Virus record (IMG/VR): IMGVR_UViG_3300032397_000003 | Span: 1-64,000 of that record | Source: a virus | Strand: one strand, 5' to 3' | DNA: 64,000 nucleotides | Part shown: piece by piece, positions 1 through 64,000 of the stretch | Layout: every line of letters starts with the position of its first letter | How positions within the stretch are numbered: position 1 is the stretch's first letter | Translations under genes and position numbers: made by a program | The notes under the pieces: model-generated | Told to the model about the DNA's origin: nothing | The model's database searches: none | Seen by the model: the letters and a program-made list of their open reading frames with translations, nothing else

Positions 1-100
1 CATCAGAGAATACAGAAATATTCTTAGATTCATTATAAAACTTAATAAATTCTTCAAATATTTTTAAAGTACCTTCTTCTAATCTTTTATATCTTTTCAT
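1..100 (-). CDS. Partial hypothetical protein with shared N-terminal leader (MKRYKRLEE...), runs off window
   Basis: ATG at 98-100 reads MKRYKRLEEGTLKIFEEFIKFYNESKNISVFSD, open to the window edge; not in the ORF track. Confidence 0.8.
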   Translation of the reverse strand, partial: MKRYKRLEEGTLKIFEEFIKFYNESKNISVFSD

Positions 101-103
101 CTA

Positions 104-610
104 TTACACTCTATCCATAACATTTTTCATAATTCTAACTAAAGTCTTTTTCATACCTTTAGCTACGTCTGTTATTTCCATTTCAGGGTAACTGTAGGGA
201 GCCATTAGGCCACGATACAAAGCAGCCCCTATTAAATTAATAAATTGTGGTTGAGTTGGTAAGAATTTTGCATTAATAAATTGAGTTCCAAGCGCTATCG
301 CTTCTTGTGCTGACTTTATATTATTTATACCACTGACAGCTTCTTTGATATCTTTTTTCTTAGAGCTTTTTTTACATCCTTCTTTAAAATCTTCTATTTT
401 AAGACTTGATGTAAAATCATTGATCTGTTTCAAAAATTCGTCACCATGTTTATTATCTGCAAATACTATTCCTTTAAGTAATTCAATAAACTTACCTTGT
501 TCATCTTCATTACTGATATCTTTCATATCTATAAGTGCTTTTACTGCTTCTAATGTTTTATCTTCTTCAGCATCTTCTTTTATTTTAAATTTTGGTACGT
601 ATTTTTCCAT
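104..610 (-). CDS. Hypothetical protein, putative head-internal protein (leader MEKYVPKFKIKE)
   Basis: 168-aa ORF abutting neighbours; leader motif; two halves separated by IKE. Confidence 0.75.
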   Translation of the reverse strand: MEKYVPKFKIKEDAEEDKTLEAVKALIDMKDISNEDEQGKFIELLKGIVFADNKHGDEFLKQINDFTSSLKIEDFKEGCKKSSKKKDIKEAVSGINNIKSAQEAIALGTQFINAKFLPTQPQFINLIGAALYRGLMAPYSYPEMEITDVAKGMKKTLVRIMKNVMDRV

Positions 611-1051
611 TTATTTTCCCTCTTTATTTAATTCGTCTTGGAAGTCTGTTTTTGTAGTGTAGTAGGCATTGTTCTCAAAAAAATGATCGCTTGATATCTT
701 CCTCGCAAACATTTCTTGAATAGCTTTTATGACTTTATTATCTTCATATTTTTTATCTAAAGATACATGTTCATATTCAATCTGTGATCCTATATCTAGT
801 TGTTCTTTCGTTATTTTAGAACAATCCCCTTTAGATTTACCACCGGATAGTATAACTGATAAAATTGCATAAACATATTGTTCTGCTATATCCGAATCTA
901 TTTTTAATTCCTCTTCTGCCCATTTATGAAACTGTTCATGATCTTTAGGAAAAGGATTAGATATAATAAATTCCTTTATTTTTAATGGTAGAGATTCGTC
1001 GGTTAAATCTAATAGTGAATCTTCCTCTTTAAATCGTTTATATCTTTTCAT
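611..1051 (-). CDS. DUF5661-like protein with MKRYKRFKEE leader
   Basis: C-terminal EQLDIGSQIEYEH...ARKISSDHFFENNAYYT matches the EQLxxGxxxExEH...IAxDHxxExxxYYT pattern. Confidence 0.65.
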   Translation of the reverse strand: MKRYKRFKEEDSLLDLTDESLPLKIKEFIISNPFPKDHEQFHKWAEEELKIDSDIAEQYVYAILSVILSGGKSKGDCSKITKEQLDIGSQIEYEHVSLDKKYEDNKVIKAIQEMFARKISSDHFFENNAYYTTKTDFQDELNKEGK

Positions 1052-1081
1052 AGTACCTCTTTATTATTAAAAGTGTAGATT

Positions 1082-1276
1082 TTATATCTCATGAATTATG
1101 TTAAGTATCTTATCTGCAGCCCGCTTATTACCCGTTTTTAAAAGATCATCGGCTATTATTTGTAACAATTTACTTGCGTCTTTATGTTTTAAATAGTCCA
1201 TAACATGCTGACTTATTTCTAAATGGCTTGTTGACTCTCTAAATCTTTTAAAATTAAAAGGTATATATCTTTCCAT
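1082..1276 (-). CDS. Small hypothetical protein with MERYIPFNFKRFRE leader
   Basis: GAGGG RBS and TACTAATA motif upstream. Confidence 0.75.
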   Translation of the reverse strand: MERYIPFNFKRFRESTSHLEISQHVMDYLKHKDASKLLQIIADDLLKTGNKRAADKILNIIHEI

Positions 1277-1300
1277 TATTATCCCTCAACAACATATCTT

Positions 1301-1308
1301 TATTAGTA
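1301..1308 (-). promoter_or_regulatory. TACTAATA phage promoter motif (class A)
   Basis: Intergenic, 25 nt upstream of ATG 1276; recurrent motif. Confidence 0.7.
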
Positions 1309-1319
1309 AAATGAAATCT

Positions 1320-1538
1320 CTAAAACTTTTTTGTAAAACTGAATTCTGCTGATTTAATACTACCTACACCTAATTCTACTTGTGGATTTATATCTACTTT
1401 AATACCTGCTTTAAATGTTACATCATCAGGTAATTCAGTTTCATACTTAACTTCTGCATCTAAGGATTTAATTTCTAATTCTTTATCTTGTATTAGTTTT
1501 TTAATATTTATTTTTGGTTTTAATTTAAATTTAAACAT
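1320..1538 (-). CDS. Hypothetical beta-rich small protein
   Basis: 72-aa ORF overlapping upstream stop. Confidence 0.65.
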   Translation of the reverse strand: MFKFKLKPKINIKKLIQDKELEIKSLDAEVKYETELPDDVTFKAGIKVDINPQVELGVGSIKSAEFSFTKKF

Positions 1539-2031
1539 TATTTTTATCCATGTTTTTAATAGAAACCAAATTATTTTTTGTTACTTCAAAGAATACTGCA
1601 CCATCTCTTGTAATACACCCATCATATTTATCAAATATTTTTGTTTCATTGTAGAGATAATTTATAAACTCTATATTATCCCATGCTTGTGCAGATTCAA
1701 CTATATCTTTTGGATTAAGGGAATTGTAAACATTGTTAAACTCTTCTTCTTTAGATGGAAATTCTTCATAGTCATCAGGAATAAAAGGATCCCATTCATT
1801 GAGAAATATAATAGCATAGTTAACTAATTCTATAACTCTCCTATCATTCTTTTTTCGGAGGTCTAAAGTTCTGTTAGTTGCTTTAAATATTCGTTGAATA
1901 TTTCCATAATGATTTGAACGTTCAGGATTGTTGGAACAAAATATAACAGGTTCATCCCCTTGTCTTGTATCCCTTCTATAATTGTAAAAAAATTCTTCTT
2001 TTTCTCTAAAAAAAGATTTATACCTTTCCAT
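1531..2031 (-). CDS. Putative ADP-ribosyltransferase-fold protein with MERYKSFFRE leader
   Basis: YNYR...VIFCSNNPERSNHYG...YDGCITRDGAVFF resembles the phage ART-PolyVal-type pattern. Confidence 0.5.
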   Translation of the reverse strand: MERYKSFFREKEEFFYNYRRDTRQGDEPVIFCSNNPERSNHYGNIQRIFKATNRTLDLRKKNDRRVIELVNYAIIFLNEWDPFIPDDYEEFPSKEEEFNNVYNSLNPKDIVESAQAWDNIEFINYLYNETKIFDKYDGCITRDGAVFFEVTKNNLVSIKNMDKNNV

Positions 2032-2214
2032 TTATTTGGAACCCATTTGTAATTTTTTGATTTTAAAATTTATATTTGCTATCTCTTCAAGCATTAAACC
2101 ATAAGATATATTCATACCTTTTTCTTTATATTCAAAAGCTTGAGATTCTTTTTTTCTAAGCTTTCTATTTAGATCCTCTAGTGTTTCTGCTTTTTTTGGT
2201 TGATACTCTTCCAT
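2032..2214 (-). CDS. Small hypothetical protein
   Basis: 60-aa ORF tightly packed in operon. Confidence 0.6.
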   Translation of the reverse strand: MEEYQPKKAETLEDLNRKLRKKESQAFEYKEKGMNISYGLMLEEIANINFKIKKLQMGSK

Positions 2215-2216
2215 AA

Positions 2217-2606
2217 TTAAATACCTTTTTCCGCTAACAGTTTCTTTACCAAAGTTAATAAATCTGATAATAAGAATGGTTTCTGTAAAACAGCATTAGC
2301 CCCCAATGTATAAGCAATGTTAAGGTACTCCGCACTACTCACTCTCCCACCACCTGAAATAGCAATTATTACTATATCTGGACAAAATTTTCTAACAGCT
2401 ATAATAACCTCTATTCCATCAGTATCTGGCATCAATATATCAGTAATTACGCAATCAGCATTACAGTTAGTGAAATAATCTTCTATATCTCTAAGAGATT
2501 CTGGAATTATAATATCAAATCCATTATAGGTTAAATATTCTTTAATGGCAATTTTTATTATTTCATCGTCTTCTAATAAAATTATTTTAGGATTATTTTT
2601 TAGCAT
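2217..2606 (-). CDS. Single-domain response regulator (CheY-like receiver)
   Basis: ILLEDD, TDILMPDTDG (phospho-Asp), AISGG and LQKPF receiver motifs. Confidence 0.93.
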   Translation of the reverse strand: MLKNNPKIILLEDDEIIKIAIKEYLTYNGFDIIIPESLRDIEDYFTNCNADCVITDILMPDTDGIEVIIAVRKFCPDIVIIAISGGGRVSSAEYLNIAYTLGANAVLQKPFLLSDLLTLVKKLLAEKGI

Positions 2607-2607
2607 A

Positions 2608-3390
2608 TTAGTCCACGTTGTGAAATTTATAAGTTTGTCTTGTGATCTTGCTTATTTTTTCTTCAAAAGTTTCTTTAATTTTTTGCATTTCTGTCTCCCT
2701 TTCAATAGTAATTTTTCTAGCTTCTTCAAAGCATTCAACTAAAGCGTGTCTATTTATAGTTCTGGTTGCTCTGATTTTATCAAAATTCTTAATAAATGCC
2801 TTTTGCGGATACCTACTCCTAAATAGCTCATCGATCTCCCCTTCTATTAAGGATATATTTGTTTTAATTAGATCAGAATAACTTAATGAAGAATACTCAG
2901 AAAAGTGATTATTTTTACACATCCCTCTAAAGGTAGTAGCCACCCTTAATTCTATTAAGTCTAGGAAGTTTTCAAAATTAGAGAAATAAGTACAATAATT
3001 ATCTTCATCTATCCCAACTTCTCTCAAAAGGGATATCATAATATTTATTAAAACTAATTTTATTGATTTTGATTTTTTATTGAAGAATACCATTTGTTCT
3101 TTTAGAATATCAGAACGCATATTATGTATAAGATATAATAATTGAGCTTGTTCTAAAAGAACATGAAATAAAGCGGCATCTACTGGAGAAATGTTAGGAT
3201 CATATTGTCCATTTTGATTATGTGAACCAATATTTACAGTAACTCCTTGCCCCTTGAACTCATCTGACTTTTTTCCAAAGAAATCCTTCAATAGTTTAAA
3301 AATGTTTTGTGAGATTTTAAAAAAAGCATAAGTCACAGCAGTACCATATGCTAAAAATTCTCCTATTTGTTTAGCATCATAATTACTCAT
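2608..3390 (-). CDS. Hypothetical protein with N-terminal hydrophobic anchor
   Basis: 260-aa ORF, hydrophobic N-terminal helix, helical soluble remainder. Confidence 0.7.
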   Translation of the reverse strand: MSNYDAKQIGEFLAYGTAVTYAFFKISQNIFKLLKDFFGKKSDEFKGQGVTVNIGSHNQNGQYDPNISPVDAALFHVLLEQAQLLYLIHNMRSDILKEQMVFFNKKSKSIKLVLINIMISLLREVGIDEDNYCTYFSNFENFLDLIELRVATTFRGMCKNNHFSEYSSLSYSDLIKTNISLIEGEIDELFRSRYPQKAFIKNFDKIRATRTINRHALVECFEEARKITIERETEMQKIKETFEEKISKITRQTYKFHNVD

Positions 3391-3799
3391 CTGTACCTTT
3401 CAATTCTTTTATAATTTCTCCCACCCTTCTTCTATAAAGCAGGATAGATTCTTTTTCTATTCTAATTTCTCTCCATATTGCAAAGTTTAAACTAAGGAAA
3501 TATAAACTCTTACCATGTTCAGCAATTAAATATAAGAATAGACTTGGATCGGCTATCCCTCCAAGTGTTTCATCACCACTACTTTTTACCCATGTATATA
3601 ATGCAGCAAAAAATAATGATTCAACTATAAGAATACCATCTACAAGTATTCTCGTTTTTAAGGTTATTAACTCTACCCCTGTTTTATATTTAAAATAATG
3701 ATATATACTTTTTAAATAAATAGCAAATAAGACATTTACAGTTATAGTAAATAAATTTAAATAATCAAACAATCTATCATATTGAAGTACTGTTAACAT
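3383..3799 (-). CDS. Membrane protein (about 3 TM; holin-like candidate)
   Basis: Three hydrophobic segments and a charged C-terminus. Confidence 0.55.
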   Translation of the reverse strand: MLTVLQYDRLFDYLNLFTITVNVLFAIYLKSIYHYFKYKTGVELITLKTRILVDGILIVESLFFAALYTWVKSSGDETLGGIADPSLFLYLIAEHGKSLYFLSLNFAIWREIRIEKESILLYRRRVGEIIKELKGTDE

Positions 3800-3802
3800 A
3801 GG

Positions 3803-4285
3803 TTATGCTGGCTCATCTGAACAAGTATCTTCCTTTTTAACAGTATTTTTTCTATTGTTATTATAAAGTAACACAAGAGATGATATAAAGGTAAGCACTG
3901 TTGCTAAATCTGCTGTACTAATCATATCAGAAGTATATGTTCCTGCTTTAATCGCTTTCCATGCTGCATATATTTTTACAAATAACATAGCAGAAGCAAG
4001 TAAACAGAACACAGTAACAAAGAAATATATTGGCTGAAACTTACCACCACCATAGAAAAAACTAAAAGGAAATAATGTTTGCCATTTCTTTTCTGCTATT
4101 CTTGTACTTTTTAAATCTTGAGTTAGCTCTTTCTTAATCTTATTAACCTTTTTCACAGGCTCACTCACTTTATCTATCACTTTATCTATCACTTTATCAG
4201 CTTGTCCTACAATATCTTTTAAATTAACCTTAGATACTATTGATATCAATTTAGTTTTCGCAAATCCCAATATTAAATTCCACAT
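3803..4285 (-). CDS. Membrane protein (2 TM; holin-like candidate)
   Basis: Two hydrophobic helices, basic N-region; TACTAATA motif and GAGG RBS upstream. Confidence 0.55.
   Translation of the reverse strand: MWNLILGFAKTKLISIVSKVNLKDIVGQADKVIDKVIDKVSEPVKKVNKIKKELTQDLKSTRIAEKKWQTLFPFSFFYGGGKFQPIYFFVTVFCLLASAMLFVKIYAAWKAIKAGTYTSDMISTADLATVLTFISSLVLLYNNNRKNTVKKEDTCSDEPA
4165..4198. repeat. 12-bp tandem repeat, about 3 copies (DKVI in protein)
   Basis: tcactttatcta tcactttatcta tcactttatc. Confidence 0.85.
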
Positions 4286-4308
4286 ATTAATTACCTCTCA
4301 AATATAAC

Positions 4309-4316
4309 TATTAGTA
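4309..4316 (-). promoter_or_regulatory. TACTAATA promoter motif (class A)
   Basis: 24 nt upstream of ATG 4285. Confidence 0.7.
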
Positions 4317-4323
4317 TCTTATT

Positions 4324-6168
4324 TTATACAATTATTAAATCCCATAATAATCCCCCAGATATTACAGGAACAAGAATCTCTGCAACAACTTGATTATTTT
4401 TACTTATCTCATAATAAGGGGTATTATCAAGGCTACTGAACATATTAGTATTATCAATAAGACTTATTTCTACATAACCGTTTGAATCAGGGCTTACAGA
4501 TTTTTCAAGTTTATCCAGCATTATATTATTTTTATATCTAACAGTAGGTGTATTTGCTTTTAATTTAACTTTAATAGGGGTAGTATCTACTGCTCCATCT
4601 ACTCTTCTTGAATACCAGTAAACATCACATAAATTAAATGAATCCTCTGGAGAGCCGGCAAAATCATAAGATATTGATAATTCTTGAATAGATGGGGATG
4701 TCGATCCATCATCAGAATGTAAGAATATTTTTAAGTTAAACGATATCCCCACCGCTGTGAAACTTGCGATATTTGCCACTATCTCAGCAACCGTGTTTGA
4801 TTGAGCATAAGCCCCACTACTTGCCACCCATGCGGTACTATTCCAGTAAACATAACTAGAGCCACTTTTTAAAATATATTTAATATTATCAAGACCCGCC
4901 TTTGTAACTGTCTCGATAAATCCAACAAGAGATTCCATTCTTAGGTTTGCAACCAGAGATATTGCGGGATTTGTATCAGTATAAATTTGAGCTGTTAAAC
5001 TTGCCTGTAGTGCGCTGATTGACGATTGTGTACCTGAGTTTTGAAAATGTATTTTAAACTGACCATAAATTTCTCCAAGGACAGGTAACGTCGCCAAATG
5101 CGCTTGAAATGTCGATTTATCGTTCGCCTGTGCATATGCCCCGTTACTTGTAACCCAAGCACTTCCCGACCAATATAAATAATTCCCCGACCTACCGATT
5201 TGTAGTGTATATCTTGGAGCTGATATTTCTGTTGTTGTGAATGTGTCAAAACTAATTAAAGTCCCTGCTCCAGTATACTCAAACTCTGGTGATGTTATTA
5301 CAGAGTCAACATATATATAATCTGAGACCGTATATCCCGGCGTATAATTTGCCGTATGCTGTGGAGTATCAAAACAAAGAATGTCATTGAACGATCCGTC
5401 GGAGTTCAAATTATTGCCATAGTTAAGTGCTATTTTTATTGCTGTTAAAACAGAAATAGTTCCTGTCCCAGTTATAGTTGAGCCGAGCTGAACACCATTT
5501 ATAAATAGCCTCGATGCTCCAGCGGTAAAGTCCCAGTTGAATTCAATTTCGTATTCAGTTCCAGCGGTCGGAAGAAAAAAACCTATAGCCCCGTCATAAA
5601 TAGCGCCGCTGGTAGAGTTATATAGGTTAGCAAATATCTTACCTTCTGCTGAATTATGATACAGTGCTATCTCGTTAGCTTCTCCAGCCCCTGCCTGTAA
5701 TATATTAAAAATTGGTCTGTGTCCTGATGGAGCACCTGAATAGTTCGGTGTGTACTTTAATTTTATCGCGCCCGTTTGTCTGGTAGTGTATTTACTGGCA
5801 GATGGATAAGATACACCCCTTACTGTACCGCCAGTCACAACCATTTTTCCGCCGGAAATAGTTGGTACCCCCACAGGTGTACCCGTTAAGGTTCCTCCAC
5901 CCCAGTTACCATCTATTACAGACGTATAAGACACACCAAATGTTGCACCACTTTGTCGTTGGTCTTTTTGTCTCAATGAACCGCCGACAAATTCAGCTTT
6001 TGCGCTGTCGTATGTGTAACCCGTATCCGCTGAAAAATCAAGCGGAAAGTTTTGTCCAGGGTTTGAGGTAAGTTTTAGTTTCGCCTCCCCCCCTGAAAGG
6101 GCTACTAGTGCTGAATCAAATACATAATCAGCAGAATTGTTAAATGGATATACCGTAGTTACACTCAT
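4324..6168 (-). CDS. Virion structural protein with LamG/concanavalin-A-like domain
   Basis: G/S/T-rich; GAIKLKYTP...EYEIEFNWD...RLFINGVQ...GSFNDILCFD LamG-like pattern; repeated YLYWSGSAWVTSNGAYAQ / YVYWNSTAWVASSGAYAQ. Confidence 0.7.
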   Translation of the reverse strand: MSVTTVYPFNNSADYVFDSALVALSGGEAKLKLTSNPGQNFPLDFSADTGYTYDSAKAEFVGGSLRQKDQRQSGATFGVSYTSVIDGNWGGGTLTGTPVGVPTISGGKMVVTGGTVRGVSYPSASKYTTRQTGAIKLKYTPNYSGAPSGHRPIFNILQAGAGEANEIALYHNSAEGKIFANLYNSTSGAIYDGAIGFFLPTAGTEYEIEFNWDFTAGASRLFINGVQLGSTITGTGTISVLTAIKIALNYGNNLNSDGSFNDILCFDTPQHTANYTPGYTVSDYIYVDSVITSPEFEYTGAGTLISFDTFTTTEISAPRYTLQIGRSGNYLYWSGSAWVTSNGAYAQANDKSTFQAHLATLPVLGEIYGQFKIHFQNSGTQSSISALQASLTAQIYTDTNPAISLVANLRMESLVGFIETVTKAGLDNIKYILKSGSSYVYWNSTAWVASSGAYAQSNTVAEIVANIASFTAVGISFNLKIFLHSDDGSTSPSIQELSISYDFAGSPEDSFNLCDVYWYSRRVDGAVDTTPIKVKLKANTPTVRYKNNIMLDKLEKSVSPDSNGYVEISLIDNTNMFSSLDNTPYYEISKNNQVVAEILVPVISGGLLWDLIIV

Positions 6169-6193
6169 AGCTCCCCTCTAATTTCTATCTAAT

Positions 6194-6201
6194 TATTAGT
6201 A
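6194..6201 (-). promoter_or_regulatory. TACTAATA promoter motif (class A)
   Basis: 26 nt upstream of ATG 6168. Confidence 0.7.
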
Positions 6202-6221
6202 ATAATTTATTCTAAAAATTA

Positions 6222-6392
6222 TTATTCAGTAGCAACTGGTTCTGCTATTACTTGTTGACTAGCTTGTATTTGAGAATTTGCTTGTTCTTGTAATTTACCT
6301 ATCAATCCCATAGACATCTTTGCAGGCATTTCTCCAAGTGATTGTAAAATAAGATTTGTTTCTTCTCCAGTAACTTTAAACATAAAATCCAT
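6222..6392 (-). CDS. Small protein, possible tail-fibre assembly chaperone (56 aa, not in track)
   Basis: MDFMFKVTGEETNLILQSLGEMPAKMSMGLIGKLQEQA...; AGGAG RBS; TACTAATA at 6418-6425. Confidence 0.65.
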   Translation of the reverse strand: MDFMFKVTGEETNLILQSLGEMPAKMSMGLIGKLQEQANSQIQASQQVIAEPVATE

Positions 6393-6419
6393 AATTGTAT
6401 CTCCTTTAATTTTTTAATA

Positions 6420-6632
6420 TTAGTATGCTTTAGTTTGTTTTACTACATTCCAAGTACTATCTTTCTTTACAAAGATATTTTTAACTGTTACCCAATTACT
6501 TCCTTGTTTAATCCAACATTTTATAGTGGACACTATCTCTTTAAAAATAGATTCTTTTATAATTTCAAATATAACATCATTGTCAAAATTATTTGAACTC
6601 AATTCAATTGGATTGTAATTTAAATTTCTCAT
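6420..6632 (-). CDS. Small tail-associated protein (start reassigned to ATG 6632)
   Basis: ATGA overlap with upstream stop; KCWIKQGSNWVTVKNIFVKKDSTW motif typical of fibre-associated proteins. Confidence 0.6.
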   Translation of the reverse strand: MRNLNYNPIELSSNNFDNDVIFEIIKESIFKEIVSTIKCWIKQGSNWVTVKNIFVKKDSTWNVVKQTKAY

Positions 6633-7432
6633 GCTTTTAAAATATCCATTGATCCTATTAGTAATCCACTGGATGTAGTAGAAGTTAATACAGAAAACAT
6701 TATACAACTTCCTGCTGAAATTTCAGGTAATCCTAATCCAGCATAATCTAATATAGCCCCTGTATTAGCAAGTATAATAGGAACTTCCACTATTTGTTTT
6801 ATTGCTGTTACTCCAAAATTTCCTGCTGTTCCTGTAGTAGCTGAAAGTGTAACTGTTTGAATAGACTTAATTCCTATATCTCCTGAAGCAGGTAATATAG
6901 GCAACATACAGCTTGTTGGTCTTGTTGCTGCCAATGCTACAGTAGTTGTTCTTCCTGTTACATCTGCATGATTAGTATAAGTTATAGTTGATGTTACTGC
7001 TGTTGATCCCGTTGCTGCATACCATTCTAGATACCACTGAACATTACTTCCATTTGCTAAACATCTATTTTGAGAAACTGGTGTAGTTATATCTAAATTT
7101 ACAGTTTGAGCAGTTGCTAAAGTCCCATTCAATCCACCCATATGAGAAAGTCTATCCATTATAAATATATTACCAGCTACTCCTAAAGATAAAGAAACTT
7201 TACCTACGTATAGCTTTTCAGTAGTAACAGAAGGTAATATAAAACTCCCTGGTAGATAATCTGTACATTCTGCTGAAGTAGTAGGTATTGCCCCTGCTGT
7301 AGTATTACCTGCCGATCTCCATAAAGAAGAAATAACCCCGGCGGTTAATGAAGCATTTGAAATTTTAAATATTTTATAATTTGTAGATGATGCTAATGCA
7401 TTTACTAAAGTGTCCCTATTTGTTATAGCCAT
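6629..7432 (-). CDS. Putative tail/receptor-binding structural protein
   Basis: T/A/G/S-rich 267 aa downstream of the tail fibre; AGGAG RBS. Confidence 0.6.
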   Translation of the reverse strand: MAITNRDTLVNALASSTNYKIFKISNASLTAGVISSLWRSAGNTTAGAIPTTSAECTDYLPGSFILPSVTTEKLYVGKVSLSLGVAGNIFIMDRLSHMGGLNGTLATAQTVNLDITTPVSQNRCLANGSNVQWYLEWYAATGSTAVTSTITYTNHADVTGRTTTVALAATRPTSCMLPILPASGDIGIKSIQTVTLSATTGTAGNFGVTAIKQIVEVPIILANTGAILDYAGLGLPEISAGSCIMFSVLTSTTSSGLLIGSMDILKA

Positions 7433-7434
7433 GA

Positions 7435-7587
7435 TTATATCTCCTGTACATATTTGAAATCAAATGCTGAATCTAATTCTTCTAATAATACATAAGTATT
7501 TATTTCATCTATTTCTTTAATAGTGTATTCCAAATCAAATTCTATATTGAATGGTTCTTTTATTGTTATCTTTTGTCCTATTTGCAT
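7435..7587 (-). CDS. Small hypothetical protein (50 aa, not in track)
   Basis: MQIGQKITIKEPF...; GAGG RBS; fills the gap in the operon. Confidence 0.6.
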   Translation of the reverse strand: MQIGQKITIKEPFNIEFDLEYTIKEIDEINTYVLLEELDSAFDFKYVQEI

Positions 7588-7596
7588 ACTACCTCT

Positions 7597-7842
7597 TTAT
7601 ATTTGAAAGTAAATTGTCCCTTCATCATATGTATTAGTTGTTGGGGGTTCTGATGTCCCATATACTATTTTATTATTATGTTTTATCGTCATTTCTACAA
7701 GAGTTGCTAATATAGCACTATTATCAGGATTTAATAAATCTTTTGATCTTAGGCTATCTTTAACAGTATCCCTATCAATTCTTAAAACACCTTGAGGAGT
7801 TACTTTTGTTTTTATATCTAGTAAATCTGTTTGATTTGACAT
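7597..7842 (-). CDS. Small tail-fibre-related protein
   Basis: C-terminal IVYGTSEPP...EGTIYFQ motif common in fibre proteins. Confidence 0.55.
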   Translation of the reverse strand: MSNQTDLLDIKTKVTPQGVLRIDRDTVKDSLRSKDLLNPDNSAILATLVEMTIKHNNKIVYGTSEPPTTNTYDEGTIYFQI

Positions 7843-7863
7843 TAGTCTATTATCCCCCCTTAA

Positions 7864-8109
7864 CTACTCTTCTAAATCAATATCGTCAATAGTTATACTA
7901 CTGATTGCTTGCTGCTGTTTTATATGCCTCTCTTGATTACCCACAAAACTTTTTAAATATCCTTTCACCATAATAGTTAAATGGTCTATTATTTGTTCAT
8001 TAGTATCAAGTATAATATGATTTTCTTCGCCTATCTCATACTGTGATAATATAACATCCTTAAATCTTTTTAAGTCTTTGTTTTTAATATCAATCTTTAG
8101 TCTTGCCAT
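7864..8109 (-). CDS. Hypothetical protein, possible fibre chaperone (start reassigned to MARLKID, 8109)
   Basis: TAATG overlap with tail-fibre stop; GAGG RBS. Confidence 0.6.
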   Translation of the reverse strand: MARLKIDIKNKDLKRFKDVILSQYEIGEENHIILDTNEQIIDHLTIMVKGYLKSFVGNQERHIKQQQAISSITIDDIDLEE

Positions 8110-11100
8110 TAGTTTAATACCTCTATAACTGAATTTGTACTTGTAATAGTATTCCCTGCTCTTGCTGCACTCCATTGATAAGTTGCATTTAATTGACCGG
8201 TTGCTGTTGTATCTATTGTCACTGCTGAAGTAGTTACTATTTGTCTTCCATAGACTGTCATATCTGCTGAAGAAGCCGCATATATAGTAGTTGAACCTTG
8301 TACAAATATAGTACCCGTAGCACCTGTAGTTCTACAAGTCATTATCAGCTCAGCAATAAACAAACTATTTGTTAAAGTTACAGGAAAAGCATCATCAATT
8401 GAACTTGCTACCGTAACACTCCCTACTTTTATTCTAACTGAAGCTGTGTCGGCGGCGGTACAAGATATATGACCATACATTTTAAGTCTTATAGTTTTTC
8501 CTGCTACCCAGAAATTAGCTGGGAGTAATGAAACCCCCACCCCCGTTCCTATTACACTTGTTTCTGTAGTTGTATTCCCAACGGTAGCACTTGCTGTCTG
8601 AGTAAATATAACACCTGACAAACTCTTTGTTATTCCAGCAGATTGCGATCTTATACAGGCTTGAGTTGAATCGTTCCATATGTCACCAGACACCGGACTT
8701 GTCGGAGCTGTTCCAGCATTCATACATAAAGATGCTCTTACTGTAGAACTTGCACCTATGTGTACTAATGCTGTTGGAGCTGTGACGTTCACACCAAGAT
8801 AACCAGCGTTAGATATACGCATTCTTTCCGAGCCATCTGAGGTAAAGTCTCCTACTGTATTGGTTTTAAAATATATAGCACCTTTAACAAGATGTTCTGT
8901 CGCCGAATCATTCTCAACCAATGCCCCGAATCCACAACCTGGAACCCATTCTGCAGCTCTACCACTAGGATCTGGTTTCTCATCTTTCCAACCATAGAAA
9001 TAGAACAGCCCAAGATTGTCACCTTGATTAACTACTACTGGAGATGCTGATGTCCCCCTTGACCTTCTGAAATTCATATAGGGTGATGAACCTGCGGATG
9101 CTGCTGTATATCGTGTTGCCTGAACACCCGTTGTAGAGGCTGTTCCTTCTATATCTAATGCCATTGCTGGTATAGTTGTACCAATACCTAACTTTCCGGC
9201 AAGATAGTTATCTGCTGTTCCTACCATATAAATATTCCATCTATTTGTTGCAGATGCTAAAGATCCATAAAATCCATAATTGTTTGTTGCTCCAGTCATA
9301 GCAGACGGGACGTAATATCCTATTTGGTTAGTAATAGATGAGCCTGAACCAATTGTTGGATTTAATAATGAATAATGATACATTAGATTTAAAGCAAAGG
9401 ATGCAGCTTCTGTTACTGGTGCTGATATAAAAGAATAGGCATTAGAAGTAACATCAGATTTAATAGTTCCGCCTTGATAAACAGCATATTGTGTTGTAGC
9501 TCCAGTCATTGCTTTTGCAAATGTTGCACCTACAGCAGTCGAAGCACTAGTACCCTGAGCAATTCTTCCATCACTATAAAAACGAAATTTCTCTGAAATA
9601 TCTGTTGTTCCATCTGCTGTGGATATTTTTATATCCGCTTTCGGGTAAACTCCAGACTGAGTTCCATTCGCTACTGATTCAATACTAGAACAGATATTTC
9701 CTGTGACATGGTCAGAATCGTTTGAATACCATTGTATTGTTCCATAAACATTAGTTGAAGCTACTATAGTATCATTTCTTTGTAGGGTTATTGTTGGATA
9801 AGTACCTTCTGTCATTCCAGATAAATGTAAACCTATAGATGATCCGAATGTTAATGGTGTTGAAGTGCCTATACCTATATTTCCCAAATTATCTATTCTC
9901 ATTTTCTCGGTTAATGTCCCTGAAGTTAGAGTTGATAATGATAGATATCCTTTAGTTGAAGTATCTATTGCATCATATTTTCTACCAGCTATACCAGCAA
10001 AGGGTACTTGAGTTGTACTGGTGTAAACACCGCCAAGAGTTAATTGTCCGCCTAAATCAATACCTTGTGAATTTGTTGTTCCGATAAAAGCATTACCAAA
10101 TGAATTTGTAATAGTATTGACATCATTTATAGCAAGTTTTTGTACAGGGGAAGTAATACCAATACCAACATTCCCCCCGAAATAATTTATTCCACTTACT
10201 GAATAAATAGAATAATTGTTTGTACTAGCTCCAGATATTCCTCCAATGTAAATACCATATTTTGATGATCCTGTTGCAGTAGTATTTGCAGATAGATTTA
10301 TTCCATATGAAACTGTACTTGCATCTGAATGATACCCATTCATACTTCTTATAGTTAAGCCACTTATTGTTCCAAATTTACCAGCCCCTGTTCCAAAAAT
10401 ACCAAGATCGGCACCGATAAAGTTTGTTACATTCCCTGTTCCTAAAATACCACCAGTAAAAACAAGTCCTGATAGATTGGTTACAAGACCAGCTCCATTG
10501 TTATAGGCAGAACCTGTCATTGCTCTAATATCTGTATGGTTATATACAGATAACCCTGTAGTAGTTACGGTAACAGTTGTAACACATCCAGTAGAACCTG
10601 TGTCTGTAAATGAATTAGTTCCTGTCTTTGCCTCTGCAACTTTTGCTGTTAATGTAACTGTAGCAGAAGCAACTGTAACGGTCCAATTTGTAGTTATAGT
10701 TGCATCCAGATTAAGTGCTGTATTGATCGCTGTTGCAAGAAGATTAACAGTAGTCTCTGTCAAATTACTTACAGCTACAACTGAAGAAACACCTCTAATG
10801 GAAAAAGTAATATTTCCGGCACTAGTTGGTACTACTGTTGCAACAATTCTAATGACTTCTGCTGTCGCTACATTTGTAGATGCATAAGATACAAAGTTTA
10901 CCCCATCTTCTGCTACTGTAACAGCTCCTGTAGTTGCTCCAAAAGTAGATATAAGTGCATAACCTTTTGAAGCAATAGTTGAATTTGAAAGAGTAGTGGC
11001 AGCATCTATTTGACTCGCTGGAGAAGTCATTCCAGCACCTATCCCGACAAATTTTCCAAGGAATATTTTATCACCATAGAACTCGGCAACCGTCCCCGAT

Positions 11101-14100
11101 GTGATAGTGTTAATCGGCGTTGCTGTAAATCGTATAAATGCACCATGATTTGACGGCGTCCAGTTACCAGAAGAGAACGCTCCGAAGCCTGCTTGATTTG
11201 CAAACCGGGATGTTCCATCATATCCACCCATCTGGAAATTAAAAAGAGTATCACTGTCAAGAATCGCTTTCGGACTTGCAATAGTCCCTCTATATTTTAC
11301 TGATCTTATTACATTCGATGTGTTGCTATCATAATAGTCGGACATTTCAAGGACTTGGGCATTACCTTCTTTAATAAAGTCCATATTACCGGAAGAAAAA
11401 GCAGTAGTCCCTACCAATAAATCACCAGCTTCATTTATCTGAAATTTTAGCCCCTGCTCTATAACACTAATATTTGTTATTGATCCATCAAATGTTGAAG
11501 TAGGTGTAAAAATTAAATCAGCATTGTCAGCAAGACAAGTAATTGCTGACATATAATTTCCTGCACCCATAGTAACGGAAACTGCTGCCCCACTCGCTGT
11601 TCCTATTTTTGGAGTTATTGTTCCAACTGTATTTCCAGCAACAGTATAATAAACCTTATATCTCCTACCAGCTTTAATCGAAACTGATGTAAGATTAACA
11701 TTCGCAAGAACAGCATTTGCTGTTGATCCTGATGTGTGGACAAAAGCACCCCCAACAATCGCCCAGTTTGTCCCCGTCCAGTTATTTGCCCCTGAGAAAT
11801 TCCTATCTACGACATTTATTATAAGTTCAGAACTTTCAGCTTTAAATACTTCAAACTTACCTGTTGGAGCTGCTGTACCTATACTAAATTTTCCCGCTGA
11901 AGTAATCCTTGCACGTTCATTAGCTGCAAGTGTTCCACCTGTAAAGAATGTTAAATCTTTTCCAGTAGTAGCTGTACCTATAGATAATACCCCTGAATTT
12001 GTATAGAGATAACCATCATTAGGTCCATTGATAGTCCAAGGAACTCCTGAGAATCCTGAACTGTTTATACCCATATCTATAAATCTTGAAGTATCTGAAC
12101 CATTATCAGCAGTAGCAATCCAATCACTTGAAGCTGAAGCGCCATTACTTAAATTTTGAATATTATTCTGAATATAACTATTCTGAGTATCCCATGTATT
12201 TATTCTCATATTAGGAAAAGTTGGTCCAGTACCCGTTCCATAAACACTTAAAGAACCATCAAGATAAGAAAAATCTGCTTTTGAAACTCCAGCAGGGTCT
12301 TTAATCACTAGAGGTAATCCCGCCTTCATTTGAATTGTTGTAGTTTTTACCGCATAGGAATCATCTATAATAATATTATTTTTATGATATGTTTCCCCTG
12401 AGATACCAACACCACCTGCAAAAATTACACTTGCATCTGTAGTAGAAGTTGCTGCCTTAGTTCCAAGAAAATTTACTTGACCTGTAGTTAAGTTAGTGGA
12501 GTTTCCTCTTATATTTAAAACTCCACTAGCTACAGTGTCTCCTATTATAGTTTGTCCACCAGATTTACCTGTTATAAGATCATTTGATACTGCTTTTACT
12601 GTTTGAGTAACACCATTACCAAAAGTATTATCTCCAGTATTTGTACCACTTGTATTTCCTGCAACAGTATATTGAGCTGCTGTTAAATGGTAATATTCTT
12701 CTGTGGGTACACTTCCAGTTCCCCCTTGTAATCCGGCTAAATTACCATGAAGAGTTATAAGTGGTGATACTATATAAGAATTTCGTGTTGAACCAGAATG
12801 TACAAAATTTACAGTTGTTGTATTATTTGAAGTTGCATACATTATAACCCCAATTTTATCGGTTGCTACAACAGTATAGGCTGGTTGAGTATTAAAAGTA
12901 GTATAAAGAGCATAATTAGTTGTTGTAGAAGTAATTGTAGGACTTATACTACTAAATAATTGTTTCCATACAGAAAATGCAACAGTACTCTCATTAGAAT
13001 ATCCGGAAGGAGTTTCAATAGTTACTACTGTATTTGATGTTCTTGCTGTTATTCTATAAAGTCCTAATGGAGTTTGTAAGTATGAATCTGTAATTATAGT
13101 TTCACCAGTATCTATTTCAGATGTTGCAAAAGGTGTTCCAGTAGAAGCGGTAGCAGTCCTTGAAGTTAATGTTCCTGTTATAGTAACTGTTCCTGATGCT
13201 GGTCTTACTCTTCTAATAGAAGTTGATAAAGTACTTATTCGTCCTCCAGTAGTAGAAGAAACAGAGGCATATTTAGCAAATTCCCAAACTCCTGCATCAA
13301 TATTAGTTCTACCTAATGCAATATTATATAAATAAGCTTCTCCTAATACTGTATTATTTGTACAATTCCAAGCATCAACTATTTCTGAAGCCATATCTGG
13401 TATTTTAGATAAAGTGCATACTTCATTTATATTATTGGTACTTATAGGAATTATTGTTGTATCATTAAAATAAAAATTTATACCATTTGATGCAGAAGAA
13501 GTAGCCGATGCTCCATTTACCCAAGCTGCTCCATTATATCTTAAAATTTGATCTACTGTTGGAGTAACAATATTTGTATCAGACATAGCAGATAATTGAT
13601 TTATTTGTCTTGGATTAACATATATAGAACCTACCGTTGCATTCTTTACTATAACTCTACCAACTCTTGCTATTATAGAAGGTGCTGTGGGAGATATATT
13701 TGTTAATGCTCCAGCAGTAGTATCAGATAAAAATAGATCATCTCCTGTATTCCAAGAATCAGTATTATAATCATGCACTACTCCCCTAACAGTAACAAAT
13801 CCTTCTTCACCTATATTTATATTTTGTGTTAATACCCCTACAACATAAGCAGTTGTAAGAGAATCCCCTTTAGCTAAAGCAATAGTAGGAAATACTCCGG
13901 AAGCTCCTGATAAATATACAACTTGTCCATTTAACATATTTCCAGAAGTATTATTTATTGCTCTAATTAGAGTTTCCTGCCCTATTTGTAAATTAACATC
14001 ATTATCAATATTTACTGAAAGAGTTTTATAAGTATTATCGTAATATAATTTTCCTTCTGAGAAAGCTCCTACAGTTGGATTACTATTGAATTGGAATCCT

Positions 14101-15275
14101 TGTACAGTAGGTTTTCCATTTATTATAGATTGAGGGGTTGTTTGATCTAAATTTAATTTACCTAAATTGAGTTCATTAATACCACCTAAAATATCTTTTT
14201 TTGTAGTAGTTAAAGATGTATCTGTAGAAGAACCTAATTTAACAGCAGTAGAAACATTAGCATCTGTAAATCCCCCACCTATATAAGCAACTCCTGAACC
14301 AATATTTATATTATCATTTAATGTATGAGGATATAATGTAGTAGAAACTCTATTCCATAGATTTTCAGCTCCTACTGAATCATCTACATATTTTTTATTT
14401 GCTACTTGATAATCTGTAGAAGGAACTCCTGAAGATAATGGAATAGATGAAAATGTTTTTATTCCATCTACTGTTTCATTACCTGTAGTATGTACAACAC
14501 TATTATCATTTGCTTTTAATGCTAATTGATCATAAGCTAATTTTTCACTTATATAATGAGTATCATCTGGAATTACTTGAAATGTAGTTCTTTTATTTGC
14601 AACATCTTCAGGAGTAAACCCTAAGGAGGCTTGAGCACCTATATCAGATAATACTTCTGAATATGATCTACCAACTAATCCAGAAGGTGAAAATTTTGCA
14701 TAATCATTATCCACTACTCCTGACATAGTTATTTGAACAGCGTTTGTATCAGCTATTCCAAAAGTTAACGCAGATTGAAATCCGGTATGACCAGAAGTTG
14801 CATAAGATAGGTTAGTTAATACAGAGTGATCTAATGTTCCACCACCTATTCCAATCCAGACTGTACCATCCCATATAAAATTGATAGCACTACCAGGAGT
14901 TATAACAATTGTATTAACTGTTATATTATTTGTTGAAGTATCATTATTTATAACTATAAAAGATTTACCTGATACAATTGAAGTAGGTGCTTGTAGTGTT
15001 TGAGAATTACCTGTAGTAGTAAGAGTAATTACAGTCCCTGAGTAGGCATCTATTTTTAAAGTAGTTACTGCTGCATCTATTGCAGGATCAGTAATAGCAT
15101 CTAGAGTTAAAGCTGTTGTAGGAAAATATACAAGTGTGTTCCAATCACTTGTTCCATTTCCTATTTTCATTTTATATGTATTTGTTTCATATCCCATTTC
15201 CCCTTGTGCAAGGGTAGGATTAGTTAATCCCCAGTTAACAGAAGTGTCTCTTCTTATTTGAAACTGAACTGCCAT
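8109..15275 (-). CDS. Long tail fibre protein with Mtd_N-like N-terminus
   Basis: MAVQFQIRRDTSVNW...NPTLAQGEMGYETNTYKMKIGNG; multiple GNVGIGTTxP repeats; ERMRI hinges; start taken at ATG 15275 after GGAGGAG. Confidence 0.88.
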   Translation of the reverse strand: MAVQFQIRRDTSVNWGLTNPTLAQGEMGYETNTYKMKIGNGTSDWNTLVYFPTTALTLDAITDPAIDAAVTTLKIDAYSGTVITLTTTGNSQTLQAPTSIVSGKSFIVINNDTSTNNITVNTIVITPGSAINFIWDGTVWIGIGGGTLDHSVLTNLSYATSGHTGFQSALTFGIADTNAVQITMSGVVDNDYAKFSPSGLVGRSYSEVLSDIGAQASLGFTPEDVANKRTTFQVIPDDTHYISEKLAYDQLALKANDNSVVHTTGNETVDGIKTFSSIPLSSGVPSTDYQVANKKYVDDSVGAENLWNRVSTTLYPHTLNDNINIGSGVAYIGGGFTDANVSTAVKLGSSTDTSLTTTKKDILGGINELNLGKLNLDQTTPQSIINGKPTVQGFQFNSNPTVGAFSEGKLYYDNTYKTLSVNIDNDVNLQIGQETLIRAINNTSGNMLNGQVVYLSGASGVFPTIALAKGDSLTTAYVVGVLTQNINIGEEGFVTVRGVVHDYNTDSWNTGDDLFLSDTTAGALTNISPTAPSIIARVGRVIVKNATVGSIYVNPRQINQLSAMSDTNIVTPTVDQILRYNGAAWVNGASATSSASNGINFYFNDTTIIPISTNNINEVCTLSKIPDMASEIVDAWNCTNNTVLGEAYLYNIALGRTNIDAGVWEFAKYASVSSTTGGRISTLSTSIRRVRPASGTVTITGTLTSRTATASTGTPFATSEIDTGETIITDSYLQTPLGLYRITARTSNTVVTIETPSGYSNESTVAFSVWKQLFSSISPTITSTTTNYALYTTFNTQPAYTVVATDKIGVIMYATSNNTTTVNFVHSGSTRNSYIVSPLITLHGNLAGLQGGTGSVPTEEYYHLTAAQYTVAGNTSGTNTGDNTFGNGVTQTVKAVSNDLITGKSGGQTIIGDTVASGVLNIRGNSTNLTTGQVNFLGTKAATSTTDASVIFAGGVGISGETYHKNNIIIDDSYAVKTTTIQMKAGLPLVIKDPAGVSKADFSYLDGSLSVYGTGTGPTFPNMRINTWDTQNSYIQNNIQNLSNGASASSDWIATADNGSDTSRFIDMGINSSGFSGVPWTINGPNDGYLYTNSGVLSIGTATTGKDLTFFTGGTLAANERARITSAGKFSIGTAAPTGKFEVFKAESSELIINVVDRNFSGANNWTGTNWAIVGGAFVHTSGSTANAVLANVNLTSVSIKAGRRYKVYYTVAGNTVGTITPKIGTASGAAVSVTMGAGNYMSAITCLADNADLIFTPTSTFDGSITNISVIEQGLKFQINEAGDLLVGTTAFSSGNMDFIKEGNAQVLEMSDYYDSNTSNVIRSVKYRGTIASPKAILDSDTLFNFQMGGYDGTSRFANQAGFGAFSSGNWTPSNHGAFIRFTATPINTITSGTVAEFYGDKIFLGKFVGIGAGMTSPASQIDAATTLSNSTIASKGYALISTFGATTGAVTVAEDGVNFVSYASTNVATAEVIRIVATVVPTSAGNITFSIRGVSSVVAVSNLTETTVNLLATAINTALNLDATITTNWTVTVASATVTLTAKVAEAKTGTNSFTDTGSTGCVTTVTVTTTGLSVYNHTDIRAMTGSAYNNGAGLVTNLSGLVFTGGILGTGNVTNFIGADLGIFGTGAGKFGTISGLTIRSMNGYHSDASTVSYGINLSANTTATGSSKYGIYIGGISGASTNNYSIYSVSGINYFGGNVGIGITSPVQKLAINDVNTITNSFGNAFIGTTNSQGIDLGGQLTLGGVYTSTTQVPFAGIAGRKYDAIDTSTKGYLSLSTLTSGTLTEKMRIDNLGNIGIGTSTPLTFGSSIGLHLSGMTEGTYPTITLQRNDTIVASTNVYGTIQWYSNDSDHVTGNICSSIESVANGTQSGVYPKADIKISTADGTTDISEKFRFYSDGRIAQGTSASTAVGATFAKAMTGATTQYAVYQGGTIKSDVTSNAYSFISAPVTEAASFALNLMYHYSLLNPTIGSGSSITNQIGYYVPSAMTGATNNYGFYGSLASATNRWNIYMVGTADNYLAGKLGIGTTIPAMALDIEGTASTTGVQATRYTAASAGSSPYMNFRRSRGTSASPVVVNQGDNLGLFYFYGWKDEKPDPSGRAAEWVPGCGFGALVENDSATEHLVKGAIYFKTNTVGDFTSDGSERMRISNAGYLGVNVTAPTALVHIGASSTVRASLCMNAGTAPTSPVSGDIWNDSTQACIRSQSAGITKSLSGVIFTQTASATVGNTTTETSVIGTGVGVSLLPANFWVAGKTIRLKMYGHISCTAADTASVRIKVGSVTVASSIDDAFPVTLTNSLFIAELIMTCRTTGATGTIFVQGSTTIYAASSADMTVYGRQIVTTSAVTIDTTATGQLNATYQWSAARAGNTITSTNSVIEVLN

Positions 15276-15276
15276 A

Positions 15277-15465
15277 TTATGCTCCTCCTCCATCTAAAAC
15301 TTGGGAAATTAAATATATACTTGCTGCTGCTCCACCGTCTAATTGGGTTATAGGTACTCCAGAAATAGTTACCCACGTGGTATCTTTTCTTCCATAAGTA
15401 TTTCCATCTGAAGGGGCTTCAGGCACACCACTCCCTGATCCAAAAGCTGTTATTTTTGTTCCCAC
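15277..15465 (-). CDS. Mini-protein with fibritin foldon-like motif
   Basis: GVPEAPSDGNTYGRKDTTWV versus T4 foldon [21 protein letters not shown]; LDGG motifs; GTG start after AAGGA. Confidence 0.7.
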   Translation of the reverse strand: MGTKITAFGSGSGVPEAPSDGNTYGRKDTTWVTISGVPITQLDGGAAASIYLISQVLDGGGA

Positions 15466-15474
15466 AAATTATCC

Positions 15475-15804
15475 TTACTTTGTTTTTGAATATGATAATA
15501 AAATTCTAGCTACTCTATTTGCAATAACTCTTTTCTTTGCTTGAAAAGAAACAGGATTTGATTCTGCAGCTCTTGGTAAATAATCATCTATAGAGTCTAT
15601 TCCGGAAGAAACACCTTCTCCTATCAGATTCATACATAATCCTACATTCATTGCTTTTTTCTTTAAAATAAGTGTAACACATTTAGCAATAGTTTCTTGA
15701 GCATCTTGGGTAGTATTCACCATCATAGAAATTTCTTGCATCTTTTCTGTTTTTTCTAAAAATTGTTCTTTATCATTTGGTTTTTCTACTTTGTATTTTT
15801 TCAT
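15475..15804 (-). CDS. Hypothetical protein (weak leader MKKYK...FLE)
   Basis: 109-aa ORF; GAGGG RBS; TACTAATA at 15829-15836. Confidence 0.7.
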   Translation of the reverse strand: MKKYKVEKPNDKEQFLEKTEKMQEISMMVNTTQDAQETIAKCVTLILKKKAMNVGLCMNLIGEGVSSGIDSIDDYLPRAAESNPVSFQAKKRVIANRVARILLSYSKTK

Positions 15805-15855
15805 AATCCCTCTTATACATTTTATAATTATTAGTATATTTATTTGAAATAAAAT

Positions 15856-15890
15856 AAAAAAGCTACTATTATTTAGATAGTAGCTTTTTT
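15856..15890. terminator. Intrinsic terminator (bidirectional-type)
   Basis: AAAAAAGCTACTAT-7nt-ATAGTAGCTTTTTT perfect inverted repeat. Confidence 0.85.
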
Positions 15891-16014
15891 GTCCTGAGGA
15901 GGCGAAAAGTTTTTCTTCCTTGTCGGGTTAAACATTTAAGTTTCTTAAAACTTTGACCTGTACTCCGGTGCATATATAAACAAGAGAGCACTGTTAGGGA
16001 ACTCTTGTGATAAG

Positions 16015-16419
16015 CTATTTTAAAGAATTCCTATAATTTATAAATTCTAAAGTTAAATTTGAAGATGCTGTAAGTTGATAAGCTTTAATAATAAATTTAT
16101 AACATCTACCAAAACTTGTAAAATCATCTTGTAATGAATAACCTGAAGGGAGTCTTACAAATACAAAAGAGGATGGATTTAAAGTGTACTCAGCATATTC
16201 TTCTGCATCTTTTAAAGATAACCATTCTACACCAGCATTGCAATCATTTATAACTTGTATTTGTTGGGGATATTGATATCTAGTATCTGTATCGCCATTG
16301 ATAGCTGGAATGGTTTTAATAATCTCTATATCTAATTCTATGGGATTCCCTATATTTAAACTAGACGCAGTAATTACCTCTCTCTTATTGATCATTTTGA
16401 AAAAATCCTCTTGTACCAA
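16015..16419 (-). CDS. Putative virion protein, distant paralogue of 16995-17768 pair
   Basis: RYQYPQQIQVIND...EEYAEY...FVRLPSGYSL...LTLEFINYR aligns with paralogues. Confidence 0.6.
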   Translation of the reverse strand: MVQEDFFKMINKREVITASSLNIGNPIELDIEIIKTIPAINGDTDTRYQYPQQIQVINDCNAGVEWLSLKDAEEYAEYTLNPSSFVFVRLPSGYSLQDDFTSFGRCYKFIIKAYQLTASSNLTLEFINYRNSLK

Positions 16420-16985
16420 GGTTTTTTAACATCTTGTTTATTTGATTTTAATTCTTCTATTTCTTGTTTTAACTCATCTCTTAGTGATCTGATTACATTT
16501 AAAATCTCTACATCTTTTAATCTTAAAGATTCTATTTTTTCATCAATACCTGCTATATTAACTTGAATAGCAGTTAGATCATCAAATATTAAGGAGTCTA
16601 TATTTTCTTGAATATCTTTAAACTTATTAACTTTAGAATCTAACATTTTTGCTTCATCTTCTATAGATGTAAATCTATCATACCAAACGGTGGTAAGTTT
16701 ATGTTCTTGATCTTTTAATTTCTGGTCAAAAGAAATTTCTAAAACATCTAATTTTTCCCTTAGATCAATTTCATTGAAGTAGAGTATATCTATTATTTTT
16801 AGATTGTATTCATCTAATCTATCTTTAATATATTCATGCTTTTCTTCTATATCTCTTAAACAATCATTTCTATTTATTTGAATAGTATTAAATACTTCCA
16901 TAAACTGTTCACTATATAAAGAAGTAACTTGAAAATTACTCTCCTCACCAGTATCAGAAATAATTCTTAATTCATTTTGGTTCAT
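16392..16985 (-). CDS. Coiled-coil protein with C-terminal KKPWYKRIF amphipathic motif
   Basis: Heptad-rich, acidic; GGAG RBS. Confidence 0.65.
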   Translation of the reverse strand: MNQNELRIISDTGEESNFQVTSLYSEQFMEVFNTIQINRNDCLRDIEEKHEYIKDRLDEYNLKIIDILYFNEIDLREKLDVLEISFDQKLKDQEHKLTTVWYDRFTSIEDEAKMLDSKVNKFKDIQENIDSLIFDDLTAIQVNIAGIDEKIESLRLKDVEILNVIRSLRDELKQEIEELKSNKQDVKKPWYKRIFSK

Positions 16986-16994
16986 TACAAACTC

Positions 16995-17378
16995 CTATCT
17001 ATTTGGTTGATATCCAATGCACTCAATTGTCATTCCTACCGCTGCTGAAGAACCTGTTGGAGCATATATTAAAACTTTATAAGCTGTAGGCAATATTACA
17101 AGAGCAGTAAGTATTAAAGAAGTTGCTGCTGGTATTGTAAAAAAATCATAGTTAGTTGAATCAGCAGTATAAAGAGCTATCTCTTCATCAGATGAAAATA
17201 TATTAGCTTTTACATCTATACCAGAAGTATTTACAAAATTTATTTTTCTAGGATAATACCTTCTATTTTCAGAAGCCCCTGAAGGACTAGTATCTGCTAT
17301 ATCTAAATATGTTGTTACTATTGTTACTGTATGAGCATCAAGTTGTGCTTTAGTAACTGGAAATATTTTGTTCTTCAT
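16995..17378 (-). CDS. Putative virion protein, tandem paralogue A
   Basis: Shares SPSGA..RRYYPRK.NF.NTSG, NYDFFTIP, IECIGYQP with the neighbour. Confidence 0.7.
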   Translation of the reverse strand: MKNKIFPVTKAQLDAHTVTIVTTYLDIADTSPSGASENRRYYPRKINFVNTSGIDVKANIFSSDEEIALYTADSTNYDFFTIPAATSLILTALVILPTAYKVLIYAPTGSSAAVGMTIECIGYQPNR

Positions 17379-17390
17379 TTAATTCCTCTA

Positions 17391-17768
17391 TTATCTGTAA
17401 GGCTGGTATCCGATGCATTCTATATTCATTCCTGTAGAAGCTGTACCTGATCCTATTACTTTTATTTGATATGCAGTAGGTAATATAGAAGATGCTGTTA
17501 GTATTAAACTAGTTCCATTCGGAATAGTAAAGAAATCATAGTTTGTAGGAGAACCTGAATAAGCCATTATTTCTGCATCAGAACTAAATATATTTGCACT
17601 TATAGTTGTACCCGAAGTATTAAGAAAATTTACTTTTCTAGGATAATACCTTCTTGCTTCATATGCGCCAGAAGGACTTACATCATTGATGTCTATATAA
17701 GTATCGATTGATTTTTCTAAACCAGAATCAATCTCCGCTTTACTCACCGTAAAAACTTTATTTTTCAT
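17391..17768 (-). CDS. Putative virion protein, tandem paralogue B
   Basis: Same motifs as paralogue A; TACTAATA at 17800-17807. Confidence 0.7.
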   Translation of the reverse strand: MKNKVFTVSKAEIDSGLEKSIDTYIDINDVSPSGAYEARRYYPRKVNFLNTSGTTISANIFSSDAEIMAYSGSPTNYDFFTIPNGTSLILTASSILPTAYQIKVIGSGTASTGMNIECIGYQPYR

Positions 17769-17950
17769 TTATGTATTTCCTCATTAAACCTATTTTAATT
17801 ATTAGTAAGAAATGTTTTCTTTTTCCATTTTGTTTCTAATTTCCCTTATTCTTTGAATAGTCTCCTGATAGTCATCTAACATATCAGGAGATAAAGCATA
17901 CTGCTTTTGTATATTTTTAAGATGCTCATATTCTCTATTTAGTTGGTCTA

Positions 17951-18736
17951 TCATTTCTTTAAAAATTTATTGACCATTCCAGTCATGTTGTTTATATAGA
18001 TGTTTAATCCACTGGAAATAAGTATCCCAAGATGCTTGCAAATGAAGTTATCGTCTTTGTGATATTGATTCCATCTCTTAGGCTCCCTTAATTCTGGGTA
18101 GATTGCTGCATCAAAAGTGGTGAGTATATAATTGGATCCCTGAAGCTGAAATGCTGGGCAATTACAAGATAACTTAATATCGGCAACATTTAGTATCTCT
18201 TTTATTTCTTTTACAGTCATTTCTTTTTCTATATAACCAGGTTTTGTCTCAGCTAATTTAAAGAAATCAAGAATTCTTATTTCTTCTGTGTATGATCTAA
18301 CTTTTTTTGTTGTATCTACATCAGGAAAAGCTATTGCTATAGACATAGATTTATATGTAGGAACACTTAGAAATGTAAACTGAATAAAATCTTGCTTTCT
18401 ATTCACTTTCATTGATTTTATCTTTACTGATCTTGCTCCAGATCCTTTTATTCTCTGTCTATCTAATCTAAACTTATCTGTTAATGTAGAAGTTCCTGCA
18501 TGTTTCTTCAAATCCGATAATCGAAGGTTTTCTTCTAATTCAGATTCTTGTATAAGCCGAATCTTTGCCATTGGGATTTCACGTCCTGTATCTGTAATTA
18601 TTACAACATCACCTTTTTTGTTAATATAATCACTTGCATATACAGCTTTTTTATTTTTGAATTTACCGAAGAGGAAGGTATCCCCTGGTTTAAGAGGTAT
18701 TACTATATCTTCAAAGAATGGTTTATAGCGATTCAT
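17951..18736 (-). CDS. SWIM zinc-finger protein with MNRYKPFFE leader (start reassigned to 18736)
   Basis: LSCNCPAF...FICKHL fits the SWIM CxC..CxH pattern; Met11 of the track ORF begins the shared leader. Confidence 0.7.
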   Translation of the reverse strand: MNRYKPFFEDIVIPLKPGDTFLFGKFKNKKAVYASDYINKKGDVVIITDTGREIPMAKIRLIQESELEENLRLSDLKKHAGTSTLTDKFRLDRQRIKGSGARSVKIKSMKVNRKQDFIQFTFLSVPTYKSMSIAIAFPDVDTTKKVRSYTEEIRILDFFKLAETKPGYIEKEMTVKEIKEILNVADIKLSCNCPAFQLQGSNYILTTFDAAIYPELREPKRWNQYHKDDNFICKHLGILISSGLNIYINNMTGMVNKFLKK

Positions 18737-19202
18737 AATAATTTTTAACCTGCTCTTCAGTTTCAAAATATTCTATATTTTCAGGTTTATAATTAACCAT
18801 TTCCCTTCCTTTAATTACAAATCCATCGTAGCCTTGCTTTATAAGCTCTTTATCCATTGAAGTATGTTTTTCAAAAAATCCTGGATCATATTCTCTATCA
18901 TGACCTTTCTTTTTACAGAAGTCTATAATAAGTTTTTGTCTAAATATTTCTGCTGAATTTATTGATTGTACAATAACAGGTTTTTTAGGTGTGGCATTTA
19001 TCACAAAGTAAAGTTTACCATATTGTTTAGCCATCGACTTATTGGATAATGGTACTGTATATAATCCTTTGCCCCATGAACCATACACTTCATTATCTGA
19101 GCCAACTGATTTCATTCCTCTATAAGTAACATTAGCTTTTTTCCATTTAAGATAATCTCTTTGATCGAAATCTTCATTAAAGTATGGTCTATATCTTTCC
19201 AT
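18723..19202 (-). CDS. Putative ADP-ribosyltransferase-fold protein with MERYRPYFNE leader
   Basis: TYRG...WGKGLYT...AKQYG...PKKP...GYDGFVIKGREMVNYKPENI matches the ART-PolyVal-like pattern. Confidence 0.65.
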   Translation of the reverse strand: MERYRPYFNEDFDQRDYLKWKKANVTYRGMKSVGSDNEVYGSWGKGLYTVPLSNKSMAKQYGKLYFVINATPKKPVIVQSINSAEIFRQKLIIDFCKKKGHDREYDPGFFEKHTSMDKELIKQGYDGFVIKGREMVNYKPENIEYFETEEQVKNYYESL

Positions 19203-19427
19203 CTATTTACCTTTGTCTGATAATCCAGCTAATTGATCTTTCTTTTTAGTAATCTTATTTTGTATAGCATTGATCTGATTTTTAATTCTTTGTTTAGCAT
19301 CAAGAGTCATTCCATCTTTTTCAGATTGATCTCTTAATCTACTTATTGATAACTGCATAGCTTCAATGCTTTTATGTAAGTTATCTTGTAAATCTTCACT
19401 GAATACAAAAGGTTTATATCTATTCAT
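19203..19427 (-). CDS. Small coiled-coil protein with MNRYKPFVFSE leader
   Basis: 74-aa ORF; GAGG RBS. Confidence 0.7.
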   Translation of the reverse strand: MNRYKPFVFSEDLQDNLHKSIEAMQLSISRLRDQSEKDGMTLDAKQRIKNQINAIQNKITKKKDQLAGLSDKGK

Positions 19428-19568
19428 TTAAGCCTCTTTAAGATTCTTATCTTCAATCTGTTCATACTTGGTATTACAATAGTAGCATTCATATTGATCT
19501 ACCCGCATCGAAGCTATTACATAACCACCTTTGAAAATTAAATCTTTACCACATTTACATTTTTTCAT
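19428..19568 (-). CDS. Small zinc-ribbon protein (46 aa, not in track)
   Basis: MKKCKCG...YECYYCN; AGGGG RBS. Confidence 0.55.
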   Translation of the reverse strand: MKKCKCGKDLIFKGGYVIASMRVDQYECYYCNTKYEQIEDKNLKEA

Positions 19569-19576
19569 AGTAGCCC

Positions 19577-19780
19577 CTATTTAAACCTTTCATCATCTAT
19601 TTCATTGATAGCTTTCCTAATCTTAGGATCTTTAGTTCTGTTATACTCATCCTGTAACATCATAATCAATGCAACAGTATCCTGAAAAGATACTTTCAAT
19701 GTTCCTGTATCAGAAATATATTTTTTATTTTTTATATACTTACGAATTGTATTTTGTGTATCTACAGATATATCCATCAT
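19577..19780 (-). CDS. Hypothetical protein
   Basis: 67-aa ORF with GAGGA RBS. Confidence 0.6.
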   Translation of the reverse strand: MMDISVDTQNTIRKYIKNKKYISDTGTLKVSFQDTVALIMMLQDEYNRTKDPKIRKAINEIDDERFK

Positions 19781-19784
19781 ATCC

Positions 19785-19985
19785 TCATTTATAAATCATA
19801 TAGTCATTAGCACTATCTACTTTATCAGGTTGATCTTCATCCCCAAAATCAAAAGGTTCATATCTTTCAATATGGTCTTCTTCTATGGATTCCCAATCTT
19901 TATCCCAGAACCATTTTGACTTATCATCATCTTTGCTTCTAAGATAGAAAATATATTTCCGTTGTTTTTCGCTCTGACTAGGCAC
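19785..19985 (-). CDS. Small hypothetical protein (MPSQSEKQR; internal ERYEPF)
   Basis: 66-aa ORF overlapping upstream stop. Confidence 0.6.
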   Translation of the reverse strand: MPSQSEKQRKYIFYLRSKDDDKSKWFWDKDWESIEEDHIERYEPFDFGDEDQPDKVDSANDYMIYK

Positions 19986-20281
19986 TAGGACTTCTTAATC
20001 TCTTTAGGCATACATTTACCAGCAGAAGCACTCCATCCATAATCTTTAGCACAAACACCTTTAAGTTTGGCTGAATTATCAGCATTAGCACATGATCCAC
20101 CACCAGCAGTTTTTCCAGGACAATCTTCTTCAACTTCTATCTCAGGAAGTTTACAAGATTCACATATCATCCCTGTTCCTTCTATACTTTCTTTTTTCTT
20201 TTTGTCACAAGCTTCTTTCTTGTCACATTTTTCACAATCACACTGACCATCTTCTTCAAAAAACTTTTTGTATCTACTCAT
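19985..20281 (-). CDS. Cys-rich protein with MSRYKKFFEE leader
   Basis: 10 Cys in 98 aa; GAGG RBS. Confidence 0.7.
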   Translation of the reverse strand: MSRYKKFFEEDGQCDCEKCDKKEACDKKKKESIEGTGMICESCKLPEIEVEEDCPGKTAGGGSCANADNSAKLKGVCAKDYGWSASAGKCMPKEIKKS

Positions 20282-20294
20282 CTTAATTACCTCT

Positions 20295-20720
20295 TCATTC
20301 TAGTATGTCAATTGTTATGTCAAGAGTGTCGTTATATAGGTAAGTAAAATCTATATCAATAATAGCGTCTTTAAAGGAAATCTCATCCGGTAAGTCTACC
20401 CAATAATCAAATGATCCTTCTACTTTTCCAAATATCGTATTTATTAGTTCATTTAAATTTTTAAATATTTTATCTCCTTTTAGTTGATAAGCAGTAGCCA
20501 TAAGTCCCTCTATTGAAATATCAATTTTGCCTTGATAGGAACTATTACCTTTTCTTTTAAGTTGTTTACCAAAAACCTTTTCTATATTCCATAAATCTTT
20601 TCCAAACAGATTGGCATATTGTTCTTTCATATCTGTAAGATTTATCTCATACACCTTACCGGCTATTTTGCTAATTATCACTTTATCATCCATTTCTTTA
20701 AATCGTTTATATCTTTTCAT
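20295..20720 (-). CDS. Hypothetical protein with MKRYKRFKE leader
   Basis: 141-aa ORF; GGAGG RBS. Confidence 0.75.
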   Translation of the reverse strand: MKRYKRFKEMDDKVIISKIAGKVYEINLTDMKEQYANLFGKDLWNIEKVFGKQLKRKGNSSYQGKIDISIEGLMATAYQLKGDKIFKNLNELINTIFGKVEGSFDYWVDLPDEISFKDAIIDIDFTYLYNDTLDITIDILE

Positions 20721-21178
20721 TATCTTCCTCCGTTCATTTTCTTATCTAAGATAAAATCTGTATATGTAAACATTCTTGGATTTCTGAGATATTCCCCGCT
20801 GATATCACGCATTACCACCAGACTACCTGAAGTCATTGTAATTAAGGATGATTTTAAATATATAGGGGGGGTAAGTTTAGCGGGGGCAATATAAGTATGT
20901 ACTCCTTTTCTTTTAGCTCTACCTAACCATGTAAATTTTAATTTTTTAACTCTTGTGGCTGAAAGGTCTATTGTAGGATATTTACTATTATAAGTAATTA
21001 TATAAATGTTTTGAGCTAACCCCATTACTTTTTGAATATATACATGTCGAAATTTTTCTAATCCAAGATCGTTTATTAAAGTTTGTCCTGCTGTCACAAA
21101 TGGGGTATCGAGTCCAAAATCATGGACGGGATTAAAACTATACTCACTTGTTTCAACTTCAATTAGCCTATATTTCAT
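20720..21178 (-). CDS. Hypothetical protein
   Basis: 152-aa ORF; GAGGA RBS. Confidence 0.7.
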   Translation of the reverse strand: MKYRLIEVETSEYSFNPVHDFGLDTPFVTAGQTLINDLGLEKFRHVYIQKVMGLAQNIYIITYNSKYPTIDLSATRVKKLKFTWLGRAKRKGVHTYIAPAKLTPPIYLKSSLITMTSGSLVVMRDISGEYLRNPRMFTYTDFILDKKMNGGR

Positions 21179-21184
21179 AATCCT

Positions 21185-22264
21185 CTAAAATAATGTCTTG
21201 TTATATTTCAATATGCTCTTTGAAAGATATTCCTCCACAGTGCAGTAATTATTAGTAAGTAAAATTTCAGAAACAAAATTCTCATCCGTATCTTCTACAT
21301 TTATATTTATAACTGTTAGCTTAACCCCACTATCCCTTAATTTTAATACCATTTTCAAGCCCGCCAAATCGTTATCCGGGATGACATACACCTCTTTAAA
21401 TTTTTTAAGATATTCAAGTTGTGCATCTGAAATCTGACTCCCGAAAGTGCAGCTACAATTTTTAGATACTTTATCCCACAGCTTCGGTATAGAGCCTATT
21501 CCTTCGGTAAGGTATAATGGTTCATCATAATTTAAATGATCTATATTAAAGATTGTGTTCTTGACAAAACTACCGGATTCATACTTCACTTTCTTATCAA
21601 GTAAATAAAATAACACCCTATCTACAATTATTTCATTACCTTTATATAACTTATAATCAGATATATGAATATTATTATTTTTACAACATTCTTTAAAATC
21701 TTTACTTAATTGTTCATATGTAATATCATGTGAATCATAATAAGTTTGTAGATATTCAAATTGCATTAGTTTTCTAAACTCCACACATTTGATGTTTTTA
21801 TTTGTATCCTGTATACAATAAGCAAAATAATCTGAATAGGGATCGGTAAATGATCTAACTATCTTAAATTCTTTACAGAACTCTTTTGTAAATCCTCTTT
21901 GTTTTAAATAATAAAAATCTTCTGGATTATCAATCTCTTTATGTATAAATCTATAAGTCATAGAACTATCTATGCTTGATTTTTTTACTTCTGGTTTATT
22001 TGGAGTAGTTACTTGTGGAGGAGTATAAGTATAATTACTTCCTCTTTCTTTTAAGAGAGTTGATATATGTTTTGTTACTCCACACTTATAACAAGATATA
22101 ACACCACTATTTACATTTACGGATGCATTACCATAGTCCTTGTCCTGATGGAAAACACATATAATAGATAACCACCCCTTTGAATTAGGGTGTCCTTGAT
22201 ATTTAATGTTCAGCGTATTAAGTGCTTCCATAACATTAACATTTTTATTGAGAGTGTTTAACAT
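21185..22264 (-). CDS. DNA primase (DnaG/TOPRIM type)
   Basis: Zinc finger CVFH...CYKC; YLKQRG; TOPRIM LTEG, TFGS, IPDNDLAG. Confidence 0.88.
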   Translation of the reverse strand: MLNTLNKNVNVMEALNTLNIKYQGHPNSKGWLSIICVFHQDKDYGNASVNVNSGVISCYKCGVTKHISTLLKERGSNYTYTPPQVTTPNKPEVKKSSIDSSMTYRFIHKEIDNPEDFYYLKQRGFTKEFCKEFKIVRSFTDPYSDYFAYCIQDTNKNIKCVEFRKLMQFEYLQTYYDSHDITYEQLSKDFKECCKNNNIHISDYKLYKGNEIIVDRVLFYLLDKKVKYESGSFVKNTIFNIDHLNYDEPLYLTEGIGSIPKLWDKVSKNCSCTFGSQISDAQLEYLKKFKEVYVIPDNDLAGLKMVLKLRDSGVKLTVININVEDTDENFVSEILLTNNYCTVEEYLSKSILKYNKTLF

Positions 22265-22467
22265 CCATATCTCTCTATCTGTTCAATATAGGGATAGATT
22301 GTTCTTATAAATGTTTGTTTATAATCACAATCTTTGTTACTACACCTATGTTCATTTTCAGGGGGATTAGCGGTGGGACTTACAGCATTTAAAATTAAAT
22401 TCCCTCTTTCACATTTGGGGCATTCAAAATACACCTTAATAGTTTTGATTTCTTTTCTAAGCTCCAT
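22258..22467 (-). CDS. Zinc-ribbon protein
   Basis: CPKC...HRCSNKDC. Confidence 0.65.
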   Translation of the reverse strand: MELRKEIKTIKVYFECPKCERGNLILNAVSPTANPPENEHRCSNKDCDYKQTFIRTIYPYIEQIERYGC

Positions 22468-22589
22468 GGGAACTCCTTATGTTTTATTTAACAAGCAGTT
22501 TAATAGCGATAACAAAAAATATAAAACATGAAATCATTATTGGAAATAATAATAAAAACAATAAAGCTTCTATTATGTAAAGAAAAATT

Positions 22590-22838
22590 CTAAGCATGTT
22601 TCATCCATATCTCTTTTATTTTTTCAAAGTCTTCCGCCGTTAGGAAAAATTTACTATTATCCTCAGTATTAACTATTACATATTGATCATCAAATGGTTT
22701 AAATGAATCCAGTCCATCAACAGAAAAGAAGCCCTCTTCACACAAAAGGTAACTTCCCGAAGAGTGTAGTACTAATTCAAAGTTATCAAACTCGAAAACA
22801 TTCTCCTCTTCATCCTCTACTTGTAGTTGTAGTCCCAT
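22590..22838 (-). CDS. Acidic hypothetical protein (likely start MGLQLQ)
   Basis: GAGGAG RBS precedes the second Met. Confidence 0.55.
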   Translation of the reverse strand: MGLQLQVEDEEENVFEFDNFELVLHSSGSYLLCEEGFFSVDGLDSFKPFDDQYVIVNTEDNSKFFLTAEDFEKIKEIWMKHA

Positions 22839-23205
22839 TATCTTTTCTCCTCTGAGTAAATATTTTATCAAGCCATTCTTTAGACTTACTTATTTTTATT
22901 TCTGTAGGTGTTGGTTCTTTTTCTTCTTTCTTATTTGTATCATCATTGATCTTGTATAAGTCTTGAAAACTTGCAACTTCTTCTAAATCTTTTATTGATT
23001 CCCATGTACCATCTTTGATTAAATGAATTATTTTAAATCTATCTATTTGATCCTTTAAGTGAACAAAATCAACCACTTTAAATTCTTTATTTAAAAATTC
23101 TAAAAATTTAAAATATTCTAATGATTCCCTTTCATCAGGATTCTGTGATGAAATAAAGATGATTCTATTATAAGGATTTTGAAAAAAAACTATCCAATCC
23201 ATCAT
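22810..23205 (-). CDS. Hypothetical protein
   Basis: 131-aa ORF. Confidence 0.55.
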   Translation of the reverse strand: MMDWIVFFQNPYNRIIFISSQNPDERESLEYFKFLEFLNKEFKVVDFVHLKDQIDRFKIIHLIKDGTWESIKDLEEVASFQDLYKINDDTNKKEEKEPTPTEIKISKSKEWLDKIFTQRRKDNGTTTTSRG

Positions 23206-23338
23206 ACCACTGTTAAATTAAAAAGTTTTTTATAGTTATTCACAAATACACCAAAATTATACATATGGGTATAATTGTCTGTCCATATTTGATAAATTTC
23301 ATGTAAACCAATTTCTTGATTTTTTACAAAATGTTTTA

Positions 23339-23701
23339 TCATTCATCTTCTCCTAGTTGCATCATAGTTTTGAAAATATTTCTATTTTGTCTTTTAAAAT
23401 ATTTCTTTGTAGCAGGTTCTTCGCCATTTTTAATAGATACAAATTCTCTTAATAACATACCTGATGGTTTAGCAGTAACTTCAATATTAGATTCAATACC
23501 TTTATCATTAGTTGTTTCTAGGTACTTTAGATTTAGTGAACAGAGATAAGGAATAATTATTTCATTATCTTCTTTATTAAAAGATTCTAAAGTTGCATAT
23601 GTGAGTATAGCGAAAAGTACATCACGACAAGTTGACTTATCCTTCGAGCTTAGTGCAACTATTTTATCAAACGCTTGAGACTCTTCTGGAGAAAATAACA
23701 T
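23339..23701 (-). CDS. Hypothetical protein
   Basis: 120-aa ORF; AAGGAG RBS. Confidence 0.7.
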   Translation of the reverse strand: MLFSPEESQAFDKIVALSSKDKSTCRDVLFAILTYATLESFNKEDNEIIIPYLCSLNLKYLETTNDKGIESNIEVTAKPSGMLLREFVSIKNGEEPATKKYFKRQNRNIFKTMMQLGEDE

Positions 23702-23711
23702 TCAATACTCC

Positions 23712-23846
23712 TTAACCTTCTAATTTTATGAGTTTTTTAAACTTACCTGGTTCTGTTTCCTTGAGTCTAAAAGAACAATCTTTTTGCATCTCTTCTAGTT
23801 GTTCTTTTGTTACTTGTTGTCCATCCACTTCAAACAATTGTTCCAT
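23712..23846 (-). CDS. Small hypothetical protein (44 aa, not in track)
   Basis: MEQLFEVDGQQVTKEQLEEM...; GAGGTG RBS. Confidence 0.55.
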   Translation of the reverse strand: MEQLFEVDGQQVTKEQLEEMQKDCSFRLKETEPGKFKKLIKLEG

Positions 23847-23848
23847 TA

Positions 23849-24511
23849 TTAGTCCACCTCTATTTTATTCCATTTGTCTTCTAAGTTATATTTATTTAGA
23901 ATTTTTAATAATTTAGTTTTATCGTATTGATTTTCATTTTTAACTATTCGTAACCGTTCTCTATATTTAGATTTACCTAAAAATAACATTATAGCAATAA
24001 GATATTCCAAAGAAAAAATCTTAAATTTCTTACCTTTAATTTCAACTTTGTTTGAGTGATCAAATGCATCTTGTGTTATAGCATCCCCAGGAACTAAAAA
24101 TTGAATAGGATTTCCTTTAATAATTAAAAATTCCCCTTCTTCTTTAGCCCTATATTTCTTTTTAAGAAAATCATATAAATCAGTCAAACTAAATAATAAA
24201 CCTTTCTGTTGTTTCTTTATGAATACATCTATGTCATCCGTTAGATGAGGGGTACTATAGTAAAGTAATGCTGTTGCTCCACCTATTACATAATCTTCAA
24301 TTATATCATTTTTTTCTACTTCATTTAGCATATCTATAACTTCAGGCATTTGAAAAGATTCGGAAAACTTATATCTTATCTTTCCAAAGAATAAAGCTTT
24401 TTCCTGTAATCGTATTAAGGCTTTAAACTTATCAAAGTAAGAACTATTTAATAGTTTTAATTGATAAATATCCTTAGATTCTTCAAATTTATGTGGTGTA
24501 TATCTTTCCAT
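23849..24511 (-). CDS. Nucleotidyltransferase (AbiEii/DUF6036-like) with MERYTPHKFEE leader
   Basis: YVIGGATALLYY...TDDIDVFI is the GG..DxD Pol-beta-type motif; SLEYLIA. Confidence 0.8.
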   Translation of the reverse strand: MERYTPHKFEESKDIYQLKLLNSSYFDKFKALIRLQEKALFFGKIRYKFSESFQMPEVIDMLNEVEKNDIIEDYVIGGATALLYYSTPHLTDDIDVFIKKQQKGLLFSLTDLYDFLKKKYRAKEEGEFLIIKGNPIQFLVPGDAITQDAFDHSNKVEIKGKKFKIFSLEYLIAIMLFLGKSKYRERLRIVKNENQYDKTKLLKILNKYNLEDKWNKIEVD

Positions 24512-24527
24512 TATTTTCCTTTATACT

Positions 24528-24559
24528 TATAATATATAGAAATTTCTACCAAAATTAAA
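24528..24559 (-). promoter_or_regulatory. Bipartite promoter motif (class B) TTTAATTTT-N9-TTCTATATATTATA
   Basis: One of 7 copies with identical spacing. Confidence 0.75.
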
Positions 24560-24561
24560 TT

Positions 24562-26646
24562 TTATTTATCAATTAAATCCTCTACATCATTTTTTTGTCC
24601 AAAAATATACTCTTCATATTTGTCTGTAAGTTTTCTTTCCTTAGTAACTTGTTCTTTGAGAATCTCTCTTTCTTCTATTGATTCTACTTCCATTTCAATT
24701 TTTTCAAATTCTTCCCTTAATCTAGTTACCCCTTTTTTTCTTACTTCTACAAAATCATTTAGATTAAAGTCACTATATTTATTTTTACTCTTAAAAAAAT
24801 GTTGTCCTCTCATAGAACCCTCTCTTAAAGAAGATTCCATAAAACATTCAAAACTAATATCATCTACTGTTTCTTTTAGTTTTCTTCTACCTAGTTTTCT
24901 TTCAAGAAGTCTCCAAGTTTTTCTTCCTCTTCTTTGTCTTTCCTTTAAACTGTATTTACCTTCTTCATTCATTTCTGGTCCTTCATCAACTAAATTACCA
25001 TCAGCATCTAAATTTCCTGAATCATCTAAGGAAATATCATCTTCAGGCTCATCACCAAAACCTTCTTCCTCGTCTGGTATAGTTTCACCCGCTTCTTTAG
25101 CTCTTAAAGATTCATCTACCCAAAAATCAACTACTTGACTATCATAAGGTAGAAATTTATTATATATTGTTTTTATAAGTTCTGGTGGGAGTTTTTCTCC
25201 TCCAGTAACTCTATCTTCTAATGCTACTATAACATTATTCGCTAAATCAAGTAATGAACTTTGTGCTGATATAAGATCATTATTTGTTTGTGATTCTGGA
25301 TAAGGCATAGATAATGAAAATTCTATTTCATCTAATTCAAATTCCCCTGTATGTATTAAGTGAATTTTTATTAACTGAGATATATTATTTAATAATATGG
25401 ATTGGAATCTATATATAAGTCTAGCAAAAGGTTTGAATTGTTCAACATAAGATGTACCTGATTCTCCAAAACTAGAATCACTGGGGTCTATAAGTTTTCT
25501 AGGTAATAGACAAGCATTATAAATATCATCCTTAAGAAGTTCAATATCATCAATACCTTTTAATTCTATATCTGCTGCTATCTGCTCATACTCAAACAAA
25601 TCTTTGATTGTAACTATGATATCTCCAATTCCTGGTAATTCTTTTTTAGATGTACCAAATCCTGAATTTAACATTTCATTTAAAAACTCAGTAGCTTTAG
25701 CAAATTTTTCTGTAGGACTTACAATATTTGGTAAATCCAATTTGTAAATTTGTTTAGGGAACATTGCTCCTCTAGCTATTATCTGCATAGCCATAGCAGC
25801 ATCATACTGTCTATATGGAGCCATAGCGTGAATAAAAGTTGGTATACCAAATGGGACAAATGGACTTTTATTTGTTATATTTCTAAAGTGTAAAAATTTC
25901 CAAGGAGGAAGTACTTTATCTTCTACAACAAAACCAAGTAAGTACTCTTTAAAATAAGAAGCTGAATTTTTTTTATTCTGAATCATATCTATCAGATCAT
26001 TTACAGAACTTATAGAATTTCTATAGTCATGCAGTTTATGTTGTGAATCCATTAAAGCAGCATGAAGATCAACCGGAGAAAATTCCATACGTTCTTTTAA
26101 ATACCTAATAGGAATTCTTTTTATTTCATTAACCCCTACATTATCAAATCCCAGTACCCATCCTGCATTACCATATTGCACTATATCAGCAACAGTTGGT
26201 CTGAGTAACTCATTAAGATTTATATCATCAAAAAACTTTTCAATATACTTCTTAACTTTCTCCTTTGCTTCTACAAATATTATTTGGTTGTTTGAGTCTG
26301 CTTGAAGTACCTCATCTGTCATGATCTCCATGGACTTAGTAATTGGGGAGCAGTTAAAGAACAAAAGATCACAATCGTCATACACTGAAAGCATGTTAAC
26401 CCAAGAATCATTAGCTTCGTCATGGCATCCCGACATCCAGTACCGCCAGAGTTCCTTAACATCGTTTGGGAATTTCTCCGTTTGCATCCTTTCAAAGGGC
26501 TTATTCTTTTCATCTACCCCTTTTACAGTCTTGATAATATCAATTTTATTTTCAATCTTTTCAGCTTCTGGATTTATTCCAAAACCAAACATTTTTTTTA
26601 ATCTGTTAGTTATAGCACTTGATTGATCTATTTTTTTATCTGTCAT
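24562..26646 (-). CDS. Portal protein (T4 gp20-like) with long C-terminal extension
   Basis: DIVQYGN, FLHFRN...PFG, IARGAMFPKQIY, DDIELLKDDIY...LPR, FARLIYRFQ pattern. Confidence 0.82.
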   Translation of the reverse strand: MTDKKIDQSSAITNRLKKMFGFGINPEAEKIENKIDIIKTVKGVDEKNKPFERMQTEKFPNDVKELWRYWMSGCHDEANDSWVNMLSVYDDCDLLFFNCSPITKSMEIMTDEVLQADSNNQIIFVEAKEKVKKYIEKFFDDINLNELLRPTVADIVQYGNAGWVLGFDNVGVNEIKRIPIRYLKERMEFSPVDLHAALMDSQHKLHDYRNSISSVNDLIDMIQNKKNSASYFKEYLLGFVVEDKVLPPWKFLHFRNITNKSPFVPFGIPTFIHAMAPYRQYDAAMAMQIIARGAMFPKQIYKLDLPNIVSPTEKFAKATEFLNEMLNSGFGTSKKELPGIGDIIVTIKDLFEYEQIAADIELKGIDDIELLKDDIYNACLLPRKLIDPSDSSFGESGTSYVEQFKPFARLIYRFQSILLNNISQLIKIHLIHTGEFELDEIEFSLSMPYPESQTNNDLISAQSSLLDLANNVIVALEDRVTGGEKLPPELIKTIYNKFLPYDSQVVDFWVDESLRAKEAGETIPDEEEGFGDEPEDDISLDDSGNLDADGNLVDEGPEMNEEGKYSLKERQRRGRKTWRLLERKLGRRKLKETVDDISFECFMESSLREGSMRGQHFFKSKNKYSDFNLNDFVEVRKKGVTRLREEFEKIEMEVESIEEREILKEQVTKERKLTDKYEEYIFGQKNDVEDLIDK

Positions 26647-26669
26647 TGTATTCTCTCATAAAAATTATT

Positions 26670-27884
26670 TTATTTATTAGTATTAAAAAATTCTTCATGT
26701 TTATTATAATGTTTTTGTAAAAAATACTCTTCTTCCAATCTTTCATAATTTTCAATATACCACTCAATTTTATCTTTGTTTTCTTCGACAAATTTTAAAT
26801 AAATATTTCTTTGCTTTGAATATTTAGTCTTATTAGCAGGAATTTGTAGTATCTTTAGAATTCTATAAAAAGAGGCATAACCTAAAATATGATTATGATT
26901 TTTATTATATAATTCAAATAATTCAGTTATTTCAATTATATCAAAATAATATTGTAGTATGAAAGATATATCTAATTCAACATATCCTGCATGGGATTTA
27001 CCTACATTCACTTTATTTTCTATTCTCTTCTTCCCACCTTTTTCTCCTGCTCTTTTCATTATAGATGGATCATCATTTTTAGTTTTCATTTCTTTTTCTT
27101 TTTGCTTTACTATAATATCTGGATTATCTTTAAAAGCTTGTTTGATATTATTTATTTTTTCTTGTTTTTGATCTGGAGTTTTATTTTCCCAATTTTCAGA
27201 TAATTTTTTATTTGCATTAAGTTTTATGTCTGGATTTTGCTCTAAGGTTATTTTTAAATTTTTAACTTGATTCTCTACTATTTCAGGATTATCCTTTTTT
27301 GTTTTACTAGCTTTTTTTCCAGCATTTTTCATTATAGAGGGATCATTTCTTTTAGTTTCCATTTCTTTTACTTTCTTTTTCTTCTCGTAGTCTGGAATGT
27401 TATTTATAGTTTTTTTATAATTTTGTACCCGTTTCTCCTCATTTTCTTTAGATAACCCCCTACCACCATCTCCTCCATTTCTCATATTGGTTAAAATACC
27501 TAATTTTTTATCAGCTCTACCAATCATTTTTATAAAAAATCTTTCCAATAAATAAGAAGTTTCTTCTTCTAAATTTTCACAAATTTTATAAATTACAACC
27601 TCTTTTCCTTCACGATGAATCTTATTTATTGTATTAACTTTATGTCTATTGTATTTTGGTTTTTCTTCTTGAATCGATTCTGCTTCATATTTTTTAATTC
27701 TATTAGCTTCATTTAAATGATCGTTCAGTCTTAAATCTTTTCCTTTACCAATATAAAATGGGGCACAGGGAAAGTCGATACCAATCCCATTTTCTTGATA
27801 ACTATAAATTCCTGGTTTTAATGGATTACAATAAACGTATACATAAAATCTTAAATCATTCATACTATTACCTATTCTTATCAT
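26670..27884 (-). CDS. Free-standing GIY-YIG (LEM-3-like) homing endonuclease
   Basis: FYVYVYCNP...PFYIGKGK..R..DH...ERFFI...LTNMRNGGDG followed by K-rich repeats; may start at 27863. Confidence 0.82.
   Translation of the reverse strand: MIRIGNSMNDLRFYVYVYCNPLKPGIYSYQENGIGIDFPCAPFYIGKGKDLRLNDHLNEANRIKKYEAESIQEEKPKYNRHKVNTINKIHREGKEVVIYKICENLEEETSYLLERFFIKMIGRADKKLGILTNMRNGGDGGRGLSKENEEKRVQNYKKTINNIPDYEKKKKVKEMETKRNDPSIMKNAGKKASKTKKDNPEIVENQVKNLKITLEQNPDIKLNANKKLSENWENKTPDQKQEKINNIKQAFKDNPDIIVKQKEKEMKTKNDDPSIMKRAGEKGGKKRIENKVNVGKSHAGYVELDISFILQYYFDIIEITELFELYNKNHNHILGYASFYRILKILQIPANKTKYSKQRNIYLKFVEENKDKIEWYIENYERLEEEYFLQKHYNKHEEFFNTNK
26675..26682 (-). promoter_or_regulatory. TACTAATA promoter for portal, embedded in last codons of endonuclease
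   Basis: AAT ACT AAT AAA TAA; 29 nt upstream of portal ATG. Confidence 0.7.
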
Positions 27885-27922
27885 TTAATTTTAATAGAAA
27901 ATTGCCGTAATCTATTATTTAT

Positions 27923-28007
27923 TAGTATAGAAACTTTGGAAGAATATAAAAGGATAAGACTCTTATATTCTTATCAGTCGGCAAACCTATCCAAAATTTC
28001 TATACTA
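27923..28007 (-). ncRNA. Structured leader / antisense-like RNA upstream of endonuclease
   Basis: 18-bp closing stem and 13-bp inner stem, each with a G-U pair only on the minus strand; loops complementary to downstream sites. Confidence 0.55.
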
Positions 28008-29567
28008 CTATAACTTCCATTCATTATTGATATATACTATTGCTTGTTTCATACCATTTTCAAATAGTATACCATTTCCATGTAACCAAGATGAAGCACC
28101 ATCACTATTATATAATTGTTGTAATTCACAAAGACAAGGTATCTGTAATACATCCCTCCAAATATTATATGAATGACTATGTCCTATAATAGCTTTATTA
28201 TATGCTATTTCTATTCCTCTAAAACTACCCTTTGATCCATTACTTCCAGCATGCCCATGAGTATTCATTTCACATCCATTGATAATAAAAGATTGCCCTT
28301 TTCTCAGAAAAATATGATTACTGATAGTAAAATGTTTTTTAAGATACTCTTCAATTGGATTTTTATTATTGGCTAAATAAAGAAATAATTCAGCTCCTAT
28401 TTTCATATTTGCTACATCTTTTACAAATTCCCCTTCCTCTAGATATCTATTTACAAAATAATTATGATTAGAATGTATATGATAAAATTTTATATCTGGG
28501 AATTCTTTCTGCCACTGTTCTAAAAAATTACCTAAATAATTTAATTCTTTTTCTAAAGATTGTTGATGTTCATCTACTTGAGTTCTTAATCCATTTTTAT
28601 TTTTTGTATGAGGATTTATAGATAAAGCATCGAAACTATCATGTATAAATATATTTTTAGGTTCACATAGAGAGGTAACTTCTTTAAATAGTGTCATAGC
28701 TTTTTGAGATTCTACTCCTATATGAGGTTCACATATAAGTGAGTTTACTTTTAAATTTGTAACTTTATTATTTGTATAATATTTATTTAAATCTTGAAAT
28801 CCTTTACCGTCAAAGCGAATTGCACGTTGATGAAAGATTTTATCATCCTTTACTTCTATAATCCATCCAGCTAAACAATTATCTTCTTTAGCTATTTGTC
28901 CTTGTCTTGTATTTGCATAAGTAGGTGTACATATAGTTCCAGTACTTAATACAATATGAGGTGTTTCATTATGTTGTTTTGGAATAGTATTTAACATTTG
29001 TTTTGAATGAGCTATGATAAGAGATTGTTTTTTACCCCCATATCTTTGTAATCCTGATAAGGGTAATATCTGTTGGGGACTTAACATAAAATCTTTTGCT
29101 ATAAGATTACTATTAAAAATATACTCAGTTATAAAATATTTTGAATATTTTTCTATAGTAGCTTCTGAAAATGAATCGTTACTATTAACCCCCCTCATAA
29201 CAAATAAGAGTGGTTGAGCTTGATTAAATTCACAGTAATTAAGTATAGACTCCCAGAATAATTCATTTATTTTTGAATTAGGTATAATAGATGATATAAA
29301 ATATTTCTTATTCTTTTCTTTATTTGTAAATTTTATATCTATGTCTTCTCTAGCTACAGTATTTTTATTTGTTATTAGTTCCTTCTTAGCCAATGTAAAT
29401 GAACCATAATACTTATCTATTAAAGATTCATTATATTTACCATGGCTCCTATAATAACCTCTAGTTATTTCTTTATTATTTTTTTTAAAAAACTCATTAT
29501 GTAAACACTGAATATCCTCTAGTACTGATTTCTTTGTTCCAGTTAAAAGTTTTTGATTGATTGTCAT
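28008..29567 (-). CDS. T5 A1-like metallophosphoesterase/nuclease
   Basis: HDSFD, HSNHN, HGHAGSNGSKGS, IGHSHS, SSW motifs; N-terminal helical repeat. Confidence 0.72.
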   Translation of the reverse strand: MTINQKLLTGTKKSVLEDIQCLHNEFFKKNNKEITRGYYRSHGKYNESLIDKYYGSFTLAKKELITNKNTVAREDIDIKFTNKEKNKKYFISSIIPNSKINELFWESILNYCEFNQAQPLLFVMRGVNSNDSFSEATIEKYSKYFITEYIFNSNLIAKDFMLSPQQILPLSGLQRYGGKKQSLIIAHSKQMLNTIPKQHNETPHIVLSTGTICTPTYANTRQGQIAKEDNCLAGWIIEVKDDKIFHQRAIRFDGKGFQDLNKYYTNNKVTNLKVNSLICEPHIGVESQKAMTLFKEVTSLCEPKNIFIHDSFDALSINPHTKNKNGLRTQVDEHQQSLEKELNYLGNFLEQWQKEFPDIKFYHIHSNHNYFVNRYLEEGEFVKDVANMKIGAELFLYLANNKNPIEEYLKKHFTISNHIFLRKGQSFIINGCEMNTHGHAGSNGSKGSFRGIEIAYNKAIIGHSHSYNIWRDVLQIPCLCELQQLYNSDGASSWLHGNGILFENGMKQAIVYINNEWKL

Positions 29568-29598
29568 TGAATTTTTAATTCTCCTTTAAAAGATTGTT

Positions 29599-29631
29599 TA
29601 CTAATAATATTAAAATATTTTTTAATTAGTA
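29599..29631. promoter_or_regulatory. Face-to-face class A promoters (TACTAATA + at 29599-29606; TACTAATT - at 29624-29631)
   Basis: Both motifs lie between the divergent genes 29567(-) and 29644(+). Confidence 0.6.
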
Positions 29632-29643
29632 TAAGGGATAAAT

Positions 29644-30354
29644 ATGGAAAGATATAAACGAAAATATGATGAAAATATTTTTATGGGCGAGACGATGTCA
29701 ATGTTAGAAATGGTTTTACATCCTGATAATTATGTAAATTTAATAAAAGATAAAATAATTAGTTTTTATAATAAAAACATATTTACAGATATAAATGATT
29801 TAATAGTATCACTAAATAGTTACTTAATAGATGAAAAAATACAATTTAAGTTATCAGATAAAAAACTATCTAAATATGATAGTGGTTTACAATCAGCTAG
29901 ATATTATCCCAAAGCTAATGTAATAGTAATTTTATATACTGATGACATTTTAAATGCCTTTAAAATGAGAGGTCAAACTAATGACTATTCAGATTTTAAA
30001 TGGTTTTTAGAAGACTTTGAAGAATTTCTTGGGCATGAAACAATTCATCGTATGCAATCATTTAAAGATAAAGTTAATAACATAAAAGCTACATCGACCG
30101 AAAATGAAAAGGAACATTATTCACAAACTAAAGAAATAATGTCCTATGCATGGCAAATTGTGCAAACATTCAAAATGTATGGGAAAGATGAAGATTATAT
30201 AAAATTTATATTATCAAGTAAAAGAGATGAACCAAATGTAAAAGTTATAAATTTTATTCCTGTATTTAAAAAATATTATAATTTATTTGATAAAGATTCT
30301 AATGTAATGAAATTACTATATAAATATATTTATTTATATATTGATAATAAATAG
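29644..30354 (+). CDS. HExxH metallopeptidase-like protein with MERYKRKYDE leader
   Basis: LGHETIHRMQ...HYSQTKEIMSYA; paralogue of 33483-34193. Confidence 0.7.
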   Translation: MERYKRKYDENIFMGETMSMLEMVLHPDNYVNLIKDKIISFYNKNIFTDINDLIVSLNSYLIDEKIQFKLSDKKLSKYDSGLQSARYYPKANVIVILYTDDILNAFKMRGQTNDYSDFKWFLEDFEEFLGHETIHRMQSFKDKVNNIKATSTENEKEHYSQTKEIMSYAWQIVQTFKMYGKDEDYIKFILSSKRDEPNVKVINFIPVFKKYYNLFDKDSNVMKLLYKYIYLYIDNK

Positions 30355-30363
30355 GTATAAATA

Positions 30364-31014
30364 ATGGATGATCAATCAAATAGATTAACAAAATCATCGG
30401 GATTTACAATAGCCGATATCGTGAAATTATCTTGGAAATACTACCGTTCCAAAGAAGGTGATAATAAAAATACAAGAATGAAAGTAGATATCAAATCTGC
30501 TAGAGTCACAAAAAGACAAAATTATCAGTATGATCCTTCTACAAAACAGTTTGAACAAACTGGGCGTGATATTCGTTTGGATTTTATTGTGGCATCTGAT
30601 CCTAAATCATATAAGAAAACTGACAACATTAAAATACATAAATATCCCGTGACGTTTATCATTCATTCTTTAGAATTAGGGATGTTTTCAACTTTCAAAC
30701 TTCGTGAAGGGGGTTTGAAAAAACCTATATTTGCAAATCCCAGTATGTCCTCTCAACAAATAGGAGAAAAAAATATTAGGAATGGAGTGGATATGCATTT
30801 TGTGTATTCCCTTATGTTTGTTTATAAAAAGTATAATTTATTATTTGGAAGGAACTATACAAGTAGACCCCCCATAAAAACTAACCCTAAAATGATACCT
30901 TATTTTGGAAAACATTCATTTTTCATCGTAAAATTTATTCTACCAAAATTGATTGGAACTAATGGTGGGATACTTGCTAATGCAATATATAAGAATGATG
31001 GAAAAAACAAATAG
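30364..31014 (+). CDS. Basic hypothetical protein
   Basis: 216-aa ORF. Confidence 0.7.
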   Translation: MDDQSNRLTKSSGFTIADIVKLSWKYYRSKEGDNKNTRMKVDIKSARVTKRQNYQYDPSTKQFEQTGRDIRLDFIVASDPKSYKKTDNIKIHKYPVTFIIHSLELGMFSTFKLREGGLKKPIFANPSMSSQQIGEKNIRNGVDMHFVYSLMFVYKKYNLLFGRNYTSRPPIKTNPKMIPYFGKHSFFIVKFILPKLIGTNGGILANAIYKNDGKNK

Positions 31015-31041
31015 AGGGCCTAGTCGTTTAAGCCCTCTATT
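31010..31041. terminator. Hairpin terminator between convergent genes
   Basis: AATAGAGGGC-12nt-GCCCTCTATT. Confidence 0.75.
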
Positions 31042-31048
31042 AACTTAA

Positions 31049-31558
31049 TTACTTAGTGATTCTTTTGTATCTTTCTCTAACTACCGGAGGAGCATCCTTG
31101 TCAGCATCTCCATCAATATCATTCATATCAAGAGCAGGGGCACCTTCTTCTTCATCAAGCTCCTTTTCATCATCCTTTTTTTCTTCATCATCTTCTTCAT
31201 CTACTTTCTGCATAATACCATCTGTGATTTCTTCTACATCATCAGAATCTTCCTCTGATTCCATAAAATCATCAAAATCACTTGATGCTTCTAATTCCCA
31301 TACTGTATCAATAAGGGTAGCTACTGCTGGGTCTGTTGCTCCTATTGTATCAATAATTGAACCAATTACATCTTCTACTTGATCGATTGCATCTTCAATA
31401 ACAGAAGAATCTACTTCATCTTCTTCTCTTAATTTTCTTACTTCCCTTCTTATAGCATAAAGTTCTTTAATTGCTTTTTTTAAAGTTTTAGCTGTAGAAG
31501 GTTTTTCTTTTTTACTCTCACCAAATAGTGAAGTGTATAGTTTGTATTTTTTTGACAT
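31049..31558 (-). CDS. Highly acidic protein, prohead core/scaffold-like candidate
   Basis: D/E-rich; many [LF]xE sites; C-terminal ERYKR; TACTAATA at 31588-31595. Confidence 0.5.
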   Translation of the reverse strand: MSKKYKLYTSLFGESKKEKPSTAKTLKKAIKELYAIRREVRKLREEDEVDSSVIEDAIDQVEDVIGSIIDTIGATDPAVATLIDTVWELEASSDFDDFMESEEDSDDVEEITDGIMQKVDEEDDEEKKDDEKELDEEEGAPALDMNDIDGDADKDAPPVVRERYKRITK

Positions 31559-31612
31559 TTGAGTTATCCCTCTTTTTGTTAATTTTTTATTAGTATATAA
31601 TTTTTAAATAAT

Positions 31613-32152
31613 TTAATTCTCATTTACAAATGTATTTATCGCTTCCCGTATACTACTTGATAGAATCCCTCTATATAATGTTAATTCGTATTGTTTATTG
31701 ATAACCTGTTTTACAAATAAACTACCGAATAGTTTTGTACATTCCATAATAAGAGGGATTTTATTTCCATTCTCATCTTTGATTATTTCTACAATAATAT
31801 CCCCTCTTTTAATAGCAATAGCTTCTTCATCTATATTACCTGATAAAGGAACTTTTAATTGTATTGGAAGCAAATCCCAAATATCGATAGCGTCTGTATT
31901 TATTTGTTGATTGATACCATCATAAGTTTCAAACATCTGAACATTGGAAGCATAAGGATGTTTTATAATAACATTATTAAGTATGTAACTAGCTACAGAT
32001 TCTTGAGTTTCCCCCATTACATCCGCTACTGTTTTTGTAATTCTTAAAATCTTACATTCAGTACCAAGTAATGTTTTAATATTAAAATCATTTAATTTTC
32101 TTAAAACCGGACTGAGTTTCTCACTCAGAGAATCCACAATAGAATATGCCAT
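31613..32152 (-). CDS. Putative head-completion/neck protein
   Basis: DVMGE...KRGDII pattern and context next to tail-completion-like gene; weak. Confidence 0.4.
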   Translation of the reverse strand: MAYSIVDSLSEKLSPVLRKLNDFNIKTLLGTECKILRITKTVADVMGETQESVASYILNNVIIKHPYASNVQMFETYDGINQQINTDAIDIWDLLPIQLKVPLSGNIDEEAIAIKRGDIIVEIIKDENGNKIPLIMECTKLFGSLFVKQVINKQYELTLYRGILSSSIREAINTFVNEN

Positions 32153-32154
32153 CT

Positions 32155-32436
32155 TTATATCCTATTTATTAAGGCTAGGTGTAAACTATTTTTAAAATCT
32201 TTTTTTACTATATCATTAGCCGATCCTTGACCGAAATTATCAATAACATCCAAAATATTATACTGCTTCAATGGGCCTAATTTAATAGTTCTAACTTTTT
32301 TAGCCCACTTAGCATTATCCTTATCTGAGTTTATTTTCATAAACTCTTCAAATATATCATTTATTATTTTAGCATTAACATCTGATTTAGGATCCACTAC
32401 TGTCATTACTTCTTTATATCTTTGATATCTTTTCAT
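32155..32436 (-). CDS. Hypothetical protein with MKRYQRYKE leader
   Basis: 93-aa ORF; TAATG overlap. Confidence 0.7.
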   Translation of the reverse strand: MKRYQRYKEVMTVVDPKSDVNAKIINDIFEEFMKINSDKDNAKWAKKVRTIKLGPLKQYNILDVIDNFGQGSANDIVKKDFKNSLHLALINRI

Positions 32437-33482
32437 TATGCCCCCGTTGTAAAAGTTAAACTATAATCATCTTCTAAATTTATTCCATCACAGGATTTAG
32501 CTGAAGTATTTATTAGTATATTATATTCAGTTAAAGATGTTAAATTACTTCTAGGATTTATAGTAAGAATTTTTGAAGCTATATCAAAACTCATATCTGC
32601 ATCAATATAAGGAACCATATCTAAATTACTATAAACACTATCTTCGTTCATAGCAACATTAAAAGTTAAAACTATATTTGTGCTTCTTGCAACACCTGTA
32701 GCATTATTTACAATATTAGAAGTAATAGTTGGTATAGAAGGGGAATGTGCAGTATCCAATAAAATATTCTGTTCTAGATTTTTTTGATTTTCTAGTTGTG
32801 ATAAACGGAGTATTATGTCATCCACGTGATATACAATCTTAGGAATATTTATACCCCCAGTGGTATCTTGAGTGGGACTATTTTGCATATTAAGAACTAT
32901 ATATGAGCACTTGACGTCAACAGTATGGGTAACCGGGTAGAGTTTTCCAACTGCAAACTGAGATTCTATATCGAAGGCTAGCTGTCCTCTTTCTGTTGTA
33001 TAATTTAAATCTATAACCATAGAACATAATACACCATTTAAAGTAACTGGCACATCTAGTCTTGTTAAACAAGATTCGTCTGCCGCAAATAGAGTCATTC
33101 CCCTCCAGAAGTCATATGGAGTAGTAAAGAAGGTTGTTAGTGGTATCGTAAGTAGCATAGGAATAAAGGAAACATAAGCACCAACTAATTCACTATAGAA
33201 ATTACCATTTACTTGATAGTGGCTACGATAATCGAGCGGGGCGTCGTCCGAAATATTGTACGCTGTGAACGGAAACTTTCCATTACTTGTTTTAAAGGCA
33301 TCTATTGATCTTCTGATAGAATTAGCATCATCAGAAGTATCGGCTAGAATTATTCTTTTTCTAGCCTCTACCGGGGTTTCATTAGGATATACCATTTGAG
33401 AAAAATATAATATAACCCTCTCTAATACAGCTTGAACTGCATAAGGATAGTTTACCGAAGAGGAATAATAACGTTCTGACAT
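32436..33482 (-). CDS. Putative tail-completion/terminator protein with C-terminal Ig-like (Big_5) domain
   Basis: C-terminal NNATGV..TNIVLTFN..M...LTINPRSNL...TEYNI.I....DYSLTFTT. Confidence 0.6.
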   Translation of the reverse strand: MSERYYSSSVNYPYAVQAVLERVILYFSQMVYPNETPVEARKRIILADTSDDANSIRRSIDAFKTSNGKFPFTAYNISDDAPLDYRSHYQVNGNFYSELVGAYVSFIPMLLTIPLTTFFTTPYDFWRGMTLFAADESCLTRLDVPVTLNGVLCSMVIDLNYTTERGQLAFDIESQFAVGKLYPVTHTVDVKCSYIVLNMQNSPTQDTTGGINIPKIVYHVDDIILRLSQLENQKNLEQNILLDTAHSPSIPTITSNIVNNATGVARSTNIVLTFNVAMNEDSVYSNLDMVPYIDADMSFDIASKILTINPRSNLTSLTEYNILINTSAKSCDGINLEDDYSLTFTTGA

Positions 33483-34193
33483 TTATACTAACCTCAAATC
33501 ATATCTAACAGGATCATTTATATATTGTACAATATATTTCCTAAATTTTAAAAAAGCATTCCTATTATGCTTATTCATTTCATTTATATAAAAAGTAATA
33601 TGTAATGATTGACTTCTTGCAAAATTGCCTGATTTTAACATTTCCATAATATTATTATTACTATATCCTGAATATCTTAAACTTTCTATATACATATAAG
33701 CATAAGCCATAATCTCTTGTGGATTTTTCATATATTCAATATCTATATCATTATCTATTGATGAGCCTTCAAAATTATAAAAATTTATTTTATCTCCAGC
33801 TCTAACATAATATTGTCCACGATGAACTAATTCATGTGATAGTAGTATAATTAATTCTTTTTCAAATTGATTAAAAACATCAAGATTATCTTTAGATGTA
33901 TAAAAATAAAAATCATCTGTTAGATAGATAATTATATTATCTTTATTTATAACTCCTTCCACTACTCCTTTATTTACTTTCATTGAATCTATAATAACAA
34001 ACTGTATTTTATAGGTATAAAACTTTTCATTAAATAACTGAAGTGCATCACCTTTAAAAAAAATTAAAGTCCTTTTTAATTGCTTTAATTCATCTTTTAA
34101 AATATCTAAATATTTATCTACATGAACAACTGCTTCATTAAATCTTCCTAGTTGATGATAATAAGGATCAAATTTTCTTTTATACCTTTTCAT
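33483..34193 (-). CDS. HExxH metallopeptidase-like protein with MKRYKRKF leader
   Basis: LSHELVHRGQ...YMKNPQEIMAYA. Confidence 0.7.
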   Translation of the reverse strand: MKRYKRKFDPYYHQLGRFNEAVVHVDKYLDILKDELKQLKRTLIFFKGDALQLFNEKFYTYKIQFVIIDSMKVNKGVVEGVINKDNIIIYLTDDFYFYTSKDNLDVFNQFEKELIILLSHELVHRGQYYVRAGDKINFYNFEGSSIDNDIDIEYMKNPQEIMAYAYMYIESLRYSGYSNNNIMEMLKSGNFARSQSLHITFYINEMNKHNRNAFLKFRKYIVQYINDPVRYDLRLV

Positions 34194-34571
34194 TTATACT
34201 GCATCCTGTTGTTTTTGATTCTTCTCATTCTCGTCTTCGTCATCTAATCCAATTGTAACTGGTTTAGCTTTAGGACCATCTTCTGGTTTTTGTGAAGAGG
34301 CAAATCCCGTACTGAGGATATCTTCATTTATAAGCTCCTCATCAAGAAGTGAATCTAAGAATTCTTGAAAATTAGCCTCTTTACTTTCTATAAATTTTTC
34401 AGCACAAAGTTTATTGTTTTCACAAAGTATATCAAACATCATTTCTTTTATGAAATCTAAATTTGATTCTTGTCCTAGAAACTTTGCCTCTCTCTTACAA
34501 TCTAAATATGTTTTATTTATTAGGGAGGCTTTACATCCCCATTCATATAAACAATGTGCTAATAAATTCAT
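34194..34571 (-). CDS. Acidic hypothetical protein
   Basis: 125-aa ORF. Confidence 0.65.
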   Translation of the reverse strand: MNLLAHCLYEWGCKASLINKTYLDCKREAKFLGQESNLDFIKEMMFDILCENNKLCAEKFIESKEANFQEFLDSLLDEELINEDILSTGFASSQKPEDGPKAKPVTIGLDDEDENEKNQKQQDAV

Positions 34572-34579
34572 GTTATCAC

Positions 34580-35068
34580 CTATCTTTTAAGGATATCGAA
34601 TAAACTTTTCCTTGTAGAATCCTGTTCAACCTTTATTTCATCTTGAATCACTTCATCTTGAATAACTTCTTTTTCAACTTCAGGTTCTTTGGTAGATTCT
34701 ACTCCTGATTGTTTTTCTAATATCTCTTTCACTAAAAAAGCATTACTTCTATTAGTTGTAATTATTGCATAATCTCTACATATCTCACATATCTCCACTC
34801 TACTCATAATAAATAATTGAGCTTTAGTATATATAGGCATATTATCTATATTAGGAACTGATTTATAAAGCACTTCATTAGAATCGTAATTCTTTCTTTC
34901 ATAATCAACTAATCCGGATTTATTAGCATCTGTTTTTATAAAAGGAACAAGCTTCTCTGCTACATTAGGATAGGATATCCAATCCTTTGTTAAATTTATA
35001 CCTGCTATCTGCATTGTATATTCTTTTACTGAATCTGTTAATCTATACTGGTGTACTATTCTAGCCAT
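34580..35068 (-). CDS. Hypothetical late protein
   Basis: AAGGAG RBS; TACTAATA at 35095-35102. Confidence 0.7.
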   Translation of the reverse strand: MARIVHQYRLTDSVKEYTMQIAGINLTKDWISYPNVAEKLVPFIKTDANKSGLVDYERKNYDSNEVLYKSVPNIDNMPIYTKAQLFIMSRVEICEICRDYAIITTNRSNAFLVKEILEKQSGVESTKEPEVEKEVIQDEVIQDEIKVEQDSTRKSLFDILKR

Positions 35069-35123
35069 GTGATACTCCTTTACTTTTCATTTTTTATTAG
35101 TAAGAAAACTTTTAATTATTGTT

Positions 35124-36161
35124 TTATTGAATAAAACATTCTGTTATACTCCATACATCATGCCCTTCCTCATCATCTATATCAATAGAATCACCTTCAT
35201 TATACTTTAAAGGTATAGAATCTTTAAAATATAATATTAAGCCAGCCTCATGTTCTTTACATCTAATTAAATTTTTAATTCTTTGCTTTAAAATATTATC
35301 TACAAAAATAAATATTCTTCTATCATAATCTTCATCCCATTCTATAATAGTACCTTTATATACAGAATAACCAAATTTATATACAGTATCCTTAGTTCTA
35401 TCCAAATATATTTTATAAGAAATATTTTTATAATAAATTTGATTAGATTGATAAGGATTATTATTAACAATAATTAAGTAAGAATTTACATCATAATCCC
35501 AAATCCATTTAAAATCTTCTTTAGTGTTTTCCTTAGTTTTATACTTATCCCTAAGAAATACTATATAACTATATTGTTTATCTGATTTAACTTGATTAGT
35601 TAAAATATCATTTATATCATTTATTTTTGGTTCTTTAACTTCTTTTTTTATATCATTAATTATATCAAATCCTTTTGTAATAGTTTTATAATCCACTAAA
35701 CTATTTTTATATAATAAATTCTTTTTATCTACTTCACTTCTATTTATATCTATGGTGGGACAATTAGGAAAAAGAAAATATTCACTATCTTTATATGAGT
35801 AAACCTCTGTTATTTTCCAACTATCTTTTTGAACAGATATATATTGATCTACTGTATATTTAGAGGGTATATTATCTTTAAATAATATCCTTATTTCACC
35901 TTTATTTTGAAAAATACAATATACATTAAAATGTATGGAACTGCTTAAAGAATTTGAGCATGCTAGTAACCTAGTATCGTAATCTTTATCCCATATAACA
36001 ATAATATTTCTATATCTATTAAAAGAAAATCCATAAGGATAATTATCATCAGATAATACTTCTACCTTCTCTTTCTTATAAATAACATAATTATCTTGTA
36101 TTTGATCTTGAGATTTTTCCTTCCAATTTTTAACCAATTGGTTATATTTTTCAATATTCAT
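35124..36161 (-). CDS. Hypothetical protein with internally duplicated domain
   Basis: WDKDYDTR..FKDNIPSKY..DSWKITE and WDEDYDRR..FKDSIPLKY..DVWSITE. Confidence 0.75.
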   Translation of the reverse strand: MNIEKYNQLVKNWKEKSQDQIQDNYVIYKKEKVEVLSDDNYPYGFSFNRYRNIIVIWDKDYDTRLLACSNSLSSSIHFNVYCIFQNKGEIRILFKDNIPSKYTVDQYISVQKDSWKITEVYSYKDSEYFLFPNCPTIDINRSEVDKKNLLYKNSLVDYKTITKGFDIINDIKKEVKEPKINDINDILTNQVKSDKQYSYIVFLRDKYKTKENTKEDFKWIWDYDVNSYLIIVNNNPYQSNQIYYKNISYKIYLDRTKDTVYKFGYSVYKGTIIEWDEDYDRRIFIFVDNILKQRIKNLIRCKEHEAGLILYFKDSIPLKYNEGDSIDIDDEEGHDVWSITECFIQ

Positions 36162-36260
36162 TTTTCCTCTCCTTTTGTTATAGTTATTTTATCTCTTCCT
36201 ATTTGGAAAATTTTATTTTTTTTAAAACTGTAATTTTTATGGTATTTTTTAGTAATTACT

Positions 36261-38126
36261 TTACCCAACATCAGTCATATATACCTCATCTATCCGTAAT
36301 TCATCGATATAATCATAAATTCTATTTAAAAATATCTGATATAATAAGTAATTGTTTTTTGTTATAGTATTCTTAATTAAATTAAGTAAGGTATTTAATA
36401 TAAAATAAGATACTTTATTCATAGATACAAGAATAGTATTATTTATATTCATAGTAAGATAAAATAATCTACAAGAATTATTTTGAGGTAATACTGAACT
36501 ATATTTCCATCCTCTATCACAATATATAAATTGTTTAAATACACTACTATATTTAAGAATATTATTTATAATACCAAATACATCTCTTTCTTTTAATTCA
36601 GGGTAATGGTCTTTAAGTCTATCTGCATATTTAATTGAATATTGCATACCTTTTAAATATTTTAAAGATTTCCCTTCATAAACTTCTTTTGGATTTATAC
36701 AATTATAATACATACTTCCTAACATTTCAAGAAATATAATAGATATATCTTTTTTATTTCTATCTGATATTTTTAAACCACTCTTAGAAATTATAGTATT
36801 TAATATTTGATTGTTTAAAACAGTTTCTTTTATGTTATTTGGAATAAGATATATATTAGATATAAATGCTATTTCCTTATACTCATTAGAATATCCATTA
36901 GGTATTTGTCTACATGTATTATACATATCGGTAACTATTGATAGTAATTCCGAGTCACTCCAATTAGCTAAATCTCTAGATCCATTTTTACAAACTTTTA
37001 TAGCGTTGAAAATTTCAAAAATAGACCATCCACTAAATTTTCCTGCTGATATAATATCACACATACCTTCATGTCTATACTCTGCTGTTAAGTCTATAAT
37101 TTTAGATTCATTCTTTAAATGTAGAGTTCTATCATTTAAAAATTGATTGTAATCAGTTCTTCTAGCAGAACCTTTACTTTTTCTTTTATATAAAGAACTG
37201 GCTATATTTTTTTTACCACCCTCTTTAATTATTGAAAGGTTTATAATATTATTTATTTCGGGGGGTGATTCTAATTTTGGAATTGATATAGAAGTTCTAT
37301 TCCTTCTAGCATAATCCCTTGCTTCGGTGGGAGTTAAAATTTCACCTGTTTCAGATATAGTTTCATATTGATAGGAATGAGGAAATCTCATTCTTACTGG
37401 TAATTCAAACTTTGTATTATTTTCTTTATTAAAATTATTCAACCAAGATTTTTTTTCTTCCCATGTATATATAGAATCTAATTTTATATATATATGATGT
37501 CCTCCTTCCGGACACACTTCTTCAAGAACAGGTTTACAATTATAATTTTTTAAGTAGTTCTTTAACTTAGTTACTACCTCATCTGTTTTTACAATATTTC
37601 CATCATGACAATCTATATCTAATACAAGCATATTAGAATTTTCTTTAATAGAGGAGCCAACTGTATTAGAGGCTTGTTTTAATGTTTTAACATATTCAGG
37701 AGAGGCAATATTATTTTTAACTCTAGGATTTTTTGTTTCTAAAGGATAGACATGAGAAAGAATATGGTCTTTAATCTCACACATTTTTCTTACTCTAAAT
37801 GATTTCTTTAAATATATATCATAAACATTTGTTTCATACCATCCAGCAGTAGTAGTAATCCAATTAAAAATTTTTAGGGGTTTAGTGGTTAAAGGATTAT
37901 TTTCTGATCCTATTGCTTTAAGATTTACATAACTTAAGATATATTCTTTTTCTAAATCATAACCTAAAAATTCAAAATGATCATAAAGATCATTTATTTC
38001 TTTTTGTTTAAAATGTTTATTCTTTAGTTTCCTTTTAAATTCATTATCTTTTATTTTATTGGATAAAAATTGATTAGGTCTTTTTTCATTAGTTTCTAAT
38101 GTTAAAGTTGAAAAGTCTTTTATCAT
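36261..38126 (-). CDS. Primase-polymerase (AEP)/Rep-like protein
   Basis: VLDIDCH (DxD), EGGHHIY (GxH), MRFP motifs; PriCT-like RHEGM...GWS helix region. Confidence 0.6.
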   Translation of the reverse strand: MIKDFSTLTLETNEKRPNQFLSNKIKDNEFKRKLKNKHFKQKEINDLYDHFEFLGYDLEKEYILSYVNLKAIGSENNPLTTKPLKIFNWITTTAGWYETNVYDIYLKKSFRVRKMCEIKDHILSHVYPLETKNPRVKNNIASPEYVKTLKQASNTVGSSIKENSNMLVLDIDCHDGNIVKTDEVVTKLKNYLKNYNCKPVLEEVCPEGGHHIYIKLDSIYTWEEKKSWLNNFNKENNTKFELPVRMRFPHSYQYETISETGEILTPTEARDYARRNRTSISIPKLESPPEINNIINLSIIKEGGKKNIASSLYKRKSKGSARRTDYNQFLNDRTLHLKNESKIIDLTAEYRHEGMCDIISAGKFSGWSIFEIFNAIKVCKNGSRDLANWSDSELLSIVTDMYNTCRQIPNGYSNEYKEIAFISNIYLIPNNIKETVLNNQILNTIISKSGLKISDRNKKDISIIFLEMLGSMYYNCINPKEVYEGKSLKYLKGMQYSIKYADRLKDHYPELKERDVFGIINNILKYSSVFKQFIYCDRGWKYSSVLPQNNSCRLFYLTMNINNTILVSMNKVSYFILNTLLNLIKNTITKNNYLLYQIFLNRIYDYIDELRIDEVYMTDVG

Positions 38127-38127
38127 A

Positions 38128-38472
38128 TTATTTTACACCACTAAAACAGTATAGAGCTTTTTTAAGTTTTAAGGTAATAGATTCTTTTACATCAGTTGGA
38201 CCTTGTACTAGGATGGTTCCTGTTTTATAGAAGTTAATATTTCCTTTTCTAAATACCAATTGAGTGAATTTATTATCCTCACTTATTCTCCATGTACCTA
38301 TTAACTTTTGTTCTAATATAAAAGGTTTTAAATCATCTATGTTTCCATAAAATAATAACTCTTGATCTTCTAAAGAGGGAGTTGGTATTCCTTCAAGCTC
38401 TAAAATTAAATCTGCGATTTCATTAAGATTCATTTTAGAAATTTTTAATATTATTTCTGTTTTTCTGTCCAT
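38128..38472 (-). CDS. Small protein with TBP-like (RNase HIII N-terminal/DUF3378-type) motif
   Basis: NINFYKTGTILVQG; stop 1 nt from prim-pol ATG. Confidence 0.5.
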   Translation of the reverse strand: MDRKTEIILKISKMNLNEIADLILELEGIPTPSLEDQELLFYGNIDDLKPFILEQKLIGTWRISEDNKFTQLVFRKGNINFYKTGTILVQGPTDVKESITLKLKKALYCFSGVK

Positions 38473-38474
38473 AA

Positions 38475-38696
38475 GAAAACCCTCCTGTTTTATTCAGAGG
38501 GCTTTCATTAAAAGCTTTATCTAATATAGTCTCATTGTTAAACTCATCAAGTAGCTCTGGAAGGAACTTGTTTTACTACAATGAAACTAAATATTCATTA
38601 AATTAGTAAGACTGTATAAATTATGCTTTCCAGAGCATTTTGCTACATGAATTTACAGAGAAATATTCCTCTGAGTATTGTTATTATTTATTAGTA
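38475..38696 (-). promoter_or_regulatory. Structured leader with two class A promoters and an RBS-sequestering hairpin
   Basis: TACTAATA 38689-38696; TACTAATT 38601-38608; several inverted repeats; AGGAGG lies in a stem at 38475-38506. Confidence 0.6.
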
Positions 38697-38716
38697 AGAA
38701 AATTTTTAATAATATT

Positions 38717-38992
38717 TTAAATTTTTTGTTTTAAATCTTCTATAATTTCTGCTTTTAACATTCCATCTACATTTCTATAAATTTCTATACCTTTTAGAAT
38801 ATAGTATGATATATCTGGATTATTAAAACATAGTTCGATTACATCTTTTTTAGCATAATCATAATTAAGATATATTTTTTTATTTGCTCTCCAATTTTTT
38901 TTAATTGTATCTCCAATATGAATAGTCCAAAATTCTCTAGCCCCTATCTTAGAACTTTTAAGAGCAAGTGGATCACTATGCAATTCCTTCAT
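38717..38992 (-). CDS. Hypothetical protein
   Basis: 91 aa; AAGGA RBS; TACTAATA at 39007-39014. Confidence 0.65.
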   Translation of the reverse strand: MKELHSDPLALKSSKIGAREFWTIHIGDTIKKNWRANKKIYLNYDYAKKDVIELCFNNPDISYYILKGIEIYRNVDGMLKAEIIEDLKQKI

Positions 38993-39022
38993 ATAATATC
39001 CTTATTTATTAGTATAGACTAT

Positions 39023-39056
39023 AAAAAGTGAAATGTATTTTTTATGTACATTTCAC
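39023..39056 (-). terminator. Intrinsic terminator
   Basis: GTGAAATGTA/TACATTTCAC stem followed by T5 on the minus strand. Confidence 0.65.
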
Positions 39057-39094
39057 CTTATTTAATTATTATTTCATAACTTTTTTATAAAAAT

Positions 39095-39427
39095 TTAAAT
39101 TTTTTCCTCTTTTTTATAATTAAATACAAGTTTATCAGCAGGAATAATACCTTTAAGCATTATCATCATCTGATTCTCAGGTAGGTCCTCTCTTTCTGTT
39201 CTTAATACAGATTCTTCTTTATTAAGAATAAATCCAAACAATAGACATAATCTAAAAGCATTGATTTTATCATTTATAGGTAGATTCAATTCAGTAAAGA
39301 AATTATCTAAATCCCGATAATACAAAAAGTTCATGAATTTTTTAGTTTCTTCTTGTATAGCTTGCATCTGTAAATTAGCTTCTTTTTCTGTTGATACTTG
39401 TAGACGATTTCTTTGTTTTCTTTTCAA
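39095..39427 (-). CDS. Hypothetical protein
   Basis: TTG start after AAGGAG. Confidence 0.6.
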   Translation of the reverse strand: MKRKQRNRLQVSTEKEANLQMQAIQEETKKFMNFLYYRDLDNFFTELNLPINDKINAFRLCLLFGFILNKEESVLRTEREDLPENQMMIMLKGIIPADKLVFNYKKEEKI

Positions 39428-39615
39428 AGTTAAAACTCCTTTATTTAATAATTATCTATTCTATTAGATTATAAATTAGTAATCTATTTAATTTGCCCTT
39501 TGACATTAGTATTGAAATTTGAGAATAAATAGAATACACATTTTCATTTCTAATTGTTTTATATTTGACTATTCTCATTTATTCACTCCTTATCTAAATT
39601 TCTATTCCTTGTAAT

Positions 39616-39687
39616 TATAATATATAGAAATATTTATTAAAATTAAAATTTATTTTTTAATTTATTCATTATTTTCTATATATTATT
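39616..39687. promoter_or_regulatory. Back-to-back class B promoters at the main strand switch (- 39616-39647; + 39656-39687)
   Basis: Two oppositely oriented copies of TTTAATTTW-N9-TTCTATATATTAT. Confidence 0.78.
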
Positions 39688-39719
39688 AGAGAAGGGAAAT
39701 TAAAATAGGAGAAAATAGT

Positions 39720-39902
39720 ATGGAACTATTAGAATTACACCAATATGTAAATAAGTTAAAAGAAGGATCATTTGAAGGTTGGTCAGAAGATGAAAGGCTT
39801 GCATATCTGACAGCTTGTATTTCTATTGAAAGGAAGATTGAAGAATTAACCAAGGAAAGTAGTATTAAATTTTTAAAAGAAATGATAAAAGAGGAGAAAT
39901 AA
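39720..39902 (+). CDS. Small hypothetical protein
   Basis: AGGAG RBS; first gene after class B promoter. Confidence 0.7.
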   Translation: MELLELHQYVNKLKEGSFEGWSEDERLAYLTACISIERKIEELTKESSIKFLKEMIKEEK

Positions 39903-39903
39903 A

Positions 39904-40158
39904 ATGGATAATTTAGAGGATCGTTTTATAAAAGAAACTGGACAAGATGTATTTATATCAAATTCCTATAATGAAGATTATTATAGTGCTAATTATGTTG
40001 AATGGTTAGAAAATTTAAACGATAACGATACTGATAATGTCTTTATTCAAGAAGTCTATAAAGCACTAGGATGGCAAGGTGGTACTATTCATCAAGTAGT
40101 TAAAGAAATTGAAAGATTAAAGAGTTGTGAAAGTAGTTATAAAGCAATATCAAGATAA
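39904..40158 (+). CDS. Small hypothetical protein
   Basis: GAGGAG RBS. Confidence 0.7.
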   Translation: MDNLEDRFIKETGQDVFISNSYNEDYYSANYVEWLENLNDNDTDNVFIQEVYKALGWQGGTIHQVVKEIERLKSCESSYKAISR

Positions 40159-40169
40159 GGAGAATTAAA

Positions 40170-40589
40170 ATGAGTGATAAATATTTTAAAGATAAAGCAG
40201 AAGAGTGTTTTAATGAAATTTTAGGTAACTTTAATGATAAAGGTAGTAAATTATATACTTCAGAAATAGAACATATAATTTACATGGCTTTAAAAGAAGT
40301 AGCAAGAGATCAAAGATATGCTTGTATAGAAGAGATAACTATAAATTGTATAAGTAATAATTTACCAGAAAATTTTCAATATCGTAAAGTTAAAGGTTTA
40401 TTACATAATGCTGAAATAAAAGATAAGGAAATTAACACTGTCTCAGAACTTCATAAATGTATTGGTTGTGGTAAAACTGGAGAAGATGTTACATTTGGAC
40501 CTGATCCATATAGTGAGGATGTAAATGGGGATAGTACTACTGTTTGGGAGTGTACTAATTGTAGAAATATAAGTGCTAGTGATATATAA
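40170..40589 (+). CDS. Hypothetical protein with C-terminal CxxC...CxxC
   Basis: CIGC...DPYSEDV...CTNC. Confidence 0.7.
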   Translation: MSDKYFKDKAEECFNEILGNFNDKGSKLYTSEIEHIIYMALKEVARDQRYACIEEITINCISNNLPENFQYRKVKGLLHNAEIKDKEINTVSELHKCIGCGKTGEDVTFGPDPYSEDVNGDSTTVWECTNCRNISASDI

Positions 40590-40598
40590 GGAGAAAGT

Positions 40599-40895
40599 AT
40601 GAAAAGAAATTATTGGCCACTATTTATATTGTTCACAATCATTGGGTCTGTAGCAATATATTATATGCTTAAAAGTCCTGAATTACAAATATTAGGATTT
40701 AATATGTTTTTCTCTTGGTTTTTAGTTAATGCCTTTGGAGGAATATACTTTAGTAGTCTACCTAGAGATGAAAATTCTATTATCTCATATTATTATGTGA
40801 CCAAATGTATTTATTGTGATAGTGTTATTATAGATTCAAATATCTGCACTGGTTGTGGAAGTGAAATTTTTTATGAAGAGAGTTACAAATGTTAA
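40599..40895 (+). CDS. Membrane protein with C-terminal zinc ribbon
   Basis: Two TM helices; CIYC...CTGC. Confidence 0.65.
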   Translation: MKRNYWPLFILFTIIGSVAIYYMLKSPELQILGFNMFFSWFLVNAFGGIYFSSLPRDENSIISYYYVTKCIYCDSVIIDSNICTGCGSEIFYEESYKC

Positions 40896-43015
40896 CAGAA
40901 GAGCAGAAGTTAATAGTACAAAACGATGATCAACATATCCTTTGTGTAGCCAATGCGGGAACTGGAAAGACATTTACGGTAATAGAAAAGTTAGATCACC
41001 TTATAAATAAACAAAATATCCTTCCTGAGAGAATATTACTCACTTCTTTTTCAAGAGTTGCAAGTAATGAACTATATGAGAAAGCTTTAAAGAAAGTAGG
41101 TATACAGAAAGCAGATAAGATTATGATTGGAACACTTCATGCAATTTGTTATAAAGTAGTTTTAGAGAATTTGGATAAATGTAATCTTAAAGCTATAAAT
41201 ATAGTTAATGAAAGTTATCTTTCAGCTATTGCTTTTAATAAACACCCTGATATCTTTAAAGCTAGAAAGGAAGCTGTAAAAGTCACTTCCATGTATAGAA
41301 GAGAGCTATTATTAGGAAAAGAACAAAGACCAGACAGAATGGGATTAGCTGAGTTTAATGCTATTAAAGAAGCTCAAACAATTATGGAAGCGGATAATAA
41401 AATATTGTTTGATGATTTAATGATTAAGACAGTGCAATTATTTAATAAGTATCCTGAGATAAATAAAACATGGACTGATAAGTTTGATATAATAATATGT
41501 GATGAGGTACAGGATACAAATTTAATTCAATGGACTATAATTGATTTACTTAGAACATTTGAAACAAGAACAATGATGGTTGGAGATGCAAAGCAAAACA
41601 TATATGCCTTTAGGGGATGTCAGCATGGATATATGACACAACATAGGACTAGAAATAATTCAAAAGTATTTACTCTATCTGAAACATTTAGATTTGGACA
41701 AAACTTTGCTAATCTTTCAAATAGAATTATTGAGAATTTAGAATTAGATTCTATTTATAAAAAAGAAACAGTTACAAATGTTGATTGTACAAATGAACCT
41801 GAGTTTCATGCTTTATCCACTGAGAGTCAAGTTCAATTTATATTTGAAGATATAGTAAAGAAACAAGCAAGTGGTATATCTTATAAAGATTTTAATATTG
41901 TTTATCGCTACAATAAAGAATCACTTCCTTTTATGAAGAAGTTTATAGAAGAAAGAATTCCTTTTGAAACTAAGTCAGGGGATATATTTGAAAGAGCGGA
42001 ATTAAAATTTGTACTTAGAAGTTATGGACTTCTTGTAGATTTTAGAATATCAGATTGTATAGAACTTTTTGGAATGTTTCCTAATTTTATAGGTGACAAA
42101 ACTTTGACAAAAGTTTATAATGATTGTCCTACAAAAGGTTCAGTAATTGAACTACTAGACTTTGCAGTAAGATTTGATATTGAAGGAGTTGGATTTAAAA
42201 AGAAACAATCATTATCAGAAATGAAAGCAAGATTTAATGCTCTTAATAGATATATACATTCTGAAGTAAAAGATAGACCACAGTTTATTGATATAGCAAA
42301 TATTATGAATATGGATGAGACTAAGTTTATGTTGAAAGAGTCTGAGGAGAATGAAAATCCATCAGAAGATAGATATGCTTTTTTAGATTTTTTTCAAGAA
42401 AATTATAATAAATCAGAATGTAAAAATCCTCTTGATTGGTTTACTGAAGTTTCTTTAAATGGGCACAAAGTAAAAGAAAAGGTTAATGATAAAGTTCAAC
42501 TTAAAACTATTCATGGATGTAAAGGACAGTCATTACCAATTGTTTATCTTGTAGCTAATAGAATTTGTGATCCTATGTTTATCAATAATGAAGAGGATAT
42601 TGAAAATGAAAAGTATGTTCTTTACGTTTCGACATCTAGATCGGAGAAATACTTAGGAATATTTATCTCTAATCCAAAACAATTTAGATTTAATTTTATA
42701 TTTCCAGAAAATTGGGTTAAAAAGTATCTTCAAAATGAAGATGATAAGATTGAAAATGTAAATGGTTTTAATATTGCAGAATCTATTCTAAATACATTAA
42801 AAAATAATTATAAGATTAAGAAAAAAAGTTATAAGTCTGTAATAAATGAAAAATGTATTCCGGTAAGTAATACAGAAAGAGCAATTCAATTTTCACAAAA
42901 AGGTGAAAATATATGGCTTCCGATTAGTTTACTTGGATATGATGATAATAGATTTTTTCTTGAAGATTGGGTTATAACTAAAAATAAATATGGAAAGTAT
43001 GTTGAAAAATACTAA
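40889..43015 (+). CDS. UvrD/PcrA-family SF1 DNA helicase
   Basis: ANAGTGKT, GTLHA, DEVQD, VGDAKQNIYAFRG, TIHGCKG, YVSTSR motifs. Confidence 0.93.
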   Translation: MLTEEQKLIVQNDDQHILCVANAGTGKTFTVIEKLDHLINKQNILPERILLTSFSRVASNELYEKALKKVGIQKADKIMIGTLHAICYKVVLENLDKCNLKAINIVNESYLSAIAFNKHPDIFKARKEAVKVTSMYRRELLLGKEQRPDRMGLAEFNAIKEAQTIMEADNKILFDDLMIKTVQLFNKYPEINKTWTDKFDIIICDEVQDTNLIQWTIIDLLRTFETRTMMVGDAKQNIYAFRGCQHGYMTQHRTRNNSKVFTLSETFRFGQNFANLSNRIIENLELDSIYKKETVTNVDCTNEPEFHALSTESQVQFIFEDIVKKQASGISYKDFNIVYRYNKESLPFMKKFIEERIPFETKSGDIFERAELKFVLRSYGLLVDFRISDCIELFGMFPNFIGDKTLTKVYNDCPTKGSVIELLDFAVRFDIEGVGFKKKQSLSEMKARFNALNRYIHSEVKDRPQFIDIANIMNMDETKFMLKESEENENPSEDRYAFLDFFQENYNKSECKNPLDWFTEVSLNGHKVKEKVNDKVQLKTIHGCKGQSLPIVYLVANRICDPMFINNEEDIENEKYVLYVSTSRSEKYLGIFISNPKQFRFNFIFPENWVKKYLQNEDDKIENVNGFNIAESILNTLKNNYKIKKKSYKSVINEKCIPVSNTERAIQFSQKGENIWLPISLLGYDDNRFFLEDWVITKNKYGKYVEKY

Positions 43016-43179
43016 TAAATAGTTGATTTTTATATACATTATAAGTTAATGGGGGGGGGTATGGTATGTAACCGTGAAAGGTTATGAGAAAAATCAGTCT
43101 ATACTAATTAAAAAGTTACAAGGGTAACAAACAAAAATTTAAGTCACTTATATGTGGCAAACAAAGGAAGAGGTATCAA

Positions 43180-44709
43180 ATGTCAACAGAGAATCAATCA
43201 CCAGCAGTAGATGTATTTGCACAAGCTCTCGCAAAAAGAAATCAACAAAAAACAGAACAGGAAGAAGCTAAAAACAATCAAGGGTCTTATGAGTATGAAC
43301 AAGTGGAAACAGTTGGTCTAGTCAGAGATAAAGAGATTGTTGGTAGAATTATGGGTGCTCCTGTAGAAGTAAGAACATTACCTACAGACTGTAAACTTAT
43401 TCTTCAATCAAGTATAGTAAAAGCTGATAAAAAAGGTTATGTTAAAATTACTTGGCCTATGATTGAGAAAAAAGGAAAAAATGTACCTGATCCAGAATGG
43501 ATTGTATCAAAACTTTATGATACAGTATTTAAAAAGAAATGGGTAAAGTTCTCAGAAGGTATTCTAAAAGATGCTGATGGAAAAGTTTATCCTGCTGATC
43601 ATAAAACAGCAAGACAGAAAGATGGCATGTATGTTTATGATCATGCTCGTACAAAGATTTACGAAGAAATGGATGGCAATACAAAAGTAGGTGATCTTTA
43701 TCCTCCTAAGTTTGCCCCAGGTCAAAGAGTAATTTGTAATTGGATTGATAGACATGATTCATGGTGTAAAGATAACAAACATTCAAAGGTACTTACAGCA
43801 TCAAAGAAACCTTATGAGAAAATAGCAACAGATGGGACTAAAACAACTATCTATTTTTCTGATACAGGAATTCCTGGTGGATTGTATGATAAGATTTTTG
43901 AATACTCTCAAGCTGTTGGAACTATGGATAATGATCTTGTAATTACAAAGATTGAAAAAGATTATAAAGTATTTGATAGTACAGATACAAAGTTTATTAC
44001 TCCTGAATCAGCAAAACTTGGAGTAAAGACAAAAATATCAGAGGAAGAAAAATCTTATGCTCTTTATGATCTTGATAAATTGTATGCAGTATCTTCTTAT
44101 TCAAAGATTAAAAAACATCTATCACCTTTATTTAAACTTTGTGATGCAGAACTCAATACAAATTTCATGACTGAGCTTGAAGAACTTTGTAAAATAGAAG
44201 AAGCAGAAAGAAAAGCTAAAAAAGATGAAGTAAGTGTTTATTATATCAATCCTGAATCAGGGGCTTATGGTATTACTACAACTGAAGATTTACATGAGTT
44301 AATAGAATCAGATGAAAATGTAATGGAAGTAACAAAAGAACAGCATGACCAATTTGTTGCTCAAGAGTCCAAACTAAATCCTGAAGTTGCTACAACTCAA
44401 CTAGTTGATGCTACTCCAGAAGAACCTAAAGTACAAACAGCTTCAAGAAGAGGGGCTTCAGTAGAAACTTCTAAAGTAACTGAAGATCAGTGTAAAGCTA
44501 ATTTTCCAAATTGGGAAAAACTTTCAGATGAAGACAAAAAATTTATGTTTGAATTTATTGTTAAGTTTGATGGTAATGTTCCTGTATATAAGGACAATAC
44601 TCCACTTGGTTGTGCTGATGAGACATGTGTATTTCCAGGAACTGATAGAATGACTATTGTACCCGTGGAAGTTCATACTTGTCCAGTATGTGGAAGATTT
44701 TTAGAGTAG
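43180..44709 (+). CDS. Hypothetical protein, possible ssDNA-binding protein with C-terminal Zn ribbon
   Basis: Own class A promoter (43102-43109) and terminator; acidic linker; CPVC; replication context. Confidence 0.4.
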   Translation: MSTENQSPAVDVFAQALAKRNQQKTEQEEAKNNQGSYEYEQVETVGLVRDKEIVGRIMGAPVEVRTLPTDCKLILQSSIVKADKKGYVKITWPMIEKKGKNVPDPEWIVSKLYDTVFKKKWVKFSEGILKDADGKVYPADHKTARQKDGMYVYDHARTKIYEEMDGNTKVGDLYPPKFAPGQRVICNWIDRHDSWCKDNKHSKVLTASKKPYEKIATDGTKTTIYFSDTGIPGGLYDKIFEYSQAVGTMDNDLVITKIEKDYKVFDSTDTKFITPESAKLGVKTKISEEEKSYALYDLDKLYAVSSYSKIKKHLSPLFKLCDAELNTNFMTELEELCKIEEAERKAKKDEVSVYYINPESGAYGITTTEDLHELIESDENVMEVTKEQHDQFVAQESKLNPEVATTQLVDATPEEPKVQTASRRGASVETSKVTEDQCKANFPNWEKLSDEDKKFMFEFIVKFDGNVPVYKDNTPLGCADETCVFPGTDRMTIVPVEVHTCPVCGRFLE

Positions 44710-44729
44710 ATTAAATTTTGTTTTATATC

Positions 44730-44764
44730 AAAATATCTATCTTGAAATATAGATAGATATTTTT
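44730..44764 (+). terminator. Intrinsic terminator
   Basis: AAAATATCTATCT/AGATAGATATTTT stem after stop 44709. Confidence 0.7.
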
Positions 44765-44793
44765 AATAAAGCAGAATTTTTCTATATATTATA
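44762..44793 (+). promoter_or_regulatory. Class B promoter motif
   Basis: TTTAATAAA-N9-TTCTATATATTATA. Confidence 0.7.
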
Positions 44794-44998
44794 AAAATAA
44801 GGAGCTACTTATCTTTATAATTTAGGGGTTAAAAAATGATATTAAAAACATGCCAAGAATGGCAAGAAGAATCAGATGTAATAGTTTATGATCCAGATGG
44901 ATGGGATAAAAAGAATTATGACTATTCATGGTTTGAAGAGAAGATATCTTTAGTAGAATTTGAAAAGAGATTTATTAAAAGTATATGTAAGAGGAAGA

Positions 44999-45562
44999 AT
45001 GACAGAACTATATAAACTCAAAATACTAACTGAAGATGAATTTATAGAAAAATGTAGATCAGGTAAGTGTCTTAGACAAACCATCAAATCAAAACAATGT
45101 GAGAAAGAAACAAAACAAATTCAATGTTATAAAAAATATGTTTTAAAAAAAGAAAAAGATTGGAAGAAAGACCATGAAGAGAAGGATTATGAATGGGAGT
45201 CTCTCAAAGAAACTATAAAATTAAGGGACATGAGTTGTTTATTTGTAAAAATAGCTACTGTTCAAGAATTGAGTATCTTGGAGAAAAAAGAAGGGTGGTG
45301 GCTTCAAAAATTTATAGACGGGGCACATTTGATTTCCCGTGCAGAAGCCCCATCTCAAATTTACAATGTTAATAATGTTATTTTATTAAATAGATATATA
45401 CATTCTTGTTTAGATCAATTTATAAACCCTTTAACAGGGGAGTCTATGGGTATAGAAGGGAAAGCACAATGGATTACAAGAATAATGCAAGAAAATAAAT
45501 TATGGGATTCAAATTATGATTATTGGAATTTTAGACAAGATTTGCTTGGTATTACTAATTAA
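44999..45562 (+). CDS. Degenerate HNH/NinG-like nuclease-fold protein (start reassigned to MTELYK)
   Basis: DGAHLISR...YNVNNVILLNRYIH...D; GAGGA RBS. Confidence 0.5.
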   Translation: MTELYKLKILTEDEFIEKCRSGKCLRQTIKSKQCEKETKQIQCYKKYVLKKEKDWKKDHEEKDYEWESLKETIKLRDMSCLFVKIATVQELSILEKKEGWWLQKFIDGAHLISRAEAPSQIYNVNNVILLNRYIHSCLDQFINPLTGESMGIEGKAQWITRIMQENKLWDSNYDYWNFRQDLLGITN

Positions 45563-45644
45563 AATCTTGGATAGGTTTTGCAGGAATGTGGTCAAGTGAA
45601 TATACTTATGATGACTTTTATAAAGAAATAACAGGAGAAGGGAA

Positions 45645-45911
45645 ATGAATGAACAACTAAAGAAAATATTAGATAAGAAACCTCCAACATTTGAGGAATT
45701 TCTTGATCCTAAAAATGGGTATATTACTGAAGATTTGTATAATCATTTAGTTAAAAAAGAACAACCAACAATGATTACAATTACTTTAGCAGAATATAAT
45801 ATGTTAAATGAAAGAGATTTCTGGCTCAATTGTTTAGAGAACGCAGGAGTAGATAATTGGGAAGGATTTGATTTAGCTTGTGATTTAAGAGATGAATATT
45901 TAAATGAGTAA
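45645..45911 (+). CDS. Conserved small phage protein
   Basis: WLNCLENAGVDNWEG motif. Confidence 0.7.
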   Translation: MNEQLKKILDKKPPTFEEFLDPKNGYITEDLYNHLVKKEQPTMITITLAEYNMLNERDFWLNCLENAGVDNWEGFDLACDLRDEYLNE

Positions 45912-45997
45912 AGAATTATTATTTGTACAATGTGAATTAAAGAGAAGACATGAAGATTTAGAGTTAGCTATAAAAAATTATAAAGGAGAAAAATTAA

Positions 45998-46441
45998 ATG
46001 AATCAAATGATGATTGATAGTGTAATTGAAGAAATAAAATTAGATTTAGATTTTAGTGCTGCTGGGAGTAAAAGTTTTAGAAATCATGTACTTTGGGTTT
46101 TACCTAACTTTTTTAAAAATATTGATAATTTTCCTTCAGATAATTTAATATTAAGTTCACATTCAAAACTTTCAGCATTATTTTTTAATTATTGTTTATT
46201 TGATAATATTCCAGGTAGGAGATTACATTATCCTCAATTTTTAATTTTAGAATTATTTCAAGGTATTTCTAATAATACTTTTAATTTTAAAGAGCTTGCA
46301 AAATTACAGGAGAATATTTTAAAAAGAGCTACCTATCCGCATAGTATCTGCATAGATGGTGAAGGTACTGTTAAGGATAATGAAGTGTGGTTAGAGAATA
46401 AAAATAAAAAATTTAAAGTTATAAAATTTATAAATTTATAA
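45998..46441 (+). CDS. Hypothetical protein
   Basis: AAGGAG RBS. Confidence 0.65.
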   Translation: MNQMMIDSVIEEIKLDLDFSAAGSKSFRNHVLWVLPNFFKNIDNFPSDNLILSSHSKLSALFFNYCLFDNIPGRRLHYPQFLILELFQGISNNTFNFKELAKLQENILKRATYPHSICIDGEGTVKDNEVWLENKNKKFKVIKFINL

Positions 46442-46458
46442 AAGGAGATATATTAAAA

Positions 46459-46773
46459 ATGGTTAATCAAGTTTTGGTAGATGAATTAGTTAGTGATATA
46501 CAATCAGGTAAAAAAGATTTACGAGAATGTATAGAAGATTATGAAAGACAGTTAGATGAAGAAGATGGAACTTTTGCTATACAGTTAATAAGGGAACAGG
46601 AAATTTCTTATGAAGCTGAAATAGAATCTTTAGAAGATGATATAAGTTCTTTAGAAGAAAGATTAGATAGTAAAAATTATCTTATAGAAGAATTAAGAGT
46701 CACTATAAGTAATCAAGAAAAAGAAATATATAGGTTAGAACTTATTATAAAAGATTTTGGTGATAGTAGATGA
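46459..46773 (+). CDS. Acidic coiled-coil protein
   Basis: Heptad pattern; AAGGAG RBS. Confidence 0.65.
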   Translation: MVNQVLVDELVSDIQSGKKDLRECIEDYERQLDEEDGTFAIQLIREQEISYEAEIESLEDDISSLEERLDSKNYLIEELRVTISNQEKEIYRLELIIKDFGDSR

Positions 46774-46949
46774 AACAAGAAAAAGAAAAACCAGTCAAAT
46801 ATTATGAATTTTTTTGTAGTAATGAAAATTGTAATCATGAGTGGTTAAGTAAGAATGAGGATAATATTTGTCCTGAATGTAAAGGAACAATACTTGAGTT
46901 CGCAAAATTACGCTAATACTAATTAAAAAACATATAAGGAGAATAAAGA

Positions 46950-48176
46950 ATGTCATCAGTACAAGACATGGTTAAAGAAAAAATGAAGATTCTAGAAGGC
47001 GGTGCTTTAAAAGAACTTCATAAAACATTTGGAGAGAATTCCTATTATATAGGAAAGAAAACAATTCCTCAAGTACCTTTGATATGTAGCTCAGGGTCAT
47101 TGAATCTTGATGAAGCATTAGGAATTGGAGGATGGCCAGCAGGAAGAATTATTGAGATTGGTGGTCAAGAATCATCAGGTAAATCCACTCTTACTCTTAT
47201 TAACATTGCAGAGTGTCAAAGAAAAGGAATGTTATGTGCTTATGTGGATGCAGAGCAATCATTTGACCCGGGATGGGCAGCTAAATTAAATGTTGACGTG
47301 GAAAATTTACTTGTAGTACAACCTGACTATTGCGAAGAAGCTTTTAATATGTTAAGAGTTATTTTAGATTCAAGTGTAATGAGTTTAGTAGTAGTTGACT
47401 CAACTAATTCAATGATTCCTAAGAGACTTTTTGAAGGCGATCCAGGGGATTCAGGAATGGGATTAGCAGCAAGAATATTTTCGCAGGAACTTCCTATTAT
47501 TAGAACTAAATGTACAAATACAGGAACGACTGTTATATTTCTTTCGCAAGTAAGAAGTAAGATTGGGGGATATGGTAATCCGGATGTAATCGGGGTAGGA
47601 AATGCTCTTAAATTCTATTCAAGTATTCGTATTAAGACTTCTAAAGCAGAAGTAGAAAAAACTGATGAAGAAGGACAAGAAAAAGTTGATGTAAATATGT
47701 CTATCTTTAAAAACAAAGTTGGTATTCCATTTAAGAAAGCATCTTTTACTCTTAATACAGGTAAGGATGGTGAGTATGGAATAGATACTATGAAAGAGCT
47801 TATAGAGTATGCTATTAGATATGAGATGGTTAAGAAAGCAGGTTCATGGTTTTCTTATATGCCAGTAGGAGGAGCTGAAGAAAAGCTTGGACAAGGTATG
47901 CCCAATGTTAAAAAGTTCTTTAAAGAAAATCCTGTAGTATTTGAAAAAGTAAGAGGGGATATTCTACAGAAGATTCAAGATGCAAGAAATGTTGCTGTAG
48001 GAGTTACTCCAGATTCTTTCAATAGTGTTATGTCTGCTGTAGAAGATAAGCCTAAAAGAAGAAGTAAAAAAGAGGAAGCTGTTGAAGAAAAAGTATTAGA
48101 TATTAAAGAAGCTGAACTTATTCCTGATGCAGAAACTCTAGAATATATGAAAGAAGTAGGAGAAATAGATAAATAA
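46950..48176 (+). CDS. recA: RecA recombinase
   Basis: SGSLNLDEALGIGGWPAGRIIEI.GQESSGKST, VVVDS, GNALKFYSSIRI, KNKVG.PFK; TACTAATT at 46917-46924. Confidence 0.96.
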   Translation: MSSVQDMVKEKMKILEGGALKELHKTFGENSYYIGKKTIPQVPLICSSGSLNLDEALGIGGWPAGRIIEIGGQESSGKSTLTLINIAECQRKGMLCAYVDAEQSFDPGWAAKLNVDVENLLVVQPDYCEEAFNMLRVILDSSVMSLVVVDSTNSMIPKRLFEGDPGDSGMGLAARIFSQELPIIRTKCTNTGTTVIFLSQVRSKIGGYGNPDVIGVGNALKFYSSIRIKTSKAEVEKTDEEGQEKVDVNMSIFKNKVGIPFKKASFTLNTGKDGEYGIDTMKELIEYAIRYEMVKKAGSWFSYMPVGGAEEKLGQGMPNVKKFFKENPVVFEKVRGDILQKIQDARNVAVGVTPDSFNSVMSAVEDKPKRRSKKEEAVEEKVLDIKEAELIPDAETLEYMKEVGEIDK

Positions 48177-48178
48177 AG

Positions 48179-48210
48179 TTTAATTTTATCGAAAAATTCT
48201 ATATATTATA
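48179..48210 (+). promoter_or_regulatory. Class B promoter motif followed by hairpin at 48211-48244
   Basis: TTTAATTTT-N9-TTCTATATATTATA. Confidence 0.75.
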
Positions 48211-48268
48211 AGTAGATAGTAAGATTAAACTTTTACTGTCTACTAAATATTTTAACTAAGGAGAAATT

Positions 48269-49921
48269 ATGAAAAAAATTGAGAAATTAACAAAAAAGCA
48301 AGAAGCACAATTAGAAGTTTATAGAGATAAGTGGCTTGCTATAGGTTTATCTACAGAGCAACCTTCTTTTGAAAGAACAAAAGAAATAATAGATAATGTT
48401 TATATTCATTTATTAGAAAAACCTATTGTTCCTGTAGTAGTACTTGATAATCCTTATGATACATGGGTAGCAGTTTGTATACATGCTTCAGAAAGGAATC
48501 AAGTTGGGAATCAAGTTAGGAATCAAGTTTGGAATCAAGTTGAGAATCAAGTTAGGAATCAAGTTGGGAATCAAGTTAGGAATCAAGTTTGGAATCAAGT
48601 TGAGAATCAAGTTAGGAATCAAGTTGGGAATCAAGTTTGGAATCAAGTTGAGAATCAAGTTTGGAATCAAGTTGAGAATCAAGTTGAGAATCAAGTTTGG
48701 AATCAAGTTGAGAATCAAGTTGGGAATCAAGTTGAGAATCAAGTTTGGAATCAAGTTGATAATCAAGTTAGGAATCAAGTTTGGAATCAAGTTGAGAATC
48801 AAGTTGAGAATCAAGTTGAGAATCAAGTTAGGAATCAAGTTGAGAATCAAGTTGAGAATCAAGTTAGGAATCAAGTTGAGAATCAAGTTTGGAATCAAGT
48901 TAGGAATCAAGTTGGGAATCAAGTTGAGAATCAAGTTGGGAATCAAGTTGAGAATCAAGTTAGGAATCAAGTTGAGAATCAAGTTTGGAATCAAGTTAGG
49001 AATCAAGTTGAGAATCAAGTTTGGAATCAAGTTAGGAATCAAGTTGAGAATCAAGTTGAGAATCAAGTTTGGAATCAAGTTGAGAATCAAGTTGGGGATC
49101 AAGTTGAGAATCAAGTTGAGAATCAAGTTTGGAATCAAGTTTGGAATCAAGTTGGGAATCAAGTTAGGAATCAAGTTGAGAATCAAGTTGAGAATCAAGT
49201 TGAGAATCAAGTTTGGAATCAAGTTTGGAATCAAGTTGAGAATCAAGTTAGGAATCAAGTTAGAGATCAGAAAAATTTATTAAATTTTGTCTATCCATAT
49301 TTAGATGGAAATTTAATGTCAGGATATTTTTCTTTTTATGATTTCTGTTTAAATGAATTAAAAGTAGATTTAGATATTAAATTTAAAAATATCTTTAATG
49401 TTTATAAAGATACTTCCGAATTATCTTTAATTTATCCTTTTGATGATATCTGTTTTGTTTGTTCTAAACCAATAGAGATTTATTTTAACGAAAACAAAGT
49501 ATTACATAATTCTAATGGGGCAAGTATTAAATATAAAAATGGATTTGAATTATATCATCTTAATGGAGTTAAAGTAACAAAGGAAATTGTAAAAATTAAA
49601 CCAGAAAAAATTACTGTTAATATGATTTTACAAGAACAGAACGTAGAAGTAAGGAGAGAGCTTCTGAGAAAACTTGGTATAGATAATTTTATTAAAAAAC
49701 TTAAAACTAAACCAATTGATACCCCAGAAGATAAAGTATATGAACTTTATAAATTTAAGATCGGAAATGATATAGACGCTACGTATCTTAAAATGTTAAA
49801 TCCCTCTTTAAAAGATACTTATCATTTTGAAGGGGTAGCTAATAGTTGTAAAACAGTAGAGGAAGCACTTGCATGGAGAGATTCAGAAGATGTATATATT
49901 AAACCAATAGAATTGACATAG
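48269..49921 (+). CDS. DUF6745-like protein with long NQV[ERWG] repeat
   Basis: IEKLT..Q...Y.DKW..IGLST N-terminus; LHN..G.SI.Y.NG..LY.LNGV, EQNVEVRR, LKM.NPS C-terminus. Confidence 0.75.
   Translation: MKKIEKLTKKQEAQLEVYRDKWLAIGLSTEQPSFERTKEIIDNVYIHLLEKPIVPVVVLDNPYDTWVAVCIHASERNQVGNQVRNQVWNQVENQVRNQVGNQVRNQVWNQVENQVRNQVGNQVWNQVENQVWNQVENQVENQVWNQVENQVGNQVENQVWNQVDNQVRNQVWNQVENQVENQVENQVRNQVENQVENQVRNQVENQVWNQVRNQVGNQVENQVGNQVENQVRNQVENQVWNQVRNQVENQVWNQVRNQVENQVENQVWNQVENQVGDQVENQVENQVWNQVWNQVGNQVRNQVENQVENQVENQVWNQVWNQVENQVRNQVRDQKNLLNFVYPYLDGNLMSGYFSFYDFCLNELKVDLDIKFKNIFNVYKDTSELSLIYPFDDICFVCSKPIEIYFNENKVLHNSNGASIKYKNGFELYHLNGVKVTKEIVKIKPEKITVNMILQEQNVEVRRELLRKLGIDNFIKKLKTKPIDTPEDKVYELYKFKIGNDIDATYLKMLNPSLKDTYHFEGVANSCKTVEEALAWRDSEDVYIKPIELT
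48497..49261 (+). repeat. 64 copies of 12-bp unit AATCAAGTT-NNN (NNN = GAG/AGG/TGG/GGG)
   Basis: Directly visible; 765 bp = 63x12+9. Confidence 0.97.
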
Positions 49922-49933
49922 GAGAAAATTAAA

Positions 49934-50248
49934 ATGAAGAAATTTCAACAAGGGGATTTAATTCTAAAAGAGAGCAAAGTTTCTAAAAAAGAATATGGTA
50001 AAAAACTTAATCATTTGATATTACAACAATCAGATGTAAGTAATCATAAACATCAAATAACAAATGGAACCGCTATACTTTATTCTACACAAAGAGCAGA
50101 TGAATTTTATTTAGAGGTGACTTCAGAGAAAGCTGTATTAGCTCATGAAGAACATACCTCCGTAAACATCCCTAAAGGAAAATATTTTATTTATGGAGTA
50201 AGAGAATTTGATCCATTTGAAGATGTAATAAGAAGAGTAAGAGATTAA
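49934..50248 (+). CDS. His-rich partner protein typical of DUF6745-like genes
   Basis: QQGDL...NHKH...LAHEEH...IPKG.Y...REFDP. Confidence 0.7.
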   Translation: MKKFQQGDLILKESKVSKKEYGKKLNHLILQQSDVSNHKHQITNGTAILYSTQRADEFYLEVTSEKAVLAHEEHTSVNIPKGKYFIYGVREFDPFEDVIRRVRD

Positions 50249-50271
50249 AAATGTAATTAAGGAGAAATAAA

Positions 50272-50538
50272 ATGGAAAGATCATGGAATAATGAATTTAA
50301 AGAGATACAACAAAGTTATGAGTTTGGATATCAAAAAATTAAAGTAATAGAGGATATTAACTATATGGATTCTAATTATAGTGATATTACTTGGTTAGAA
50401 GGATGGGAAAGAAATTATGTTGAGGAGAAAGTACAAGAGTTATTAGAAGAGTATAAAAGATTTAATACTTATCCTAAAGTGTATTATAAAATATGGATGA
50501 GACCTATAGGTCTAGTATTTGTAAAAGATGTAGAATAA
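50272..50538 (+). CDS. Hypothetical protein
   Basis: AAGGAG RBS. Confidence 0.65.
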   Translation: MERSWNNEFKEIQQSYEFGYQKIKVIEDINYMDSNYSDITWLEGWERNYVEEKVQELLEEYKRFNTYPKVYYKIWMRPIGLVFVKDVE

Positions 50539-50723
50539 GGAGAAATACAAATGAATAGTTTACTTCAATCAATAGAAGCAGAAAATAGTTTTTCTAAATT
50601 AGATCATAAGATAGATGTATGGTTAAAAGATCATCCTTTATCATCTAAAATACAAGACAGTGTACAAATAGCAAAAGAAGATATTGTATCATTTAATAAA
50701 ATGTTTTATGAGAGGTTATTTAT

Positions 50724-50957
50724 ATGAATCTTGAAAGAAGAGAAAAATTCAAACAGATTAAACAGATTGATAGATTAGGTAGAACACTAAAGGGGGATGA
50801 ACTTCTTATTACTTTATCCAATGGTAAACAAATAAGAACTTTTGGTGATATTGAATGTTTAACTGTAGATAGATTTGGAGATGAAGAACCAATTAAAGCA
50901 AGTCTACTAACTACAGAATTAGCAATTAAGATAGAACAGTTTAGTAATCAATTATAG
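50724..50957 (+). CDS. Hypothetical protein
   Basis: GAGG RBS. Confidence 0.6.
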   Translation: MNLERREKFKQIKQIDRLGRTLKGDELLITLSNGKQIRTFGDIECLTVDRFGDEEPIKASLLTTELAIKIEQFSNQL

Positions 50958-50966
50958 GAGAAGTAG

Positions 50967-51242
50967 ATGAGTTCTATTTTTTATTTCACTAAGTTTCAAA
51001 AATTTAAATATATCATTAGATATAAATTATCTAAAAGATATAAATTAAAATGTGATTTAGCTCAAAAGTTATTAGATAACCAAATTAAATATTTAAAATC
51101 TATAGATAAAAATAGGGTAATATCTCCAAGTAATATTCTATCTCTTATTGATTTTTCTTATTCAAAAAATATATGGAAAGATATTATTCAAAATCCTAAA
51201 TCAGATGACTTATACTATATAAATATGGAGAAATATAAATGA
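50967..51242 (+). CDS. Hypothetical protein
   Basis: AGGAG RBS. Confidence 0.6.
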   Translation: MSSIFYFTKFQKFKYIIRYKLSKRYKLKCDLAQKLLDNQIKYLKSIDKNRVISPSNILSLIDFSYSKNIWKDIIQNPKSDDLYYINMEKYK

Positions 51243-51556
51243 TAGTTCAAAACATAGACATAAAAGGTAATAATTATGAGAGTATGGATACCGTTCCAGA
51301 ACCACTATCCACTTATATATCTTGGATATATCCTGAAATTTATGATCCTATTGATAAATCATATATTGAATTATCTTTAATACATACTAGGGCAGCTGAC
51401 AGTATAAGAATAAATTATGACTCTACAAGAGATGGTTGGGTAATTAAACAAGCGTCTGTTTTTGAATTTAATTGTGATGATAAAGTTTGTGATCAAGATT
51501 GGAAAGAAGTTGCTTTTATAGAAGCATGGGCAAGGGAGACTAAAAAAGATGATTAA
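51239..51556 (+). CDS. Conserved hypothetical phage protein
   Basis: RAADSIRINYDSTRDGWVIKQA...DWKEVAFI. Confidence 0.65.
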   Translation: MIVQNIDIKGNNYESMDTVPEPLSTYISWIYPEIYDPIDKSYIELSLIHTRAADSIRINYDSTRDGWVIKQASVFEFNCDDKVCDQDWKEVAFIEAWARETKKDD

Positions 51557-53705
51557 AAAATTGTATATTCGGGATTTCAGAAACATCAAAGAATTAATTA
51601 TAGAACCATCTGAGTATGTTAATCTTATATCAGGTAATAATGGGGAAGGTAAATCTTCTATTCTCTACGCTATTGAATATTGTCTTACAGATAATCTTAA
51701 TGAAAAGATTTCAGAGTATGTAAGATGGGGGTGTGATAAGTTTTTTCTTGAAATGACTTTTGATCATTCAGGTAGTGAATATGTAATTAAAATTGAAGGT
51801 GATAAAACAGCTAAGAAGGAATTAAAAGTTGATGGTAATACTTATAAAAATTCTGAAGCTACAAAAAAGTTAGCTGAAATAATTGATCCTAATATTATCA
51901 GATATTCTTCTATAAGTGAACAGGGCAAGACAGCACAGATATTATTTGATACTCCCGCTAATAGACTTAAAAAACTTAAAGAGATTTTAGGTATAGACAA
52001 GATATCAGAACTATGTCAAGATTTAAAAGAGGATATAGATAAAAAACAAATTGAAATAAATCTTCATGATAAAGAGATGAAAGTTTTAGAAGATAAGACT
52101 TATAACTTTATTACTGTTGAAAAATTACCTAATATAGAAGATATAAAATCTAAGTTTGATATACTTGAAAAAGATAAAAAGAATTATGATCTACAATCAG
52201 TAATATATGAGACATATTTAAAAGATAAAAAATTATATGAAGATTCAATTATAAATTTGAATACATATGATAAAGAGACTAAACAGTTTAAAGATAAAAT
52301 AGTTGAATTAGAATCTTCTCAAAAAACATATGAAGATAATACCTCTGTGGATGATTTAAATGAAAAAATAATTAACTTAGAAAAAGAACAAATTCAAATT
52401 CAAAATGAAAGAGATGCTTATCAAAGAATAAGTTTAAAAATACAATCTTTAAGAAGTTCAATTTTATCAGAAAGTAATGAATTGCTTTTATATCCTTTGA
52501 GAAGATTATCCACTTGTAAATATACAAATGAAGATTTGTTAATTGTAGAGGATTTATTAACCAAAGATAAAATAAATATAGCATCAGTAAAAAAATCTTT
52601 ACAGTTAGCAAAAGAAGGTAAATGTCCAACTTGCGGGCAAGATTATATAGTTAATGCTGATGAATTAAAAGTAATGATAAATGCTTTACAATTTACTATA
52701 TTAGATAATGAAGAGAAAATAAAAGAAATAAAAAAAGAAATAGAAGATTACAATAAATCTTTTAATGAACAAGAAAAAATTAAAATAAGAAGACAAAACT
52801 GTCAAAATAAAATAGATGATTGTCAATCTGAATTGGATGGGTTACTTAATGGATTTATTGAAAGGGACTTGAATGAACCTCAAGTAGATTATAGAAATAC
52901 AATAAGTAGTTTACAAAAAAAGATTAAAGACCATAATGCTGTTAATCTTTTTAATGTTAATATATCTAATGAAGTAAGAGACTTCAAAAATAAGATAGAA
53001 ACAAATATTAAATTAAGTGAACAATTTAGAAAGGTATTACTTCCGGTTGAAGTAAATGAACCAGAAATGTATGATCATGTGGAGTATGAATTCTTAAAAA
53101 GTGAAATACTTATTTATGATGCAAGGTTAAAGGATCAAGAAAAACTAATTGCTCATAATGAGAAAATAGAGGAAGAAAAAGAATCGGATAAATTAAAAAT
53201 AAAATCTTTAATTTCATTTATAGATTCTATATCTTATAAAGTGGGGATACTAAAAGAATCAAGACAGATTCTTGATAAAGATTTTAGTGCTTGGTTAATA
53301 GATCAAGGTGCTGAGTATCTAAAAGAGAAAATGAATGAATTTTTTAGTAATGCATATGGCAAGTACGAAATTACATTTTCTCAGGATAAGAATAGTATTG
53401 ATTTTTTCTATTCAGATGGTGATAATATTTCACCTTGTTCAATGGCTAGTGGACATGAACAAAAAGTTTTAGCAGTAGGATTTCGTATCGCTTTATCTTC
53501 ATTAAATAATATAGGTCTTATGATGTTGGATGAGGTAGATTCCGATGGAAGTGGGGAGAGGTCACTTCAACTTTATGAAGCTATACTAAGTAATATGAGT
53601 GGAACACAATTCTTTGCTATAAGCCATTCAGAAGAAACTAAAGAAATGTTATTACAGCAACATGGGAGTAAGGAATTTAATGTTGTAAATGGAATGATAA
53701 ATTAA
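51549..53705 (+). CDS. SbcC/Rad50/gp46-like SMC ATPase
   Basis: Walker A GNNGEGKS, coiled coils, CPTC zinc hook, ASGHE signature, MLDEVD Walker B, ISH. Confidence 0.93.
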   Translation: MIKKLYIRDFRNIKELIIEPSEYVNLISGNNGEGKSSILYAIEYCLTDNLNEKISEYVRWGCDKFFLEMTFDHSGSEYVIKIEGDKTAKKELKVDGNTYKNSEATKKLAEIIDPNIIRYSSISEQGKTAQILFDTPANRLKKLKEILGIDKISELCQDLKEDIDKKQIEINLHDKEMKVLEDKTYNFITVEKLPNIEDIKSKFDILEKDKKNYDLQSVIYETYLKDKKLYEDSIINLNTYDKETKQFKDKIVELESSQKTYEDNTSVDDLNEKIINLEKEQIQIQNERDAYQRISLKIQSLRSSILSESNELLLYPLRRLSTCKYTNEDLLIVEDLLTKDKINIASVKKSLQLAKEGKCPTCGQDYIVNADELKVMINALQFTILDNEEKIKEIKKEIEDYNKSFNEQEKIKIRRQNCQNKIDDCQSELDGLLNGFIERDLNEPQVDYRNTISSLQKKIKDHNAVNLFNVNISNEVRDFKNKIETNIKLSEQFRKVLLPVEVNEPEMYDHVEYEFLKSEILIYDARLKDQEKLIAHNEKIEEEKESDKLKIKSLISFIDSISYKVGILKESRQILDKDFSAWLIDQGAEYLKEKMNEFFSNAYGKYEITFSQDKNSIDFFYSDGDNISPCSMASGHEQKVLAVGFRIALSSLNNIGLMMLDEVDSDGSGERSLQLYEAILSNMSGTQFFAISHSEETKEMLLQQHGSKEFNVVNGMIN

Positions 53706-53712
53706 AAGGAGA

Positions 53713-53973
53713 ATGATAATGTCAATGTCAAATAGAAAAATTTCAGATTTAATTAAAGAGTTACAAGATGCTTTAGAAAAACACGGTAATTTAGATTTAG
53801 TTTCATCTAGTTACGATGAAGGTAATTCATACGATTTAATTTATTATGATACTACATTAGGATTTTTTGAAGTAGATGATGAAAATATATTTATTCCTGA
53901 AGAATCTTTTAATTGTTATGAGGATGAATATGAAGAGGGTGATTTAAAAATTAATGCTATTTGTATAAATTAA
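53713..53973 (+). CDS. Small acidic phage protein
   Basis: KISDLIKELQ...HGNL...DEGN. Confidence 0.65.
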   Translation: MIMSMSNRKISDLIKELQDALEKHGNLDLVSSSYDEGNSYDLIYYDTTLGFFEVDDENIFIPEESFNCYEDEYEEGDLKINAICIN

Positions 53974-54163
53974 AAGGAGAATATAATGCGAGAGGAACAC
54001 AAATACTTTATAAGTTATCATATGATAAGCAACAATCTATTTATGAATGATGAGATAGTAGTACCTTGTATAGAAAGCATGGAAGATATTGATAAGATAC
54101 AAAAGAAATTAAAAGAAACGTGTGGTGAAGAATGTATAATAATTAACTATCGGATGTTCTGAT

Positions 54164-54475
54164 ATGAGTTTTAATGCAGAAGATTTACCTATATGTAGAG
54201 AAGTGGTAACAGGACATACATTAAGAATTAAAGATATAGATACAGATATTCAACAAGGAGATTTAATGCAAATTATTTCCCCAAAATCTATGTATCATAA
54301 ATGGATAGTAATTTTTGACCGAGTAGACACTAATTGGGGTTGTTCTGTTTCGTTTAAATTTAAAAGAGAAGATGGTACCATTAGTTTTGAACATATTTGT
54401 CCAGAACATCTTTACCTAACATGGACAGATTTTAAGTTTAAAAAATTAAATTCTTTAGAGGACGCAGAAAAGTAG
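54164..54475 (+). CDS. Hypothetical protein
   Basis: 103-aa ORF. Confidence 0.55.
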   Translation: MSFNAEDLPICREVVTGHTLRIKDIDTDIQQGDLMQIISPKSMYHKWIVIFDRVDTNWGCSVSFKFKREDGTISFEHICPEHLYLTWTDFKFKKLNSLEDAEK

Positions 54476-54516
54476 TTTATACTAATTAAACAAAATAAAA
54501 AAGGAGAATCAGAGTA

Positions 54517-55605
54517 ATGTCAATCAAATTAAAAAAAGAACAATTAGGCTTCATGGAGAAATATGCACTTTGTGTGGACACCAAAATGGCGGTACATGAG
54601 AAATTTCAAATATCCTGTAAAGATAATAAACTTACATTTTCACAAAAAAGTAATGTAGGATATCTAATTACTGAATTAGATTATATATCACCTGATCAGG
54701 GTAGTGTTGTATTTGATACAGTAACATTCGTATCTCTTATAAAATCTATTCCGGATCATACTGAAATAACTATTACAGAAAAGGGAATAGAATTTCTTAA
54801 AAATTCTTACGATATAGTAAACACTGATATGGAACTTGGTGATGTTGATGAGTTTATCAAAACTACAACAGAAACAAATGAAAAATTTAATTTAAAAGAT
54901 ATTGAATTATTTTCAAAGATTAAAGAATACTCAAGTGGTGATAATCTTGATACTGTTTCTTATCAAAGTAATTATTTTGCAACTTCTAATAGAAGTTATG
55001 TAACAGCCCTAGTAAAAGTAAAAGATTTCGTATTGAAAGATGATTTTAATTTTTCTCTTGATACTTTTATGTTGTTGACTACGTTTAAAGTAAAAGAAAT
55101 AGAGATAGTAAAGACAGATGACTTTTACTTTTTTAAACTTGATGGTACATTTGTATTTATACCAAAGAAGGATTATATTCTTCCTAATATGTTTCAAGAT
55201 GGAATTAAAGAGATGTATGAACATCCTTATAAGTTTACAGTACTTAAATCAAGTATCAAAGAAACACTGAATAGGATGAAGATTGTTGCAAGAAATAATA
55301 AAGAAGGTAGAATTTATCTTGAAGTAACTCCTACAACTTTAAATATTAAAAATACAGATACTCAGTTTGCACAAGAAGATATAAAAATGGAATCAGTAGA
55401 CAAAGAAATAGAATCCATAGTTATTCCAGTAGCAGTAAATTATCTCTCATCAGTAATTGATAAATGTGATGGTCAGTTTATTACTTTTTATTGTAGACCA
55501 GATATTGTAGATTCTATAACAGGGGATGTAGATGAGGCTGTATCAATGAAAGTAGAAGATGAAACTAAAAATTATTTTTATATTTTAAATCTATTGGAGA
55601 AATAA
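54517..55605 (+). CDS. DNA polymerase sliding clamp (beta/DnaN-like)
   Basis: 362 aa (DnaN size); FVSLIKSIP, ATSNR, IKETLNRM, VAVNYLSSVI pattern; TACTAATT at 54480-54487. Confidence 0.7.
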   Translation: MSIKLKKEQLGFMEKYALCVDTKMAVHEKFQISCKDNKLTFSQKSNVGYLITELDYISPDQGSVVFDTVTFVSLIKSIPDHTEITITEKGIEFLKNSYDIVNTDMELGDVDEFIKTTTETNEKFNLKDIELFSKIKEYSSGDNLDTVSYQSNYFATSNRSYVTALVKVKDFVLKDDFNFSLDTFMLLTTFKVKEIEIVKTDDFYFFKLDGTFVFIPKKDYILPNMFQDGIKEMYEHPYKFTVLKSSIKETLNRMKIVARNNKEGRIYLEVTPTTLNIKNTDTQFAQEDIKMESVDKEIESIVIPVAVNYLSSVIDKCDGQFITFYCRPDIVDSITGDVDEAVSMKVEDETKNYFYILNLLEK

Positions 55606-55635
55606 TAGAGAAATGAATTTCAAGGAGGAAGTAAG

Positions 55636-56436
55636 ATGAAGGTTAATAGTTGGTTAGAAAATGAACAATTCATTTCAAAAATAAAATTTCATGACAAGTA
55701 CTATCTTGAGACTCTGTGTTTCAAGATAGCAGCTTTTCTAAAGAACGTTCCTGTGCCTGTATGCTCCACATGGGACGCTTCACATCAAAGTATATATTTT
55801 TCAATAGGAGATAATAAGCATTATCTTACTTTAGATACAAACATTTCTTATTATGATTTTGTAACTCTTATTGATAAGTGGACAAGAAATTTTTATCCTC
55901 AGTATAAAGTAGAAGTAGATACTGAGATAGAATATACTGACGAGGAGATTATGGAGTTGGTTAAAACAGGAGTAAATCTTAATGATGCCATCTTAATGAG
56001 AAAACCTTATTCATATATTGAAACAGGAATCATTGAAAAGATTTATATTAAGAGAGATGAATTTATATTTAATAAAGATGGAGAAAGAGAAATAAGGATG
56101 TCAGGTACGGGAGTTTCTAATGCCCTACCTCTTTCAAAATTTATGGAAGGTATAAGACAAATATCTAATGATGTAGAGAAGAAACAATATATAGAAGATA
56201 ATAGTAGAGTTGTACAGATTCTTAAGGATAGTAATAAAGAGATTATAATCAACTATAGCGGGAAGCAGCTCATAAATTTTTTCAGCATTAACTTCTCAGA
56301 TAATAAAAATGCCCCTCTAAATCAAATTGATGAGTTCCAATATCAGTGGGGAAATTTTAGAGTAATATTTGAGAGTAAGATTCTAAGAGATGATTGTTTA
56401 GCAGTGTATGCCAAGAAAGTAAGTAAGGAGAAGTGA
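55636..56436 (+). CDS. Hypothetical protein
   Basis: AGGAGG RBS; 266 aa. Confidence 0.7.
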   Translation: MKVNSWLENEQFISKIKFHDKYYLETLCFKIAAFLKNVPVPVCSTWDASHQSIYFSIGDNKHYLTLDTNISYYDFVTLIDKWTRNFYPQYKVEVDTEIEYTDEEIMELVKTGVNLNDAILMRKPYSYIETGIIEKIYIKRDEFIFNKDGEREIRMSGTGVSNALPLSKFMEGIRQISNDVEKKQYIEDNSRVVQILKDSNKEIIINYSGKQLINFFSINFSDNKNAPLNQIDEFQYQWGNFRVIFESKILRDDCLAVYAKKVSKEK

Positions 56437-56641
56437 TATGGGATTATTTGGATTTATAAAAGATATAGTTTTACTCCCGGTAGATGTTGTATTAGATGTA
56501 ACAATGGTTACTCCAATTGGTAGAATAGTATCAGATTCAAATAAAGAAACTCCTTTTGGAACTATTGATAGATTAGGATCTTTGGTTAAAAATTTGGATG
56601 AAACAAAAGATTGAAAGTTATCATTACTATAGGAGAAAGTC

Positions 56642-58504
56642 TTGTATTTAATTACATATGAAAAGAATAATTTTTACATCAACCCTACTTTTGAAGAGTT
56701 TGTAGATAGAGATGAGTTTGAATCAGTTGTTGTTTATCTACAACAACTTTTTCTTTACTTTGATCAGTCTACAAAAAAGTACAAGATAGCCACTGATAGA
56801 ATAGATGAAATTATCATGTGGTTAGAAAAGGATGGGCAGAAATATGAAATTTCAAATGCTTGTGCTGAACAACTTATAGTCATACAAAACGAATATAAGA
56901 AGAGAGAGGTTAAATTTTTTAGAGATGGAAAATTTGATCCCTCTGTATTAAATGAAGGGGTGGTTCCTTTTAATTATCAACTTGACTCAATCAATTGGAG
57001 TCTTAAAAGATCAAGGGTGCTTGACAGTCACGATGCAGGATTAGGAAAGACAATTATAAATATTTGTGTGTTCTCTACTCTTTATAAACAAGGTTTAATA
57101 GATGGTATTATTATAATCGTTCCTATTGGAATGGGCTTTCACTGGCAATGTCAAATATTAGAATTTGTAAATCAATTCCAAGATTCTGATATACAGATAA
57201 TTGATAATCAGTTAAAGATTCAACCATTTGAAAAATTTAAAGATAAGAAAATTTTAATTATAAGACAAGATTTATTAGCGGATACAATAGCTTCTTATAA
57301 TAAAGGGTTTACTCAAAAGAGTGAAGGTAAAAGAAAGTCATTAAAAAATCTTAAATGGAAAACTGCTGATTATGTTGATATAAAGAAACTATGGAAAAAA
57401 GAAAATATATTTCTTTTAGTTGACGAAGCCCATGGAATGAAACATAGTAGCTCCATTAAAACAAAAGCACTTCATTCTATTAAAAAGTATTTTGATTATA
57501 GATATTTACTCACAGCTACTCCAGCAATAAATGGTATGGAAGATTTATATTCTAATTTATCTTTCCTTGATCAGGGTATAATTCCGATGGGTGAACAAGC
57601 ATTTAAAATTTGGATATCAAATAGTCTGGGTAATAAATGGGACAAGTATGCAATAAATTCTTATAATACAGAAAATGTTCAAAAGTTAATGCAGTCTTAC
57701 CAACAGGTGTTTATACAAAAACGGAAAGAAGATATTCCTGAGATTAAAACTAAAAAAATATTTAATAGAATTGAAATACCCTTAACTACAATACAAAAAA
57801 GAATTTATGAATTAGTGGTTGAAGAGGAGTTAAGTATTCTACAACAAGAATATGAGGAAATTTCTTGGAGAGTGTTATTACAAAAACTTCATTTACTTTT
57901 AGAAGTTTTTGATAATCCAGAACTTCTTAAAAAAAGAACATATAGTAGTGAAGAGTTGATGAATTTAGTATCTAAATGGAAAATGGTTAATGATAATAAA
58001 TTTATAGCTTTAAAAAGTAGGGTAGAGGATATTATAGAGAATCAAAACTCTAAGGTAATAATTTATGACATACACCCGCAGACAATAGATTCATTAGCAG
58101 AACAATTTAAATCCTATAATCCACTTGTTATACATGGGGGATTGAAAGTGAAGGATATAAATATTGATAGAAAAGAAAAACAAGATTTATTTAATTTTGA
58201 TAAAAAACATAAACTAATGATTTTATCTATGTATACAAGTAGCCAAGGAATTAACTTACAACATGGTGGGAATCATATTTTATTTAATACCTTGAGCTGG
58301 GATGCAACACTTTTTGAACAAGCCCAGAATAGAACCGATAGAGCCACTTCAAAGAAAGACTCTTTAATTGAATTGTTCTACTATCCAAGAACACTTGATT
58401 CATTGCGTCTTAATAATAATCTAAATAGGATAGAATTGAATAGTAAAATGGATAAGAATTTAACCCAGCAAGATTTACAAAGATTGCTGCAGGGAGAAAT
58501 ATAA
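56642..58504 (+). CDS. SNF2-family helicase
   Basis: PFNYQ, DAGLGKT, VDEAH, LTATP, QGINLQ, EQAQNRTDR. Confidence 0.9.
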   Translation: MYLITYEKNNFYINPTFEEFVDRDEFESVVVYLQQLFLYFDQSTKKYKIATDRIDEIIMWLEKDGQKYEISNACAEQLIVIQNEYKKREVKFFRDGKFDPSVLNEGVVPFNYQLDSINWSLKRSRVLDSHDAGLGKTIINICVFSTLYKQGLIDGIIIIVPIGMGFHWQCQILEFVNQFQDSDIQIIDNQLKIQPFEKFKDKKILIIRQDLLADTIASYNKGFTQKSEGKRKSLKNLKWKTADYVDIKKLWKKENIFLLVDEAHGMKHSSSIKTKALHSIKKYFDYRYLLTATPAINGMEDLYSNLSFLDQGIIPMGEQAFKIWISNSLGNKWDKYAINSYNTENVQKLMQSYQQVFIQKRKEDIPEIKTKKIFNRIEIPLTTIQKRIYELVVEEELSILQQEYEEISWRVLLQKLHLLLEVFDNPELLKKRTYSSEELMNLVSKWKMVNDNKFIALKSRVEDIIENQNSKVIIYDIHPQTIDSLAEQFKSYNPLVIHGGLKVKDINIDRKEKQDLFNFDKKHKLMILSMYTSSQGINLQHGGNHILFNTLSWDATLFEQAQNRTDRATSKKDSLIELFYYPRTLDSLRLNNNLNRIELNSKMDKNLTQQDLQRLLQGEI

Positions 58505-58561
58505 TTTCAGGTGATTTCTTACTAATAATAAAATACCTATATACTAAGAGGAAATTATATA

Positions 58562-59998
58562 ATGGCACTATATGAATCAAAATTTATTAGAGTTGAAGAG
58601 TCATTTTTAAAAGCAGATATACTAAAAGCCATATATCTGGCTAATAAGGTTATAAGCAGGAGAATAGGAGTAAAGATTTATACAGGAAGATTACCCATTG
58701 ATTTTATTACTTCTAAAGGAAAATTTTCAGGGCTAATGTGTCTTATTATAGGAAAGAAAATGATCAGGTACAATTGGGCTATAAATGACACTTCTTGTAC
58801 TATTACTTCTATAGATTTCTGGTTGAAAGGTATGACAGCAAGACCTACTTATAATCTTGAAACAGAAAGCCTTAATATAATTAAGTTAATAGATACAATA
58901 TCCTCAGTATTACAAAATGATATACAACCAGAGTATTCAGTAATAACAGAATCTTATAAAGGAAAAGTTACTGAAGATTTTACTCCTAAGACGGGTGGAG
59001 GGAAAAGTAAGGCTATATCAGATGCTTTAAAACAATGGGCGATTGATAAAGATGTATCAGACGATAGGCTACAGAATACAAGAATATCATATTTATATAA
59101 AGATTTTCAATTTTGGTTTCAGGAAATGGCTGGACCAGAATTTGAGAATATGTCTGAAATGACTTTTAGAAATTATATAATGAATTTTCTAAAAGATAGA
59201 GGATTAAAAAATATCTATATTCGCAATTTGATTTTACGAACAGGTAATAAAGAGAAAATAGTAGTTACAGATAAAGCCTCTGAGATAGCTTATCAAGATA
59301 TATCACATTTAGCTATGAATGTAGATGATATGAAAGAATTTATGGCAGATTCTTTAAGGGCAGTTGCAAGAGGATTCAGAACATCATTAATCATAGCAGG
59401 TAAGGCAGGATTTGGGAAAAGCTCCTTAACTGAAAAAATTCTAAAAGAAGAAGGAATGAGAGTTAAATCAGTTCAACAGATAAGAAATATAAAAGTGCTC
59501 TATAATTTATTTGCACAACATGGTGGCCCAAAAGATGTTATTTTACTGGATGATACTCCTGATACCTTTGATAAGAAATTTAGCGGTTACTTATCAGCAG
59601 CACTTGATGATAAACCTAAAAGAATAATTTCCTTTCCTAGTGAAATGGGGAAAGATATGCAGGATTTAAAAAAGTTTCAACCAGAACTTCTATATCAGGG
59701 TAAAATTGTAATCTTGACAAATAAAACCAAAAAAGAAATACCTACTTATTTAAAAAGTAGAAGTATTACTATAGAAGTTCAGGCTGACGTAAGTGCGATG
59801 AGCGATGACATCCGGAAAAATCTCCTAAATGTTTTACCCCAGGTTCCTATGGAGTCTAAATTGGAAGTTTTAGACTTTATTGAAAAATTAGGTAAACATA
59901 TTTCTTCCATAGATTATAGAACTTTTATGTTAGCCGTAGTTTTCAAATCAGCTGGATCACCCGATTGGAAAAAAAGAGTGTATGCGTTGCTTAAATAG
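58562..59998 (+). CDS. AAA-type P-loop ATPase with N-terminal extension
   Basis: IAGKAGFGKS, ILLDD, ILTN, LKSRS; TACTAATA at 58520-58527. Confidence 0.75.
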   Translation: MALYESKFIRVEESFLKADILKAIYLANKVISRRIGVKIYTGRLPIDFITSKGKFSGLMCLIIGKKMIRYNWAINDTSCTITSIDFWLKGMTARPTYNLETESLNIIKLIDTISSVLQNDIQPEYSVITESYKGKVTEDFTPKTGGGKSKAISDALKQWAIDKDVSDDRLQNTRISYLYKDFQFWFQEMAGPEFENMSEMTFRNYIMNFLKDRGLKNIYIRNLILRTGNKEKIVVTDKASEIAYQDISHLAMNVDDMKEFMADSLRAVARGFRTSLIIAGKAGFGKSSLTEKILKEEGMRVKSVQQIRNIKVLYNLFAQHGGPKDVILLDDTPDTFDKKFSGYLSAALDDKPKRIISFPSEMGKDMQDLKKFQPELLYQGKIVILTNKTKKEIPTYLKSRSITIEVQADVSAMSDDIRKNLLNVLPQVPMESKLEVLDFIEKLGKHISSIDYRTFMLAVVFKSAGSPDWKKRVYALLK

Positions 59999-60017
59999 CT
60001 TATTTAAATCTTAGATA

Positions 60018-60119
60018 GATTTTGTCGAAGAGAATAAATACAAAATTCAATGGTATATTGATAATTACGAAAGATTAGAAGAAGAGTATTATATAAATAG
60101 ATTGGCTACTAATAAATAA
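60018..60119 (+). pseudogene. 3' remnant of a paralogue of the 26670-27884 endonuclease, carrying a TACTAATA promoter
   Basis: FVEENKYKIQWYIDNYERLEEEY versus FVEENKDKIEWYIENYERLEEEY (20/23 aa); both end TNK-stop; no start codon. Confidence 0.85.
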
Positions 60120-60136
60120 AATTAAAGGAGAAGCCA

Positions 60137-61117
60137 TTGCATAATTTATTAGAGGAATTTAAAGGAAAAGATATATTTATGATTTCACACCAAGATCTGG
60201 ATGGTGTAGGAGCTATAATAGTTTATAAATATTATGTGGAACCCTATGCAAATAAATCATATATTTTTTCGGGTGGTCACGACGAGATAGATACCCTAGA
60301 ATTAGATGTATTCAACGAGTACAATTTAATTTTATTTACAGACATAGCACCAACAGAAGAATTATATAATGTTTTAATTAAATTAGGAAAAGAAGTTAAA
60401 GTGTTTGATCACCATCAATCATCGTACAATACATTATTGAATGTTATCAAGGAAGAAAATTATTATTATTCTACTGAAAAATGTGGTACTAAAATTTTCT
60501 TTGATGAATTAACTAAAGGAAGAAGAACAACTAAATGTGTACATCAATTTTGTGAGTTGGTGGACACGTACGACAGATGGCAAGAGTGTTCCGCTTTATG
60601 GAAGGATGGCAAAGCATTACATAATATCTTATGGGGCAGTGTCAATTGGTCTGCTACAAATAATTTAGATAAATATGAAAAATTTATTATAAACCAACTT
60701 GAGAAAATGCAGAAAGGTAAAAACTTTTATCTTACCGCTTATGAAAATAAATTAGCTCTCGCTGCTGAAGATAAAGAAAGAGAATTTTATATAAAAGCAA
60801 AAAGAGATATATCATTTCGAGTTGATAATGAAGGTAATAACTATGCATATTTTGAGTGCCCTTCCAAAACATCCCTTATTGCTAACCGCCTATTAAAGGA
60901 TTATAGTCAATTAAAATATATAGTAGGAAGAGGAACTTATGAAGATAAAGAAGGGACTTATGATAATTCTTTATCTCTTAGATCACTAGGAGAAACAGAT
61001 GTTTCTATCATTGCTGGATTACATGGTGGAGGAGGTCATCATAACAGTTCTGGTTGTTCTATAGATGATTATGAAAAATTCCTACAATTTAAATCTGGAA
61101 AAATTCATTTAATTTAG
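60137..61117 (+). CDS. DHH-family phosphoesterase
   Basis: SHQDLDG, FTDIA, FDHH, SLRS, GGGGH. Confidence 0.9.
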   Translation: MHNLLEEFKGKDIFMISHQDLDGVGAIIVYKYYVEPYANKSYIFSGGHDEIDTLELDVFNEYNLILFTDIAPTEELYNVLIKLGKEVKVFDHHQSSYNTLLNVIKEENYYYSTEKCGTKIFFDELTKGRRTTKCVHQFCELVDTYDRWQECSALWKDGKALHNILWGSVNWSATNNLDKYEKFIINQLEKMQKGKNFYLTAYENKLALAAEDKEREFYIKAKRDISFRVDNEGNNYAYFECPSKTSLIANRLLKDYSQLKYIVGRGTYEDKEGTYDNSLSLRSLGETDVSIIAGLHGGGGHHNSSGCSIDDYEKFLQFKSGKIHLI

Positions 61118-61126
61118 TATTTATTT

Positions 61127-61158
61127 TTTAATTTTGTAAGTTAATTCTATATATTATA
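61127..61158 (+). promoter_or_regulatory. Class B promoter motif
   Basis: TTTAATTTT-N9-TTCTATATATTATA. Confidence 0.75.
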
Positions 61159-61177
61159 AAAATAAGGAGAAATAAAA

Positions 61178-61549
61178 ATGGGACATTGGGGATTTGGTTA
61201 TGAGGAATCAGATACATATCTAGATATATTAGATTCTGTATTTGATCCAATAGTAAAAATAATAGAAGCGGACGAGTATTATCTTAATGAATATGTGGCT
61301 GCTTCAGGAATACTACTAGATTTATTATTAAATAGAAAATTAAGATATTCTCCTAATATGGATTTAGTTGAAACAGCAATAACTAATTTAATTGGTATTG
61401 CAAATGAAGGGGACTTATCTGATTGGAATCCTAATCAAGAAAGTAGAAAAGAGAGTATTCTTCTTTTAATTAAAGATTTAAAAAAGTTACACAAAAAGGA
61501 AAGTAGATCAACATCACTCTTCGATAAAATGATGGCAGATAATAAATGA
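61178..61549 (+). CDS. DUF4259-like protein
   Basis: MGHWGFGYEESDTYLD N-terminus. Confidence 0.5.
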   Translation: MGHWGFGYEESDTYLDILDSVFDPIVKIIEADEYYLNEYVAASGILLDLLLNRKLRYSPNMDLVETAITNLIGIANEGDLSDWNPNQESRKESILLLIKDLKKLHKKESRSTSLFDKMMADNK

Positions 61550-61983
61550 GTTTGGATGATAAGTTCTTAGGGAAGATTATTTCCTATAATCCAGACAGTG
61601 ATACACTTACTATTAAATTAAATTTCACTACGGAAGACAAAAAAGAAACTTTATTTGATTTATTTAAAAGTAATAAGATATTTTCTTTTGTTATAAGGAA
61701 AGCGTACAAAGAAACGAAGAGCACTGCACAAATTCGTACTTACTTTATGCTTCTTGGTCAAATACTTGACAAACTTGATATACCAAAAGATAAAGATGTT
61801 ATAGCTGAATTTGATAAACAGTTACTTACTACTTTATTTCCTTGTAGATTTATGGAAATTTTGGGGCAGAGCATACCCATTCCCCCGAGCAAAAGCGAGA
61901 TGTCAAAAGAAGATTTTTCTTTGCTAATTCAGAATATACTTGATACCTACAGTGCTTTAGATATTAAGATAGATAGTTATTAA
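61546..61983 (+). CDS. NinB/Orf-like recombination protein candidate
   Basis: KSTAQIRTYF...SKSEMSKEDFSLLIQ. Confidence 0.5.
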   Translation: MSLDDKFLGKIISYNPDSDTLTIKLNFTTEDKKETLFDLFKSNKIFSFVIRKAYKETKSTAQIRTYFMLLGQILDKLDIPKDKDVIAEFDKQLLTTLFPCRFMEILGQSIPIPPSKSEMSKEDFSLLIQNILDTYSALDIKIDSY

Positions 61984-62020
61984 GCTTATACTAATATAAA
62001 AAATAATTAGGAGAAGTTTA

Positions 62021-62626
62021 ATGATAAAATCAAGAATGGAAGAAATAATTGATCCAGAAGCTGTTACAACTGATGATAAAGATGAGATAGTAATTAAGCT
62101 TCCTAGACCTATTATAAATAATGATTTAATTATATCAATAGATGAAGATATTGAAGAACCCAGCAACTACAGAAAAGTATTTGAAGCTTTAAGATCAGCA
62201 AAAGAGGGTGATATAGCTTATTTAAATATAAATTCATTTGGTGGTTATATATGTACTATGGCACAATTTTTTCATTTTCTTTTAAACACCAAAGCACATA
62301 CAGTTGCAAATGTTTTTACTGCCTATTCTGCAGCAAGTGTGATTGCTTTATGTTGTGATGAGATAAATATATCACAGTTTGGATCGATAATGGTACACAG
62401 CATGAGCACAGGAACTTATGGAAAAATTTCCGACGTGGAAGGTTATTCTAAATTTGCTTTGAAACAAGATAAGGACATTGCGGATACTGTTTATCAAGGA
62501 TTCCTTACCAAAGCAGAAATTATAGAAACAAATAAAGGGAAAGAATTTTGGATGAATAAAAAAGAATGTGATTCAAGATTAAAAAATTATAAAACAGTAA
62601 AACAGAGATTTTTAAATAAAAAATAA
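62021..62626 (+). CDS. ClpP-like protease
   Basis: INSFGG, AYSAAS (Ser), MVHSMS (His); TACTAATA at 61989-61996. Confidence 0.85.
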   Translation: MIKSRMEEIIDPEAVTTDDKDEIVIKLPRPIINNDLIISIDEDIEEPSNYRKVFEALRSAKEGDIAYLNINSFGGYICTMAQFFHFLLNTKAHTVANVFTAYSAASVIALCCDEINISQFGSIMVHSMSTGTYGKISDVEGYSKFALKQDKDIADTVYQGFLTKAEIIETNKGKEFWMNKKECDSRLKNYKTVKQRFLNKK

Positions 62627-62802
62627 TAAAGAGGCTACAATGAAAGTATCTAAAGTGATAGAAAATTTGGAATATCTTAAAACAACTTATGGGGACTTAG
62701 AACTAGATATTTATCTAGAAGAGGATGAGGATGGTGAAATTCAATTAGACAATTTATTTTTTGCTACTGACTTGAATACTCTTACTATTCAAAATATTCC
62801 TT

Positions 62803-62834
62803 TTTAATTTTTAATATTTTTTCTATATATTATA
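62803..62834 (+). promoter_or_regulatory. Class B promoter motif
   Basis: TTTAATTTT-N9-TTCTATATATTATA. Confidence 0.75.
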
Positions 62835-62857
62835 AATAAATTCAGAAGGAAAAAGAA

Positions 62858-63592
62858 ATGCTTACATATGTTACTCAAGACGGTGACACTTTTGCTTATC
62901 ACTCAGAAGATTCATTGAGAGAGCAAAGAAAATTAAAATATGATTTGCACCTTGCTCAAAGCGGAATTCCTTCATTTTATTGGAATATCAACTTTGATGA
63001 TTATCAGGGGAGTAAAACAAATAAAGAATATCTTTACATAAAAAGGTATGCAGATAATTGTCATAAAAAAGAATTTAATCATATACACTTATTTATTTAT
63101 GGACTTCATAGTACTCAGAAGTCTGCACTTGCCTATAACATAGGGAAGGAAGCTATAAGAAATGGATTGAAAGTAAAATCTATTTTAGCAGGTACTCTTA
63201 TAGATAAGTTAATGAAATTACAAGGATTTAATTTTATACAAGAAATTTATAATGAAGTTAAGGAATTGAAAGAGTGTGACTTATTGATCGTTGACGATTG
63301 TTGGGATGTGGAAAAAGCAATGCATTGGAATGGTCTCAATAAAAATTTAATTATAGGTGAGTGGGATCAATTCTTTAGAGAGGTTTTAGCCTCCAATACT
63401 AAAATAGTAACTACATCAAACTACGATAAAAATAATATAGGACAACATTTTGGTAAATCAATTTTTGAACTTATTGATCGGAATTTTTTCCAAGTACATC
63501 TTACAGAATCTATTAAAGAAAAAAGAAAATTAAATGTTGCTCAAGTATTCGCTGATATAGAAAAACAAGAAGAGGTTAAAAGGAGGAGTTAA
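62858..63592 (+). CDS. DnaC/IstB-like ATPase (helicase loader-like)
   Basis: SGIP..YW...FDDY, LFIYG...KS, DLLIVDD, TTSN, IDR. Confidence 0.75.
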   Translation: MLTYVTQDGDTFAYHSEDSLREQRKLKYDLHLAQSGIPSFYWNINFDDYQGSKTNKEYLYIKRYADNCHKKEFNHIHLFIYGLHSTQKSALAYNIGKEAIRNGLKVKSILAGTLIDKLMKLQGFNFIQEIYNEVKELKECDLLIVDDCWDVEKAMHWNGLNKNLIIGEWDQFFREVLASNTKIVTTSNYDKNNIGQHFGKSIFELIDRNFFQVHLTESIKEKRKLNVAQVFADIEKQEEVKRRS

Positions 63593-63760
63593 TATTGGAT
63601 ATTTATGAAAAGAAGTATACTGAATTAAAAGAAGAATTTGATATTAAATATGGTAATAAACAAGTTCAACCTTTTGAGGCAGTGGATTTAAAAATACAAT
63701 TTCTTGTAGATAAGCTTGTAGAAGTTTTAGTAGAAATAGATAAATTAAAAAGGTGAATAT

Positions 63761-64000
63761 ATGAACAATTTAAAAATCAAAACATTGTATCCATTTTCAG
63801 CTACATGGTTAGATTATCCAGATGCAGAAAGTTATGCTGTATATGTAAGTTCAATAGGATGTAATTTAAATTGTGGAGGATGTCATAATCAGATATTACA
63901 TGACTACAAAGCAGATGAAAAAAATGAATTTATAAAAACAAAAACATTTACTCTAAAAGAATTTCAAAGTGAACTACTAGATGTATGCTATAGGAATAAA
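63761..64000 (+). CDS. Radical SAM protein, NrdG-like activase (partial)
   Basis: LDYP...GCNLNCGGCHN CxxxCxxC; runs off window. Confidence 0.8.
   Translation, partial: MNNLKIKTLYPFSATWLDYPDAESYAVYVSSIGCNLNCGGCHNQILHDYKADEKNEFIKTKTFTLKEFQSELLDVCYRNK

Follow-up and report, generated by a model that had tools for sequence, protein, structure and literature searches.

In bacteriophage T4, the capsid targeting sequence (CTS) MKTYQEFIAE combines targeting, through residues 4 and 7, with processing, through residues 8 and 10, and the protease gp21 cleaves after L/I-x-E (PMC9026906, PMC8442874). A preliminary description of the DNA analysed here had stated that the T4 internal proteins IPII and IPIII carry this sequence, are packaged into the head, are cleaved after Glu by gp21 and are injected, all of which is correct (PMC8442874, PMC9026906). 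In the giant phages phiKZ, 201phi2-1 and SPN3US, gp21-related proteases cleave the propeptides of head and ejection proteins at S/A/G-x-Glu (PMC9026906, PMC5694885, PMC10052503). Polyvalent proteins and T4 Alt are effectors delivered with the DNA (PMC5512222), and the Dar antirestriction proteins of phage P1 are packaged in the head (PMC12810830, PMC9024508).

The window, i.e. the whole stretch of 64,000 nt that was analysed, is the first part of the complete 155-kb genome of an uncultured phage (G000), in which 247 ORFs were called. Many of its proteins share a short N-terminal leader, which is probably a lineage-specific and much expanded version of the T4 CTS. In the whole-genome pattern count, 23 of the 247 ORFs fitted ^M.[RK]Y.{1,10}[FYLIMVW].E at the N-terminus, compared with 0.59 fits on average, and never more than 4, in 2000 trials with residues 2–20 shuffled, a comparison that the preliminary description had proposed. 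The rate at internal positions predicted 0.36 fits, and none of 847 internal Met sites fitted. With variants included, there are ~31 leader genes in G000 (~12% of its genes), 18 of them within the window, these counts being approximate because the gene set derives from a crude greedy ORF call. All 14 N-termini listed in the preliminary description were recovered with the same starts, and its four weaker cases (starting at 2214, 15804, 31558 and 58562) read as described. The relevant features of the window are the following:

1–100, minus strand: 5' part of a leader gene, MKRYKRLEE..., which runs off the window
104–610, minus strand: leader gene, 168 aa, MEKYVPKFKIKE, cargo family not recognised
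611–1051, minus strand: leader gene, 146 aa, MKRYKRFKE, with a weak hit to DUF5661 (23.4 bits, under the cut-off)
1082–1276, minus strand: leader gene, 64 aa, MERYIPFNFKRFRE, opening the run behind the class B promoter at 1301–1308
1301–1308, minus strand: class B (late-type) promoter core TACTAATA, heading a run of seven leader genes
1531–2031, minus strand: leader gene, 166 aa, MERYKSFFRE
2032–2214, minus strand: weak case, 60 aa, MEEYQPKKAE, position 3 without Arg/Lys
15475–15804, minus strand: weak case, 109 aa, MKKYKVEKPNDKEQFLE, class B promoter 25 nt upstream
17951–18736, minus strand: leader gene, 261 aa counted from an internal ATG, MNRYKPFFE
18723–19202, minus strand: leader gene, 159 aa, MERYRPYFNE
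19203–19427, minus strand: leader gene, 74 aa, MNRYKPFVFSE
19985–20281, minus strand: leader gene, 98 aa, MSRYKKFFE, 10 Cys in the cargo
20295–20720, minus strand: leader gene, 141 aa, MKRYKRFKE
21250–21257, minus strand: class B promoter core, the nearest upstream promoter of the leader cluster 17951–20720
23849–24511, minus strand: leader gene, 220 aa, MERYTPHKFEE, DUF2204 nucleotidyltransferase (29.7 bits)
24562–26646, minus strand: T4-type portal, PF07230 at 24.6 bits (cut-off 22.9), without leader
29644–30354, plus strand: leader gene, 236 aa, MERYKRKYDE, HExxH at 131, class B promoter at 29599
31049–31558, minus strand: weak case, 169 aa, MSKKYKLYTSLFGE, very acidic cargo, class B promoter at 31588
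32155–32436, minus strand: leader gene, 93 aa, MKRYQRYKE, paralog of G000 138286–138573
33483–34193, minus strand: leader gene, 236 aa, long leader MKRYKRKFDPYYHQLGRFNE, HExxH at 120, paralog of 29644–30354
58562–59998, plus strand: doubtful case, 478 aa, MALYESKFIRVEE, Leu at position 3, class B promoter at 58520

The gene cut at the window start is complete, with 58 aa, at G000 155370–155546, because the 127-bp terminal repeat of the record is an assembly overlap. In the relative G006, the ortholog of 611–1051 also bears a leader, and the likely counterpart of 20295–20720, matched by eye on its N-terminal sequence, starts MKLYESAF, a diverged leader.

Among the 23 strict bearers, position 4 is invariably Tyr and position 3 is Arg in 19, while position 7, the most conserved after Tyr4, is Phe or Tyr in 14; positions 4 and 7 are also those to which T4 targeting has been mapped. 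Every strict leader contains hydrophobic-x-Glu, with mostly Phe/Tyr at P3 and the Glu mostly at position 9–10. The consensus, over 9–14 residues, reads M-[KEN]-R-Y-K-[RP]-[FY]-x(0-4)-hydrophobic-x-E, and the leaders as a whole span 9 to 20 residues. Only three paralogous pairs were found among the 31 cargos, i.e. the sequences after the leader, with 28 of the 31 bodies counted as lacking mutual similarity, and therefore the earlier claim that the sequence past the Glu is mostly unrelated holds. No recognised replication or tail protein of G000 was found to carry the leader, which agrees with its reported absence from core replication enzymes. A Shine-Dalgarno sequence is the only common element in the DNA upstream of leader genes, and codon usage in the leaders is that of the genome; the signal resides in the peptide rather than in the DNA.

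The run of seven leader genes headed by the promoter at 1301–1308 leads straight into a protease–scaffold fusion gene (G000 152440–154491, 683 aa). T4 genes 67 and 68 hold the equivalent position beside the protease gene in the T4 gene order, and in the distant relative G005 leader genes sit between the portal and protease–scaffold genes. The TACTAATA core is the nearest upstream promoter for 25 of 31 leader genes versus 97 of 202 others (odds ratio 4.5, p = 8e-4), and the sheath, tube, tape-measure, capsid and portal genes also lie behind it, as does a prim-pol operon. It is probably a late-type promoter, "late" being read from the genes that it precedes. Early-type promoters precede the other six leader genes (23849, 67712, 81498, 145392, 145925 and 148349), some of which sit amid replication-region genes; the one at 23849 follows immediately on the portal gene and is preceded by a class A (early-type) promoter of its own at ~24529.

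A gp21-like protease, which the preliminary description had suggested seeking elsewhere in the genome, was found fused to a scaffold. Its domain (residues 16–191), represented by a 29-ortholog profile, aligned with gp21-family (PF03420-positive) proteins in hhalign (97.8%, E 1e-12), and His97, Ser148 and Asp177 are invariant in this profile. A direct PF03420 scan of the genome did not detect the gene. When the AF2 model was searched with Foldseek, the top three PDB matches were T4 gp21 chains (5JBL; E 1.6e-6, TM 0.57/0.70), and the best match thereafter had an E of 0.24. Residues ~200–683 comprise a coiled coil followed by an acidic tract, with coiled-coil and scaffold-type PDB matches, and hydrophobic-x-Glu sites occur at 9.3 per 100 aa in this part versus 2.7 genome-wide. 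The protein itself starts M-N-[RK]-Y-K-T-L-Q-E, much as T4 gp21 has L-I-E at residue 9 (PMC9026906). The portal of the window matches a gp20-like gene of a further genome, G001 (blastp, 2e-9). The gp23-like capsid protein (G000 149907–151367) was assigned by Atlas only (0.98 against Gp23-bearing clusters), and its hhalign alignment to gp23 was not significant.

Several cargo labels had been proposed from the sequence. The DUF2204 nucleotidyltransferase passed the Pfam cut-off, while DUF5661 stayed below it; three proteins contain an HExxH string and one protein is Cys-rich, as described, and the SWIM-like CxC...CxH pattern was not found. An ART-like fold does occur, albeit on a leader protein outside the window, and a PRTase-like protein is also among the bearers. 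The former, of 416 aa (G000 136804–138054), belongs to a family of more than 11,000 sequence clusters with thousands of homologues. Its AF2 model (pLDDT 88) matches ART-PolyVal domains and gives a middling PDB match (Z 7.2) to a capsid-internal ejection protein of the cyanophage A4 pre-ejectosome. At the N-terminus, residues 1–9 only are below 50, and in this model the leader is disordered and outside the fold. In 74 of 87 representative homologues, Glu immediately precedes the conserved domain, the modal prefix length is 10, and the leaders, mostly of 9–10 residues, occupy the same spot, with P3 being L in 36, I in 17, F in 12, V in 5 and Y in 3. The leader classes vary by lineage and include the T4-like MKTFxQFIxE / MK[ST]F..F[IL].E, and some homologues have none. 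All phage orthologs of the nucleotidyltransferase likewise bear variable [RK][YW]...hydrophobic-x-E leaders. Shorter homologues, in part taken from NCBI records, lack a leader and begin with the enzyme core. That leaders differ between lineages on the same cargo supports the modularity asserted at the outset. Relatives with 40–64% protease identity have the same or a related leader.

The system resembles that of T4 in a ~10-residue N-terminal leader on otherwise unrelated proteins, with aromatic positions 4 and 7 and a hydrophobic-x-Glu end; in a gp21-fold protease, a T4-type portal and a gp23-like shell, with some leader genes adjoining the protease gene; and in one ART-like cargo, as Alt in T4. 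It differs in that the leader is basic (Arg3, Lys5), measures 9 to 20 residues and mostly has Phe/Tyr at P3 instead of Leu/Ile, that ~30 proteins bear it instead of a handful, that protease and scaffold form one polypeptide, and that its function is predicted from sequence. In the giant phages, a diverged gp21 homologue processes many head-internal proteins after Glu, as is proposed here, and their propeptides are thought to target the prohead. However, these propeptides mostly exceed 100 residues and do not form a shared short tag, they have a small residue at P3 where an aromatic one prevails here, and they belong to jumbo phages with a virion RNA polymerase. As with polyvalent proteins and Alt, the 416-aa protein, with its ART-PolyVal-like fold, is predicted to reach the host together with the DNA, although here separate small genes each carry a putative address tag, whereas polyvalent proteins unite many domains in one giant polypeptide. 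The Dar proteins are comparable in being packaged in the capsid, injected along with the DNA and tied to head morphogenesis. Their loading is ordered and DarA/Hdf-dependent, and is not known to use a shared short cleaved leader.

We infer that leader proteins bind the core, are cleaved, packaged and ejected, and may act in the host. Prohead assembly would begin at the portal (24562–26646), and the fusion protein, with its gp21-fold part (residues 16–191), coiled coil and acidic tract, would form the core, which tagged proteins would join via the leader, chiefly Tyr4 and Phe/Tyr7. The gp23-like shell (G000 149907–151367) would then close round the core and the tagged proteins, and the protease would cleave past the Glu of hydrophobic-x-Glu, thus removing the leader; this specificity is assumed, since P3 is mostly Phe/Tyr and not the Leu/Ile of T4. 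Mature cargo would remain in the head with the DNA, and the enzymatic cargos (ART-PolyVal-like, nucleotidyltransferase, PRTase-like and HExxH) would be ejected into the host like T4 Alt and the internal proteins, where they may have anti-defence or takeover roles. Some small acidic leader proteins may be degraded core parts. The ~30 tagged proteins suggest that this phage delivers an unusually large set of proteins together with its DNA. A set of ~30 different cargos is far above the number known in T4, which counts against equating the leader with a CTS, as do the six leader genes behind early-type promoters.

An unlikely alternative is that the tag targets the prohead core and is clipped, but that its bearers mostly serve as accessories of the core or scaffold, in the manner of T4 gp67 and gp68, and are degraded and expelled as the head matures rather than injected. 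The seven proteins encoded upstream of the protease–scaffold gene would suit such a role, as they have 58–168 aa, lack enzyme domains, are acidic in several cases and take the position of T4 genes 67 and 68, and the scaffold part is itself rich in hydrophobic-x-Glu (9.3 versus 2.7 per 100 aa). Other bearers, however, have a DUF2204 nucleotidyltransferase, a PRTase domain or an ART-PolyVal-like fold, and degrading enzymes would hardly be sensible; moreover, the ART-like cargo resembles Alt, which is injected (PMC5512222). A regulatory N-terminus appears improbable, whether as a degron, as a chaperone or assembly tag with no link to the head, or as an RNA-level translation-start context. It would accommodate the six bearers within early-type transcription units and the A-rich leader codons, as favoured close to start codons, but codon choice follows genome usage, upstream DNA is unconserved, and the highly expressed tail and capsid genes have no leader. 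Besides, Tyr4, Phe7 and the terminal Glu are retained while the remaining residues vary, and other T4-type phages put quite different leaders on the same cargo.

We give very little credence to the leader being the recognition site of a modifying enzyme instead of a capsid address. The phage does encode a candidate, a radical-SAM/SPASM protein (G000 124797–125825), but this only SPASM gene lies in a glycan-synthesis island on the other strand, and over 10 kb separate it from the nearest leader gene. A search for SPASM domains found none in G001, which is 89% complete and has leader families of its own, or in G005–G007, which are fragments that bear the leader. The leader also terminates in a putative protease motif, and its genes cluster around that of the protease. 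Slightest of all is the chance that the shared start is a relic of common ancestry, with one gene family whose bodies diverged past recognition: the three paralogous pairs would fit, but 28 of 31 bodies are dissimilar to one another, homologues of the cargo domains occur independently, with no leader or with a different one, and the leader is predicted to be disordered and outside the fold.

Should the tag act as its T4 counterpart does, a motif of 10 residues would suffice to read the injected payload from a phage sequence. Here, this payload would amount to ~30 proteins, mostly of no assigned function, which would be prime candidates for host-takeover or anti-defence factors acting ahead of phage gene expression. 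The chances are about even that hydrophobic-x-Glu leaders are a general, lineage-swappable address code of uncultured T4-type phages, with ~30 proteins, among them ART-PolyVal-like, nucleotidyltransferase and PRTase-like ones, loaded in this lineage for delivery with the DNA, and that the leader co-evolves with a protease–scaffold that prefers an aromatic P3. A T4-like mode of action would also mean that the CTS principle, described for three or four proteins of T4, scales to a tenth of a proteome, that the address is swapped between lineages with the cargo kept, and that a protease–scaffold fusion can act as the hub. The tag could also load foreign proteins into the heads of non-model phages.

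All 14 leader-bearing N-termini listed in the preliminary description were recovered, each at the start assigned to it. The motif ^M.[RK]Y.{1,10}hydrophobic.E matches 23 of the 247 ORFs of the whole genome, a set of crude greedy calls on which the counts rest, against a mean of 0.59 and a maximum of 4 in 2000 rounds of shuffled N-termini, so the earlier claim of a shared leader withstood this comparison. The rate at internal positions gives an expected count of 0.36, with none of 847 internal Met sites fitting the motif. Tyr4 is invariant, Arg3 is present in 19 and Phe/Tyr7 in 14 of the 23 leaders, and the Glu lies mostly at position 9 or 10. When variants with 1–4 extra residues (MMVERY..., MVKRY..., MENERY...) are included, the leader bearers number about 31 genes, 18 of them within the window, and only three paralogous pairs are found among their cargos, i.e. 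the protein bodies beyond the leader. The T4 capsid targeting sequence (CTS), MKTYQEFIAE, is removed by the gp21 protease (PMC8442874); its residues 4 and 7 serve targeting and residues 8 and 10 processing, gp21 cleaving after L/I-x-E and itself bearing L-I-E at residue 9 (PMC9026906). The leader shares M1, K2, Y4, F7 and the terminal Glu with this sequence.

The window comprises the initial 64 kb of a virus record that is complete at 155,573 bp (GC 29%); 8 kb of the window gave no blastn match to cultured phages. The direct terminal repeat of exactly 127 bp (genome positions 1–127 and 155447–155573) most likely represents a k-mer overlap from the assembler, in a genome that is circular or circularly permuted, rather than a biological terminal repeat, and the map is thus treated as circular. 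Two classes of promoter-like motif occur genome-wide. Class A, of early type (TTTAAT-N17-TATATTATA), is sited before replication-region genes. Class B (TACTAATA) lies 20–35 nt before the sheath, tube, tape-measure, baseplate-region, capsid and portal genes, and also precedes the prim-pol operon at 38689; this promoter-like element may be called "late", a label taken solely from the content of the genes behind it. The class B site at 1301 heads a single minus-strand run of seven leader genes, followed by a protease-scaffold gene and then the capsid gene.

Window 39676, 44782 and 48199 (+): examples of promoter-like motifs
Window 1301, 4309, 6194 and 26675 (−): examples of promoter-like motifs
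Window 1276, 1051, 610 and 100, then genome 155363, 154976 and 154707 (−): starts of the seven-gene leader run
Genome 152440–154491: protease-scaffold gene, 683 aa
Window 24562–26646: T4-type portal, 694 aa (PF07230, 24.6 bits)

Class B is the nearest upstream promoter for 25 of the 31 leader genes, compared with 97 of the remaining 202 genes (odds ratio 4.5, p 8e-4), and class A lies upstream of six leader genes. A late-type unit also holds the gene for a probable giant tail fibre or receptor-binding protein, 2394 aa long (window 8109–15293, −), with Mtd_N (50.9 bits) and BppL_N domains. Among the leader genes lies a 519-aa protein (window 28008–29567, −) matching phrog_1745, "DNA transfer protein", with E 5e-74.

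The 683-aa protein itself opens with MNKYKTLQE. A profile built from 29 orthologs was compared by hhalign with gp21-family proteins, represented by the PF03420-positive proteins of three T4-like contigs, and aligned over residues 16–191 with a probability of 97.8% and E 1e-12; His97, Ser148 and Asp177 are invariant. For the AF2 model of residues 1–210 (pLDDT 79), the three best PDB matches were all T4 gp21 (5JBL; E 1.6e-6, TM 0.57/0.70), the next match having E 0.24. The remainder combines coiled coil with a long acidic tract, and the whole is thus read as a protease-scaffold fusion. Direct Pfam scans of the genome found neither Peptidase_S77 nor Gp23, Pfam at E 0.01 and PHROGs gave no match for the protein, and its full alignment, used as a profile against PDB sequences, retrieved only coiled-coil and acidic look-alikes. 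Since the protease was recovered solely through profile–profile and fold comparison, the blank Pfam scans reflect low sensitivity. The 486-aa product of the gene downstream is gp23-like according to the Atlas (0.98); hhalign found no significant similarity to two gp23 homologues (probability 6.7%), and tblastn gave a single weak match. The sheath and tape-measure genes were assigned from PHROGs matches. Two endonuclease-like genes adjoin these head genes: a GIY-YIG (LEM-3-like) gene directly upstream of the portal gene (window 26670–27884, −), and a Cys-rich homing-endonuclease-like ORF on the opposite strand (genome 151702–152394, +), which separates the protease-scaffold and capsid genes.

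Modularity was followed in a 416-aa leader protein (genome 136804–138054, −) with 11,325 homologous cluster representatives (E ≤ 1e-3). The conserved domain start (A-R-R-N-P-E...) is present in 87 of the best 150 of these homologues and is immediately preceded by Glu in 74 of the 87, with a modal prefix length of 10 and L (36), I (17), F (12), V (5) or Y (3) as the hydrophobic residue of the terminal hydrophobic-x-Glu. Prefixes differ by lineage, comprising M.[RK]Y as in this genome (13), MK[ST]F..F[IL].E (16), which closely resembles the T4 CTS, M[IL].[FY] (10) and short non-aromatic forms (8); in three T4-like contigs with gp21 and gp23 genes, the homologues bear their own phage's leader or none. 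In the AF2 model (pLDDT 88), only residues 1–9 of the N-terminal part fall below 50. The N-domain matched phage ART-PolyVal domains in BFVD (E 3e-4 to 6e-2, TM by target at most 0.57), and its best PDB match was an ejection protein from the pre-ejectosome of cyanophage A4 (Foldseek E 1e-4; VIA Z 7.2, rmsd 5.5, 163 residues), a modelled likeness that may serve as a lead only. The C-terminal part carries leucine-rich-repeat-like repeats, to which all tblastn matches in the cultured-phage collection were confined, the N-domain not being found there. A 159-aa leader protein (window 18723–19202, −) has the motifs G-L-Y-T-V-P-L and G-Y-D-G-F in the same order as the ART-like family; hhalign between the two was not significant.

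The nucleotidyltransferase cargo (window 23849–24511) follows the same pattern: its 215–225-aa orthologs all open with variable [RK][YW]...hydrophobic-x-E leaders, and homologues of 150–175 aa start at the enzyme core without one. PHROGs gave no match for ten cargos. In two fragments of relatives, G006 and G007 (protease identity 58–64%), MKRY leaders occur both on orthologs and on further genes, and a third, G005 (portal 34%, protease 40% identical), has seven or more genes with the leader M[EK][RP]YKS[IV][YF].E, mostly between portal and protease-scaffold. An unrelated T4-like phage, G001 (IMGVR_UViG_3300030419_007010), has two different leader families, MK.L[FL]E.WR.Y[LV]NE and MKLTKSQLKQIIKEE; there the gene adjoining the gp21 protease, at the scaffold position, opens with a MKLTKSQLKQIIKEE-type leader.

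G001 136311–139006: leader-family example
G001 140828–141531: leader-family example
G001 37826–38914: leader-family example

Selection of the leader at the nucleotide or RNA level, a degron or a relic of paralogy fits the data poorly and is rated low. A GAGG-type ribosome-binding site is the sole common feature of the DNA upstream of leader genes, and leader codons (AGA for 26 of 33 Arg, TAT for 25 of 32 Tyr) follow genome usage, so the constraint acts on the peptide. The leader might instead be a site for a radical-SAM/SPASM enzyme, one being encoded within a glycosyltransferase-rich island (genome 124797–125825, +); however, that gene is far from every leader gene and the SPASM domain was not found in four other leader-bearing contigs, and this reading is likewise rated low. 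A real alternative is that many of the small leader proteins are degradable core parts and not injected effectors; in T4, the core genes 67 and 68 occupy the place matching the seven-gene leader run. The literature searched held no account of this leader system. The reading put forward in the preliminary description, in which the leader would tag diverse cargos for packaging and injection, has its counterparts in the T-even internal proteins, diverse defence proteins with the CTS as their only common part (PMC3012670), and in T4 Alt, an ART that is packaged and then injected (PMC5512222).

Follow-up and report, generated by a model that had tools for sequence, protein, structure and literature searches.

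The CI RNA of satellite phage P4 is a small RNA derived from a leader; it pairs with the transcript of the same operon at two complementary sites and causes premature transcription termination. The C4 RNA of phages P1 and P7 is encoded upstream of its target and in the same direction, and carries two loops whose complements lie farther along the same transcript, one of them at the ribosome-binding site; it is processed and acts in trans on icd/ant in lysogenic immunity. The role of C4 in the immI operon has been described (PMC8198154). For homing endonucleases, a lock on the ribosome-binding site that is bypassed by a late promoter is established for T4 I-TevI, I-TevII, I-TevIII and segB and for mobE of Aeh1, and promoters of downstream genes are embedded in several T4 seg and mob genes (PMC2988022).

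The element described in the present study lies, like the gene that follows it, on the minus strand of a 64,000-nt stretch of DNA from an uncultured phage (IMGVR_UViG_3300032397_000003, positions 1–64,000; hereafter the window). The genome that begins with this stretch is 155.6 kb long, has a G+C content of 29% and carries direct terminal repeats. The element resembles the T-even systems in that the leader RNA of long transcripts is proposed to pair with the region of a homing endonuclease gene to which the ribosome binds, in that a short -10-type phage promoter, here only predicted, is placed so that a shorter transcript would lack the inhibitory strand, and in that the endonuclease gene contains a predicted promoter for the gene that follows it (26674–26682). 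However, the T-even structures are single local hairpins, whereas the inhibitory strand here is a hairpin loop carried on a conserved three-way junction 60–100 nt upstream, and a second, kissing-loop contact docks that loop to give a double pseudoknot. There is no sequence relation between the two, and one leader serves two unrelated nuclease families here.

The likeness to C4 is that the two loops of the element match two downstream sites, one of them at or near the ribosome-binding site. The element differs from C4 in showing no evidence of processing, in having an endonuclease target and a lytic-type phage host, and in that one of its targets is itself a hairpin loop. The CI RNA terminates transcription, whereas a block of the ribosome-binding site is proposed for the element, and the two are alike neither in structure nor in sequence. 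No match on the element was obtained with cmscan when positions 27000–29000 of the window were compared with all 4227 Rfam 15 families at E ≤ 10, or when eight homologous loci were scanned against Rfam 15 at E ≤ 1, ribozyme, riboswitch and C4 models included. The element is thus not a member of the C4 family (RF01695), and the term c4/CI-like, under which a first-pass annotation of this DNA had entered it, can be kept only as an analogy. The literature searched contained only T4-type hairpins, and this RNA was found neither there nor in Rfam 15. We regard it as a well-supported RNA family, the two-contact kissing-loop architecture of which is a new form of the T4 I-TevI logic.

Fold and parts of the leader in the window

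The gene behind the element encodes a GIY-YIG homing endonuclease (26670–27863, minus strand; PF22945, E = 4.5e-12) of 397 amino acids when read from the second ATG (27863–27861; MNDLRF...), which was chosen as the start on the basis of gene callers and homologues. It is preceded by an A1-like gene of 519 amino acids (PHROG 1745, 'DNA transfer protein') and followed by a 694-aa gene of unknown function; a 'portal' identity proposed for the latter had no support and was withdrawn.

Folding of the 145-nt minus-strand RNA with RNAfold gave a minimum free energy of -35.6 kcal/mol (z = -4.4), which was equalled by none of 200 shuffled sequences, and both P1 and P3 were present in the minimum-free-energy structure. 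All parts that follow are on the minus strand. P1 consists of 18 bp, including one U-G pair, between 28007–27990 and 27940–27923; its 5′ arm (27990–28007) begins directly 3′ of the stop codon of the A1-like gene (28010–28008), and the 3′ end of its 3′ arm (27923–27940) overlaps the promoter-like class A motif TACTAATAA (27919–27927). P2 (27976–27987) is a 3-bp stem, GGU/ACU with a closing G-U pair, that carries the 6-nt kissing loop UUGCCG (27984–27979), and P3 (27941–27971) has a 12-bp stem with one G-U pair and the anti-RBS loop UCUUAUC (27959–27953). Downstream of the motif, the P4 hairpin (27892–27917) presents in its loop the sequence CGGCAA (27907–27902), an exact complement of the P2 loop, so that the P2 contact is one between two loops, that is, a kissing contact. 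The exact complement of the P3 loop, GAUAAGA (27876–27882), comes next, followed by the Shine-Dalgarno sequence AGGU (27870–27873), which corresponds in the alignment to GAGGU in homologous leaders. In the nested fold the Shine-Dalgarno region is free of pairs and does not lie inside a single local hairpin; its contact is a long-range loop pairing.

The first-pass annotation had given the positions of the loops, their complements, P1 and AGGU correctly on the minus strand, and had also recognized that the class A motif overlaps the 3′ end of P1. Its P3 loop stands, although the stem that it counted as 13 bp has 12, and the complementarity of CGGCAA to the P2 loop is exact, although the enclosing P4 hairpin (27917–27892) had been missed. 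GAUAAGA had been placed on the first ATG and next to the AGGU of the second. It does overlap the G of that codon (27884–27882), but because the second ATG is the true start, the site falls at -19 to -13 and thus just 5′ of the Shine-Dalgarno sequence rather than on it.

Copies of the element and their gene contexts

Related copies were found by searching with the endonuclease protein and fetching the contigs, and one more was found with the junction covariance model R1. This gave 14 distinct copies, the window and 13 further ones, from metagenomic phage contigs, and every one of them stands directly before an endonuclease or endonuclease-like gene. In 13 of the 14, the window included, this gene encodes a GIY-YIG endonuclease, with 37–80% identity to that of the window among the relatives; the 12 further copies of this kind occupy at least five gene contexts, and the genes upstream vary (A1-like, SNF2 helicase, DHH phosphoesterase, ClpP-like protease and others). 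The fourteenth copy (L004:2794–2950) precedes a 359-aa protein without similarity to the GIY-YIG enzyme, which matches DUF7487, weakly DUF559, and the PHROG 'homing endonuclease' family 3339. L004 comes from a close relative, with an A1-like protein 88% identical to that of the window, and where the window has the endonuclease and the element, L004 has three small ORFs and lacks both; there is one copy of the element in the window's genome and one in L004. The joint absence of endonuclease and element at this site in L004, together with the varied upstream genes, indicates that the element is part of the nuclease cassette rather than of the genes around it. Directly upstream of the L004 leader copy there is a clean hairpin-plus-U-run terminator (L004:2740–2790), so that read-through into that junction should be only partial.

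The element was absent at the distant GIY-YIG homologues of the cultured phages BCSR5, BcepSaruman, Mater and nACB2, at more distant metagenomic homologues and at L018. A blastn search against GenBank phages gave no match, and DNA-pattern scans of IMG/VR with the P2 region, alone or combined with the motif, gave only chance matches in coding DNA; IMG/VR contains few relatives.

The position of P1 at the stop codon of the upstream gene would also be expected if the fold belonged to the 3′ end of that gene, as a terminator, an RNase III site or an RNA-stabilising end, and had nothing to do with control of the endonuclease. P1 and P3 could stack into a long helix, and U-runs follow P1 in 9 of the 14 copies, as such a structure might have. 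However, the element travels with the endonuclease and not with the upstream gene, the two covarying loop–target pairs described below would be left unexplained, and neither an intrinsic terminator nor a terminator-like site was predicted at the element in the window. We consider this reading highly improbable. Given the lack of a predicted intrinsic terminator, transcripts of the upstream gene are expected to run on into the element in the window.

Intact leader-plus-endonuclease cassettes were also seen at other intergenic sites in the helicase/AAA/DHH block of relatives, after the helicase gene in L015 and L102 and after the DHH gene in L103. Between a 478-aa gene and the DHH phosphoesterase gene of the window there is a 34-aa open frame (60015–60101, plus strand) that is 69% identical to residues 363–391 of the GIY-YIG endonuclease and is directly followed by TACTAATAA (60107–60115); it has the appearance of a remnant of an endonuclease cassette that was lost, with the embedded promoter left behind. 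On a near-identical phage contig, an IS605 OrfB/TnpB (Cas12f-like) gene (L013:1–469, minus strand) adjoins the 236-aa gene, and its place is taken in the window by a 216-aa ORF (30364–31014). The window also contains about 63 copies of a 12-bp tandem repeat (48352–49100, plus strand) within an ORF at 48269–49921.

Architecture and long-range contacts of the family

The same architecture was present in all 14 copies. P1 ranges from 7 to 18 bp, with only the inner 7–8 bp conserved; P2 has 3 bp, usually with a closing G-U pair, and a 6-nt loop; and P3 has 11–13 bp and is enlarged in L029 and L031. A spacer of 5–38 nt after the junction leads to TACTAATAA or a variant with one or two base changes. 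The distance is 7–15 nt from the end of the motif to the 6-nt P4 loop, 14–23 nt from the P4 loop to the P3-loop complement and 4–12 nt from the complement to the ATG. The motif lies between the junction and P4, and hence before both targets, in each of the 14 copies.

The junction itself is nearly invariant, with UA in J1/2, GA-N-A in J2/3 and no linker between P3 and P1, and the stems vary. Such a pattern might be taken for a sensor leader, in which the junction recognises a ligand or a protein, such as the endonuclease itself, and so sets the closure of the lock. Geometry alone, however, also predicts a conserved junction, and no Rfam riboswitch or ribozyme matched; a sensor is therefore, in our estimation, very unlikely. 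A hammerhead-like three-way junction was also considered and dropped, the strands being UA / GA-N-A / none and not CUGANGA / GAAA.

In the model-fitted alignment of the junction, 93.8% of the cells pair and 16 of the 22 pairs change on both sides, a result reached by none of 500 shuffles; in slid registers the pairing drops to 41–56%. The full-length model R2, in which the kissing helix is treated as a pseudoknot, gave 92.5% paired cells and 28 compensatory pairs out of 35, with a pair score above all 500 shuffles and all slid registers. Compensatory changes were found in 6 of the 8 pairs of P1 (97% paired), 2 of the 3 pairs of P2 (100% paired, in the junction alignment) and all 7 pairs of P4, as well as in 4 of the 6 pairs of the kissing helix despite four misaligned rows. 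The alignments behind these counts were fitted to the model; for the junction, a plain MAFFT alignment agreed with the model-fitted result.

MAFFT alone mis-registers P3, P4 and the Shine-Dalgarno region, and the anti-RBS contact was therefore tested sequence by sequence and not by alignment columns. This complementarity test was confined to loop interiors, because matches in the A/T-rich spacer swamped a wider test. Read in register, the P2 loop and the P4 loop are Watson-Crick complementary at 83 of 84 positions over seven loop variants, and among 5040 permutations only the true pairing reaches the observed score. The P3 loop has an exact complement of 6–11 nt located 5–21 nt before the start codon in 14 of 14 copies, overlapping the GAGG/AGGU Shine-Dalgarno sequence in about 12 of them. 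Cognate P3-loop duplexes have a mean of -12.0 kcal/mol, compared with -6.4 kcal/mol for non-cognate ones, and none of 20000 permutations reached this. The window has the weakest P3-loop contact of the 14, with seven A/U-rich base pairs (-7.2 kcal/mol) that end 2 nt 5′ of the Shine-Dalgarno sequence. Thus both complementarities are conserved and covary in the 13 other copies, whereas a lack of conservation in homologues would, according to the first-pass annotation, have refuted the proposal. At the level of sequence comparison, the structure and the covariation of both long-range contacts are demonstrated.

The inverted repeats on both sides of the promoter-like motif could instead act as DNA, in the form of an operator, a cruciform or a recombination scar, and there is a precedent in I-TevI, which acts on DNA to repress the late promoter of its own gene (PMC2988022). 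The base pairs do not favour this. Across the copies there are 37 G-U pairs but only 6 A-C pairs, which assigns the structure to the sense RNA, and the irregularities of the window stems point to the minus strand as had been proposed (one U-G in P1, one G-U in P3). Furthermore, the opposite strand folds worse (-28.0 kcal/mol in the window), one target is at the ribosome-binding site, and the half-sites are 60–100 nt apart. We give a DNA palindrome next to no credence.

Loop–loop kissing is typical of antisense systems that act in trans, and the loops differ between the copies like barcodes. One could thus imagine that the junction is freed as a small RNA, as with c4 of phage P1, by a promoter of its own plus a terminator or by processing, and represses endonuclease mRNAs through both loops. 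Four of the 14 copies do have the class A motif TACTAA(T/C)AA 9–13 nt ahead of P1, and in nine a stretch of five or more U occurs within 25 nt after P1. On the other hand, the window, L014, L015 and L102 have neither the upstream motif nor the U-run, every copy has its target in cis to the junction, 61–107 nt away, and there are no orphan copies in the window's genome or in its relative L004. Moreover, if transcription starts 5–8 nt after the motif (the start is unmapped), the short mRNA may begin within the 5′ arm of P4. Action in trans on the cassette's own mRNA, short transcripts or the matching cassette of another phage in the same cell included, is not excluded, and a stable small RNA, if it exists, would amount to a c4-like antisense immunity system carried by selfish endonuclease cassettes. 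Free antisense RNA action is not shown, and we think it unlikely, although it deserves to be kept in mind; action in cis is more economical. The readings as a terminator or 3′ end, a DNA palindrome or a ligand sensor account for less of the evidence.

Promoter-like motif and proposed control of the endonuclease

TACTAATAA occurs 16 times in the window, where 3.5 copies are expected, and 33 times in the genome, compared with 8.4 for shuffled 9-mers. Twenty of the 33 copies in the genome lie 13–70 nt ahead of the start of an ORF with the same orientation, as against 9% for shuffled 9-mers and 1 of 33 in the antisense orientation, and copies are found before the tail sheath, tape-measure-like and baseplate genes. 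The motif therefore behaves as an orientation-specific upstream signal. These counts support its assignment as a putative late-type promoter without a -35 element. Its position in the leader and its behaviour across the genome are established from the DNA, whereas promoter activity is inferred and there are no transcription start site data. The second copy at the cassette (26674–26682, minus strand) lies in the last codons of the endonuclease gene (...NTNK, stop), 28 nt before the 694-aa gene. The A1-like gene upstream of the element also has a class-A-like motif, TACTAATTA, and a clean early-off, late-on switch is thus not evident in the window.

Two further observations concern promoter-like motifs elsewhere in the genome. 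Between the A1-like gene and the 236-aa gene, two divergent motifs of the class A type overlap and form an inverted repeat (29568–29643), with TACTAATTA reading on the minus strand and TACTAATAA on the plus strand; similar back-to-back pairs are present at genome positions 115473/115504 and 139100/139131. Another conserved upstream motif, TTTAATT-N13-TCTATATATTATA, makes up a second class with 21 copies in the genome, mostly on the plus strand and between 39 and 148 kb, and precedes replication genes among others (for example at 39675, 44781, 48198, 61146 and 62822 of the window, plus strand); it is reminiscent of a sigma-70-type promoter whose -35 element is unusual.

We propose that the element is probably the 5′ regulatory module of a mobile homing-endonuclease cassette, a cis-acting translational lock that is bypassed by the cassette's own promoter. 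On transcripts that read through from the upstream gene, the leader would form the three-way junction P1/P2/P3 first. The 6-nt P2 loop would then kiss the 6-nt P4 loop, and this contact would hold the P3 loop against its 6–11-nt complement at or just 5′ of the Shine-Dalgarno sequence. With the P3 loop on the ribosome-binding region, the 30S subunit would be excluded and the endonuclease not made. Transcripts started at TACTAATAA, between the junction and P4, would lack the junction and be translatable, so that the output of endonuclease would be set only by the cassette's own promoter, wherever the cassette lands. The translational repression and the timing in this scheme are inferred, as neither RNA nor translation data are available.

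Two-loop pairing combined with promoter bypass, as put forward in the first-pass annotation, thus remains the best explanation and is supported; the late gating that accompanied it is only an inference, and in the window it has to reckon with TACTAATTA upstream. The case for the window is weaker than that for its relatives. Its P3-loop contact is the weakest and lies beside the Shine-Dalgarno sequence, and the upstream gene has its own class-A-like motif; for these reasons we prefer insulation from upstream transcription as the reading for the window, which it fits better than an early-to-late switch. A T4-like temporal reading applies to other copies, in which the upstream genes are replication genes, again with the timing inferred.

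Homing endonucleases need to be expressed without harm to the phage that carries them, and the T4 examples suggested that a simple hairpin was the solution. The family described here would do the same job with a portable and more elaborate leader, through two covarying long-range RNA contacts. This leader accompanies the nuclease gene into many genomic contexts, and at least two unrelated nuclease families share it; it may represent a barcode-like natural design for context-independent translational insulation.
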